Assembly (NCBI GenBank): GCA_977017645.1
Contig: OZ360239.1
Span: 68,076,001-68,140,000, forward strand
Direction of reading: 5' to 3'
Source of the DNA: Torpedo marmorata
Lineage: Eukaryota
DNA: 64,000 nt
Below the pieces are notes generated by a model that saw only the letters and a list, made by a program, of their open reading frames with translations, did not search any database and had not been told where the DNA came from. A program made the translations under genes and the position numbers. Positions 1 to 64,000 of the stretch are shown piece by piece. Positions within the stretch are counted from its first letter, which is position 1. Each line of letters starts with the position of its first letter.

Positions 1-360
1 ATGAGCTTCTGTTGAAAGACTAGCTTAATAAACAATTGTAAAATTCAGAAACTATATCGCAAGTCAACTGCTCTGAATGTAATAGCTTTTATATATTAAC
101 CAAAGGAGAATACAAGAAAATAAAAAGTCTGCTCCTTTTAATTTTTTTCTAGTCTCATCAGCTCAGCTTGTGACCTATCATGAAGCCACTGAGCCACGCA
201 GACCAAGTAGAGACATGTTCAATCTCGAGCTCACATGGAATTACAGCACATCAAATGTTGCTCTTAGAACAAATCTTAGTGTCTGCAGGTAAGGTACAAA
301 AAAAAATGGTCAAGATCCCTTCCTTGTTTTTCAACAGGCGTCTGTGTGGACAATAGTTCT

Positions 361-610
361 ATTTAAATTTAGACATACAGTAAGGTAACAGGCCATTTCA
401 GCCCACGAGTCCGTACCACCCAATTTACACCCAATTAACCTACACCCCGGTACGTTTCGAATGGAGGGAGGAAACTGGAGCCCCGGGGGAAAACCCACGC
501 AGACACGGGGAGAACGTACAAACTCCTTAGAGACAGCGTGGGATTCGAACCCCAGTCCCGATCGCTGGCGCTGTAAAGGCACGCTAACCGCTACGCCAAC
601 CGTGCCACCC
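361..610 (-). mobile_element. tRNA-derived SINE (HE1/V-SINE-like) with CR1-type tail
   Basis: The minus strand begins GGGTGGCACGGTTGGCGTAGCGG (A box) with a GGTTCGAATCC B box, and ends in a (TTTAAA)-type tail. A near-identical copy lies at 38886-39143. Confidence 0.8.
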
Positions 611-919
611 CTAGTCAGTATAAACCTTGATCTTGGAGGTCTCCATTGTTGATTGCCCATCTCGATCAAGGCTCAACCAGGGATGATGAAAGCCAAACTA
701 CAGAAGACAACTAGCACTCCATCTAAATGTAGCAAGATTAACACACCATTCAGGCACGGGGTGATATGCTGCAAGTAACACAAATAACACAAGGCACTGG
801 CATTCTTCAACAAAGAGTATCAAACACCTTGTGCTTGACTTTCAACAGCATCAACACTTCCGAGTTCTCCATCAACATCCCAGACGTGGGGGGGGGGGGG
901 GACGGGTGGCAGTGGAGTC

Positions 920-1365
920 AATGCTAACAGCCTCATACTGCTATAAGAGCAGGTCAGAGGCTGGGCATCCTGTGGCTGACATAAAAGTTTTTTTCATCTA
1001 CAAGGTGCAAATCAGAAGTGTTATGGAATCTGCTCCAACTGCCTGAATAAATGCAATTCCAAAAGTACTCCTGGTGCCTTAAAAAGTAGTTGCACAACTA
1101 ATGGATGCATTGATTGTGGTCTTCCAAAGTTCCCAAGATTGTGAAAAAATCCCAACAGACTGGAAAATCACACAAAAAATAGCAAGGTACTGAGAGAGAA
1201 AAAGCAGGAAATCATGGGCCAGTGAGTCCAACAATTGTTATTGGAAAACTGCTGAAGGATGACAGAACTAATGTATCAAAATTAATTGGATGATTGCTCT
1301 TAAATTTACCAGAATTGAGGAAAAGGAGACTCCACTGAAACTTATAAAATTCTGTCAGACAAGAT
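920..1365 (+). mobile_element. Old CR1-clade LINE remnants, the last one split by the Gypsy insertion
   Basis: Degenerate CR1-like sequence. ..GAAACTTATAAAATTCTG..AGAT at 1337-1365 continues as GCAGGAAAGAT.. at 14723. Confidence 0.55.
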
Positions 1366-2037
1366 TGTTACAACTCAAAACCAGCAGCAACAGAAGACGC
1401 AGTTCAAAAGGGTTAAATTTTAACTCGGTATTTATTAATGACTATTGATAATATAACGTCATAACACAATTAACCCCTTATAACTATCTATGACAAATAT
1501 ACAGATATCATATATTTATAAACAGTGTGTATGTAAAAAAAAAAAAATACCCAGACCATTACAGTCTGTGCCCAATATTCAAAAAGGAAAAATCCCCAAA
1601 AGCCCAGGTCAGTCAGTCAAGTAAGTCAGTCCAAAAACACAGTCCACAAAATTCAATCTCAAAGTTCAATGTCCAAGTTCAGTTCTTTAACTGATAACAG
1701 AGGACGTCGTATTGAACGTTGGAGAGAGAAATGACTGATATTGCATTGCAGTAAGCTTACGAATCCTTTTTCAGGCTTCCTCAGGTGACTTCCCTTGGTT
1801 CTCAAAGTGTGGTTTTTTAACCCTTCCTCGCTTATGAGGCATGTGCATTTCACATAGCTCTCCAGCTGTCCTCTGCTGCTCCAACTGCCATTCTACTGCC
1901 GCTCCAACTGCTGTTCTTCCGCTCCAAATTCCGTTCCATTGTCTCAGGATGTCACAAGTCACACAGAGTTCTCAGCAGAATTCCATCCTTTATGATGACA
2001 GTCCAGAGTCCAAAAGGTCAGTCCATGGTCCATAACA
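1366..2037 (-). repeat. 3' LTR of Gmr1-like Gypsy (672 bp)
   Basis: TGTTA...TAACA termini; direct repeat of 14040-14718; polypurine tract GGGTGGGAGG (minus strand) at 2038-2047. Confidence 0.95.
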
Positions 2038-2163
2038 CCTCCCACCCACAAAGAAACTTTTGGTCTGTAAGAACAAAATTTTAGGAATTAAGGTGTCACA
2101 ATATAAAATAAAACACTATGTTCATCTGCAAGCACACACAGTAACTAATTTCATTTACAAAGT

Positions 2164-3768
2164 TTAGCATCTAGAAAGGCAATCGGCAATCACATTATCC
2201 TTTCCCTTAGTGTGCGTTATCATCAAATCATACTCTTGTAAAATCAAACTCCAATTTAACAAACGTCTATTCTTAGTCTTCAAAAAACAATGGATTATAA
2301 TTAGTATACACCATAAACGGTTTTTGAGCTGTACAAATGTAAATATCAAAATGTTGTAGAGCCAACACAAGACCTAACAACTCTTTCTCTATGGTGGAAT
2401 AATTCTTCTGATGATCATTAAACTTCTTCAAGAAGTAGGATACAGAATGATCAACATCATCATCATTCTTCTTCTGTAACAGCACTGCACCCACAGCTTC
2501 ATCACTGGCATCCACGGCTAAAGAAAATGGTTTCTCTAAGTCAGGTGACTTAAGCACAGGTTGGTGGCATAAAATGGCCTTCAATTTTACAAATGCTTCT
2601 TGGCAACATTTCGACCAGACAAATTTTTCTCCCTTCTTAATCAGTTTTGTTAGAGGGAGTGTAATATCTGCAAAGTTTTTACAAAACATGCGATAGTAGC
2701 CAATCATTCCCAGGAACCTTCGAAGAGTTTTCTTACTAATTGGAACAGGGAACTCAGAGATAGTCAAAACCATTGCCTCAACTGGCGCCAACTGCCCCTG
2801 TCCTACGACATAACCCAGATAAGTAACAGTCGCATGACCAAACTCACTTTTACTTAAATTAACTGTGAGATTTGCTTTTGAAAGTCGATTAAACAATTCT
2901 TCTAACTCAAGGACATGCTCTTCCCACGTGTCACTACTTATAACTAAATCATCAATGTAAGCACCTGTGTGCTTCAACCCCTGAATTACAGAATTAATCA
3001 TTCTTTGAAATGTCCCCGGAGCATTCTTCATTCCAAAGGGCATGACAATGTACTCATACAGCCCAAAAGGTGTTACAAATGCAGAAATCTCTTTACTCCT
3101 ATCTGTTAAAGCAGTGGTTTTCAAACTGCCGCCCTAAACTCACATTCCACATTAAGCAATCCCTATGCCATAAGTGCTCTGTGATTAGTAAGGGATTGCT
3201 TATGGTGGTATGTGAGTGGGAAGGGAAGGTTGAGAACCACTGCTCTAGACCCAATTGTTACTGAAATATTTGGCTTGAGAAAAATTGTCATTGGCCCATT
3301 TCCTTTGGAGTTATGAAACCGTGCACATAACGAGTTAATTAGGTACAATTAAAGCAGTGGTTTTCAAACTGTTAAAGGAACACACCAGTAACCTTTCAAC
3401 AAGTCAATTTTAGTAAGAAATTTTGCCTTCCCCAATTTGTCTATACAATCATCCACTCTAGGAATAGGATAAGCATCTGTCTTTGTCACAGCATTTACCT
3501 TCCTATAGTCAGTGCAAAACATAACAGTTCCATCTGGCTTAGGCACTGAAACACAAGGTGAACTCCAATTTGAAGTAGACTTTCTAATGATACCATTCTT
3601 CAACATGTAGTCAATTTCTTGATCTACTAGTCTTCACTTTTCCATATTCATCCGATAGGGATGCTGGTTAATAGGTCTAGCATCACCTACATCAACATCA
3701 TGATAAGCTATGGAAATTCTCTGAGGTACATCTGGAAATAAATTCTCAAATTTTAAAAGTAACTGTCT
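2164..3768 (-). pseudogene. Gypsy RT + RNase H (disrupted)
   Basis: ORFs 3364-3606, 2273-3124 and 2164-2370 give WSSPC..VPKPDG..DYRKVN, IDLLKGYW, MPFGMKNAP, YIDD, AVDAS, YSTIEKE, DNVIADCLSR. Interrupted by a MITE at 3112-3368. Confidence 0.92.
3112..3368. mobile_element. hAT/Charlie-like MITE-derived insertion within Gypsy RT
   Basis: CAGTGGTTTTCAA ... TTGAGAACCACTG inverted ends, followed by CTCTAGAC. The target duplication CTGTTAAAG (3103-3111, 3369-3377) restores the RT reading WCVPLT|DRSK. Confidence 0.7.
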
Positions 3769-4044
3769 CATTTTTTTCTTTCTTTTTTAAAAACATATTT
3801 TATTTAAAATTTTTAATCACTCGATAATACATATTATAAAATGCAAAATTATCAAAATACATGTGATATATTTTCACCCCCCCTCCCTCCCTCCCACCCT
3901 TACTATTCTAATAAAATAAAAAAAGAAAGAAAGAAAGAAAGAAAAAGATAAAGTAAGGAGAATGTCAATCTAAAAAAAAACAACAATAAGCTAATTTTAT
4001 TGTGGAACACAGGTTTGCCAGTCAGATCTGATATCCAGAGATCT

Positions 4045-7000
4045 TCAAATCCTTAAACCCACAGTTTTTATATATCGGCTCCATATTTTCAAAAAGAAAT
4101 GATATTTGTTACGTAAATTATAAGTAATTTTTTCAAATGGTATAGCTGAACGAAGTTCTGCATGCCATCTCTCTAACCCTAAATCTACATCAGACTTCCA
4201 TGTAATAGCAATGCATTTTTTTTAAACAGCAAAAACAATTCGCAAAAATTCTATTTGATACATTTAATCTCATTTTAGTACTAATTCTTTTAATATCTCC
4301 AAACAAAAATATCATAGGATCCATTGGGAGTGTAATTCTTAATACTTTATCTAAAAACTTCTTAACTTTCAACCAAAAATCATATATCTTTGGACAAAGC
4401 CACGTAGAGTGTACAAACGAACCTTCCTCTTTGTTACATCTAAAACATAAACCTGATAATGTCGGATTAAATTTCTTAAGTGTTAAATATAATTGATGTA
4501 AAAAATTATATTGCACCAACCTATATCTAACATTAATAATCTTCGTCATACTTTGTTTACCTATTTATTTCCAATGCTCCAAATCCAATTCCCATTGTAA
4601 TCTTGATTTATGAATTCCGAGTTTAGGCATTTTTCTCTGTAACAATCTATACATTTGAGAAATAAATTTATTTATACCCCCATTAGTAACTAATAGTTCC
4701 AGTTCACTTTGTCTTGGTAAAGTCAAATTGTAATCCAACCTTTCAACTAAAAATACTCCAATTTGATAATAAGCAAAAAGTGTATTATTTAATACATTAA
4801 ATTTCTTTCATCCTTTGAAAAGTAATAAATTTACTAGCTTCTAAACAATCATTTATTTTTTTAATTCCTTTTTGAAACCAAATTTTAAATAATTGATTGT
4901 CAATAGTAAATGGAATAAGTTTATTTTGATATAAAGGCATTTTTCGAGAAATTAACCCTTTCCCTCCTATCTCCCTATCCACTTTATTCCATATTTCTAA
5001 CGTGCTTTAAAATAGGAGAGTTTTTACCTCCTCTTAATAGTAATTGAGAATTCCATTTATAAATAACTTCTTCTTTCAAATCCTCTCCTATATTATTTAA
5101 TTCTATTCTAATCCAAGCAGATTTCCCTAAATCAAACATTTCATTAATAAATTTTATTTGAGCTGCTTTATAATAATTTTGAAAATTGGGAAGTTGTAAA
5201 CCTCCCATTTCGTACTCCCAAGTTAATTTCTCCATAACTACTCTAGCCAACTTTCCTTTCCACAAAAATTTCCTAATAATTAAATTTAAATCTTTAAAAA
5301 ACTTTTGGGGAATTTCATAAGGAATTGATTGAAAAAGATATTGAATTCTTCGAAAAACATTCATTTTTATACAATTTACCCTTCCTATTAAAGTTATAGG
5401 TAAATCTTTCCAACTTTCTAGATCTTTTTTAATATTCATAAATAATGGTAAATAATTTAATTTATATAAATTAGCTAATTTTGTATCTGTTTTTATTCCC
5501 AAATATTTAATTCCATCATTTGACCATTTAAATCGTGTAATTTCTTTACATTTATTATAATCTCCTTGTGTCAATGCCATAATTTCACTTTTATCAGAAT
5601 TAATCTTATAACCAGATATTTCCCCATATTCTCTCAGTAAAACAGTCAGTTGTGTTAAAGAAGTGATAGGTTTTGTCATATAAATCTGCAAATAAACTAA
5701 TTTTATGTTCTTCTTTTCCAACTTTAATACCTACAATCTTAATATCTTGTCTAATTAATTCTGCTAAAGGTTCTATTGCTAAAATAAACAATGCTGGCGA
5801 CAAAGGGCATCCTTGTGTAGTTGACCTAGTCAACAAAAAATTTGAAGAAATTTGTCCATTTGTCACCACTCTGGCAAAGGGTTCTTTATATATAGTTTTA
5901 ATCCAATTAATAAATGTATTTCCAAAACCAAATTTTCCCAACACTTTAAATAAATAATTCCACTCTAATCTATCAAAAGCTTTTTCGGCATCTAATGTTA
6001 ATACTAGTGCTAATTCCTCTTTCTTTTGTGCCACATTTATTAAACTAATTAATCTGGCTATATTATCTTTTGAATATCTGTTCTTAATAAAACCTGCTTG
6101 ATCTACATGGATTAAATCTGGTAAATATTTAGCCACTCTATTTGCTAAAATTTTTGCCATTATCTTATAATCCACATTTAGCAATGAAATTGGTCTATAT
6201 GATTCTGTTTTCAACGAATCTCTATCTTTTTTAGGTATAACTGTTATTATTGCATTTGAAAAAGTTTCCGGCAGAGAATGAGTTTCCGTTATTTGTTTTA
6301 ACACCTCCATATAGGGAGGTATCAATAAATCCTTAAATTCCTTATAAAATTCTGATGGGAAACCATCCTCCCCCGGAGATTTTCCACTTGTTAAAGAACT
6401 AAGAACATCATTCACTTCTCTCATCGTAAACGATGAATCTAAAAATTCTTTACTTTGAATATTTAATCTAGGTAACTTAATTTTAGATAAAAATTCATTA
6501 ATTTTAGAATTATCTTTATCAGTTTGGGATTTAAATAAAATTCTTTAAAAGAATCATTTATTTCTCGAGGTTTATATGTTATTTTTTAGGATTCTTTTTT
6601 ATAGCACTTATATAGTTCTAGAAGTTTGTTCTTTCTTTAATTGCCACGCTAACACTTTATGAGCTCTTTCTCCCAATTCATAATATCTTTGCTTAGTTCT
6701 TTCAATTAATTTTTCCATTTTATATGTTTGTAACGTATTATAACATAATTTTTTTTCAGTTAAAGTTTTCCTCTTTTCTTCTGATCTCTTTTTTTGCAAA
6801 TCCTTCTCCAAAAACTCAATCTCCTTCTCCAAATTATCCAATTCATGAATATATTCCTTCTTAACTTTTGCTGAATAACTTATTATTTGACCTTTTAAAT
6901 AAGCTTTCAGAGCCTCCCAAATAATAAATTTATTGTCAATCGAATTAGAATTAATCTCTAAAAATTCTTGAATTTCTCTTATATAATTACAAAAATCCAT

Positions 7001-7763
7001 TCTTTTCAATAAAGAGGAATTAAATCTCCATCAATATATAAATTTTTCTTTTTCTGGAATTATACATGACATTAATAGAGGCGAATGATCAGAAATTATT
7101 CTTGCTTTATATTGCGCTTGAGTCACCCTATCTTCTAATTGTGATGACAATAAAAACATATCTATTCTAGAATAAAAATCATGTCTAAAAGAATAAAAGG
7201 AATAATCTTTTTCTCTTGGATTCAACTTCCTCCAAATATCTATTAAATTCAAATCTTTCATCAAAGTAAGAATTATTTTAGCAGTTTTAGTTCTGATAGT
7301 TGATTTCAATGTTTTATCCATTGTTGGATCTAAACAACAATTGAAATCCCCACTAATTAAAATATTATCATTTGCTTCTGACAAGTGCATAAAAGAATCT
7401 TGAATAAATTGTTCATCTTGTGTATTTGGCACATATATATTCATATATTGAATATATCTGACAATTTATTAAAACATATCTTCCTGACACATCTATAACC
7501 ACAGATTGTATTTTAAAAGGTAACTTTTTATTAATTAATATAGCAACTCCTTTTGCTTCAGAATTAAATGAAGACGCAACCACTTTACCAACCCATTCTC
7601 TTTTCAACTTCTGATGTTCTATATCTGTCAAATGTGTCTCTTGTAAAAAAGCTATATCAACTTTTAACTTTTTAACATATGCTAAAGTTTTCTTTCTTTT
7701 AATCGGATTATTTAGCCCATTTATATTAATACTTACTACATTTATTAATTTACTGTCTGCCAT
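4045..7763 (-). pseudogene. L1 ORF2 (APE endonuclease, RT, C-terminal CCHC), frameshifted
   Basis: NINGLN, LQETHL, GDFN, SRIDM, SDH, KSPGEDG, YRPISLLN, LDAEKAFDR, QGCPLSP and CFRC..H..W.C motifs across several ORF pieces. The FADD motif is broken by a small deletion. Confidence 0.92.
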
Positions 7764-8009
7764 TTCTAATATTTAATAACTCTCTCTCCATCAGACATGC
7801 TGGTTCCCCCTTCCACATTTGTAATCTATTTGACACCTCCTTAGAATGAAAAAGAAAAGAAAAGAAGAAATAAAAAGAAAATAAAAAACTAAAAAACCCA
7901 CTATATATAATACTGGTATATTTACACCAGTAAGGTGACGTGTGACTAGGTACGGAGAAGACAAAAAGTCCACCCCCCACCAAACAGATTTTACACAGCA
8001 TTTGTTATC

Positions 8010-11000
8010 ATTTCTTCATCCAGCTTGTTCGAGATCTCTATTAGCTTGATCCTCATTAATTACGATCACATCCTCTTGTCCTAAGACTCTTGGTGAAAGC
8101 AGTTCCTGAGTCGATACAGTACTTGAAATTGCCCCAACAAATCTTGATCTTTCTTTAATTTCGGAAGTAAATTTGCATGCTCCAAAGCTTCTTGATAATC
8201 AGTAAAAAAGAATGATTGATTCTCTGCAGACTGTACCTTCAATGTCGCAGGATATCTAAATGAAAATTTGTATCTTTACTCCACAAAATTGGTTTCGCTG
8301 GATTAAATTCTTTTCGTTTTTTTATTATTGCTGTCAGAATCAGAATTTATTGTCATGAACAAGTCATGAAATTCGGTGTTTTGCAGCAGCATCATAGTGC
8401 AATTAACATTCATATTAACCATCTTACGACATTACTATAAAAATTATTATAAATAATAGTGCACGAAAAGTAAGGCAGTGTCTTTGGTTCATTGATTATT
8501 CAGGAATCTGATGGCAGTGGGGAAGAAGCTGTCCTTGTGCCGTTGAGTGCTCGTCTTTAGGATCCTGTACCTTTTTCCCGATGGAAGCAGAGTGAAGAGG
8601 GCATGGCCTGGGTGGTGGGGGTCTTTGAGGATAGAGGCTGCTTTTTTAAGACACTGACTCATGTAGATGTCCTCGATGGAGTGAAGGTTGGTGCCTGTGA
8701 TGTCCTGAGAGTTGGCCCCTCCATACCAGGCAGTAATGCAACCAGCCAGAATGCTCTCCACGGTACACCTGTAGAAGTTTACGAGAGTCTTCGGTGACAT
8801 ACCGAATCTCCGCAGACACCTCACAAAGTATAGCCGCTGACGAGCCTTCTTTGTGATTGCATCAACTTGGATGCTCCAGGACAGATCCTCGGAGATGTTG
8901 AAACCCAGGAATTTGAAGTTCTTGACCCTCTCCACTACTGAGCCCTCGATGAGGACTGGGTCATGTTCCCCTGACTTCCTCCTGAAGTCCACAATCATCT
9001 CCTTGGTTTTGCTGACGTTGATCTCAAGGCTGTTGTCATTACATCATTCAATGAGCTGATCTAAGCACGCATCCTTGGGGTGCGCCTGTGTTGATAATCA
9101 GTGAGGAGGAGACGTTGTTTCCAATTCATACTGACTGTGGTCTTCCGATGAGAAAGTCAAGGATCCAGTTGCAGAGTGGGGTACAGAGGCCTAGGGTTTG
9201 TAGCTTCTTGACCAGCACTGAGGGAATAATGGTATTGAAGGCCGAGTTGTAGTCGATGAAGAGCAGCCGTATGTATGAATTGCTGTTTGCGAGGTGATCC
9301 AGAGCTGAGTGGAGAGCCAGTGATATTGCATCTGCTGTGGAGCGATTGTGACGATAGGCGAATTGCAGTGGGTCCATATCTTTGCTTAGGTACGTGTTAA
9401 TTCTGGCCATGACCAGCCTCTCAAAGCATTTCATCACAGTAGAAGTTAGTGCTACTGGGCAGCAGTCGTTGATCAGCCCACATTACTCTTCTTGGGTACC
9501 GGGATGATTGATGCCCTTTTGAAGCAGGTGGGAACCTCTGACTGCCGCAATGAGAGGTTGAGAATGTCCGTGAACACTCCGGCTAGTTGGTTGGCGCAGA
9601 TTTTCAGTACCCTGCCAGGTACGCCGTCAGGGCCTGACGCCTTGCGAGGGTTCACCCTCTTGAATTCTGACGTCGCCCTCAGAGACAGATATCACAGGGT
9701 CCTCAGCCTTTTCAGGGATTCTAGTAGGCACTGTTTTGTTCTTCTCAAAGCGGGCATAGAAGGTGTTCAGCTCATCGGGTAGTGAAGCATCACCGCCGTC
9801 TATAGTGTTCGCCCTCGCTTTGTAGGCTGTAATGGCCTGCACTCCCTGCCATAGCTGGCGTGTATCTGTCTCTAGCTTCCTCCGGAATTGCTACTTTGCT
9901 TCAGAGATGGCCTTCCGCAGTCGTGCCTGGAATTCTTGTAAAGTTCCCGGTCCCCGGCCTTAAACGCCCTTGTTCTCGAAAATGCCCTATTTTTATCAAT
10001 CATCAATGGACACTGGTACTTTCTTGCATTTTGAACAGCTAATTTCAATATCATCTCTTTATCCTGGTATCGAAGACATCTAATTGAGACTGAACGTGGC
10101 TTTCCTTCTACTATCTCCATGAGTTCTATCTAATTCAAGTCCATTTGGAAAATGATCAGTACCAAAAGTCTCTGGAATCCATTTTTGAAAAAATACAGTT
10201 GAATTCATCCCTTCAAAATCTTCGGGCAATCCTATGATTTTAACATTATTTCTCCGACTATGATTCTCCAATACATCCATTTTTTGTAAAAGTTCCTTTC
10301 TTTGTTGCTCCCAACCTGTAAATTAGTCTTCCACCTTTTCCACTCTATCTTTACAGTCCACCATTTCTTCATAATGTTCTTTAACAACCTCTTCAATTTT
10401 ATGGACCTTCAATGTTACTTTATCCACAATATTTGTATATTTTTTCATATCTTGTTTAATATCTTTCATTTCTTCCTTAACTTCATTAAATCCATGTTGC
10501 ATACGTTGATTCAATATTAACATTTGGTTTGTTAATTTATCCATAGCTGAAATAAAAGTAGCTGATAATTCTTTTTTTACCTTGAAGCCTTTGAGCCTCC
10601 TCTTCTCCACTTATTTCTTCTTGCTCCTCTCCCTCCATCTTTTGTATCCCTCCTTCCAGTTCTTCATATATTTCTTCCTCTCTCCTTTTATCTTCAGACT
10701 CCGTTGATGATGATAGTTCTTGTCCAGCTTCATAATGATATAGATGAGATACTTTTCCTCTGCTGTCAGCCTTAGCTGACAGTTCCCGTTCTTTATCGCG
10801 CATGCGCGTCATTTCGCGCATGCGCGGTCGGTCACTCTCACGTTGTAGTTCCTTAGTCTTCCTTCGAGCACCAGCGCCATCTTCCCCAGCTCCCTGGGAG
10901 GATGGCACTGGTGCTGCAATTACCTTCACCGTCCTTGTCTGCATCTTCCTGGGGGGGAGAGGAACTTGATCCCAAGGCTCCATCGCTAAGGTAGGCCGAT

Positions 11001-11073
11001 CTTCCTCTTGAATTAAACTTTCTTTAAACACTATTTTCTTTGACTTTTGCTCCTTCCCTTTTCTAGTGGACAT
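8010..11073 (-). pseudogene. L1 ORF1 (coiled coil + RRM), frameshifted and split by Rex1
   Basis: MSTRKGK start at 11073, coiled-coil ORF 10323-10610, LENHSRRNNVKIIGLPE RRM motif. Continues left of 8334 (TAIIKKRKEF). Confidence 0.8.
8334..9978 (-). mobile_element. Rex1/Babar LINE, 5'-truncated, nested in L1 ORF1
   Basis: [43 protein letters not shown] motifs and a (TTCTGA)n tail. Internal deletions relative to 48833-50570. Confidence 0.92.
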
Positions 11074-11222
11074 TCTTCAATCGTTAATAAACAATCTTAA
11101 CTTTTTTAATAACTAAATAAAGTTGTTTTTTCACACAGGTTTTAATTAGTTCTGTAGGGAGAGGTGTGTTTCCACATCTCCAGCCTACGCCATCACGCCA
11201 CGCCCCCCCCCCCCATTTTTTT

Positions 11223-12686
11223 AATTTATTTTTCTTGCAGTTTGGAGATGAGCCAACTTTGTTATCAGGTCCTGCAAAACCATGGAATTTTCCAACCTTG
11301 GGCTTATCAATTTTTGTGTCCCGTGACCTTCTCTGAAACTTATTTTATTTGTCTCCTCATTATCCTGGTCGATAACCATCACCTCTGCCGAAAGTTTAGT
11401 CTCACTGTGAGGCACCTGCTCAAAATATGGCTTAATCATATTTACATGACAAACCTGAGTATCTTGTCTGCGATTAGGCGTTTCAATAACATAAGTGACC
11501 TCATTAATTTTAGACTTAACTTCATATGGTCCTGAAAACCTAGCCCTAAGTGGATTTGAATGTGTTGGAAACAGAACCAACACTTTGTCACCAGGTTTAA
11601 AATTTCTCATCTTTGCCTTGCGATCATACCAAACCTTCATCTTCTGTTGAGTGGCCTTTAAATTCTCCTTTGCCATTTCACAAGCTTTATGCAACCGATC
11701 CTTAAATTTAAAGACATAATCCAACAAATTTAAATGCACATCATTATTAACCCACTGTTCCTTTAATAACATTAAAGGACCTCTTACCTCATGTCCAAAA
11801 TCCAACTCGAATGGACTAAAACCAAGTGATTCTTGGAAAGACTCCCTCACTGCAAATAAAAGCAAATGAACCCCTTCATCCCAATCCTTTTCATTCTCAA
11901 AACAATAAGTTCTCATCATGTTTTTCAGGGTCGAAAGGAACCTCTCCAAGGCCCCTTGACTCTCTGAATGGTATGCAGAAGATACAATCTGCTTACCATC
12001 TCAAATCATAAACCACTTGTTGGAATAAGCCTGACACAAAATTACTCCCTTGATCTGACTGAATTTCTCTAGGCAGGCCAACCAAGGTGGAAAACTTTAA
12101 CAAAGCCCTCACAATTTCCTTTGCTTTAATGTTTCTCAGAGGAATGGCCTCCAGAAACCTTGTGGCTTCACACATAATTGTCAACAAATACTGATTCCCA
12201 GCTTTGGTTTTGGGCAATGGGCCAACAGTCCACAATCACTTTCGAGAAAGGCTCAGTGAAAGCAGGGATAGGTTGTAAGGGTGCCACCGGGGGACCCTGA
12301 TTAGGTTTACCCACCACCTGACAAGTGTGATAGGCCCGGCAAAAGCTTACAACATCCTTTCTTAAACTAAGCCAATACAATTGTTTCATTGTCTTATCCA
12401 TAGTTTTCTTCACCCCAAGGTGATCACCGAAGGGTGTGCTATGAACCAAAGTTATAATTTCCTCCCTATCGGCTTTAGGGATCACAACCTGCTGCACTAC
12501 TGCCAATCTTCACTGGCAGGAACATCATGTGGTCTCCACTTCCTCATCAATACTCCATCTTTGACATAATAACCCACTGGCACTTTCTTAATCTCCTCGT
12601 CAGAGAGAGCCTTATCTCTCACCTCAGCAAGATCAGGGTCCTCATTTTGTCTTGCTATCAACTCCTGACTGGATAGCAACAAATCT
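11223..12686 (-). pseudogene. Gypsy integrase (H2C2 zinc finger + DDE core + C-terminal GPY region)
   Basis: H..P.G.HLG..KT, C..(Y)H.CQ, VIVDCVGPLP, IQSDQGSNF, ESQGALER, FSGPY motifs. Confidence 0.92.
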
Positions 12687-12689
12687 GTG

Positions 12690-13843
12690 CCCTCTCTTCT
12701 TTTTCAGCACAGGACAACTTGCTATCACGTGACCAGCCTTCTTACAGTAGTGGTAAAGGGGACCCGAAGGTTTTTCATTTACCAACTTCCATTCATCTTT
12801 ACCTCTAATACTACTTCCAAATTTACTTTCCATCTTACTTGGATTATCCACAGTGCACTTTTGAAAACATTTGCCTGACGTCCACTTAGGCTTATGTGTT
12901 AAAGCATATTCATCTGCTAACTTAGCTGACTCCTGCCAAGTTTTCACCTCCTTCTCAACCAAGTATGCTTTAATATCATCAGGAACACATCTTTTAATGT
13001 CCTCAATTATTATCAATTCTCTCAATCGATCATAATCATTGTTTACAGTCTTCGATGTGCACCACCGGTCAAAACACACAACCTTTTCATAGGCAAAATC
13101 TGTATAAGATTGGGTTGTTGATTTTTTTAAATTACTGAACTTCTGTCTGTAAGCCTCTGGAACTAACTCATAAGCCTGAAGTATAGCTTTCTTCACAATT
13201 TCATAATTAGCAGCTTGCTCTGTGGTACGGGCAGAATAAGCTTGTTGAGCTTTCTCTTTAATTACACTTTGTAACATAAGAGACCATTGGATTGTGGCCA
13301 ATTTAAATTCACAGCCACTTTTTCAAAATGCTGAAAATATTTATCTATCTCAGCTTCCTCAAATGGAGGAACCAACCTAACTTCTCTACTGGCCATAAAC
13401 CCCTCACCATGACCAAGAATTTGATCTTGGGTCTCTTCTTTTCTCCTGTCATTTTCCACTCTAATCTTTTCCAGCTCACGTAGCCTAATTTTTCTCCTCT
13501 GCCTCTAGTTCTAATATCCTCAGTTCCATTTCCAATCTCTTTTGCCTTTTGGCTGCCTCCAATTCTAATCTCTTCTGTTTCTCAGCTGCCTCCAATTCTA
13601 ATCTCTTTAATTCCAACTGTATTTTCTCAGACGTTTTACCCTTGGGAAACTGCTCTAACACTTCTTTGTCAAACTTTCCTTCTTCTCTGTTGTATTTTGC
13701 AATTTTCCTCCCAATCTCTACCTTTTTCATTTGTGGTTCTACTGAAGCAATTGCCAACTTGTTGGCAATAGTCACCAACTCGTGCTTTTTAGCCTTTTTC
13801 AAATTCTCAGAAAGGGTAATGCCAAAAATATCTCTATATCCAT
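12690..13843 (-). pseudogene. Gypsy gag (coiled coil, SCAN-like capsid C-terminal domain, zinc knuckle)
   Basis: LVPPFEE.EIDKYF..FEKVA, PEAYRQKF...FDRW...LRELIIIED, and (Y)HYCKKAGHVIASC knuckle. Confidence 0.85.
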
Positions 13844-14015
13844 GGCTGCTGATTTGTTGCTGCTGATTTCACACACATACTAGCTTTTAATTATCTTTAC
13901 CAAAGGAATTTCCTAGACCAGACTGGAATTCCATCAATCACTAAGTTCCAGCTTGATTCAGACTCAGACGATTGATCACTAATCAATCGACCTCTGAGCT
14001 CCCAAATTTGTTCAG

Positions 14016-14036
14016 ATCTCGGACGACGAGCCCCCA
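14016..14036 (-). promoter_or_regulatory. Primer-binding site, tRNA-Pro type
   Basis: TGGGGGCTCGTCGTCCGAGAT, 3 nt inside the 5' LTR. This is the canonical Pro PBS TGGGGGCTCGTCCGGGAT with a GTC duplication and one substitution. Confidence 0.8.
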
Positions 14037-14039
14037 CTT

Positions 14040-14718
14040 TGTTACAGCTCAAAACCAGCAGCAACAGAAGACGCAGTTCAAAAGGGTTAAATTTTAACTC
14101 TATATTTATTAATGACTATTAATAATATAATGTCTTAACACAATTAACCCCTTATAAGTATCTAAGGCAAATATACGGATATCATATATTTATAAACAGT
14201 ATGTATGTAAAAAAATACCCAGACCATTACAGTCTGTGCCCAATATTCAAAAAGGAAAAATCCCCAAAAGCCCAGGTCAGTCAGTCAAGTAAGTCAGTCC
14301 AAAAACACAGTCCACAAAATTCAATCTCAAAGTTCAATGTCCAAGTTCAGTTCTTTAACTGATAACAGAGGACGTCGTATTGAACGTTGGAGAGAGAAAT
14401 GACTGATGTTGCATTGCAGTAAGCTTACGAATCCTTTTTCAGGCTTCCTCAGGTGACTTCCCTTGGTTCTCAAAGTGTGGTTTTTTAACCCTTCCTCGCT
14501 TATGAGGCATGTGCATTTCACACAGCTCTCCAGCTGTCCTCTGCTGCTCCAACTGCCGTTCTGCTGCCGTTCCAACTGCCGCTCCAACTGCTGTTCTTCC
14601 GCTCCAAATTCTGTTCCATTGTCTCACGATGTCACAAGTCACACAGAGTTCTCAGCAGAATTCCATCCTTTATGATGACAAGTCCAGAGTCCAAAATGTC
14701 AGTCCATGGTCCATAACA
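14040..14718 (-). repeat. 5' LTR of Gmr1-like Gypsy (679 bp)
   Basis: Direct repeat of 1366-2037 with an extra 12-bp internal unit. Confidence 0.95.
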
Positions 14719-14722
14719 AGAT

Positions 14723-15910
14723 GCAGGAAAGATATTCTTGCAGTGGGAAAGCCCAGAACTTGAGGTTACATCCGAAGGGTAAGCCTTTTAGGACTGAGAT
14801 GAGTAGAAATTTCTTCATTCAAAGGGTGAAGTCCTTTACCACAGAATGTAGTTGAGTCCAGATCATTAAATATACCAGTATTCAAAAAGAAGTTAGAAAT
14901 CACTTTTACGGGTAAAGAAATTATTGGATATGGGGAGAAAGCACGACGAGGGTACTGATTTTAGATGACCATCCATCATTTTGAATGCTGGAGCAGGCTT
15001 AAAGGGCCGAATGGCCTGCTCCACCTCTTACTTTATATGCCTCTAAGTTTACAATAAAAAATTAATTGCAGAATTCAATAAGGGCTACTATATTTTGTTA
15101 AAGAAAATCCCTGGGTGATAAATGTATTACTTCTTTGAAGAAATTCTTTGTGCATGGTGGATAAAGGGGTACCAGCAGATGTCCTGTACTTTTATTTCTA
15201 AAAGACATTTGGTAATGTACTACATTAATGGGCACTGCACAAGATATGACCTGGTGGTGTTATTTAAGCATAATATTACCTGACCTACCAAAAACTGAAT
15301 CAGGATAAGTGCCACTTTTTCAGGTTGGCGACATGTAAATAGTGAAGTAGAAAGGTTTACAGTACAAATTAATTAAAAAATAAAGAGTGTAAGGTAGCAA
15401 CATTTCCAGCTAATACAAACAACAGTGGAAAAGAACAACGCCAGAATGACAGAGTCTGAAAGGAATATAGATAGTCAATGAGCAAAAAAACCCAGCATTT
15501 GGAGTACTGTATATTTTGGAGAAGAGAAATCAAAAAACAAAATACTGTTTAAATGGAGAGACTACAGAATGTTGCTGTATAGAGAGATTTAGATACTGTA
15601 GTCTCTATACATGAAACACAAAAGTTTAACAACGGAGCATAAAAGTTCTGCTACAATTAAACACAGCTTTACTGAGACCACACCATGATTACTGTGTAAA
15701 TGTTTGACCTTCTTGTGTAAGGAGGGATTATATTTGCATTGGAGGTTCATTAGATTGATTTCTGGGATGGGGTTGTCCAATGAGGAATAATTACGCTGAC
15801 TGAAAGTAATGGGAACTAATCGTACTGAAACAACATTTTTAAGGGGCCTGATAGAGTAAATGTTGAGAGAGGAGTTTCCCTTGTGGGAATATCTTGAATT
15901 AGTGGACAAA
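14723..15910 (+). mobile_element. Degenerate CR1 LINE fragments
   Basis: CR1 3'-end sequence (TTTAGGACTGAGATGAGTAGAAATTTCTTC, GGGCCGAATGGCCT) and decayed RT pieces (VDKG..DV.Y.YF.K.F). Confidence 0.65.
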
Positions 15911-16237
15911 ATTTCACAAACACTCTTGTTTTACAATTGCATTGGATGAATTATCAAGTCAAAGTGGACACCAAACATGATCAACCAAAACTTACTAAAT
16001 GGTGGATAATTTACACGGACACATGGGTAGAAATGGTCAATGTTTTGCGCCGGGATCCTCTGTGAAGACCAGAAGGCAGGGAGTGAGCAGTGTGAGTGAC
16101 TTCACAGAACTCTCTTCAGAGAGCAGAAGAAAATTTCTTCAAAGTAGGTATACCTTGAGAATTTGCAGTGGAGCAGCACAATAGAGATGATGAAATGGGG
16201 GGCACACAAAGAATTGCTAGAGGAACGCAAAGGAGTA

Positions 16238-17417
16238 CCGTATTTTCACTCATATAACGCGCACACGCATATACGCGCAAAAAATCATAAATTGTGTAAA
16301 GACATTCTCGTATAGCACGCACACGCATATACTGCGCAGGTGTAGTATTCTAAATTCTGACTGACAAAAGCAATTTGCATTTAATTGGGACATGAGACAA
16401 AACACATTCCATAGTCCCAGTATCTGCCACAGTTAATCTCCCGCTATTTACACCCATTCAATTTCCCCCAGCCGTGTCAATCGCCCATTATATAGATGAT
16501 ATCCTCCTGCAACACATTAACAAGCTTTGGAGAGGAATCAATTAAATAGATCGAAGACAGGCTTCAGAGTTAAGCAGGATTTCATTCTGTCATGATTTTA
16601 AAAGACTTTATTTAAAAGAAACCTTATCTTGTTAAAAATAGTGTGCAATTGAGAAATTTATGGTTTGATTTGATGTAATGAACATGATTAAACTGATGCC
16701 ATAGGGCAGAATCATCCTAATGTTGTCTCAGATCAGAGGCACTTTATATGTTAATCTCCTGCCTCAGGGGACGGGTCTGGGCAATTAACATTGATAAGGT
16801 GCAGTGCCCTAGCCAGAATATCCTGTTTCTCGGAAACCATGGCATTCAGGCCAAAGAGATATTCCCAAGATCAAAATTTTGAATTTTGCCATTTTGTATG
16901 TACCCAATTCCCACGCTCGCTATAAATTGTACGCGTTCTTTCATTGCCGCTATTGCATTCCCACGCTCTCTATAAATTGCCGGTGCGACTTTCCCACACC
17001 CGCTATAAATTGTGACATGAGACAAAACACATTCTTGTCTCATTTACCCGGTACTTGGGACATGAGACAAAACATTTACTTGGGACATGAGACAAAACAC
17101 ATTCCATAGTCCCACTATCGGCCACAGTTAATCTCCCGCGAGTTACACCCATTCAACTCCCCCAAGTAGTGTTAATCGCCCATTATATAGATGATATCCT
17201 CCTGCAACCCATTAACAAGCTTTGGAGAGGAATCAATTAAATAGATCGAGGAAAGGCTTCAGAGTTAAGCAGGATTTTAATTCTGTCATGATTTAAATTG
17301 TGCGCGTTGTTTCAACATGTAAAAATATTCTCGTATAGCGTGCACACGCATTTAACGCACAGGGGGGCTACCTGGTTTGTAATAAACGCATAGCGCGTTA
17401 TATGCGTAAAAATATGG
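16238..17417. mobile_element. Tc2/pogo-like MITE carrying retroviral RT fragments
   Basis: TA|CCGTATTTTCACTCATATAACGCG ... CGCGTTATATGCGTAAAAATATGG|TA terminal inverted repeats. Internal ~215-bp direct duplication (16385-16599 / 17080-17296). Confidence 0.85.
16407..16870 (+). pseudogene. Class III (ERV-L-like) retroviral RT fragments inside the MITE
   Basis: FHSPSICH..ISR.L..IQFPPAVSIAHYIDDILLQ (16407-16512, two 1-nt frameshifts). After a spacer: ALYMLISCLRGRVWAINIDKVQCPSQNILFLG/WHSGQRDIP (~16738-16870). A second HYIDDILLQ copy lies at 17181-17207. Confidence 0.78.
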
Positions 17418-17470
17418 TATATTTTCTCAGGTTTGCAACTTTTACTATTGTAGTTGATTTATTTTGTATA

Positions 17471-17952
17471 CTGTATATATTTTCGTAATAGTCGAGTTTT
17501 GGGGACCAATTTGTCGGGTCAAATTTGGGGGGTCGACTTTAACACGAATACTACTTTTGACTGCAGTAAGTATCTGCATCATTCAAGGCATCGGGAGCTC
17601 GGATGGCCGGGACCGGGTGGTAAGTCCGCGCTCGGGGCATCGGGAGCTCGGATGGGCGGGCGGTCGGGGCTAGGATCCGCAGTCGAGACATCGGGAGCTC
17701 GGACGGGCGAGCAGCCGAGGCGAGGGTTCGGGTTCGCGGTCAGGGCATCGGGAGCTCGGATGGGTGGGAAGCCAAGGCAAGGATCCGCGGTCAGGGCGTG
17801 GGGAGCTCGGATGGGCGGGCGATCGGGGCCAAAAATAAGTGGGGGAAATTGAATCGACTTTTACACAGGATATACGGAAAATATGCGATTTTGGGGCCAA
17901 AAAAGGGGGGGTGACTTTTACACAGGATCAACTATTACACAAGTATATACGG
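17471..17952. mobile_element. Tc2/pogo-like MITE with GC-rich internal tandem array
   Basis: TA|CTGTATATATTTTCGTAATAGTCGA ... TCAACTATTACACAAGTATATACGG inverted ends. Five GGGAGCTCGGA-containing units of ~50 bp at 17587-17830. Confidence 0.75.
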
Positions 17953-17957
17953 TTCCA

Positions 17958-18390
17958 TACACAAAAATGCTGGAGAAACTCAGTAAGTCATGCAGCGTTC
18001 TTTATGTAGCAAAAGATGCATAACCAATGTTTTGGGCCTGAGCCCTCCCTCAAGGTATGAGCTGAAAGCAGCAGGCGCCCAAATAAAATAGTGGGGTGGA
18101 GGGGCAGGAGCACAGGCAAGAGGTCATAGGTGGATATGGGTGGAAGGGCACGAGAAAAAAGCAGAGGTGATAGGGGGAGGGGTTAGCTCTCTGAATGTAG
18201 AAGGTGGGGGGAATACAATAGAAGGTTGGGGAAGTCAAAAGGGGGAGATGGAGGGCTGGGGTGGTCAGAGGGTGGAGTGGCAGGTAGGGGGAGGTGGAGG
18301 GTAGGGGGGTCAGAGGGGAATTGGGGAGGGGGATGAGAGGGTCTGAGGGCTAGGGGGTGGGAAGAAAAGGGTAAACTCAGACAGAGCTCA
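17958..18390 (-). mobile_element. Penelope-like terminal repeat remnant with purine-rich tract
   Basis: ATGCTGGAGAAACTCAG...GGCCTGAGCCCT motif shared with 19458-19714, followed by G/A-rich low-complexity sequence. Confidence 0.55.
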
Positions 18391-18926
18391 GATAACCGGC
18401 AGTTATCATGTACCTGTTTGGCTGCAGCAAGTTTTGGTGCATCGCTACATTGTGCTGATGTATATGACAATAAACTCACATTGAACATTGGCCGATATGG
18501 ACAAGTTAGGCGGGCCAAAGGGCTTGTTTCTGTGTTGTATGACTATGTTTGAACAATATTCAAATGCAATAATCTCAAATGTCCACATACCTAGATGGTT
18601 ACAGTTGATTTAAAGTGCTGATTCATGAGAAGAAAGGAGCTTTAAATGGTTTTGCTGCTACTTTGAAGCTGTATTGAAAACTGTCATTAATTAACTGGAG
18701 AGTGACAAGTTCACAATAAGCTGTACATGTTCACCTTGGCCTCCTTGCTCATCACAGTGATTAAATTATTATCTATTAGGTAAAACCACTCCAGGGAAAA
18801 TAACTAATTTTAATGGCAAATAATTCCTGAGGACCAATTTTTCCATATGCAGCTAACACAAGTTCTGAAAGTTTTTTTAAGATAGATGCTGTGGGATATA
18901 CAATAGGTGCTCAAAGTAAAAATGTA

Positions 18927-19328
18927 CAGGTGCTCCCTACTTACGATGATCCGACTTACAATTTTTCGAAGTTACGATGGTTCGAATTCTTACTTTCAAT
19001 TTTGAATTCCGATCTGTTCCCACACTTGCGATATGTGGTACGCTACTCTCTCGCGATGCTGGGCGATGGCAGCATCGTGCGAGAGTATCGTACAGCATAC
19101 TCCTCGCGATGCTGACTCAACCACGCTCGCAGTCTCAATGCTTCAAACATTCTTCATGCCCAGTGTGCTTTCAGCTGTGTACGTTAATGGTTTTTCAGTG
19201 TGGAATAAAGGTATTCAAAATTTAATTATAAAAAATGGTAGGTGCGGTATTCTTTATCGACTTACGATTTTTTCGACTTACGGTGGGTTTGCCGGAACGT
19301 AACCCCATCGTAAGTTGAGAAGCACATG
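18927..19328. mobile_element. Tigger/pogo-like MITE
   Basis: TA|CAGGTGCTCCCTACTTACGATG ... CATCGTAAGTTGAGAAGCACATG|TA; internal CpG-rich repeats (TCGCGATGCTG). Confidence 0.8.
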
Positions 19329-19344
19329 TAAAGTTAATTCAGGG

Positions 19345-19900
19345 GGCATATCAACATAGTGGTTAAGGTACCAGCAAAGTAACCAGAGTGATCCAGAGGC
19401 ACAGATTTGAACCCTGGTATACCAGCTGAGATATTTAAATTCAAATAATTAAATAAAGTAAAAACACATCAAAATGCTGGAGGAACTCAGTCAGTCTTGC
19501 AGCGTCCATAGGAGATAAAGATATATTGCCGACGTTTCAGGCCTGAGCCCTTCTTCAAGGAAAAATTCTTTGCTTATTCCTTGAAGAAGGGCTCAGGCCC
19601 GAAACGTCAGCAATATATCTTTATTTCCTATGGACGCTGCAAGACCGGCTGAGTTCCTCCAGCATTTTGGTGTGTTTTTACTTCAATCACAGCGTCTGCA
19701 GACTTTCATGTTTCATTCAAATAATTAAATAAAACTGGAATAAAATGTTAATATTCATGCAGACAACTATTCAACTACCAATCAACATAAAAACTTTTTT
19801 GCTTCACTAATGTTCTTCAGGGAAGAAAATTATCATTCTCATTCAGTCTTGCGTATACAGAATATGGTTCCAGGCGCACCAATGTAGTTGACTCTTAACA
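19345..19900 (+). mobile_element. Old SINE remnant interrupted by the Penelope-like hairpin
   Basis: Degenerate tRNA-like head (GTGGTTAAGG..GATTTGAACCC). The body resumes after the 19-bp duplication. Confidence 0.4.
19458..19714. mobile_element. Penelope-like inverted pseudo-LTR hairpin with minimal hammerhead-like motif
   Basis: ~105-bp inverted arms (19458-19562 / 19577-19681) plus a 33-nt tail. 19-bp TSD ATTCAAATAATTAAATAAA (19439-19457, 19715-19733). TTGAAGA-A-GGGC(TCAG)GCCC-GAAACGTC core. Confidence 0.75.
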
Positions 19901-20399
19901 TTCCTCTATTAAATAATTAGGAAAGACCGATCTCAGCAACATCCATCCTTGTTGAATAAATGAAAAACTCACTTTGAACTATTGCTTGAAATTTTACAAT
20001 AAAACGTTCAATTATTTGCAGTAAATTGATCTTAGGTTGTCTGATTTTGTAACCTCGAATTATTGAAATGAGTTGATCAGTATAATTGAGACTATCAGAA
20101 AAATAAATACTGAACATGAAATGATACAGATGTGAACAATCATATACTTAGCATGCTTTTGATCTGTATTTAAGTAACAGCTTCCACGCATCTTCAAAGG
20201 TTCCTCAAAGATTCTAAGAGCTAGATCCAAGCTTAATTACCCACCTTTACTGAATTAGCTGACTTCAGTCAAAATATCAATCGGTTAAGGAGACGACAAC
20301 CAGCTGCCTTTTATATGCAATGTTATTTTCCAGTTCCTGCATGATGAAACAAATCACCTTCAAGCTTGATGAATAAAAAGTGGTGGAATTTCAGTACGG

Positions 20400-20815
20400 T
20401 ATACTCTTCTGGTCGCTGTCATGCAGGAAAGTGCAGTGATGGCACCAGAGAGGGTGCAAAGAAGATTTAAAAGACATTGCCCAAGACTGGAACATTTTTA
20501 ATTCAGAGGAAAGCTGCTGCCACTTTCTTTGGAACAGAGATGTGGAAAATTGTGAGGAGTCAAGACAGAATAAATAAAATGGACCCATTTCCCTTTTATT
20601 TTTTGGGAAGAGCATCGAAATATATAACATTGATCCACAGAAATTGATGGGATTAAAGAAGCTAAAAAAAAAAATCACTCAAATGAAATTAAAAAGTCTA
20701 AATTCGCTGCCTGAAAGGGGGCATTAAAGCAGAAGCTCCACTGATTACATTTAAGATGTACATGGATGCATACATGAAGAACCTACTGGTAAATGGGATA
20801 AGACTGGATAGCTCT
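20400..20815 (+). mobile_element. Degenerate CR1 3' fragment
   Basis: GAGAGGGTGCAAAGAAGATTTA (ERVQRRF) and CR1 3' UTR-like sequence. Confidence 0.5.
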
Positions 20816-20824
20816 ATTAATTCG

Positions 20825-21253
20825 TCAAGTTTATTGTCATCTGATTGCATAAGTACAACCCGACAAAGCAGCGTTCTCCGGTCCTCGGTGCAAAACACGC
20901 AGACACACAACCAGACATAACACACATACAGACAAACAATACATATGCAGGACAAGTATTCCATCTATACAAATAAATAAATAAATATTGTTTTGTACAT
21001 ATGAGAGTCTCAGATGGTTAGTGTGAGCAATTCCTTTGGTCGTTCAGCATTCGCACTGCCTGTGGGAAGAAGCTGTTCCTCAGCCTGGTGGTGCTGGTTC
21101 TGATACTCCTGTATCTCTTCCCCAACGGGAGCAACTGAAAGATACTGTGTGCAGAGTGGAAGGGATCCTCAATGATTTTGCGCGCCCTCTTCAGACAACG
21201 ATCCCGGTAGATAACGTCGATGGGGGAGGGAGACTCCCGTGATCCTCTCTGCC
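20825..21253 (-). mobile_element. Rex1/Babar-like 3' fragment (different subfamily)
   Basis: GGGAAGAAGCTGTT..CCTGTATCTCTTCCC corresponds to the LPSGKRY...SFFP C-terminus; AAGTTTATTGTCAT tail. Confidence 0.65.
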
Positions 21254-22002
21254 AGATGCCAGACAGTGGGGCAATTGGCCTCCTTCTGGGTCACGTCCTC
21301 TATTACTTTAAGGAACTTGCATATTGCATAAATAAGGGATGGAAAACCAGAGAAAATTTTCCATAAACAAGTTAAAACATATTAAAAATGATTACCAAGG
21401 CCTGAACAAAAAAGTGCATTTCAAAGAATAGCAGAAAATGCTAGAAATACTAGGCACTTGCATTTGAAAATGTTGCCACATAATTTCCAATACAATGAGG
21501 TCCCATCACCTCCATATATTCTTCTATTTCTCAGGAAAAAAATGTGCTTGTGCTAAATAAATACTGTCAACTAGAATTGATGGACAGAACAGAACGCTCA
21601 TCCTTGGCTAATGATCAACAATATTTTGAATACCAACAAGAACAAAGGGCCAACAGGCAGGTGCAGGTATGCACATTTCTAATCTAAACATGCAAAATGT
21701 CACATTTTCCTCAAATGATGTTACTCTCTTGAGAAGGTGCCATGAATTGCAGTGTAGCCAAAGGCTATGGTTTGAGAGATCAGCAGACTCAAGAAAGAAA
21801 CCCAGCCACCTAAAAGATATACCCTGTAGCTCTCACCTCATGCAAATTGCCTATTAACAGTCAGAAATAACAGATTTGAGAGTGCATCATTTAAAAGGAA
21901 AAAAAAATCCATAATTTAGAATTAAATTCCAAGTATAATTCAATGTGCACACAAATCAAAATCTTTCTTTCACCAGGTTCATGAGCTTTAGCAAGGGTCA
22001 GT

Positions 22003-22836
22003 AGCCTCTTTCACACTGGCTAACCAGTAAATTGGCTGTTCAGTGTCCCGGTTAAGGAAGCCGTTTTTGCCGTTCACACTGGGCCAATGTTAACCGGGAC
22101 ACTGCATCCTTTCACACTCATCACAAGGCATCCCCGAGGATAGGGGAGTTTATCCTCCACCGGTGACGTCTGAGTGATGCATTGAGCGATGGTGGACCTG
22201 CCCTAAATCCTGTTGTTGTGCCAAGCTGTATAAAGGACCATGGGAAAGTTGTAGGTGCAATAGCAGACAATTTATAAAGACATGGGAACAATAGCGCACA
22301 ATTTATAAAGACCGTGGGAACAATAGCGCACAATTTATAAAGACCATGGGAAAGAGCGATGGCGGACCTGCCCTCCCAGAATTCCGTGCGGCAGAGAAAG
22401 AGCTGTATGCACGGAGCACTCATGGAGGGGTTTCTCTGCCGTACGGAATTCTGGGAGGGCAGGTCCGCCATCGCTTTCTCTCTCTCTCTCTCCCGCTGCA
22501 ACTTTCCCACGGTTCTTTAGAAATTTATAAAGGTTTATGTAGGTCGGCAAAGTTTATACCTTCTTTTTAATCTTTTGTTTCCTTCACGTTCCTGCACTCA
22601 CGCAAAAACGCCATCAAAGCGTTACTACTTTGTCCCTGGATAGTAAGTGTCCCTTTCACACTGGGCTAATCGGCACGCAGGCGTCAGTTGACGCCGGGGA
22701 TGAGAGTAGGGGTCGAGGCCGTCCATCCCTGGCGTGATTTGACGCCGGCGTGCCGATTAAATCGCTTTCACACTGGACCCTTAACCGGTAAATTGGCCGT
22801 CAATTACTAGGACAAGGTGCCAGTGTGAAAGGGGCT
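22003..22836. mobile_element. PIF/Harbinger-like MITE, copy 1
   Basis: AGCCTCTTTCACACTGGC ... GCCAGTGTGAAAGGGGCT TIRs, 3-bp TSD AGT, repeated TTCACACT subterminal motifs, internal palindrome. Confidence 0.85.
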
Positions 22837-22914
22837 AGTATTTCCTCACATTTGTCTTCATCCACTATTTGCAACTCGATCCTCAACGTGAACAAATGTT
22901 ACATATTGTTTCAA

Positions 22915-23025
22915 ACCTACGCAAACATGGGGAGAACAAAGAAATTCCTCACAGACAGCTCCAGATTCAAACCCAGGTCGCTGGCGCTGTAATAGCGTTG
23001 TGCTAACCACTACACTAACCGAGCC
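22915..23025 (-). mobile_element. Partial HE1-like SINE
   Basis: Similar to the head region of 361-610 (CGCTGGCGCTGTAA, GGGGAGAAC). Confidence 0.6.
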
Positions 23026-24105
23026 GAATGTGCTGCAACAAAAATTGCTGCAAAAAAAATCGTAATGGATATAAAACCTTAAATTGTAAGCACCAATTAA
23101 TACCCAAGAAAACTACTGTAATGAACAGGTTCTTTCCTCTTTTGCAGTCACTGGTTTTACCCTGGACATTTGAAAATCTTTCTTAAAAGTTATTCTTTAC
23201 ATGAATTACTTTTGCTTTGTCTCTCAAAGGAAGAAGGTTTGAAAGTAGCTTTTGGATGAAGTATTTTGTTATCACATGCTTTCTTATTTAATTTGAAATT
23301 TAATGTCATTTGAAAAATCTCCCCATTTCAGTCTTATCTTTTCAATTTGGTGGAGACTTGATGGTTGAGTCCCTTGCACTTCCTCAGATCAGGCTTTTGC
23401 AATTATACAAATGTTACTTATGCACATAATGGTCTTCTGCTTCTCCTAATCCTGTATCCTGTTAACTATTTAAAGAAATTGGAATAGAACCTCAATACAC
23501 CTGGAGCAAATCAATGCAACATACAGCAAAAAAATTATGATTAAATATATTCAAGCAATTAATTGTTTACTGATGCTGGCTTTGAATAACCAATGATGGT
23601 TGATGTTGATTAGTATTTTTAAACTTGCTTGCCATTTTTAATTTGGTTGCATTAAAACCTGCTTTCATTACATGAGACTGCCACAGAAAATTACCATAGT
23701 GAACTGTCCTTTTGAAGGGTTACAATTTCCAACCCACAAAAGGGAGATTAATGCTTTTAAGTAGTTCCGTCAATTGCTTGTCAAGCAAAGAAGAAACAAA
23801 AGTGAGTGAAGATTCAATAAATGAAAAACAATCACGACAGTAGAAAAACATTTTCATCTTTGAAACTATCCACCAAGCACAAAATTTTAAACATCCTGAG
23901 AGGATCAACAGCATTGATGCCTTGTAGCTGTTTCCTCTCTGGCAGGGGTCAAATATTTTGTACTGTGATCAGTAGGAATCTCCTTGCACAAAGGACTATA
24001 CCTCTGGTTTTCAAACTTTTTCTTTCCATTCACATACCACCTGAAGTAAGCACAGAGCACCTATGGCATCCAGTGAGCTATCCATTTCAGGACAGAGCAG
24101 TCAAT

Positions 24106-24997
24106 ATCCCTTTTCACACTGGCTAACCAGTAAATTGGCCGTTCAGTGAACCGGTTAAAGAAGCCATTTTTGCCGTTCACACTGGACCACTGTTAACCGG
24201 TTCTCTGCGTCCTTTCACACTCATCACAAGGCATCCCCGGGGATAGGGGAGGCTATTCTCCACCGGTGACGTCTGAGAGAAGCATCGAGCGATGGTGGAC
24301 CTGCCCTAAATCCTGATCAATGTATTATGATCTTGTATTTAAACAAAATTAATCATGCCTAATTATAACATAATTAAGCATTATATACAGCACAGTATGA
24401 GCCCTTCAGCCCCTGTTGTTGTGCCGACCTATATAAACCTTTATAAATGTATAAAGGACCGTGGGATAGTGGTAGCGGCAATAGCGCACAATTTATAAAG
24501 ACTGTGGGAAAGAGCGATGGCGGACCTGCCCTCCCAGAATTTCGTGCGGCAGAGAAAGGGCTGTATGCACGGAGCACTCATGGAGGGGTTTCTCTGCCGC
24601 ACGGAATTCTGGGAGGGCAGGTCCGCCATCGCTCTCTCTCTCTCTCTCTCCCTCCCGCTGCGACTTTCCCACGGTCCTTTAGAAATTTATAAAGGTTTAT
24701 GTAGGTCGGCAAAGTTTATACCTTCTTTTTAATCTTTTGTTTCCTTCACGTTCCTGCACTCACGCAAAAACGTCATCAACGCGTCACTACTTTGTCCCTG
24801 GATAGTAAGTGTCCCTTTCACACTGGGCTAATCGGCACGCAAGCGTCAGATGACCCCGGGGATGAGAGTAGGGGTCTAGGCAGTCCATCCCAGGCATATT
24901 TGATGCCTGCGTGCCAATTCTGGAGCATTCACACTGGACACTTAACCGGTATATTGGCCATTAATTACTAGGACAAGGTGCCAGTGTGAAAGGGGCT
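24106..24997. mobile_element. PIF/Harbinger-like MITE, copy 2
   Basis: Same TIRs and body as 22003-22836, 3-bp TSD AAT; contains ~100 bp absent from copy 1. Confidence 0.85.
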
Positions 24998-25489
24998 AAT
25001 ATTAAACACAAAGTGTTGGAAGAAAGCCCCTCAGTTTTTACTGAATTATATCAAAGGATTACATTCACAAGATTACAAGATACAGGAGCAGAAGTAGGCC
25101 CATTGGCCCATCGACATTGACTAAAGACTAAAACTCTCTTGAATATACATTGGTAAAGTGTTCCACAAATGGCATTCACAATGATAAAGGAATTTGATCA
25201 ATTAGGTATGGATAAAAGGTTACAGTTACATTCTTCTCAAAAAGATTAAGAGTGTTGAGTTCATTAAATTTTCAACAGACATCCAGTAGGTATCACAAAA
25301 TAGAAGGAAATTTATATGGCATGTTTTACATCACTTTCACTAAGCCTTGGAGCAGTATAAACCCAACTACGGTAAGTACCTTTATAACGTGAGCCACAGT
25401 CAAGATGCAATCAGTCATGATTAAACAGGATGACCAACAGGAGCTGAACAGCTCAGTCCTGCCTGCTCCCATATCAACAATTTCCACTT

Positions 25490-26150
25490 AAATAGCAACT
25501 TTAATGTAGAAAAAAGCCCCAAAGCACTTTACCATATTGTCATCAAACAAAACATTATACCAAGCTGGACAAGTACTGTATTAGGAAAGCATACATAAAA
25601 GCAAGAGTCTAAAGCTTTAGGGAGAGGTTCAGCCTTGTTTGTTGGCATCCTAGCAATTATGGAGTGATTAAATTTGAGGATCAGCAACATACCAGATTAG
25701 GTAAAGAAAAGTTAGCTGTGAGGTAAAGTTGAGCATCATCAGCAAACATGGAAACCAAAGCTTTGTTTTCAGATGATGTTACCAAGGGCAGTAAGTTGAT
25801 GAGAAAGAGGGCCAATGCGATATCCTTAGTAGACACCAGTGACAACAGTACAGGCAGATGGAGAAAAACTATTGTTGATGATTCCCTGGCTATAACTGGA
25901 TAGTGTGAATACAGTCAGGCTAGAGCAACACCAATCAGCAACAAAACAATAGAAAGGCATTGGAAGATGGCAGGGTGAACCAGTCACAAACGATACAAAG
26001 CTACAGAAAGGTAACAGAGATTGTTTCAATCTTGTAGGATTGTATTGGTGACCAATCAGAACAGTTTTGCATTGGTAGGTGCAGAAACCTAGCATTCATA
26101 AGATAGCTAACTTGGATATAACATTACCAGCACATCACCAAGTATAAGAT
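25490..26150 (-). mobile_element. Ancient L2-like LINE RT remnant
   Basis: The minus strand reads HMFADDAQLYLT at ~25715-25750, preceded by a decayed GVPQGS.LGP motif at ~25810-25840. Confidence 0.6.
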
Positions 26151-26971
26151 CCCACCAACGGTCATATATAAATAAGGACATTGCTTGAGGATAATGGCAA
26201 CACTGTTAGATTTCACATGAGGAAGGGCAATGGGTTTATCACATTTAATACAGGAGCATCAATCAAAAGTATAATAGGACTAGGAAGTATGAACATTAAA
26301 TGTTGAAAGCACGACTTCAATGCCCATTTATACACAGTGTAATGCAACAGTAATATAAATAACGGTTATCATCTTTTTGGAGTACAGATCATGGAAAAAC
26401 AAATCTTCCTTTTCCTGAAAGAAAGGAATTATTTCAAGACAGTTAATTTTAAAATAACACAAAGAAGACCACATGTATTTGTGCTGACAAATGACCGTCT
26501 CATTAATCCTGGAAATTCACATGAAAAAAAGCCCACAAGTAAATGTGAGCACTCAAATTTTAAATTTCTGGTCACAGAATTGTATTTCTCCTCAAAAATT
26601 CTGTTTCCCCTCAGCACCAAATTAGTGGTGTGTTCATTTTTATTTCTTTAAACATGAACTGGAGAATCTGTTTGAATGAATTTGCATTTCTTTTCTTTAG
26701 TTACAGCAAAGTGATTACAGCAAACAAATCTAGCAATGTAAGAATATTCTGCATATTATTTATTCGTGACATCACTTAGTCCACATGTTGGTGAGTACAA
26801 TTCACAGCTGCTCTGCACAGCTGCAAGTCCACATGTTAATGTTGTCTTGGCATTAATGACCATGCAGAACACCATCCTTTCAAACTTAAAAGTTTAGCTC
26901 TAACAATCAAAAGGCGACAGTGAATACATTTCACACTTAGGAGTTTTGATTTGACATTAAATTTATCTTAC

Positions 26972-27144
26972 CCTCATGCCAAGTACCAAGAAACCAATTT
27001 CTTCCATCAGTGGGTATTTGCTGATCTGTTGTTGTATTTTCTCAGCTGAAGCATCAGGGTCATAACTCTTTTTCCCAATTTTAACATCCATGATGCATGG
27101 TTTGCTGAACCTGCGTGTCACATCTTCCAATTTAAGATACAACT
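26972..27144 (-). CDS. IPMK: IPMK internal coding exon (173 bp; equivalent to mammalian exon 4)
   Basis: Minus-strand translation (E)LYLKLEDVTRRFSKPCIMDVKIGKKSYDPDASAEKIQQQISKYPLMEEIGFLVLGMR contains the inositol-phosphate kinase PxxxDxKxG signature. It is flanked by a TTCAG acceptor and a GTAAG donor. Phase matches the 97-bp exon upstream (G|AG = Glu). Not in the ORF track. Confidence 0.96.
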
Positions 27145-27281
27145 CTGAACTTCAAGGTTAAAGAGCAAACCTGCCTCAGTAGGGTTCATGAAATATCATT
27201 GTGCACTATTTTGATTACTTCATTATTATTTTCAAGACAAAGATATTATCATACATTTCCTTCACAAGACGCATCACAATT

Positions 27282-30200
27282 AAAAAGAACTTTAGCATAT
27301 ATTAAAAAGTTGAGGGTAGATATAGCTTTCTTACAAGAGACTCATTTGATAGACCTGGAACATCAAAAATTAAAAAGAGAGTGGGTTGGTCATGTGGTGG
27401 CTTCTTCATTTAATTCTAAAGCAAGAGGCGTAGCTATATTAATTAATAAAAAATTACCTTTTAAGATACAATCGGTAGTTACAGATGTAGCAGGAAGATA
27501 TGTGTTGATACATTGTCAAATTTATTCAGAATCTTGGACACTTATGAATTTATATGTGTCAAATCCAGATGATGAGCAGTTTATTCAAGATGCTTTTTTG
27601 CATTTGTCAGACGCTAATGAGAATATTTTAATTGGGGGAGATTTCAATTGTTGTTTAGATTCAATAATGGATAAAACCTCAAGATCACCTGTTAGAGCTA
27701 AAATTGTTTAAAAAGTTCTTAATTTGATGAAAGATTTAAATTTAATAGACATCTGGAGGAGATTGAACCCTAGGGAGAAAGATTATTCATTTTATTCTTT
27801 TAGACATGATTCATACTCTAGGATAGACTTATTTTTATTATCATCACAGGTTCAAGATAGAATAACGCAAGCATCTTATAAAGCGAGAGTGATTTCTGAT
27901 CATTCACCTTTGTTATTGTCTTGTATAATTCTGGAAAAAGAAAAAACTATATATAATTGGAGATTTGATTCGTCGTTATTAAAAAGGAAAGATTTTTGTG
28001 AATATATAAGAAGAGAAATTCAGGAATTTTTACGAATAAATGTTAATTCTATTAATGATAAATTTATAGTATGGGAAGCTTTAAAAGCTTATTTAAGGGG
28101 TCTAATAATAAGTTATTCAGTTAAAATTAAGAAAGATTATCTTAAGGAATCAGAAAAACATGAGAAGGAAATTGAACTTATGGAGAAGGACTTACAGAGG
28201 AATAGATCAATTCAAAAGAGAAATTGTTTAATAGGGAAGAAATTACATTATAATTTGTTACAAACATATAGAATGGAAAAATTAATTGAGAAAACTAAAC
28301 AAAGATATTATGAATTAGGAGAAAGAGCACATAAAGTTTTGGCATGGCAATTGAAAAAAGAACAAGTTTCTAAAACTATAAATGCTATAAGGAAGAAAAA
28401 TACTGGAGAAATAACTTATAAACCTCAAGAGATAAATGAATCTTTTAAAGATTATTATCAGAATTTATATAAATCGCAGATTGACCAAGATGATTCTAAA
28501 ATTAATAGATTCCTATCTAAAATCATATTACCTAAATTGAATATTCGGAGTAGAGACTCTTTAGATTCGCCTTTCACAATGAGGGAAGTTAGTGAAGTTT
28601 TTTCTTCGCTGAAGAGTGGTAAATCTCCGGGTGATGACGGGTTTTCATCAGAATTTTATAAAGAATTTAAAGATTTATTGATACCTCCATATATGGAAGT
28701 ACTAGATCAAATTACAGAAACTCATTCATTACCGAAAACATTCTTAAATGCTATCATTACAGTTATACCAAAGAAGGATAGAGATGTATTAAAAACTGAA
28801 TCATATAGACCTATTTCATTATTAAATGTAGATTATAAAATAATGGCAAAAATTTTAGCAAACAGAATGGCTAAATATTTGCCAGATTTGATACATATAG
28901 ACCAAGCTGGTTTTATTAAAAATAGATATTCAAAGGATAATATAGCTAGATTAATTAGTTTAATTAGTTTGCATAAAAAGAAACAAGATTTACCATTAGT
29001 TGTAACATTAGACGCTGAAAAGGCTTTTGATAGATTAGAATGGAATTTTTTATTTAAGGTATTATAAAAATTTGGTTTTGGAAATACATTTATAAATTGG
29101 ATTAAAACTATATATAAAGAACCATCAGCTAAAGTAATTACAAATGGACAAATATCGCCAAAATTTTCTTTGACACGTTCTACGAGACAGGGATGTCCCC
29201 TGTCACCAGCTTTATTTGTTTTGGCGATAAAACCCTTGGCTGAATTAGTTAGAAAAGATTCTAAGATAGTGGGTATTAAAGTTGGTATGGAAGAACATAA
29301 GATTAGTTTGTTTGCAGATGATGTATTGATATATATGACAAAATCTATTACATCACTTCAACAACTATCTATTATATTAAGAGAATATGGTGAAATATCT
29401 GGATATAAAATTAATTCTGATAAAAGTGAAATAATGGCTTTATCTCAAGGTGATTATACTAGATGTAAAGAAATTACACAATTTAAATGGGCTAAAGAAG
29501 GAATTAAATATTTGGGGGTTAAGGTTGATACAAAATTGGAAAATTTATATAAATTAAATTATCTACCATTATTTGTGAAAATAAAGAAAGATTTAGAGAA
29601 TTGGAAAGATTTACCCATAACTTTAATGGGAAGGGTAAATTGTATTAAAATTAATATTTTTCCAAGAGTTCAGTATCTTTTTCAATCAATTCCTTTTGGA
29701 ATTCCTCAAAATTTTTTTAAAGATTTAAATTTTATTATTAGGAAATTTTTATGGAAAGGAAAGATAGCAAGAGTAAGTATGGAAAAGTTAACCTGGAATT
29801 ATGAGATGGCAACTTCCTAATTTTCAAAATTATTATAAAGCAGCTCAATTAAAATTTGTCAATGAATTTTTTGATTCAACTAAATCTTCTGCTTGGATTA
29901 AAATAGAATTAAATAATATAGGAGAAAATCTTAAAGAAGAAATTATTTATAAATGGAATTCTAAATTAATATTATAAAAAAGAAAAATTCACCGATTATT
30001 AAACATTTGTTAGAAATATGGGGTAAGACGGATAAAGAGATAGGTGGAAGAGGATTAATTTCTTCAAATATGCCATTATATCAAAATGGACTTATATCAT
30101 TTACTATTAATAATCAATTACTTGAACAACACTGGAAAGAATTGTGTAAATTGAGTATGACTAAGATTATTAATGTTAGATATAGATTAGTACAGTATAA

Positions 30201-32149
30201 TTTTTTTCATCAATTGTATATAACACCCAAAAAATTAAAGAAATTCAATCCGGCATTGTCAGATATGTGTTTTAGATGTAAAGATGAAATAGGTTCCTTT
30301 GTACATTGTACATGGTCATGTTCGAAAATTAAAAATTTTTGGTCTAAAGTCAAAGATTTTTTAGATAGAGTTTTTAATATTATGATTCCAATGGATCCTA
30401 TGATATTTTTATTTGGAGATATAAAAAAAATGAGTATTAGAAATAGATTAAATATGTACCAAATAGAATTTTTACGAATCGTATTAGCTATTTCAAAAAA
30501 ATGTATTGCTATTACTTGGAAATCAGATTTAGATTTGAATTTAGATAGATTACATGCAGAGTTACGTTCTTGTATACCACTGGAAAAAATTACGTATAAT
30601 TTGCGAGACAAATATCATTTCTTTTTGAAAATTTGGAGCCCATATATGAGAATTATGGGTATGAATTAATTCTCTAAAAGTTAGTACCGCTGACAAAAGT
30701 ATCCTCCATATATAAATAGAGTTAGTCTGAAATAGTTTTCTCCTCATACTAACTCTCTTAACTTTATTTCTCATTCTATTTCTTTCCTTTTAACTAACAT
30801 TTCTATATATTATTTTTTTTTTTATTCTCTTTATTAGAATAGTGTGGGAGGGCTGGGGAGGGGAGGGAGGGAAGGGGGGTTGGTAAAAATATCACATGTA
30901 TTTTGATAATATATTATTTTGATTATGTATTTTGTGATTTTAAAAATTAAATAAAAATTAAAAATAAAAAAAAAATAAAAAATAATCAATTACTTAAAAT
31001 TTGGTTTCAAAAAGGTATTAAGAAGATTAATGATTGTTTTGAAGCTGGAAGATTTATTACGTTTCAAAGAATGAAAGATAAATTTAATATACCAGATAAT
31101 ACATTTTTAGCTTATTATCAAGTTAAAGCTTTTTTGACTGAGAAATTAGGTTATGCTTTGATTTTACCAAGACAAAATGAATTAGAATTATTAGTTACTA
31201 ATGGAGATGTTAATAAATTTATTTCTCAAATGTATAAATTGTTTCAGAGGAAAATGCCTAAAATAGGATTACATAAATCAAGATTAAAATGGGAATTAGA
31301 TTTAAATGTAAATATAGATGAAAATCATTGGAAAGATTTATGTAAGTTAAGTATGACGAAGATTATCAATGTTAGATATAGACTAGTACAATATAATTTT
31401 TTTCATCAATTATATTTAACACCTAAAAAATTAAAGAAATTTAATCCGACATTATCAGGCTTATGTTTTAGATGCAATAGTGAGGAAGGTTCTTTTGTTC
31501 ATTCTACATGGTTTTGTCCAAAGATTCAAGATTTTTGGTTGAAAGTTAAAAAATTTTTAGATAAAGTATTTAATATTGTGTTTCTAATGGATCCTATGTT
31601 ATTTTTATTTGGAGATATTAGAAAATTTAGTATTAAGATGAAATTAAATATGTTTCAAGTAGAATTTTTGCGAATTGCTTTAGCTGTTTCAAAAAAATGC
31701 ATTGCTATTACTTGGAAATCTGACTTAGATTTAGGATTAGAAAGATGGCATGCAGAGCTCCGTTCGTGTATACCACTGGAAAAAAATACTTATAATTTAC
31801 GTAATAAATATCATTTTTTCTTGAAAATTTGGAGCCCATATATGAGAGCTGTGGGTTTAAGGATTTGAAAATCTCTAGATATCAGATCTGCTGGCACACT
31901 TGACCTCCATAATAGAATTAGTTTAGAAGGTATTCCCCTCATTCTATTCTTTTCTTTCTATTCTTTTCTTTCTTTTTTCTATTTTACTTTAATTTTTATT
32001 TTATTTTATTAGATTAGTGGGGATGGGGGGGGTTGGGGAGGGGAGGGAGGGTGGGAGGGTAAAAATATATCACATGTATTTTGATAATTTTATATTTTAT
32101 CTTATGTATTTTGTGATTTAAAAGTTTAAATAAAATAAAAAAATAAAAA
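27282..32149 (+). mobile_element. 5'-truncated L1 (most of ORF2) in the IPMK intron, antisense to the gene
   Basis: EN and RT motifs including an intact FADD, poly(A) tail, and 16-bp TSD AAGACGCATCACAATT (27266-27281, 32150-32165). Confidence 0.95.
30124..30980 (+). mobile_element. L1 3' fragment nested inside the L1 above
   Basis: Has its own CCHC C-terminus, 3' UTR and poly(A); 15-bp TSD AATAATCAATTACTT (30109-30123, 30981-30995). Confidence 0.92.
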
Positions 32150-32874
32150 AAGACGCATCACAATTTCATGCTGATTATTTACTTATTTATAATTTAGCAT
32201 CGGGGGGGATGGGTGGGAAATCTACTACAATCAACAAATCAATTAATCATGAAAAATTAATGTACATTTCAAATAGTTTTCTTTAATATAAAAGTTAATT
32301 GATCAGACATGAAAATAGTACAAAAAGCTGCAATGTAATTAAATGAGTAACTAAACAAAACCAAAATACAAATATAAGAATGTGAAGAGTGCTTTCAAAG
32401 GAAGCTAAATACATCAGCAAGTTTTGTTTTAAATACACATAAAGACCTGAACATTAAATCTAATCAATAGCAAGAGTGTGCCTGCTGCAATAGAATCCTT
32501 GTGTATCAAATGGTTAAACAGAGGTAAATAACTGTCAGAGAGTATTTTATATCAATAAGATAGCATTTGTAGCTACAATGATAAAGTAATAGTAGTTAGG
32601 AATGTTCTCAGGCTAATTACTTCTAAACTCTTACATGGTTATTGCATTGCAGAAAAACTGCAATCAATTATTACTTGCACTGGTGACAGAATTATCATTC
32701 ACAGCTTGTGTGCTGCATCATCCATTCAGTTGTGTTCAATCCAAATGGCTATTTTTATTTCAAATGCACGCAAGTACTCTCAATGTAAGAAAAAGACCAA
32801 GGTTCTTTAAAACTAATCACCTGGTCATACAGAAATGAATTTCAAAGCCGTGGATTACCTAAAACAGTAGGTTT

Positions 32875-34014
32875 ATATCGCTGGCTCTCCACTCAGCTCT
32901 GGATCACCTAGAAAACAGCAACTCATACATAAGGGCTGCTCTTCATCGACTACAGCTCAGCCTTCAACACCATTATTCCCTCAGTGCTGGTCAAGAAGCT
33001 ACAAACTCTGGTCCTCTGCTCCCCCCTCTGCAACTGGATCATTGACTTTCTCATCGGAAGACCACAGTCAGTACGAATTGGAAACGTCTCCTCCTCACTG
33101 ATTATCAACACAGGTGCACCTCAAGGATGCGTGCTTAGTCCACTGCTCTACTCATTATACACCCATGACTGTGTGGCCAGGCACAATTCCAATGCTATCT
33201 ACAAATTTGCCGATGACACCACAGTTGTCGGCAGAATCACAAACGGCAATGAGGAAGCGTAAAGGAGGGAGATAGATCAGCTCGTTGAGTGGTGTCACGC
33301 CAACAACCTTGCGCTCAACGTTAGAAAAACCAAGTAGATAATTGTGGACTTCAGGAGGAAGTCAGGGAAACACGTCCCAGTCCTCATCGAGGGCTCAGTA
33401 TTGGAGAGGGTCAAGAACTTCAAATTCCTGGGTGTCAACATCTCCAAGGATCTGTCCTGGATCCTCCATGTTGATGCAATCACGAAGAAGGCTCGTCAGC
33501 GGCTATACTTTGTGAGGTGTTTGAGGAGATTCAGTATGTCACTGAAGACTCTCGAACACTTCTACAGGTGTGCCATGGAGAGCATTCTGGCTGGTTGCAT
33601 CACTGTCTGGTATGGAGGCACCAACTCTCAGGACAAGAAAAAACTCCAGAGGGCTGTTAACTCGGCCTGTGACATCACAGGCACCAGACTTCACTCCATC
33701 GAGGACATGTCTTATAAAAGCAGCCTCTATCCTCAAAGACCCCCACCACCCAGGCCATGCCCTCTTCACTCTGCTACCATCGGGAAAAAGGTACAGGAGC
33801 CTAAAGATGAGCACTCAGAAGCACAAGGACAGCTTCTTCTCCGCTGCCATCAGATTCCTGAATAATCAATGAACCAAAGACACTGCCTTACTTTTCGTGC
33901 ACTATTTTTTAAAATTTATTGTTGTAAGGTGGTTTATATGAATGTTTGCACTATGTTGCTGCCGCAAAACACCGAATTTCGTGACTTGTTCATGACAATA
34001 AATTCTGATTCTGA
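32875..34014 (+). mobile_element. Rex1/Babar LINE, 5'-truncated
   Basis: [10 protein letters not shown] and KFADDTT motifs; (TTCTGA)n tail. Confidence 0.92.
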
Positions 34015-34260
34015 TGCTGTTGGGGAGTGGAGTGGATGGGGAAAGGGAGCGGGAATTAACTCAAAATGTTTAGATTAGATAAAGGTCCAGACACGAACCA
34101 TTTTTACCCATGGATACTCTCTGACCTGCTAACTTTCTCCAGTAATTCTTTGCTTGCAACAGGTTTATGTTCAGGAATCATTAAATAAAAACCGCAATAA
34201 TCTAGATCCATGAGTCAGTCATGAAAATTGCTTCACAGCTGTAGTTTCTTCAAAGGATAC

Positions 34261-34357
34261 CATTAGGTGCAGTTGTTGGTGCCCAGGTGCCAAGGAACTT
34301 CGGCAGGAATTTACGTAGTTCTAAGAATACCTGATCATGACACGAAGAACTAAACAC
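34261..34357 (-). CDS. IPMK: IPMK internal coding exon (97 bp; equivalent to mammalian exon 3)
   Basis: Translation VFSSSCHDQVFLELRKFLPKFLGTWAPTTAPN+G resembles vertebrate IPMK (..LLELRKYLPKYYGIWSPPTAPN). It has a pyrimidine-rich TTTCTCTTTCCAG acceptor and a GT donor, and splices in frame to 26972-27144. Confidence 0.93.
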
Positions 34358-36820
34358 CTGGAAAGAGAAAGAAAGAATGTTGGAAACCAAAAAATATTTA
34401 AATACTGTATTTGAACTGCAAGGAAATTTGTTAATGTCATGGAAGTATTTATTGAATGGTCTCCAGAATATCTTTTGACCAAGATCATCTCATTAGGGAA
34501 GTAATGCCATTCATAATCAAGAGTTGTTGAAGTGCAATTTAATCAACAAAAGTGAAACAAGTACATAAATTTTGGTATTACAAAAATTGTCAATCAAAAT
34601 TTGTACATCAATTGCTCAACCAATAAAAGTTCAGAATGGGTTTGAATATTAAACCTAAACCTGTACTCCTAAACCTTTCCATTTATTCCTATACATTAAA
34701 CATTCACTGTACAGCAGCAATGCAGATTAGAAAAAATTGTAAATCAGTAATTTCAGAAAGATGAATAAAACAAAATAATGATATTAACTAAAATATTACG
34801 TCAAACCATGGGGCAAAACCTTTAAAAGTCTAAGATGAAAACAATCTGACGCAAAGAACAGCCTACACTAAATATAAATATACAGTACTCTGATTTTTAA
34901 CAAGTAAAATTGCTCAATATTGAATCAGTAGCAGTAATATTCACCTTTGCATCATGAGATTGATTTTGCACAGGCACATTCTAAAACTGAAACAAAAAAT
35001 GCTGAAAAAAAATTCTGCAAGTCAAACAGCATTCACGGAAAGTGAAAAGCAAGATGACAGTTTCAGGAAAATCGATTGACTCTGCCTGATAAGCACAATA
35101 TTTCTCAAGCATTCTGTTTTAATTTCAGATTTCTACCATCTGTAATATTTCACAAAAGTGATTCTGCATTCAGTTTCTGTTCCTGCAGAAACTCCCGATT
35201 ATTGTTCAGCTGCTTCGATAGCAACCAGATCTATATAAATACTTCAAGAACTCCAATGGTTGAGGAATGTGCTCCTCACCAAGAATGGCACGGCCACTTT
35301 CAAGCCTGCTTTGATAGGCAAGATAGGAAAGAAGAAACATCAACACCAAGCCACAACGTGCACCTGTTGATTAATCAATATGACCACCTCAAAGGTAGCC
35401 ACTTCCAGACCATCTTGCTGGAAAGTAGCAAATACTTCGAGTAGCCTTGAAAAATTTTCTGCTTAGTTTATTACCATCTACGAAGCATCGAGCATAGTGA
35501 AAGTTTAAACAAAATAAGAGTGGCCCAATGATATTTATGGCTTCTAATCTTTTGTCCTTGAAAATCATGTTCCGATAGTTTCATTTTAATAAAAAACAAT
35601 CAATAGCTTCAACTGCACCATTTATTTATCGAGATCAGCTGTATCTAATTTACATCATTTATACACCAGAACTACCATTAAAAAAACATTGTTAAAGACA
35701 TGGAGAGTTTGAGAACAAGGCAACTCAAAAGACTAACAGCCAAACTGCCTCCTTCTATACGTTTCTTTACACAATAAACAATATTTATATTGAAGATTTA
35801 TAATAAAGAATAAAAATAAACATCAAAATAAAACAAAAAAAAATAAGTTTACACACTAATCAAAAATTTAGGTATCATACTCAAATGAATAAGAACTCCA
35901 ATCTTTCACCAGAACTGATTGCCTTGCATTGGAGTGATAGATTCTACAGAGCAAGTACCCAAGCACATCCATTTTCAATGGGGGCCATACGACCCCCCCA
36001 CCCCCCACCCCCGCCCACCCAGGCCACAGCACATTTAACAGGGGACACAGACCGAAATCATTTAAAAAATATATATTTTTGATATAGCCCGTAGGAGAGA
36101 AGTGCAGAAGAAACCAACTACACTTGACTGCTTCACAGTGAAGGGGGCCTACAGACTTTGAACGGAGTCCTAAGGAGGCCATAACCAAAAAAAGGTTGAG
36201 AATGGCTGCCCTAGCATAATCAGAATTAGCACAGTTTTATCCCCATGTTCAAGGCAAAAATATTTATAATCAGTGTGCATATCTCTTGATCTATCAGCTT
36301 CCTATCTTTTAATTATGGAACTGCAGATGACCCAATATTTTGAATTTTATATATGGCTAAATCGTCCTCATTTCTTCCTGGTTTTAACACATGCATACTT
36401 TGCATTCCAACACAAATTGCAAGTTCCTGAAACTCTTGTCAACAGTGTCTTAATAATCACCACTGATTTCTCTTACCAATAATGGATCAAGTTGGTCGGG
36501 TGGGGGAGGAGGTGGGGGGAAGGAGTGGAAGAGAGATCAATTATTTTAATTTTGACAGAGGTTTCAATTCTAGAATAGCCCACTACAACATTGCTCTATT
36601 TGTTTGTATAACTGCCTTTTGAATGCCATTAGCATTTTATGCAGCTTTATTTACTCTAATTAGAATGCTCCAGAACATTTTTAACTAAATGCCAACTTTT
36701 TTAAACTTTATAGCAGCCAGGAATTTCTAAAAAAAGAATCAGGCTAGATGCCAGTTTAATTAATCAACCAAGGAGTTATGTGCTGGAGCACAACACTTTC
36801 TCCCTCCGCTGAAAGACAAT

Positions 36821-38512
36821 CATTACAACCTACAAAGCGAGGGCGAACACTATAGACGGCTGTGATGCTTCACTACCCAATGAGCTGAACACCTTCTATG
36901 CCCGCTTTGAGAAGAAGACCAAACAGTGCCTACTAGAATCCCTGAAAAGGCTGAGGACCCTGTGATATCTATCTCTGAGGGCGACGTCAGAACATCATTC
37001 AAGAGGTTGAACCCTTGCAAGGCGTCAGGCCCTGACGGCGTACCTGGCAGGGTACTGAAAATCTGCGCCAACCAACTAGCCGGAGTGTTCACGGACATTT
37101 TCAACCTCTCATTGTGGCAGTAAGAGTTTCCCACCTGCTTCAAAAGGGCATCAATCATCCCGGTACCCAAGAGGAGTAGTGTGAGCTGCCTCAACGACTA
37201 GCGACCGCTCAGTAGCACTAACTTCTACTGTGATGAAATGCTATGAGAGGCTGGTAATGGCCAGAATTAACATGTATCTAAGCAAAGATCTGGACCCACT
37301 GCAATTCGCCTATCGTCACAATCGCTCCACAGCAGATGCAATATCGCTGGCTCTCCACTCAGCTCTGGATCACCTCGAAAACAGCAATTCATACATACGG
37401 CTGCTCTTCATCGACTGCAGCTCGGCTTTCAATACCATTATTCCCTCAGTGCTGGTCAATAAGCTACAAACTCTGGGCCTCTGTACCCCCTTCTGCAACT
37501 GGATCCTTGACTTTCTCATCGGAAGACCACAGTCAGTACGAATTGGAAACAACGTCTCCTCCTCACTGATTATCAACACAGGCGCACCCCAAGGATGCGT
37601 GCTTAGTCCACTGCTCTACTCGTTATACACCCATGACTGTGTGGCCAGGCACAATTCCAATGCCATCTACAAGTTTTCCGATGACACCACAGTTGTCGGC
37701 AGAATCACAAACGGCAATGAGGAAGCGTACAGGAGGGATAGATCAGCTCGTTGAATGGTGTAACGACAACAACCTTGAGCTCAATGTCAGCAAAACCAAG
37801 GAGATGATTGTGGACTTCAGGAGGAAGTCAGGGGAACACGACCCAGTCCTCATCGAGGGCTCATTAGTGGAGAGGGTCAAGAACTTCAAATTCATGGGTG
37901 TCAACATCTCCGAGGATCTGTCCTGGAGCATCCACTTTGATGCAATCACAAAGAAGGCTCGGCAGTGGCTATACTTTGTGAGGTGTCTGAGGAGATTCGG
38001 TATGTCACCGAAGACTCTCGTAAACTTCTACAGGTGTACCGTGGAGAGCATTCTGGCTGGTTGCAGCACTGCCTGGTATGGAGGCGCCAACTCTCAGGTC
38101 AAGAATAAACTCCAGAGGGTTGTTAACTCGGCCTGTGACATCACAGGCACCAGACTTCACTCCATCGAGGACATCTACACGAGACGGTGTCTTAAAAAAG
38201 CAGCCTCTGTCCTCAAAGACCCCCACCACCCAGGCCATGCCCTCTTCACTCTGCTAACATCGGGAAAAAGGTACAGGAGCCTAAAGTCGAGCACTCAACG
38301 GCACAAGGACAGCTTCTTCCCCGCTGCCATCAGATTCCTGAATAATCAATGAACCAAAGACACTGACTTACTTTTCGTGCACTATTATTTATATTTTTTT
38401 AATAGTAATGTCGTAAGATGGTAATAATATGAATGTTTGCACTATGATGCTGCCGCAAAACACCGAATTTCATGACTTGTTCATGACATATAAATTCTGA
38501 TTCTGATTCTGA
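36821..38512 (+). mobile_element. Rex1/Babar LINE, 5'-truncated
   Basis: ORFs 36926-37123, 37230-37754 and 37633-38352; (TTCTGA)n tail. Confidence 0.93.
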
Positions 38513-38719
38513 TCTAAAACAAGCATTCTTTCTTGTTGAACATGTATGCACTTAATATGGCATTGCAGCATTTTATTCTAAATTATATCTCAAAAGCACA
38601 TGACGTGTTTTGGTCATAGAATTCTCTGACATACAACATAGATACCTGTGGCAAAAGAAAGAAGCCATATCATGAACCACAATCAAGTTTTACACAGCAG
38701 CTGCTAAAGAGAAAGATAA

Positions 38720-39514
38720 TGAGTTTATTGTCATATGCATTGTACAATGTACATATGTACTGAAATTCTTACTTGCTGCAGCAGAACAGGTACTTTGTAA
38801 AAAAAAGCTGCAAAAGCAACTGAAAACCAGTATACTTAATTGAATTAAGAGACAAATAGAAAACAATAGATAACTATTTAGTTATTTTAAATTTAAATTT
38901 AGACATACAGCACGGTAACAGGCCATTTCGGCACATGAGCCCATGCCACCCAATTACATCCGATTGACCTACACCCCCAGTACGTTTTTGAACGCTGGGA
39001 GGAAACCAAAGCACCTGGGGAAAACCCACGCAGACACGGGAGAACGTACAAACTCCTTACAGACAGCGCGGGATTCGAACCCAAGTCCCGATCGCTGGCG
39101 CTGTAAAGGCGTTGTGCTAACCGCTATGCCAACTGTGCTGCCCTTTGTATACTAAAAGTGACAGCAATAGTGCAGACAATCCTTTTGCAGTATTGTAGTT
39201 TACAATTAGTGTAGTAAGGGGAGGTTCAAGAACCTGGTGGCCATTGGAAAGAAATGAGCCTTGAGATGCTGGTCTTCAGGCTTCTGTATCTTCTGCCCAA
39301 AGGTAGCAGTGAGAAGAGAGTGTGACCAGGACGATGGGGGTCCTTTATGATGTTACCTGCCTTCTTGCGGTAGCACTTCACATATTCAATGGATGGGAGA
39401 ACAGAAACTGTAATGAATCTGGCTATGTTTTTTTTTTACATTCAGCAGCCTTCTGCATTCCTGGGCCGACGAGTTCCCAAACCAGGCTATGACCCAACCT
39501 GTCTTTAAACTTTC
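38720..39514 (-). mobile_element. Old Rex1-like 3' fragment, target of a SINE and of the Mag Gypsy (continues at 44614-44730)
   Basis: GAGTTTATTGTCAT tail and decayed CTTCAGGCTTCTGTATCTTCTGCC / ATGGGGGTCCTTTATGATG C-terminal motifs. Confidence 0.55.
38886..39143 (-). mobile_element. tRNA-derived SINE (HE1/V-SINE-like)
   Basis: Near-identical to 361-610; (TTTAAA)n tail. Confidence 0.8.
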
Positions 39515-40312
39515 TGTTGGTGAATAAAGTATGCTAACAGCTCCACAAAGTGTCTAATTTAATGTGGATATGACAGACTTGCGACAAGGATAAAAAAAAA
39601 ACATCCGAACTCTGGACGACAGAAGCTACAGGGTTTCAACTAAAAAGAAATCAGAAGTGAAGGAATTTTGTTGGAATTAATATCAAAAGACAACAGGAGG
39701 AAAGCAAGTATTCAGCAGCAAGACAAAATGGCAGAAGGGTGTTTTGGAGAATATAAGGAGACCGAAGACTGGCTTGATTATGTGGATAGATTTGATATGT
39801 ACTGCGAGGCCCATGATGTGATTGATACTGAGATCCGTAAGAAAAAACGGGCACTGTTTAGTGGCACCACAAAAATCAAATTCCAAGACTTATAAAGAAT
39901 TGTGTGACCTGGTTGGAGAACATCTGTCACCAAAACCGTCAGTAATCGCCAAAAGATTTGAATTTTATACCAAAAAGCAAAAATCTGGGAAAACAGTTAG
40001 CCAATATCTGGCTGAACTGCGTAAGCTATCCGAAACTTGTAATCTTGGTACCTTTTTAGACGAAGCGTTGAGAGACATATTTGTCATCAGTTTAGCAAAC
40101 GGTCAGGCCCAACAAAGATAGTTAAGTGCAAAGGAATTAGACATCAAGTCCACCTATGACATAGCATTAGGTTTCGAAATGGCCCAACATAATACCGAGA
40201 TTATACAGGGGGAGCACGTGATCAAGAAAATGGACCGACGAGAATGTTTCCAGTGTGGAAAGAACAACCACAACCCTAATTACTGTTTTTTCAAAAATGC
40301 TAAATGTTTCTT

Positions 40313-40915
40313 TTTTTTTTCTTTTTTTAAATATTTTATTTAAAATTTATAAATCACAAAATACATAAAATAAAATATAAAATTATCAAAGTATTTGTGA
40401 TACATTTTCACCCTCCCGCCCCCCTCCCCTCTCCCCTCCCCAACCCTCCCAACCCCACTAATCTAATAAAAATAAAAATATAAAATAAAAATAGAAAAAG
40501 AAGAAGAAAAAAGAAAGAAAAAGATAGAGTAAGGAGAACGCCAATCTATAAACTAATTCTATTATGGAGGTCAAGTATGCCAGTAGATCCGATATCCAGA
40601 GATCTTCAAATCCTTAAACCAACAACTTTCATATATGGGCTCCAAATTTTTAAGAAGAAATGATATTTGTTACGTAAATTATAAGTAATTTTTTCAAGTG
40701 GTATACACGAACGAAGTTCTGCATGCCATCTTTCTAATCCTAAATCTAAATCAGATTTCCAAGTAATAGCAATACATTTCTTTGAAACAGCTAAAGCAAT
40801 TCGCAAAAATTATATTTGATACATATTTAATTTCATCTTAATACTAAATTTTCTAATATCTCCAAACAAAAATATCATAGGATCCATTGGAAATGTAATC
40901 TTAAATACTTTATCT
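40313..40915 (-). mobile_element. L1 3' fragment nested in the gag zinc knuckle of the Mag Gypsy
   Basis: ORF 40606-40806 matches the L1 C-terminus; poly(T) at the left end; 16-bp TSD ATGCTAAATGTTTCTT (40297-40312, 40916-40931). Confidence 0.93.
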
Positions 40916-41169
40916 ATGCTAAATGTTTCTTATGTGATAAGGTGGGGCACACCAAGGCAGGATGCCCAAGATAGAACAAAAAGAAAGAGAAAGAGGACCA
41001 CAGGAGGATGAAAACCCCGCCATTGAGGTATAAGAAACGATCTTCCAAGGTTAAACACCTTAGGGGAGATTAAGAAAGTGAGCCAGAGTACCAAAGTGAT
41101 TCCAAATAAGAAGGAACAGTGTCAGTACATTATATTCTCATCTTAAGTAATCGCAAATCGGAAATTCTT

Positions 41170-44010
41170 GTTCGAATGAAAATCAATAATGAACCGGTCT
41201 ACATGGAACTCGACACAGGGGCTGCTGTATCCTTAATGTCAAAAAATCTGAAATAAAAACTACTGCCAAAGCTTGATAAAAAACAGTCGAACATTGTTTT
41301 AAAGACAATTACCGGAGAAAAAATCGAAGTGCTAGGAAAATGTAAAGTAAACATTGAATATAAAGGAAGTACTAAGAAAGGACTATCTCTCTATATTGTA
41401 GGGATGAAAGGACCCGCATTGTTGGGAAGAGATTGGTTGACACACATTCCACTAGATTGGAAGGAAATTTGGGCCGTGAAGAAGGTACAAACAGTGGATG
41501 ACGAGAAATCAAAGTTACAAGTGCTTTTGAAAAACCAATCCATGTTTGGAAAAAGCCTAGGAAAAATTCAGGAAGTCCAAGTCAAATTACAAGTAAAACC
41601 TGAAGCAAAAGCTAAGTTTTTTAAACCAAGGCCAGTACCTTTTGCGATAAAAAGGGGAATTGAGACCGAACTGAATAGACTAGAAGAGGAAGGAATAATC
41701 AAAAAAGTTCACTATAGTGACTGGGCTGCTCCTATCGTACCAGTCAGAAAACCCAGCGGCAAAATAAGAATTTGTAGCGATTACAAGGTCAAAATAAACC
41801 AAGCCCTACAAGTGCCGAGAGCGGAAGAACTATTTCAAGCCCTGAATGGGGGGAAAAAGTTCACTAAGCTAGACTTATCGCAAACGTACCAACAAGTTGA
41901 ACTGGATCCGGAATCAAAAAAATATGTGGCTATCAACACCCACCTAGGATTGTTTACGTATACGAGAATGCCATATGGGATATCATCAGCACCAGGGATA
42001 TTTCAGTCGGTGATGGATAAGTTATTACAAGGATGCTACTTAGACAACATTATCATAACGGGTCAGGACGACACAGAACACCTAACTACCCTGGAAAAGG
42101 TCCTAGCCAGGTTAGAACAGGCTAAAGTATGACTGCGTCAAGACAAGTGTGACTTTATGGCACCCTCAGTAACATATTTGGGGTTCACGATTGACCACGA
42201 AGGGGTCAGAATAGATACAGCGGGCACCGAAGCCATTTGCAGAGCTCCCTGCCCATCAAACTGAGCGGAGTTGCAATCATTCTTGGGGTTGGTTAATCAT
42301 TATCGGAAACATATTCCTAATATGTCTACCCTTTGCAGCCCGTTAAACCAATTATTAAAAAAAGATCATACAATGGTGCTGGAATGATGAAACAGACAAG
42401 GTTTTTAATCAGTTGAAGGAACTGTTGACTTCAAATGATAATGTTCTTATCCACTATGAGCCAGATAAAGAAGTGACCTTAGCTGTCCATGCTTCACCAG
42501 TTGGTCTGGGGGCAGTGTTATCACAAACCACAGAAAAAGAGGAACAGCCAGTGGCATATGCGTCCCGCTCCTTAACGGCCTGCGAAAGAAATAGAAAAGG
42601 AAGGACTGGCTTTAAACGATTATTTGGTCTTAAACGATTTCACCAATACTTATATGGTAAAAAGTTCATTTTGGTGACAGATAACAAACCACTGAGTTTA
42701 ATTTTAGGACCGAAGAAAGGTATCCCAGTATTAGCAGCGGCAAGAATCCAAAGGTGGGCGATGGAGCTTGTGGTGTATGATTATGATATAAAACATCGCT
42801 CTGCGGACAAGAACGCATTATCACGCTTACCCCTGCCTACGACAGAACAGAGGGAAGGGAATATCAATTGGACGGTAGAAGCCACAGCCATCAACCAAGA
42901 ACAACTGCGTCAATTACCAATCACATCTAAGGCCATCAGCCAAGAAGTAAGAAAGGAGGCTACATTGTCAAAAGTTATGTACCTCACCTTGAATGGGTGG
43001 CCAGACGCCGAGAGCATCACCCCGAACTGAGGCCGTTTTACACAAGGCGAAATGAAATATCCATTGAAGAGGGTTGCCTGTTGTGGGGGACAAGAACGAT
43101 CATACCAAAAAAATGGCAGGAGGCTTTATTACAGGAGCTCCACACCAATCATCCCGGAATGGTACGGATGAAGGCGCTGGCACGTATGCACGTCTGGTGG
43201 TCAGGAATTGATAGGGATATTGAACAGCTGGTACGGAGGTGCCACATCTGTCAAGAAATGCAACCAATGGCACCTCAAGCAAAAGCAAATCCATGGAAAT
43301 GGCCGTCACAACCATGGCATCGGATTCACATCGATTTCGCTGGGCCATTCATGGGAGAAACCTTCCTAATTATTGTGGATGCACACTCCAAATGGCCTAT
43401 TGTGTGGTTGATGCGATCAACAACAACAGAAAGGACCATCGAAAAATTATGTAGTGTGTTCGCAGAGTTTGGGTTGCCGATACAGCTGGTCTCGGACAAT
43501 GGGCCTCAATTTGTATCGGATGCTTTCAAACGATTTCTAAGAAACAACAATGTGAAACATATATTATCGGCACCATACCACCCGAGTACCAATGGGGAAG
43601 CCGAGTGTTTTGTACAGACTTTTAAAAGGGCAATGAAGGCCAGAAAGTCAAATGGAGCATCCTGGAACCATAACATTACAGATTTTCTGCTGTCATATAG
43701 AACAACGCCACACTCCACCACAAAACACACACCAGCGGAACTGATGTTTGGACGCAATTTAAGAACACGACTTACTGCAGTACACCCAAATATCGGACTC
43801 CGCATCAAACAATCAACATCACCAAATAAATCAACCAGATCTCTGGAAATTGGGGAACCAGTACTTGTAAGAGACTACAGACAAAATAAAGAGACTTAGG
43901 TAAGAGGTGTGCTCTTAAAAAAACTAAGCCCATGTTCATATTCTGTAGTGGTTGGAGACAACATATGGAAAAGACACATAGACCAGCTAAGAGCAATCGA
44001 AGACTACAGT
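41170..44010 (+). pseudogene. Mag-like Gypsy pol (PR-RT-RH-INT), frameshifted
   Basis: ELDTGAAVS, WAAPIVPV, LDLSQTY, MPYGISSAP, YLDN (catalytic D lost), TDNKPL, HPG..RMK, HIDFAGP, SDNGPQF, YHPSTNG motifs. Confidence 0.92.
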
Positions 44011-44774
44011 TTCAATTCAGCCCCGGAAGAGCTCTTAGACATTCCAGTTTGGATACAACCAGATTTTGTGGCCCCTTGGAAAGCCCCGGTACCGGTTACA
44101 GAAATACCAGCGGGGAAGGCTGCGCCAGGACAAGAGGCTATCTAAGCATCCGAGAAACAAACCATCGTGCCAAGGAATTTAGCTGCTCCGGAAAGGTCGG
44201 AAACTCGTACCCCTGTTCGGTGTTCTCCACTCCCAAGGAGATCCCAGAGAGACAGACACCCCACAGCACATCTTAAGGATTATGTGCAGTGACTTAAAGA
44301 CATAAGAAGGGGGTGAAACATAATTAGTAATAATAATAATTTCGGTTATCACAAATATATATATATATATATATACTTTAACACGAAATTTAGTTAAGTT
44401 AACTTAGTTAGACTTATTATCTATGTACTAGTATTTTGAGGGGGGGGGAAGTGTTGTGGGAACGCGTGACGTCATCACGCAAGTTACGCGGGTGACGGGA
44501 TTACGTAAGCGACGCGGTAAGGGGCGGTTCAGTTTTGTGTGCACCATTTTGTTGGTGAATAAAGTATGCTAACGGCTCCACAAAGAAGTGTCTAATTTAA
44601 TGTGGAAATGACACTTTCCACAGTGCACCTGTAGAGGTTTGATAGAGAATTTGACAATCTCCTCAGATTCCTAAGTAAGTAGAGGCATTTGTGTGCCTTC
44701 TTCATGGTTGCTCAATGCAACCGAATAACTGGAAATGACGCAAAATACAGGATGCGGGTCAAGAATCTGGTTGG

Positions 44775-45358
44775 TTGTTTTGTGTTTTAGATGTGGACAA
44801 GAGGTTAGTACATTTTTGCATTCTACTTGGCAGTGTCCTAAGGTAAAACCTTTCTGGCTTGATGTGAGTAATTTATTACAACGAATAACAGGGATCAAAT
44901 TCCTGCAGGATCCAATGCTATTTCTGTTAGGCAATATTAAAGGCATTACACCTTAATTGAAATTAAATATGTATCAAATAAAGTTTGTAAAAATTGCCTT
45001 AGCAATATCTAGGAAATGTATTGCTATAACTTGGAAATCAGATACAGACTTAGGAATGGAGAGATGGAATGCGGAAATTCGTAGTTGTATACCACTTGAG
45101 AAAATTACATATAGCTTAAGGAATAGATACCATATATTTTGGAAAATATGGTGCCCATATTTGCAGAGTGTTGGAATGAATGTTTAATCATTTCTCTGGT
45201 AACCTCAATCCTTGGTGAACTCCTTTATTTCATGATAAATATGATTTCTGGAAAAGAACTCTCTCGACAATTTCCGGTCTTTCTTCTTACATCTTGTATC
45301 TTTTTCATTCTTTCTTCCTTCTTTCTTGGGGCTTTCGGAGGAGGGGGTGGGGGGAGTA

Positions 45359-45411
<53 letters not shown>

Positions 45412-45509
45412 CGGTATATATATACCACATGTATAATGGATTAGACTATTTTAAAGATTTGTATTGTAAATTTTATTTGGTGGTTAAAAAAATAATATTT
45501 TTTTTAAAA
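44775..45509 (+). mobile_element. L1 3' fragment (divergent subfamily)
   Basis: CFRCG..H.TW.C and SCIPLEKITY motifs; 14-bp TSD AAGAATCTGGTTGG (44761-44774, 45510-45523). Confidence 0.88.
45361..45409. repeat. (AT)n microsatellite
   Basis: Perfect AT dinucleotide run inside the L1 3' UTR. Confidence 0.97.
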
Positions 45510-45523
45510 AAGAATCTGGTTGG

Positions 45524-46330
45524 GTGGTGCCCGAATAACAATCTTGCTCTCAACATTATCAGAACCAAAGAGCTTGTTTTCATTTTAGGAAGGAGAGGCT
45601 GAGGGACCATGCACCTGTCCGCAGTGATGGAACAGAGGTGGAGAGGGTTAGTACTTTCAAGTTCTTGAGAGTCCACATAATCAGAAGACCTTTCCTCGAG
45701 CCAGAACAACGAGACAACTGTAAAAAAAGCACATCAATTGCCTATACTTTCTAAGAAGGCTGAGGGGGTTTGACATGTTGTTGGAAACTCTTTCAAACTT
45801 CTCCAGATGCACTGTGGAAAGTTGCATCACAGACTGGTTTGGTAATTTGAGTGTCCAGGAGAGCAACGGCTGCAGAAGGTAGCGAATATAGCCAAGACCA
45901 TCACAGGCTCCAACCTCCAATCCACTGAAGACCTCAATGTGAGGTGAAAGAAGGCAGCCAATATCAGTGAGGACCCCCATCACCCTGGTCACAACGTCTT
46001 CACACTGCTACCTTCGTGAAAAATGCACTTCTCGGTTCAATGACATTTCTTTCTTCTAATGGCTATCAGGCTCTTGAACCTCCCCTTACTACAGTACTAA
46101 ACTACTCCGAGACTACAAAAAGGCCTGCCTGCACTATTGCAGTCACTTTTTCTTTCTCTCATTATGGAAACTGTGAATATTTATTACCCAACTGTCTTTT
46201 GTATTTATTATCTCTTTTTAATTTAATGTATACTATTGTAATTGTTTATTTTTGAAAAGTTCCTGTTCAGCTGCAACAAAAATGTTGGTGCACGTGCACT
46301 GTATATAATAATAATCTCATTATCATTGTC
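45524..46330 (+). mobile_element. Old Rex1-like RT C-terminal remnant
   Basis: Decayed NNL.LN..RTKELV, FKFL, DPHHPGH..TLLPS motifs. Confidence 0.65.
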
Positions 46331-47621
46331 ATTTTGTGATTTTCTAGCTGGAAGATGGTCAAAATGAGCTGTAAACTGATATGCTAATGGTGGCTCAGGC
46401 TCCTGGATCCAAAATCCTGATACCACAATCTCCCAGCCACAAATAATTGTCATTTAGCTGCACTTCCTTTAAGAGCTAGAACTGTTGCATTATCTTTAGC
46501 TTTCAAAAGAGATTTTTTGAGCACACACTCCCATTTAAACAAGAAAAATAGAATATAATTTATTTTTGGCGAAAAAAAAGATTAATCAGAAGAAAAGACA
46601 GTGCTTCTCCCTTTACAAAACCATGAAACTTTCAAGGCAATAAAATACAGCCACAATCACAAATCAGTTTTTTACCTATTTGTACACATTTACATTATTT
46701 TGATCAACATCTACCAACAATCTAAGTTCCATTGTATCCATTTAGTTTTCAGTGAAGTTAATCAAAATGGTTTGATATTTTCTTACAGAGAATGAACTGT
46801 AGAAATTTGTGGTCTTTCTCAGAAAAGATTAAATGTTCAAAAATTGTGTTCAGATAAAAATTGAAGTAATTAAATTCTACTCTCAGCCAGGAAGCTCCCT
46901 TTATTAAAAAGGAAAGGAAGGAAGACAAATACTCAGAAACAGGTCACCTTTGTCTCAGTTATAAACGTCTGAACAACAAATTGGAAAGAGTGCTAAAATG
47001 GTGTTGATCATTGTTGAGGTTCAAAGGGACAGAGAACCTATTTGGCTCAATGAGCAACCACAGCAATCTGTATTTTTATTGCACCTGCTGTGTAATAAAG
47101 CAGCCAAACACTGACATAAAGCAAATGAAATTCATCAAAGCATTTAACAAAACCACATTGTATCACGTGATGTGTTTTGGTCAACAATACACATTTTGTT
47201 AAAGTCCTGCATACAGATCATCGATCTACCCCGATAGGTCTGGAATAATGTGAGGTACAGAACAGGAAATTGCAAACGTTGCTTGCATGAATGATGTGCA
47301 ACAGGATTTCCAAAGTTAATTAATTAAATTGCCAGATAACACGAAGGAAAGCCTTATCACATGGTTTACTCAGAATCCTACAATGATTTTCAGTTTATCC
47401 CAACAGTCCTGGATCTGTGGAGAACTATACATTTCATCTTTATTTTAAGCCATTTCTTCCATGTCCTTTTTTAAGGATTTGAATTCTTTAATCCAAATTT
47501 ATACTTAAAACTATTAAAACTGTTAGAGATTCTCTTTTGACATCCTTACAATTGTACAAGTAAACCTTTTAACTTTTGTTCCTAAATTAAACTTGTTCCT
47601 TTGATCAAGAGAAAGTAGATT

Positions 47622-47682
47622 TTGCTGCCGCAAAACACCGAATTTCATGACTTGTTCACGACAATAAATTCTGATTCCGATT
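47622..47682 (+). mobile_element. Rex1 3'-terminal stub (~60 bp)
   Basis: GCTGCCGCAAAACACCGAATTTCATGACTTGTTCACGACAATAAATTCTGATT, almost identical to the 3' end of the young Rex1 copies. Confidence 0.8.
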
Positions 47683-48197
47683 TTTCCTTTTCAAAGTATT
47701 CAAACACTTCACAATTTCAAACAATTTTTTTCTTTCATTTTTCTGTTCTTGTCAAGACCATATTTCACTAGCCTGCTCTTCAAGCATTTGGCATCTTTGT
47801 GGATTTCTTCCAAAATATCTCCATTAATTTGACATCCTTCCTAAAAAGGGTTCTCAAACCTGGAACCTTATCAATGTTCCTTTAGGTTTCAAACACCTTT
47901 TGTGCTCTGCACCCCTATTTATAAACCCAAAGACTGTGTGTACATTAAAAAATAAAAATAAACCCCAACTTTAGTTGCCAGTTTTTTAGATTTATTGATC
48001 TGATGCCTATCCAGAGTAAAAAATAAAAATTGACTGCTGCTAAAATCTCAGGAACCTGCACAGCTTTGACTGCTGCTAAAGAGGATGAGATTCTTCTCAT
48101 CCTTCCAAAGCATATCAGAATTCACAGCAAATTTCATGCAATAACTGAACAACCTACTATCACATCTAAATTAGTTAGGCTAGTGTTTATTAACAGG

Positions 48198-48665
48198 TTA
48201 GAACATAGAACAACTACAGCACACAGTACAGGTCCTTCTGCCCTCGATGTTGTGCCGACTCATATATTTTCTTCCATCCACATCTAAGAGTCTCTTAAAT
48301 GCCCCTAATGTTTCAGCCTCCACCACCATCTCTGGCAAGGCATTCCAGGTACCCACAACTCTCTGTGTAAAAAACTTACCCCTGATCTCTCCCCTAAACT
48401 TTCCTTCCTTCATTGTACAGATGTCCTCTGGTGTTTGCTACACCCGCCCTGAAAAAAGGTGCTCGTTGTCTACCTTATCCATGCCTCTCAAAATCTTGTA
48501 GAGCTCTATTAAGTCTCCTCTCATCCTTCTACGCTCCAAAGAGAAAAGTCCCAGCTCTGCTAACCTTGCCTCATAAGACTTATTTTCCAATCCAGGCAAC
48601 ATCCTGGTAAATCTCTTCTGCACCCTCTCCATAGCTTCAACATCCTTCCTATGATGAGGAGACCA
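48198..48665 (-). mobile_element. CR1 (HER1-like) LINE 3' fragment
   Basis: ERVQKRFTRMLPGLE..SYE.RL..LGLFSLERRR.RGDLIE and FFTQRVV..WNALP; (TTCTATG)-type tail. Confidence 0.9.
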
Positions 48666-48832
48666 TGAGGTTACTCTGAAGTCTGCTTCCGATTAATTTG
48701 CATTACATACAGACTTCATTACAAGAAATTTCATAATTTAAAATGACATGAGAGAAAAAAAATACACCAAGTGTATCGGACCTGTAAGGATCAACAAGAG
48801 TCTTTTCAATATTTCCAAAATGTAGGGCAAAT

Positions 48833-50570
48833 ATCAGAATCAGAATCAGAATTTATTGTCATGAACAAATCATGAAATTCGGTGATTTGCAGCAGCATCA
48901 TAGTGCAATTAACATTCATATTAACCATCTTACGACATTACTATAAAAATTATAAACAATAGTGCACGAAAAGTAAGGCAGTGTCTTTGGTTCATTGATT
49001 ATTCAGGAATCTGATGGCAGCGGGGAAGAAGCTGTCCTTGTGCTGTTGAGTGCTCGTCTTTAGGCTCCTGTACCTTTTTCCCGATGGAAGCAGAGTGAAG
49101 AGGGCATGGCCTGGGTGGTGGGGGTCTTTGAGGATAGAGGCTGCTTTTTTAAGACACCGCCTCATGTAGATGTCCTCCATGGAGTGAAGTTTGGTGCCTG
49201 TGATGTCACAGGCCGAGTTAACAACCTTCTCGAGTTTACTCTTGTCCTGGGAGTTGGCGCCTCCATACCAGGCAGTGATGCAACCAGCCAGAATGCTCTC
49301 CACGGTACACCTGTAGAAGTTTACGAGAGTCTTCGGTGACATACCGAATCTCCGCAAACACCTCACAAAGTATAGCCGCTGACGAGCCTTCTTTGTGATT
49401 GCATCCACGTGGATGCTCCAGGACAGATCCTCGGAGATGTTGACACCCAGGAATTTGAAGTTCTTGACCCTCTCCACGACTGAGCCCTCGATGAGGACTG
49501 GGTCGTGTTCCCCTGACTTCCTCCTGAAGTCCACAATCATCTCCTTGGTTTTGCTGACGTTGAGCTCAAGGTTGTTGCCATTACACCATTCAACGAGCTG
49601 ATCTATCTCCCTCCTGTACGCTTCCTCATTGCCGTTTGTGATTCTGCCGACAACTGTGGTGTCACCGGCAAACTTGTAGATGGCATTGGAATTGTGCGTG
49701 GCCACACAGTCATGAGTGTATAACGAGTAGAGCAGTGGACTAAGCACGCATCCTTGGGGTGCGCCTGTGTTGATAATCAGTGAGGAGGAGACGTTGTTTC
49801 CAATTCGTACTGACTGTGGTCTTCCGATGAGAAAGTCAAGGATCCAGTTGCAGAGGTGGGTACAGAGGCCTAGGGTTTGTAGCTTCTTGACCAGCACTGA
49901 GGGAATAATGGTATTGAAGGCCGAGCTGTAGTCGATGAAGAGCAACCGTATGTATGAATTGCTGTTTTCGAGGTGGTCCAGAGCTGAGTGGAGAGCCAGC
50001 GATATTGCATCTGCTGTGGAGCGATTGTGGCGATAGGCGAATTGCAGTGGGTCCAGATCTTTGCTTAGGTATGTGTTAATTCTAGCCATGACCAGCCTCT
50101 CAAAGCATTTCATCACAGTAGAAGTTAGTGCTACTGTGCGGTAGTCGTTGAGGCAGCTCACACTACTCTTCTTGGGTACCGGGATGATTGATGCCCTTTT
50201 GAAGCAGGTGGGAACCTCTGACTGCCGCAATGAGAGGTTGAAAATGTCCGTGAACACTCCGGCTAGTTGGTTGGCGCAGATTTTCAATACCCTGCCAGGT
50301 ACGCCGTCAGGGCCTGACGCCTTGCGAGGGTTCACCCTCTTGAATGATGTTCTGACGTCGCCCTCAGAGACAGATATCACAGGGTCCTCAGCCTTTTCAG
50401 GGATTCTAGCAGGCACTGTTTTATTCTTCTTCTCAAAGCGGGCATAGAAGGTGTTCAGCTCATCGGGTAGTGAAGCATCACAGCCGTCTATAGTGTTCGC
50501 CCTCGCTTTGTAGGCTGTAATGGCCTGCACTCCCTGCCATAGCTGGCATGTATCTGTCGTGTATCTGTCT
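48833..50570 (-). mobile_element. Rex1/Babar LINE, 5'-truncated, uninterrupted RT reading frame
   Basis: ORF 48992-50644 is stop-free through the RT and C-terminus, but the catalytic FADD reads FAGD; (TTCTGA)3 tail. Confidence 0.95.
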
Positions 50571-51819
50571 CTGTCACAAAGTCTGTTGACAGTGATGACA
50601 AGTTGATGACATGTATTCGTGTCATATCGCACAAGCCCATCCAAGTTTTGCTTCTAAATTAACTTATACCACTACGTATTGTTGAGTGTGCATATAGCAA
50701 TGTTCAGAATTGCAAAGGACTTCAATTTACAGAATGGCTTCATAACACGACACATTACGCTCCGTACAAGCAATGTACACCGTGAGTTTTCTACTATCTG
50801 AGGGTGTTGAAAAGTTTTGCCATTAAGGATTCCATGCAACCATAATGCAAGCAGCCCAGAGTTGTACCTCTTGTTTAGGTGCATTCTGGGTCATTGACTT
50901 TGTGAAAGTGCACATACCACCACAGTGAAATGCAATTACAAATCTTATTGCATCAAATGGCACCACTAATGCAATCAGTATCACATCCGGCCTTTGCCTC
51001 CAAAGGTAGTATTTGGAAAAAAAAAAGATTTTTTGTGATTTCTTTCTTATCTACCAGGTAAAAAGCTCAGGCTTATAGCAATGAATACCAAAGATCAAAG
51101 GAACAGAAAGAACATAGGGAGGCAAATGAAGATTACCCTGACAAATTCTGGGACAGGCCTTGGGTTCTGGAATAGGCTACAGGCTTTAGGTGATGTGACT
51201 ACTGGGACAGAGCAGGGGAAAGGGAAGGAAGGACATTTGGGCTTTGGGAAGCACTGAAGTCAAGAGGCATCAAGAGAAAAAAGGATGACAAAATGGGATG
51301 AGAAGGAGATCGGTAAAGCAGGTTGGTGGAGGAGCAGCGAGGGCAAGAATCCAAGAGAATGAGATAGGAGAAAGAGTTAGCTGCTGCAGATCAACCATCC
51401 ATGGTTTTGACAGCAATGATGTCCTTAATCTACCAGCAGACAGATTAAAGGAAAAGGCCAGGGTGGAGGACTGAGGGACAGGGGCTGATAAAAAGAAATA
51501 AGTGTGCGCGTGCGTGCGCGTGCATGATAGGACTTGGAATACCTTGCCATTGGACTAACTACTCTCTGACAAAACCACAGGATGACCAGTCTGCCACATC
51601 TATCCCATGTTAAAGGAAATCACACAAAGTCAGCTACCAATAGAAGCAAGTCATCTTCAATCCAAGAGTATTACCCAAAAAGAACTACACATATATTGTA
51701 AATTATGAGATATCATTTGGGGAAAGTAGACAAGAGTTCAAATAGAAAACAAAAATTATGTACTGGTGTCGCTACATTAGGTACACGAGGCAAAGGAAGA
51801 AAGGCTGGAAAGTGGTAAA

Positions 51820-52145
51820 ATCAGGTGGCAGAGCAGCTCAACTAGTAAAGCTGCTGACTCATAGCACCAGAAATACAGGTTCAATCCTGAGCTTGGGGCT
51901 CTCTGTGTGGAATTTGCATGACTATGTGGGTTTTCTCTTGGTGTAGCTCCAGGTTCCTCCCTCATCACAAAGACATAAAGACTGGGAGGTTAATTGGCCA
52001 TTGTAAATTGTCCTGGTGTGTAGGTGAAATTGAGAGAATAAACAAATGGGATTAACATAGGTTTAGTATAAATGGGTGGTTGATGGTCAGCATGGGATCA
52101 ATGGACCAAAGGATCAGTTTCCGTGCTGTATCTCTCTATCACTCT
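51820..52145 (+). mobile_element. Older V-SINE-like element
   Basis: GGTGGCAGAGCAGCTCA head, GGTTCAATCC B box, TGTGTGGAATTTGCATG..GTGGGTTTTCTC core, CR1-like tail CCGTGCTGTATCTCT. Confidence 0.65.
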
Positions 52146-52612
52146 TTAACTACCTAGTTAAATTTCCATTTGTTATACAAATGAAGGGAGCTGCATGGAG
52201 CCACAGGAAAGCATAGGCCAATGCTGGAGCAATTCAGTAGTCACATATAAGTTAATTTTTAGAAAATGGATGAACTAAATTAGCAGGAATGTGGGAGCCT
52301 GTAAGCAGTTGCAGAAGGCAAAGGCAAAATTAGATGCCAAAAGTTGGGAGTTAGCAAAGTATGGAAAGAAGAGGAACAATTTTAGAAAATTGAGGAAACA
52401 AAGTTAGATGGAAAAATAAACCAGATTTAGCAGCGTATTACAGTATACGCTATAGTACAAGGAATCAAGGAAATAAAGGCTTTGAAATGTAAGCAGAAAA
52501 TGACTTGGTGGGGCATCTGTAATTTCATTTAAAGGGGGGGTAGAGATGCAGCTCAAATGACAGCTTTGGTTTGTAGTGTTCAGATGAGAGTAAAATGGGA
52601 CTGCAAATCTTC

Positions 52613-54108
52613 CAGAATCAGAATTTATTGTCAAGAACAAGTCATGAAATTTGGTGTTTTGCGGCAGCATCATAGTGCAATTAACATTCATATTAACCAT
52701 CTTACGACATTACTATACAAAATTATAAACAATAGTGCACGAAAAGTAAGGCAGTGTCTTTGGTTCATTGATTATTCATGAATCTGATGGCAGCGGGGAA
52801 GAAGCTGTCCTTGTGCCGTTGAGTGCTCGTCTTTAGGCTCCTGTACCTTTTTCCCGATGGAAGCAGAGTGAAGAGGGCATGGCCTGGGTGGTGGGGGTCT
52901 TTGAGGATAGAGGCTGCTTTTTTAAGACACCGACTCATGTAGATGTCCTCGATGGAGTGAAGTTTGGTGCCTGTGATGTCACAGGCCGAGTTAACAACCC
53001 TCTGGAGTTTACTCTTGTCCTGGGAGTTGACGCCTCCATACCAGGCAGTGATGCAACCAGCCAGAATGCTCTCCACGGTACACCTGTAGAAGTTTACGAG
53101 AGTCTTCGGTGACATACCGAATCTCCGCAAACACCTCACAAAGTATAGCCGCTGACGAGCCTTCTTTGTGATTGCATCAACGTGGATGCTCCAGGACAGA
53201 TCCTCGGAGATGTTGACACCCAGGAATTTGAAGTTCTTGACCCTCTCCACTACTGAGCCCTCGATGAGGACTGGGTCGTGTTCCCCTGACTTCCTCCTGA
53301 AGTCCACAATCATCTCCTTGGTTTTGCTGACGTTGAGCTCAAGGTTGTTGTCATTACACCATTCAACGAGTTGATCTATCTCCCTCATTGCCGTTTGTGA
53401 TTCTGCCGACAACTGTGGTGTCATCGGCAAACTTGTAGATAGCATTGGAATTGTGCCTGGCCACACAGTCATGGGTGTATAACGAGTAGAGCAGTGGACT
53501 AAGCACGCATCCTTGGGGTGCGCCTGTGTTGATAATCAGTGAGGAGGAGACGTTGTTTCCAATTCGTACTGACTGTGGTCTTCCGATGAGAAAGTCAAGG
53601 ATCCAGTTGCAGAGGGGGGTACAGAGGCCCAGAGTTTATAGCTTCTTGACCAGCACTGAGGGAATAATGGTATTGAAGGCCGAGCTGTAGTTGATGAAGA
53701 GCAGCCGTATGTATGAATTGCTGTTTTCGAGGTGGTCCAGAGCTGAGTGGAGAGCCAGCGATATTGCATCTGCTGTGGAGCGATTGTGACGATAGGCGAA
53801 TTGCAGTGGGTCCAGATCTTTGCTTAGGTATGTGTTAATTCTGGCCATGACCAGCCTCTCAAAGCATTTCATCACAGTAGAAGTTAGTGCTACTGGGCGG
53901 TAGTCGTTGAGGCAGCCCACACTACTCTTCTTGGGTACCGGGATGATTGATGCCCTTTTGAAGCAGGTGGGAACCTCTGACTGCTGCAATGAGAGGTTGA
54001 AAATGTCCGTGAACACTCCGGCTAGTTGGTTGGCGCAGATTTTCAGTACCCTGCCAGGTACGCCATCAGGGCCTGATGCCTTGCGAGGGTTCACCCTCTT
54101 GAATGATG
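52613..54108 (-). mobile_element. Rex1/Babar LINE, 5'-truncated
   Basis: Near-identical to 48833-50570, with a 14-bp deletion near 53386 and one premature stop. Confidence 0.94.
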
Positions 54109-54511
54109 TCCAAATCCCTTAGCAGGCTAAGCAAACCAACCAGTAGCCTCTACCAATTCTGCGTTGGTTAAGAAATCAATTACAACTGGGGAGATCAACA
54201 AATGAAATCATGTGGATTGAGCAGAAGAAAACAGAATGGGTAATCAGGTTGTTAGAAGTGTACTTTCAACCCGCTTAACAGTCAGATTGAGATAGCAAAC
54301 AGGCAGATTTCTCTCACGCTACGCACATGTTTCATCAAACACCCCCCTCCCCCACCAGAGTCAGCGTGTGCCGATCTCTCCTTGGCCTCTTAGCCATCTC
54401 AGCACCCACAGAACTGAAGTGGAAGCAAATTATTCTCAACTTAAGGGACTGCTCGAGAATGAAGAAAAATATACTGGCAGATTTACCGGGAAATGCAATT
54501 GAACAGATATA

Positions 54512-55248
54512 CCATATATTTCGGCGTATAAGACGACCCTTGAAGCACCCAAAAAACCCGCCAAAAACAGGGGTCGACTTATAGGCCAGATACAAAAACG
54601 TGACCATAAAATTCTGGCCGGAAAAGCGGACCAGTCCCGACCACCTCCCCACCAACACCGGTCCCGACACCTCCCCACCGCCACCTGTCCCAACACCTCC
54701 CCACTGCCGCCATAACCCACCCAGACATTTTACAATTGTAGAGCCTGAGGTCCCTGCTCCTGCCCGGGAGCCCGAGGTCCCCACTCCTGCCTGGGAACCG
54801 GTGCCCCCCAAAGCCGAAACGTAGCTGTGGTTCCTGCACCGAGCACACTTTGGCAGCGAGGCGACTTCTTCGATGCGGACGGCACCGCACCCGATGTTGA
54901 GAATGGAGTCGCCGTCTCCGGCTGCAGCCGATGCTGAAGACTTGGACCCAGCACCGTTTGGCATCTTCCCGGCCAGAAGCAAAGTTTTTTTTTACTGTTA
55001 TTGTAATCACTTGCTTGCTTAATTTAAAGATTTGTTACTTGGCGACTGGGGTGTTGTAACAAAGTTTGGGTTGTTGCTGGGAGGCCCGGACACCAGTCTC
55101 TGGCACGTTCCTTGCAACCGCTCTGAGGCGTCGAGCAGAAAATTGGCGGGTCGTCTTATACGCCCGATATATGATAAAACCATGAAATTCAGGCTGAAAA
55201 TGGGGACCCGTCTTATCTGAAGGTCGTCTTATACGTGGAAATATACGG
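54512..55248. mobile_element. Tc2/pogo-like MITE carrying a DMRT1-like exon fragment
   Basis: TA|CCATATATTTCGGCGTATAAGACGACC ... GGTCGTCTTATACGTGGAAATATACGG|TA; subterminal GTCGTCTTATA/GTCGACTTATA repeats; GC-rich interior. Confidence 0.88.
54795..54964 (-). pseudogene. Captured fragment of a DMRT1-like gene (start codon to first half of the DM domain)
   Basis: The minus strand gives MPNGAGSKSS..., then KKSPR / LPKCARCRNHSYVSAL / GHRF in three adjacent frames. Together these reproduce the DMRT1 motif KKSPRLPKCARCRNHGY(A/V)SPLKGHKRF with small deletions. Confidence 0.85.
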
Positions 55249-55419
55249 TAATCTGTTAGGCTGCAGAATGAGTGCTGAAATATGAACTAAGGTAAATAGC
55301 TCTATTTTTGCTTACTGAACCTTCTAATACTCGATGCATTTTCTCCTTATTTACTCAAGCACCTTACACTCAAGATATTCTCATTTTTTGCACTGTATGT
55401 GCAAGAACACCCTCAGCTC

Positions 55420-55745
55420 AACTAGTCTCTCCACATAACTGAAGGCACATAGCACTGGTTCCATTCCAGTAACTCTCCTATGCCTTGACATTCTTCCATA
55501 AGTATGCTGCTCTGTATTGGACATAATTCCAGCTGGATAGCATCTTTTATTATATATAGCCTTGCCTTATTCTCCCTGCAAACAAGTGTGCCCTTCTTCA
55601 CATTTCCTTTCACCATTCTACAAATTTTTATTCTCCTCACTTTTCTGAAATTTGTATCATCTGCAACCTTTGAAATTATGCAATGTATACCAAAGTCATT
55701 AATAATTTTCATAAAATGGAAGTGGTCCAAACCCAGGCCCTTGAA
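55420..55745 (-). mobile_element. Highly degenerate CR1 RT remnant
   Basis: ISKVADDT motif (cf. ISKFADDT) in ORF 55422-55730. Confidence 0.5.
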
Positions 55746-55909
55746 GGAAATTCTGAATGAGTTACTGCATTAATTTAAGTTAAACTAAAAAAAACTGTGA
55801 ATGCTGGAAATTTGAAATGAAATCAGAGAATCTTGGAAACACTCAACAGGTCATGTTATTACGCCTGTAGAAGCAGAAGCAGAGTTAACATTTCAATTAC
55901 AGAACAACA

Positions 55910-58840
55910 TCAATCTCAAAAGCTCCGACACGAATCATCAAATATTCCTGTTTAGAATTACTACAGCTCAAACCCACAGACACAAAAACCAACATACATG
56001 CAAGTAACGTTGTATTAATGATGTTGGTCGACCGAGTGATTGTCGGGAACAGCAAACTCCAGCGGACTGCGGGCGATTCAAACAGCCAGCTCAAGGGCCA
56101 TTTAAAGAAGAGCGGACCACGCGGATGTAGAGGGGGGCTAAAGGTTAAACTAAGACACCTGGCCAATGTACAATCTGTAGAAAATAAACTGGATGGACTC
56201 AGAGCCAGGTTACAGCAGCAAAGGGACATCAGGGATTGTTGTGTGATGTGCTTCATTGAGACATGGCTGAACGAGAGCATTCTGGATATAGTGCTACAGC
56301 CCGAGGGTTCCACCTTCCACGGGCATCAGGTAAAGGCAGAGGTGGCAGTGCTTGTTTCATTAGCAATTCATCGCGGTGCACAATCGTGATGGTTATGTCC
56401 CAGTTTTGCTCCCCTGACCTGGAAAATCTGGCCATCAAGTGTCGACCATTCTATCTGTCAAGGGAATTCTCCGCCATCATCCTGATTGCAGTGTACATTC
56501 CACCCCAGGCTAACATCAGGCTGGCACTGAAGGGGCTGCGCACTGTAATCAGCAGCCATGAGGCAGCACACCCTGATGCCTTCCCGGTCACTGTTGGGGA
56601 CTTCAACCAGGCCAACATGAGGAAGTCTCTGACAAACTATCACCAACATATTACCTGCGCAACCAGAGGAGCCAACACACTCGACCACTGCTACACCACC
56701 ATAAAGAACACCAACCGAGCCATCCCATGACCGCACTTTGGCAAGTCTAATCACCTGGCTGTACTTCTACTCCTGACATACAAGAAAAACTGAGGATGAC
56801 AGCACCAGTGGTGAAGACGGTGAAAGTATGGTCAAGGGAGGCAGAGGAGCACCTGTAGGACTATTTTGAATCGGTGGACTAGAACATATTCAAGGACTCA
56901 TCTACAAGCTTGAATGAATATGCCACTGCTGTCACCGACTTTATCTGGACCCGTGTGGATGAGGGTACTCACGGCGGCTGCCCACGCACACACACCGTGA
57001 GTACCCCAACCAAAAGCCGTGGATGAACCAAAGGATTCACAACCTGCTGAGGGTGAGGTCGATGGCATTTAAGACCGGTGATCCAGATCTCTACAGGAAG
57101 TCCAGGTATGACCTACGGAAGGCTATCTTAGCAGCAAAAGAGGCAATTCCGAGGGAAGCTAGAAACAGAGTCAGATACTCGCCAGCTATGGAAGGGCTTG
57201 CAGGCCATTACATCCTACAAGGCGAAGCCTAACATCATAAATGGCTGTGGCGCTTCATTCTATGATGAGCTGAACACTTTTTATGCTCGCTTTGAAAAGG
57301 ACAAATTCAACGGTACCAATGAGAATCCCTGCAGAAGCTAACGACCCTGTGATATCAGTCGCTGAGGCCAGCGTCAGAACATCCAGGTGTCAGGTGTCTG
57401 GCCATAATGGCGGGGTACTGAAAATCTGGCAGGATACTGGCAGGGTACTGAAAATCTGTGCCAACCAACTAACTGGAGTGTTCACTGACATTTTCAATCT
57501 CTCATTGCTGCAGTCGGAAGTTCTCACCAGCTTCAAAATGCCCAAGAGCAGAGTGAGCTGCCTCAATGACTATCACCCAGTAGCACTCACATCTACTGTG
57601 ATTAAATGCTTTGAGAGGTTGGTCATGGCCAGAATTAACTCGTACCCAAGAAAGGATCTGAACCCACTGCAATTTGCCTACTGTTACAATCGCTCCACAG
57701 CAGATGCAATATCACTGGCTCTCCACTCAGCTCTGGATCACCTAGACAAAGCAACTCATAAACTACAGCTCAGCTTTCAACACCATCCTACCCTCTGTGC
57801 TGGTCAACAAGCACCAAAACCTGGGCCACTCCACCCTCCTTTGCAACTGGATCCTTGACTTCCTCATCGGAAGACCACAGTCAGTGCGAATCGGTAACAA
57901 CGTCTCCTCCTCACTGACAATCAACACAGGCGCACCTCAAGGATGTGTGTTTCGCCCACTGCTCTACTCGCTCTAAACCCATGACTGACTGGGTAGGCAC
58001 AATTCCAATGCCATCTACAAATTTGCCAATAAACATAACGGTTGTTGGCAGAATCACAGATGGCAACAAAGAAGCGTACAGGAGGTATATAGATCAGCTA
58101 GTTCATTGGTTTAACAACAACAACCTTGCACTCAACATTAGCATAAACAAAGGAAGTGATTCTGGACTTCAGGAAGGGGAAATCAGGAAAACACAAGCCA
58201 GTCTTCATTGAGGGGTCAGCAGTGAAAAAGGTAAAGAACTTCAAATTCCTGGGTGTCTTCATCTCTGAAGATCTATCCTGGGGCCTTCATGTCGATACAA
58301 TCATGAAGAATGCTCGCCAGCGGCTATACTTCGTGAGGAGTTTATTTGGTGTGTCACCAAAGACTCTTGCAAAATTTTACAGATATACTGTGGAGAGCAT
58401 TCTGACTGGTTGCATCACTGTCTGATATGGAGGTGCCAATGTACAGGACAGGAATAGGCTACAGAGTTGCGAACTTAGCCAGTGCCATCATGGACATTAG
58501 TCTTCACTCCATTAAGGACATCTACAAGAGGCGGTGTCTCAAGAAAGTAGCCTCTATCATCAAGGACCCTCACCACCCAGGGAATGTTCTCTTCACACTG
58601 CTACCATCAGGAAAGAGATAAAGGAGCCTGAAGACGAACACCCAACAGTACAAAAAAAACAGCTTCTTCCCTCCACCATCAGATTTCTAGATGGACAATG
58701 AACCACAAACACTAACTCACTTTTTATCTTATTTTGCACTAATGTATTTATTTTTAAAAATGTAATTTTTGCACCTGTAATGCTGCCGCAAAACAACGAT
58801 TTTCAAGGCACATGTTCATGACAATAAATTCTGATTCTGA
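55910..58840 (+). mobile_element. Near full-length older Rex1/Babar LINE including the APE endonuclease
   Basis: LANVQSVENK, CFIETWL, VYIPP, GDFNQ, TLDHCY endonuclease motifs, then degenerate RT and a (TTCTGA)n tail. Many stops and frameshifts. Confidence 0.88.
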
Positions 58841-59150
58841 TGTTCTGTGTTTCCTTTACACAGATGCTGCCTGACCTGCTGAGCGCGTCCAGCATTTCTG
58901 CATTCATTGCATACTTTTCTCCAGTCTGAAAGTCAACCATATCTACATTCTATACACAAAGCACGTCACACAGCGTTCTTCAGAAGATAGATTACCAACG
59001 TTTCAGGCCTGAGCAGCTTGACGAAGGGCTCACACCCGAAACGTTGGTTATCTACCTTTGCTACAGAAAGAACATTGCGTGACCTTCTGAGTTTTTCCAG
59101 CACTTCTGTGTATAAAATTACAATCACAGCATCTGCAGACTTTCTTGTTT
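58841..59150. mobile_element. Penelope-like terminal repeat remnants
   Basis: CAGATGCTGCCTGACCTGCTGAG and TTGACGAAGGGCTCACACCCGAAACGTT motifs, plus the same CAATCACAGC.TCTGCAGACTTTC tail as 19458-19714. Confidence 0.6.
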
Positions 59151-59165
59151 AACTGCATACAGGTA

Positions 59166-59460
59166 CAGTTGTATCCCGCTTTACAAAACTAGAGCATTCC
59201 TACAGAACCTTTCGTAAGCCGAAATGACGTAAAGCAAAGAAGCGTTTACCATTGATTTCTATGGGAAAAATTTTTGAGCGTTCCCAGGCCCAAAAAATAA
59301 CCCACCAAATCATGCCAAATAACACATAAAACCTAAAATAACACTAACATATAGTAAAAGCAGGAATGATATGATAAATACACAGCCTATATAAAGCAGA
59401 AATAATGTATGTACGGTGTAGTTTCACTTACCAGAATCGGAAAGGCAGCGAGTTTTGACA
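59166..59460 (+). mobile_element. Tigger/pogo-like transposon left end (right end not found)
   Basis: TA|CAGTTGTATCCCGCTTTAC..TTCGTAAGCCGAAATGACGTAAAGC..CCATTGATTTCTATGGG subterminal pattern. Confidence 0.55.
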
Positions 59461-59462
59461 GC

Positions 59463-59612
59463 TCCGCCGGCCGCCGTGACCGCCCCACCGGCCGCGCGCT
59501 GACAGCCCTGCCGGCTGCCCTGTGACCGCCCCGCCGGCCGCCCTGTGACAGCCCCGCCGGCCGCCCTGTGACAGCCCCGCCGGCCGCCCTGTGACAGCCC
59601 CGCCGGCCGCCA
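59463..59612. repeat. GC-rich 23-bp minisatellite
   Basis: About six copies of GTGACAGCCCCGCCGGCCGCCCT. Confidence 0.9.
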
Positions 59613-59989
59613 GGTCCGAACCTCCAACACAATTAGGAACCCTTCAGTGCCCTCGGCACCCTCTCGCATCCCAGTTCCGATTACTAGTACTCCTTCAGCC
59701 AGTCTCGAGCCAGTCCAGCAGTTTGCAACCTGGTGTGATTCCTTGACCGCAGTCTCCAGCAGACTGCAGCCAGCATGGGTTCCTTGCCTCGAGTCGCCAA
59801 CAGCCCGCTGCCTGTGTGTTCCTCAGCCTCAGAGCCTCTCACTGGTCCACCACCATGGTCACCGTCCCGTCGGACGTCTCCTCTGCTTCTCCTCAAACAG
59901 GGCGGGGGGGGGGGGTGTTCTCCCCTTTTTCTGATGCCCTGCGCCAGTCCTCTACTTCCCCAGAGTCTGCAACCCCTCATGGCTGCTGC

Positions 59990-60420
59990 AGATCATAGGT
60001 GCTGCCATCTTGGGCCAAGGTCTCATTGTGATCTTGATTTAAGGGTTCAGTAGGAGAGGGTTGATGAGGAACCTTTTGTCTCACAGATGTTTAGCATGAT
60101 GTCCAGTCCCATATACTTTGCTGAAATTTCTCCAATCATTCAGAGCTCAACTTCCATGTTTGTAGACACATTCACATCGGCTGCATACTGTAATTCAACA
60201 GTTGGGTTTGAGCGATCATAATTCTGGAGTGGAAACAAATGATTTTGAATAATTTCCTGTCCTAAGCTTGTTGAAGGAGAGCTGAAGGATTGAGGCTCGG
60301 AAGTTTAAGGACAGCGGGTGCAATCAGACAATCTTGCAAGGCATTCATCTTAATTGGGATTGGGTACAGAATAGATCCATTCTTGAGGATCATTGTTAGC
60401 AGGTGAAAAATGGTAACACG
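59990..60420 (-). mobile_element. RTE-clade LINE RT remnant
   Basis: VTIFHLL..ILKNGS..PIPIK...QDCLIAP (cf. GVKQGCVIAP), ELQYAADV (cf. LQYADD), GL..LNI.ETK. Confidence 0.6.
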
Positions 60421-60639
60421 AGTACCCGTAATTCCCATCCACTGCATTTCTGATGTGATGAGGAGGGGGAGAGATGGGGAATTTTAGACATGGCAACAGG
60501 TAACCTCATCATGGCATGAAAATGAAATCCAAAACAAAAAACGAGCTCTGAAGGAACTTAGCAGGCCATGCAGCATCTGTGGAGCCAGAGATGGTCACTA
60601 TTTCTGGCTGAGACTTTGCATCAAGACTCCTTTCACAGA

Positions 60640-62235
60640 ATGGTGGTGATGCCGAAACTCCAATATCTTTTTCAATCTCTACCTATACCTTTGCCACAAA
60701 CGTTTTTCAAAACACTCAATAGATATGTAAGACAGTTTATTTGGAATGGCAAAGTTTCCAGAATCTCCATGGAAAAGATGATGTGGGGTTATAAACTGGG
60801 GATTTTAAGAAGTACTATTTAGCAGCCCAGTCGAGGTTTCTTCTATCCATTTTCGAGGAGGGTGATATCCCTCCATGGGTCCAAATTGGACTAAACGCTA
60901 TAGGGGAGAAAATAGCTAAGGACTTTGTTTACAAATGGAATACCAAGTTAATATCAAAAAGAACGAATAATCCCATTCTGAAACATATGGTTAAAATTTG
61001 GCAAGAACTTAATGACTGTATTGGAGGAAAAATTGGAATATCTCCCAAAATACCTCTGTTTCAAAACGAACTTATACCCATGAATTTGGGCAATAAAATA
61101 TGGAAAAATTGGTACCAAAAGGGGATTCATTATATTGAGGACTGCTATGACAATGAACAACTCATGTCCTGTGAATAACTTAGAGTTAAATATGATTTGT
61201 CCAATAGAACCTTTTACTGTTTTCTCCAATTAAGATCCTTCTTGCGAGAAAGGTGGGGCCCTACAATGACCCCACCTATAAGCAATGAGGTGGAGCAGAT
61301 ACTTCGACTGGGAAATTCACATCCAGAATGTACTTTGTCCTACAGAGTGAAAGCCCTAAGCCAGGTATACATAGATCGAGGGAGAGGTGGGAGTCGGACC
61401 TGGGTACAACAATTCAGGAACATTGCTGGTCAAACTAGTGTTGGCATAGTATGACGGCGGTTATTAATGCTAGATACAGACTGATCCAGTATAATTTCTT
61501 ACATCAATTATATCTTACACCACAAAAGTTACACAAATCAAAACCCGAAATATCGGAAATGTGTTTCAGATGTGGTGTAGAAATTGGAACCTTTCTGCAC
61601 TCCACCTGGTCCTGCGTAAAGGTACGCCCCTTTTGGCATGATATATCTAACACACTAACCAGAATTACGGGAGTAAACTTTCCGCTGGACCCTGAGTTGT
61701 ATCTTTTAGGAAATCTAATGGACATAAGCTACAAATTATCTAAATTTCAAATTCAATTTGTAAAAGTTGCTTTGTCCGTGGCAAAGAAATGTATAGCAAT
61801 AACTTGGAAGTCCGACTCCCCCCTTCTCATCACTCGATGGTCAACAGAAATGCACAGCTGTATTCCCATGGAGAAAATCACGTATAATATCAGGAACAAA
61901 TATAACATATTTGGTAAGGTGTGGCAACCATACCTGGAGTATATTGGGGCCCAGTTATAACTCAAACTCCAAGGTACAACATAATGCAATGTATAAAAAA
62001 TTAATGGTGTGACGTCCCCAAAAAGGTGGAAAAAGCAATGTAAGGACTGACGGTACGTTTAGTTTTCTTTTCTTTCTATTTATATGTTTTATTTTTGTTT
62101 TTTCTTTTTCAGTTGGGGGGGGAGGGAGGGGAAATTTAATAATAATGTTGTACATAATTGGAAATTGTATGATTGTGTTGATATTGTCAATTCCTTTTTG
62201 TGAAAAATGAAAAAATAAAATATTCAAAAAAAAAG
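60640..62235 (+). mobile_element. 5'-truncated L1 (divergent subfamily) inserted in a Penelope-like hairpin
   Basis: PKLQYLFQSLP and CFRCG..H.TW.C motifs, poly(A), and 17-bp TSD AAGACTCCTTTCACAGA (60623-60639, 62236-62252). Confidence 0.93.
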
Positions 62236-62439
62236 AAGACTCCTTTCACAGATGCTTCCTGAACTGCTGAAATCCTGAATTCCTGCAGTTTGTTTTTTTA
62301 TTGAGTCTAAAACTAATTTTTGGGTCAGATTTGGCAGTCTTTGCATAATCCCAGCTGGACAGCAGATCAACGAGTGAAAAGCAAAGTTTCTGGAGCATAG
62401 CAAAATTCAATGGCAAAAGACTCCTCACACAAATTTAAT

Positions 62440-62790
62440 TTCTCAGGTGGCCAGGATGCCAGAAGATATCAGTAAACATGATTAGCTTCAAGAAATATTA
62501 ATATGATCATAGCAAGTACGAGAAATCTCCCTGCTGTCTGCCATAGGAAAAGCATGAACAAATCATTCTCACACGTCCCCTCTTGGTGGCCAAAGAATCA
62601 ATCGCAATGCAGATTCAAACCACCCAGAAGCACAATAGACATGATTTTCACAACATCAAATCCAAATAAAATGGAGAATAACATCCACGTGCCTTTTTAA
62701 AAAAGAAACCTCAAGAAAAAGCCTTTCACTCCCATCACTGAGAAGGATTATGGAGAAATTTGCCTGTTGACAAAAACTTTTACTGTTTAG
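62440..62790 (+). mobile_element. RTE-clade LINE RT remnant
   Basis: ISLLSAIGK and SQCRFKPPRSTIDMIFT (cf. ESQCGFR..RSTIDMIF) motifs. Confidence 0.65.
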
Positions 62791-63124
62791 CATCACACCA
62801 AGAAGACTATCACAAAATGGTTTAAGTTACTTGCAAGGTATTTAGGAAACAGGAGACTTGTTTCTTTTTGGTTGTATCAGAACATTTAAAACAGGATAGA
62901 CCCAAATATGAGCATCTTGGTTGTAATCAGCATGCAGAAGGATTTGACAACACTACCTCAGTGAGGCTCAGCAATGTCCACTTTAAACCTCGCACAGCTG
63001 AAATCACATTTGGCAGTATGAAATATTAGCCCTATTTGAAAAGATCAACTACTCAGTTCAGTTGCTGGGTGATTTGTTTCTGGCTGCGCAACAATTATTG
63101 TGCATTTGGTGCTTTTTATAGTTT

Positions 63125-63935
63125 TAGAATGTAGCACATTACAGCACAGAACAGGCCCTCCGGCCCACGATGTGTCGACCAATATAAACCTACTCCACAA
63201 CAATCTAACCCTTCCAAATTTCACATTTATTGTCAGAGTACATCACATACAACCCTGTTTTCTGTGGGCAAGGCAGAATTACCACTTATTGGTAGTGCAA
63301 AAAAAAACTGTACACAACGTACACATGTAAACAAATAAAGAACTGTAAACAGATAACGAATGTAAACAAACTGAATGTGCAATAAAGAGAGAATAAAATA
63401 AAATCAATAAAGTGCACAAGTAAGAGTCCTTAAATGAGTCTCTGATTGAGTTTGTTGTTGAGGAATCTGATGGTGGAGGGGTAGCAGCTGTTCCTGAACC
63501 TGGTGGTGCGAGTCTTGTGGCACCTATACCTATTTCCTGATGGCAGGGAATCCTGATGATACCCTCTCTCACACCCATAACCCTCCATTTTTCTTACATT
63601 CATGTGTCTGTCTAAGATTCTTTTAAATGTGCCTTCTCAGGCACCCACCATTCTGAATAAAAACTTACCCTGATATCTCTCCTAACCTTTCCTCTCCTCA
63701 TCTTGTACAGATGTCCTCTGGTGTTTGCTACTCTCGCCCCGGGTTAAAGGTGCTGGCTGTCGACCCCATCTATGTTTCCCATAATCTATTAAGTCACCTC
63801 TCATCCTTCGTTCCAAAGAGAATAGCCCAAGCACTGTTAATCTTGCCTCATAAGACACGTTCTCCAATCCAGGCAACATCCTGATAAATCTCTGCACCGT
63901 CTCCATAGCCTCTACATCCTTCCTGTAATGAGGTT
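63125..63935 (-). mobile_element. CR1 3' fragment interrupted by a Rex1-like 3' fragment (~63215-63546)
   Basis: ETVQ-RFIRMLPGLE.VSYE.RL..LGLFSLE motif. The CR1 tail at 63125-63210 is separated from the body by a TTTATTGTCA-tailed insert. Confidence 0.75.
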
Positions 63936-64000
63936 ACACATTTCAATAGTTATCTGAAGCTGCACATTTCTACAGAGGGTAGAGTGGCAGGTGCTGAAGG

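Follow-up and report, generated by a model that had tools for sequence, protein, structure and literature searches.

The front part of the DMRT1 gene is carried in Torpedo marmorata by at least 830 transposon-borne copies, and this cargo has probably moved between transposon superfamilies. The reading that we favour, with a probability of roughly 0.8, is that a pogo/Passer transposon captured the piece once by template switching and that hAT and Tigger-like elements later acquired it from there via nested insertion and deletion. One of the carriers, E3, lies in a 64,000-nucleotide stretch of contig OZ360239.1 (hereafter the window), together with two further elements, E1 and E2 (Table 1). A preliminary description had regarded the three as related MITEs of one 'Pack-Tc2' system with unrelated cargoes; the transfer between superfamilies is a more unusual feature than that earlier reading.

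Table 1. Features of the three elements, in window positions.
Feature	Positions	Strand	Remarks
E1, separate TA-flanked non-autonomous family, patchwork interior	16238..17417		1,077 exact terminal matches
First copy of the 205-nt direct repeat of E1, with broken reverse-transcriptase-like stretch spanning more than one frame	16378..16582	+	
Second copy of the direct repeat of E1	17073..17277	+	93% identity to copy 1
E2, separate TA-flanked non-autonomous family	17471..17952		654 exact terminal matches; both ends can match
E2 GC-rich tandem array, 51-nt x 4.8	17583..17829		length varies among copies
E3, DMRT1-carrying non-autonomous pogo/Passer element (Pack-TIR), 737 bp	54512..55248	-	TA duplicated at either flank
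Passer right end, subterminal repeat and TIR	54512..54623	-	matches Passer parent
26-nt GC-rich array	54630..54704		absent from parent transposon
DMRT1 intron 1 GC-rich tandem repeat pieces, 27-nt period	54744..54811	-	match to gene
Captured DMRT1 5′UTR and exon 1 start	54801..55149	-	ATG 54964-54962; first part of DM domain only
Passer left end, TIR and subterminal repeats	55150..55248	-	the end preceding the transposase ORF in parent copies

Genuine inverted-repeat elements were found at all three locations, with terminal inverted repeats of 27 nt (89% identity, E1), 26 nt (81%, E2) and 29 nt (90%, E3), and a scan of the window for such terminal-repeat pairs returned these as the sole pairs. 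TA was present on both sides of 26/30 E3 copies, of 14 of the 18 complete E1 copies (25 fetched) and of 12 of the 22 complete copies of E2 (25 fetched); in the window, E2 itself has TA at its left flank only. Of the three related MITEs with common termini that had been described, the TA-flanked elements stood and the relatedness did not, as the ends are alike in the first few terminal bases only and cross-matching of E1, E2 and E3 gave nothing past chance matches of 15–18 nt. Nor did the idea of one system with unrelated cargoes hold, because each family has ends of its own, and E1 and E2 have one fixed interior each, the same in 27/30 and 28/30 sampled copies, respectively (copy samples being the first 30 matches on the largest contigs rather than random draws). 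E1, E2 and E3 each represent a different high-copy family rather than separate captures within one family, so two cargoes per 64 kb are no measure of a capture rate. Among the loci fetched for E1, E3-type ends occurred in 3/94 and E2 ends in 0/94, and the 84 loci fetched for E2 had neither E1 nor E3-type ends; no additional family with this end type was detected across the 1.24 Mb of loci retrieved, which are enriched for the three families. Computed from lower-bound counts, only 0.03–0.06 windows with all three families are expected genome-wide, so that such a window is rare or the true counts are higher, and no rate can be derived from it.

E1 and E2 are independent families with the same general end type as E3, and their interiors probably originated in a similar way to the E3 cargo. 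The retroviral reverse transcriptase read in E1 fared unevenly: in a PDB search with a natural copy of the piece, 7 of 8 matches were retroviral polymerases, but at E values of 0.032–1.4, and the window copy yielded a single, unrelated match. Pfam scans of stop-free stretches and of all three forward frames gave no reverse-transcriptase family, the homolog search gave no reverse transcriptase, and a search of 1.84 billion proteins with a 39-aa natural copy returned nothing. Since the queries were short, these blank searches are weak, and the polymerase matches weakly suggest that the piece may be a reverse transcriptase. No donor of the E1 interior was found among 21 spacing matches, all of them E1 copies, and 150 scored protein matches with open frames of ≤182 aa. 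The GC-rich array of about 50 bp noticed in E2 was confirmed, and no donor for it was found among the 30 examined matches (32 found), all of which lay within E2 ends. A transposase was encountered in none of the 30 sampled E1 and 30 sampled E2 copies; the top BrkDBD matches carry E3-type ends.

In E3, the transposase gene is replaced by the 5′UTR, start codon, partial DM domain and intron-1 repeats of DMRT1. The DMRT1-like exon noticed earlier, a GC-rich first-exon cargo as described, was traced to the first gene in a DMRT1-3-2-like cluster (L043, C2:246.43 Mb), whose best named matches are mostly ray DMRT1 (88–94%). The capture begins ∼190 bp before the DMRT1 ATG and excludes the sequence further upstream. 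The GC-rich repeats, said to be of 22–24 bp and to flank the exon, proved to have a period of 26 nt in one array and 27 nt in the other, and to lie both on the same side of it. The 27-nt unit is itself part of intron 1 of DMRT1, and the presence of intron-1 repeats indicates capture from DNA rather than mRNA, so that E3 is no retrocopy; the 26-nt array is absent from the parent transposon and from the DMRT1 region (spanning ∼1 kb of upstream and 11 kb of downstream sequence), with no donor found within 9.9 kb of DMRT1 intron.

The copies point to a single origin. A 20-mer of the DMRT1 5′UTR gave 831 exact matches including the gene, versus 0 for the control. The left junction and a family-wide 44-bp deletion (at 54894/54895 in the window's copy, which also has a frameshift) are common to 29/29 aligned E3 copies, one long copy being omitted from the alignment; these differ on average by 6.9% from the gene and by 3.9% from the column majority, and the coding part of the cargo decays through nested deletions and frameshifts. 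The E3 family is one old capture event, copied hundreds of times. Both E3 ends match the Passer parent, so that TIR-element sequence stands on both sides of a non-TE cargo, the parental copy of this cargo is identifiable, and its dispersed carriers have distinct target duplications (TA for E3 copies, 8 bp for hAT copies), as in multicopy Pack-TIRs.

The autonomous transposase with matching ends, a search for which had been proposed, was found. Its predicted domains are BrkDBD and HTH_Tnp_Tc5 (DNA-binding) and DDE_1, and it is of the DD35D type, the catalytic spacing of 35 being computed in a sister subfamily and counted by eye as the same in one further locus (L153). Judged by domains, DD35D spacing and ends, the parent is assigned to pogo/Passer, a Tc2-like group, in agreement with the earlier view of E3 as a non-autonomous pogo (Tc2-like) element that captures gene sequence; Tc2 is a repeat-library label. 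In some DMRT1-bearing copies the ends belong to a younger subfamily of Passer. The young sister transposase (445 aa) has intact frames and its terminal repeat differs at 1/26 bases, which makes a mobilisation assay feasible.

The same cargo was found in other transposons. Among the first 30 matches of the 5′UTR 20-mer, 17 lay in Passer ends and 13 in hAT elements, the latter classed as hAT by their 8-bp target duplications and short TIRs; all seven complete hAT-DMRT1 copies had such duplications (five at 8/8, two at 7/8). The hAT-borne cargo has the same 44-bp deletion and junction scars as the Passer-borne cargo, and the 44-bp piece is retained only in the gene and two Passer-borne copies. 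Empty hAT parents (4/30) lack both junction scars common to the cargo and Passer copies; in the hAT carrier, a native segment of 40 nt is replaced by the cargo, with 3–4 nt of microhomology (read by eye) at both junctions. Contigs spanning the hAT-DMRT1 junction occur under three organism labels. Of 30 matches examined for further hosts, 11 place the cargo tail in a second hAT family (10 complete, with duplications of 7–8/8), and 2 place it in a fourth carrier, which we take to be Tigger-like from its terminal sequence. Inside both lie the intron repeat and the right part of the first hAT, the second hAT keeping the whole right terminus of the first internally, and these latest carriers retain only the intron repeat of the DMRT1 piece.

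The following route would account for these observations. During repair of a broken Passer element, synthesis would have switched to DMRT1, exchanging the transposase gene for the 5′UTR, exon 1 and intron-1 repeats. The resulting E3-type element spread with TA duplications while shedding internal pieces stepwise, as its copies document. A Passer-DMRT1 element would then have jumped into the 40-nt hAT segment, with both Passer ends subsequently deleted at the 3–4 nt microhomologies, and the intron repeat with the first hAT's right part would have come to lie inside the second hAT and the Tigger-like element, where both are seen. Transfer through nested insertion plus deletion is supported by one locus (L381), in which a complete Passer-DMRT1 element sits at a TA within an empty hAT, inside the very segment replaced in the carriers. 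This nested state is a single copy; the ends of its inner element are of the young type, and less DMRT1 remains there than in the hAT-borne cargo, so L381 is not the actual ancestor and shows only that such nesting occurs.

A second DMRT cargo was also found: a DMRTA exon was captured independently of DMRT1, by a hAT, and exists in at least 45 copies; it runs past the splice donor into intron 1 and is thus a DNA-level duplicate. The DM domain gave 3,769 candidates, versus 82 for Forkhead, 115 for HMG, 388 for homeodomain and 498 for PAX (16 matches among 150 scored of the 498), with no amplification of these four domains beyond gene-family levels.

The passage from Passer to hAT could also have been a single template switch during gap repair at short microhomologies, without a nested intermediate, which we consider possible though clearly the lesser prospect. 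Such a switch between two transposons leaves identical junctions, the microhomology at both junctions and the clean replacement of the native segment fit it, and breakpoint microhomology is described as typical for Pack-TIRs (PMC8277862); however, a complete nested element occupies exactly the replaced segment at L381, and the first hAT's entire right terminus lies inside the second hAT, as nesting predicts. That hAT and Passer each took DMRT1 from the gene is very improbable: both superfamilies make animal Pack-TIRs (PMC8277862), but the carriers have in common the 44-bp deletion and a right-junction filler that is absent from the gene and the empty hAT. We also think it unlikely that a single promiscuous system makes frequent captures of unrelated cargo and shuffles exons across the genome. 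Three families that are TA-flanked, have similar terminal bases and contain non-transposase interiors, together with the independent capture of a second DMRT gene, would speak for it, whereas the families do not cross-match, the E1 and E2 interiors are each fixed, the second DMRT capture was made by a hAT, and the four control domains remained at gene-family levels. The frequent capture drawn from two cases in 64 kb dissolves into old single events, each copied hundreds-fold, and shuffling of exons into host genes is not supported.

Whether the cargo is of use is a separate matter, and passive riding is most likely. It is doubtful that the DMRT1 piece was kept as an aid to its carriers, through transcription in the germline or a lack of methylation, or for regulation of host DMRT1 via its copies: it has persisted over at least four carrier types and in several organisms, DM was amplified twice and four other domains were not, and bat Helitrons with 5′ gene parts attain higher copy numbers (PMC4224331), but the coding part is decaying, the region upstream of ∼190 bp before the ATG was left out, and the latest carriers hold the intron repeat only. 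Wider still, and improbable in our view, rays might possess a DMRT-biased relay network, in which 5′ pieces of DMRT1 and DMRTA are kept by pogo/hAT hopping, are still movable by the young intact Passer transposase, and from about a thousand copies yield sense/antisense RNA in the gonad, or truncated proteins with a DM domain, by which DMRT1 is tuned, as raw material for new sex-determining genes.

Passive or not, captured host sequence can outlive its first carrier via transfer to other superfamilies. The donor gene, parents without cargo, forms with progressive deletions and a nested state all occur here in one assembly, so that disputed capture routes become directly testable. Pseudo-exons of DMRT1, in the hundreds, and of DMRTA, in the dozens, will interfere with read mapping, PCR and the annotation of sex-determination genes in these fishes. 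Our literature search found neither this case nor its scale and relay in vertebrate papers; most subscription journals and the repeat databases lay outside its scope, so these families may already have a library entry.

Multicopy vertebrate Pack-TIRs were previously held to be rare and low-copy: 370 Pack-TIRs were reported in 100 animal genomes, only four of them multicopy, and a frog hAT with a captured 5′UTR had three transposed copies (Tan et al. 2021, PMC8277862; the word 'shark' is absent from its main text). As described there, they resemble E3 in having TIR ends around a DNA-level duplicate, an identifiable parent and breakpoint microhomology, and they resemble the present case in their hAT and Tc-mariner carriers and, where multicopy, GC-rich cargo; unlike these few, low-copy instances, one cargo here has at least 830 copies in four carrier types. 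For the Passer family, the pertinent passages of Gao et al. (2020, PMC7386202) list hosts without cartilaginous fish and leave gene capture unmentioned. Vespertilionid bat Helitrons (12,382 copies, 54 genes; Thomas et al. 2014, PMC4224331) are likewise high-copy vertebrate elements with pieces of 5′UTR, first exon and first intron, but they are described as rolling-circle elements without TIRs and with many cargoes, whereas here one cargo was passed between superfamilies. Plant Pack-MULEs and Pack-CACTAs (Catoni et al. 2018, PMC6379663), like E3, are non-autonomous TIR elements moving gene fragments, and their composites are reported to arise via neighbouring insertions and loss of one end; they differ in that these are closely spaced insertions of the same family, rather than nesting into another superfamily.

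A scan of the window detected E1, E2 and E3 as the only inverted-repeat pairs of their type, and TA was found at both ends in most complete copies (26/30 for E3, 14/18 for E1 and 12/22 for E2), which bears out the three elements of the preliminary description. With the window placed on contig C52 of the 6.22-Gb assembly, each element proved to be one member of a dispersed family: in each of three genome searches, all of the 40 candidates that were scored matched. Exact-pattern counts, which are lower bounds, gave at least 1,077 matches for the E1 end, at least 654 for the E2 ends and at least 319 for the E3 subterminal motif (control 0 in each case). The termini, described as similar, do have their first few bases in common, but the relatedness did not hold, as BLAST of the three elements against each other gave no match beyond 15-18 nt.

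Inverted-repeat elements of the window and their terminal inverted repeats (TIRs)
Element	Window position	TIR length
E1	16238-17417	27 nt
E2	17471-17952	26 nt
E3	54512-55248	29 nt

Other repeats were also seen in the window: an element at 59200-59700, which by motif we take to be Tigger-like, holding a 23-nt x 6.9 GC-rich array (59456-59611); an element at 22100-22900 with a 32-nt x 3 array and an internal hairpin, sharing a 263-nt repeat with 24633-24895; and two copies of one repeat 12.7 kb apart (1541-1840 and 14209-14508), whose 100% identity across 300 nt points to an insertion or duplication of very recent date.

The DMRT1-like exon noted in E3 was traced to the DMRT1 locus L043. The alignment starts ~190 bp 5′ of the ATG, reaches the DM domain and then skips to the GC-rich repeat in the first intron; the inclusion of this intronic repeat shows that DNA was the source of the captured piece. 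L043 is the first gene of a DMRT1-3-2-like cluster and gave a PDB match to human DMRT1 at 1.6e-29; its best named matches were mostly ray DMRT1 proteins (88-94% identity), with sharks next, which places the host among the cartilaginous fishes, near the rays. All 29 aligned E3 copies (one long copy left out) have the same left junction and the same 44-bp deletion; 28 of them keep the ATG, and mean divergence was 6.9% from the gene and 3.9% from their own column majority; the DMRT1 piece in E3 is thus read, from these alignments, as a single capture that was then amplified. Longer E3 forms (L101-L103, L105) retain most of the DM zinc module and lack the following helix. At the gene, intron 1 begins with a GC-rich tandem array ~700 bp long (unit ~30 nt; L043 1690-2376), the cargo part still present in each of the four carriers, where it expands anew.

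An autonomous partner with E3-like ends, as had been anticipated, was also found: among 30 position-ordered members with the E3 subterminal motif, 19 run on into transposase and 11 into DMRT1. This parent transposase has BrkDBD, HTH_Tnp_Tc5 and DDE_1 domains, and a sister subfamily (85% identity over 1,412 nt; DD35D) has a terminal repeat that differs from E3's at one of 26 bases; in 17/30 fetched loci of this subfamily the frames reach 440 aa or more, and these loci differ pairwise by 1.45% on average. Such features are those described for Passer in PMC7386202. Comparison by eye of the Passer parent with the DMRT1 gene gave identity at 6/7 bases of the left junction. A very young Passer subfamily (L268-L297), with a 456-codon open frame in most of the best 150 BrkDBD matches and some fetched copies identical across 1.27 kb, is a candidate for a tool transposase and may be active to this day.

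A 20-mer of the DMRT1 5′UTR had 831 exact matches, the gene included, versus 127 for E3's own junction. Among the first 30 of these, 17 (16 elements) lay within Passer ends, of either the old or the young type. The other 13 lay in another element, whose short TIRs and 8-bp duplications (8/8 in five and 7/8 in two of seven complete copies) are those typical of a hAT. Judged from BLAST breaks, at least 11/13 hAT-borne copies have the 44-bp deletion, and hAT-borne and Passer-borne copies have in common the filler that follows the intron repeat; the 44-bp piece is kept (at most one mismatch) only in the gene and two Passer-borne copies. Of 30 loci sampled from the 439 matches to the right part of this hAT, 13 held the DMRT1 exon and 4 were empty parents; 11 sat within a second hAT family (10 of them complete, with duplications of 7-8/8) and 2 within a further carrier, presumably Tigger-like. 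In the empty parents the cargo site is occupied by 40 nt of native sequence, and neither scar is present. Because the scars are nested, we infer that the cargo passed from the gene to Passer, then to the first hAT, and from it to the second hAT and the Tigger-like element.

As to how the cargo moved from Passer to hAT, a search for a Passer end within the 40-nt hAT segment gave one match (control 0), L381. Here a complete Passer that carries DMRT1 and has TA at either side is nested in an empty hAT, which shows that a nested-insertion route is open. L381 is not itself the ancestor of the hAT cargo, since its inner Passer has young ends and carries less DMRT1. A one-step template switch is also possible; the hAT cargo junctions have 3-4 nt of microhomology on each side. 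The hAT-DMRT1 junction was bridged by sequencing-run contigs X1, X2 and X8 under three organism labels from three studies, although the best match among them may come from the source of the window itself. Short contigs covered the whole length of E3 in 4/4 runs compared.

A broken reverse-transcriptase-like stretch spread across more than one frame occurs in 27/30 sampled E1 copies. Its description as retroviral agrees with 7/8 PDB matches of a natural copy (retroviral polymerases, E 0.032-1.4) but found no match in Pfam or two large protein searches, and a genome search found no donor provirus; the label is likely but unproven. The E2 tandem array was present in 28/30 sampled copies, the remaining two being shortened by the end finder, and, because a search found no donor, may have arisen within the element itself.

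A DM-domain search gave 87 matches at E < 0.001 among 150 scored of 3,769 candidates, with 10 apparent true DM genes among the fetched loci. These (L031-L034, L037, L038, L043, L104, L119, L120) include two three-gene clusters (C2, C22) and one lone gene (C79). The second hAT family of the relay carries, as a separate cargo, ~1 kb from L034 (G000:C2:256.48 Mb), a DMRTA-type gene 10 Mb from DMRT1 and by synteny presumably DMRTA1; this cargo takes in the complete DM domain and a stretch of intron 1. The left TIR was present in 13/13 examined copies and 8-bp duplications in 5/5 with both ends in view, and the cargo has at least 45 exact matches besides the gene. Copies of this family (L035, L036, L039-L042, L044-L050, L106-L113, L116, L117) carry exon 1 plus ~600 bp of intron 1; the DM frame is open in several of them, and one subfamily has an extra GC-rich tandem-repeat cargo. 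In L048 (reverse strand, ~1300-1450), a CpG-rich promoter-like stretch ahead of the cargo, with no match at the DMRTA locus, could be a further captured piece. A truncated DMRTA-hAT copy, 76% identical, recurs often on few small contigs (L114, L115; C81, C82, C1006, C1109, C2302), as though it were part of a large unit repeated in tandem.

Genome searches found control domains at gene-family levels, not amplified (Forkhead, 60 matches of 82 candidates; HMG, 60 of 115; PAX, 16 among 150 scored, 498 candidates; homeodomain, 388 candidates), and the DM enrichment over them, DM having been picked after being seen, is a lead only. Frequent capture by one system, as proposed earlier, is not supported: the three families do not cross-match, DMRT1 is one amplified capture, DMRTA is a separate hAT capture and the controls stay at gene-family levels.

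Among the papers listed by literature searches, neither this DMRT1 case nor any passing of a cargo from one superfamily to another came up. Animal Pack-TIRs are known, with only four multicopy cases in 100 genomes (PMC8277862), and bat Helitrons are a known vertebrate example of 5′ gene parts captured at high copy number (PMC4224331). Beside these, the E3 capture is real and is unusual for its copy number and for the hand-over between carriers.
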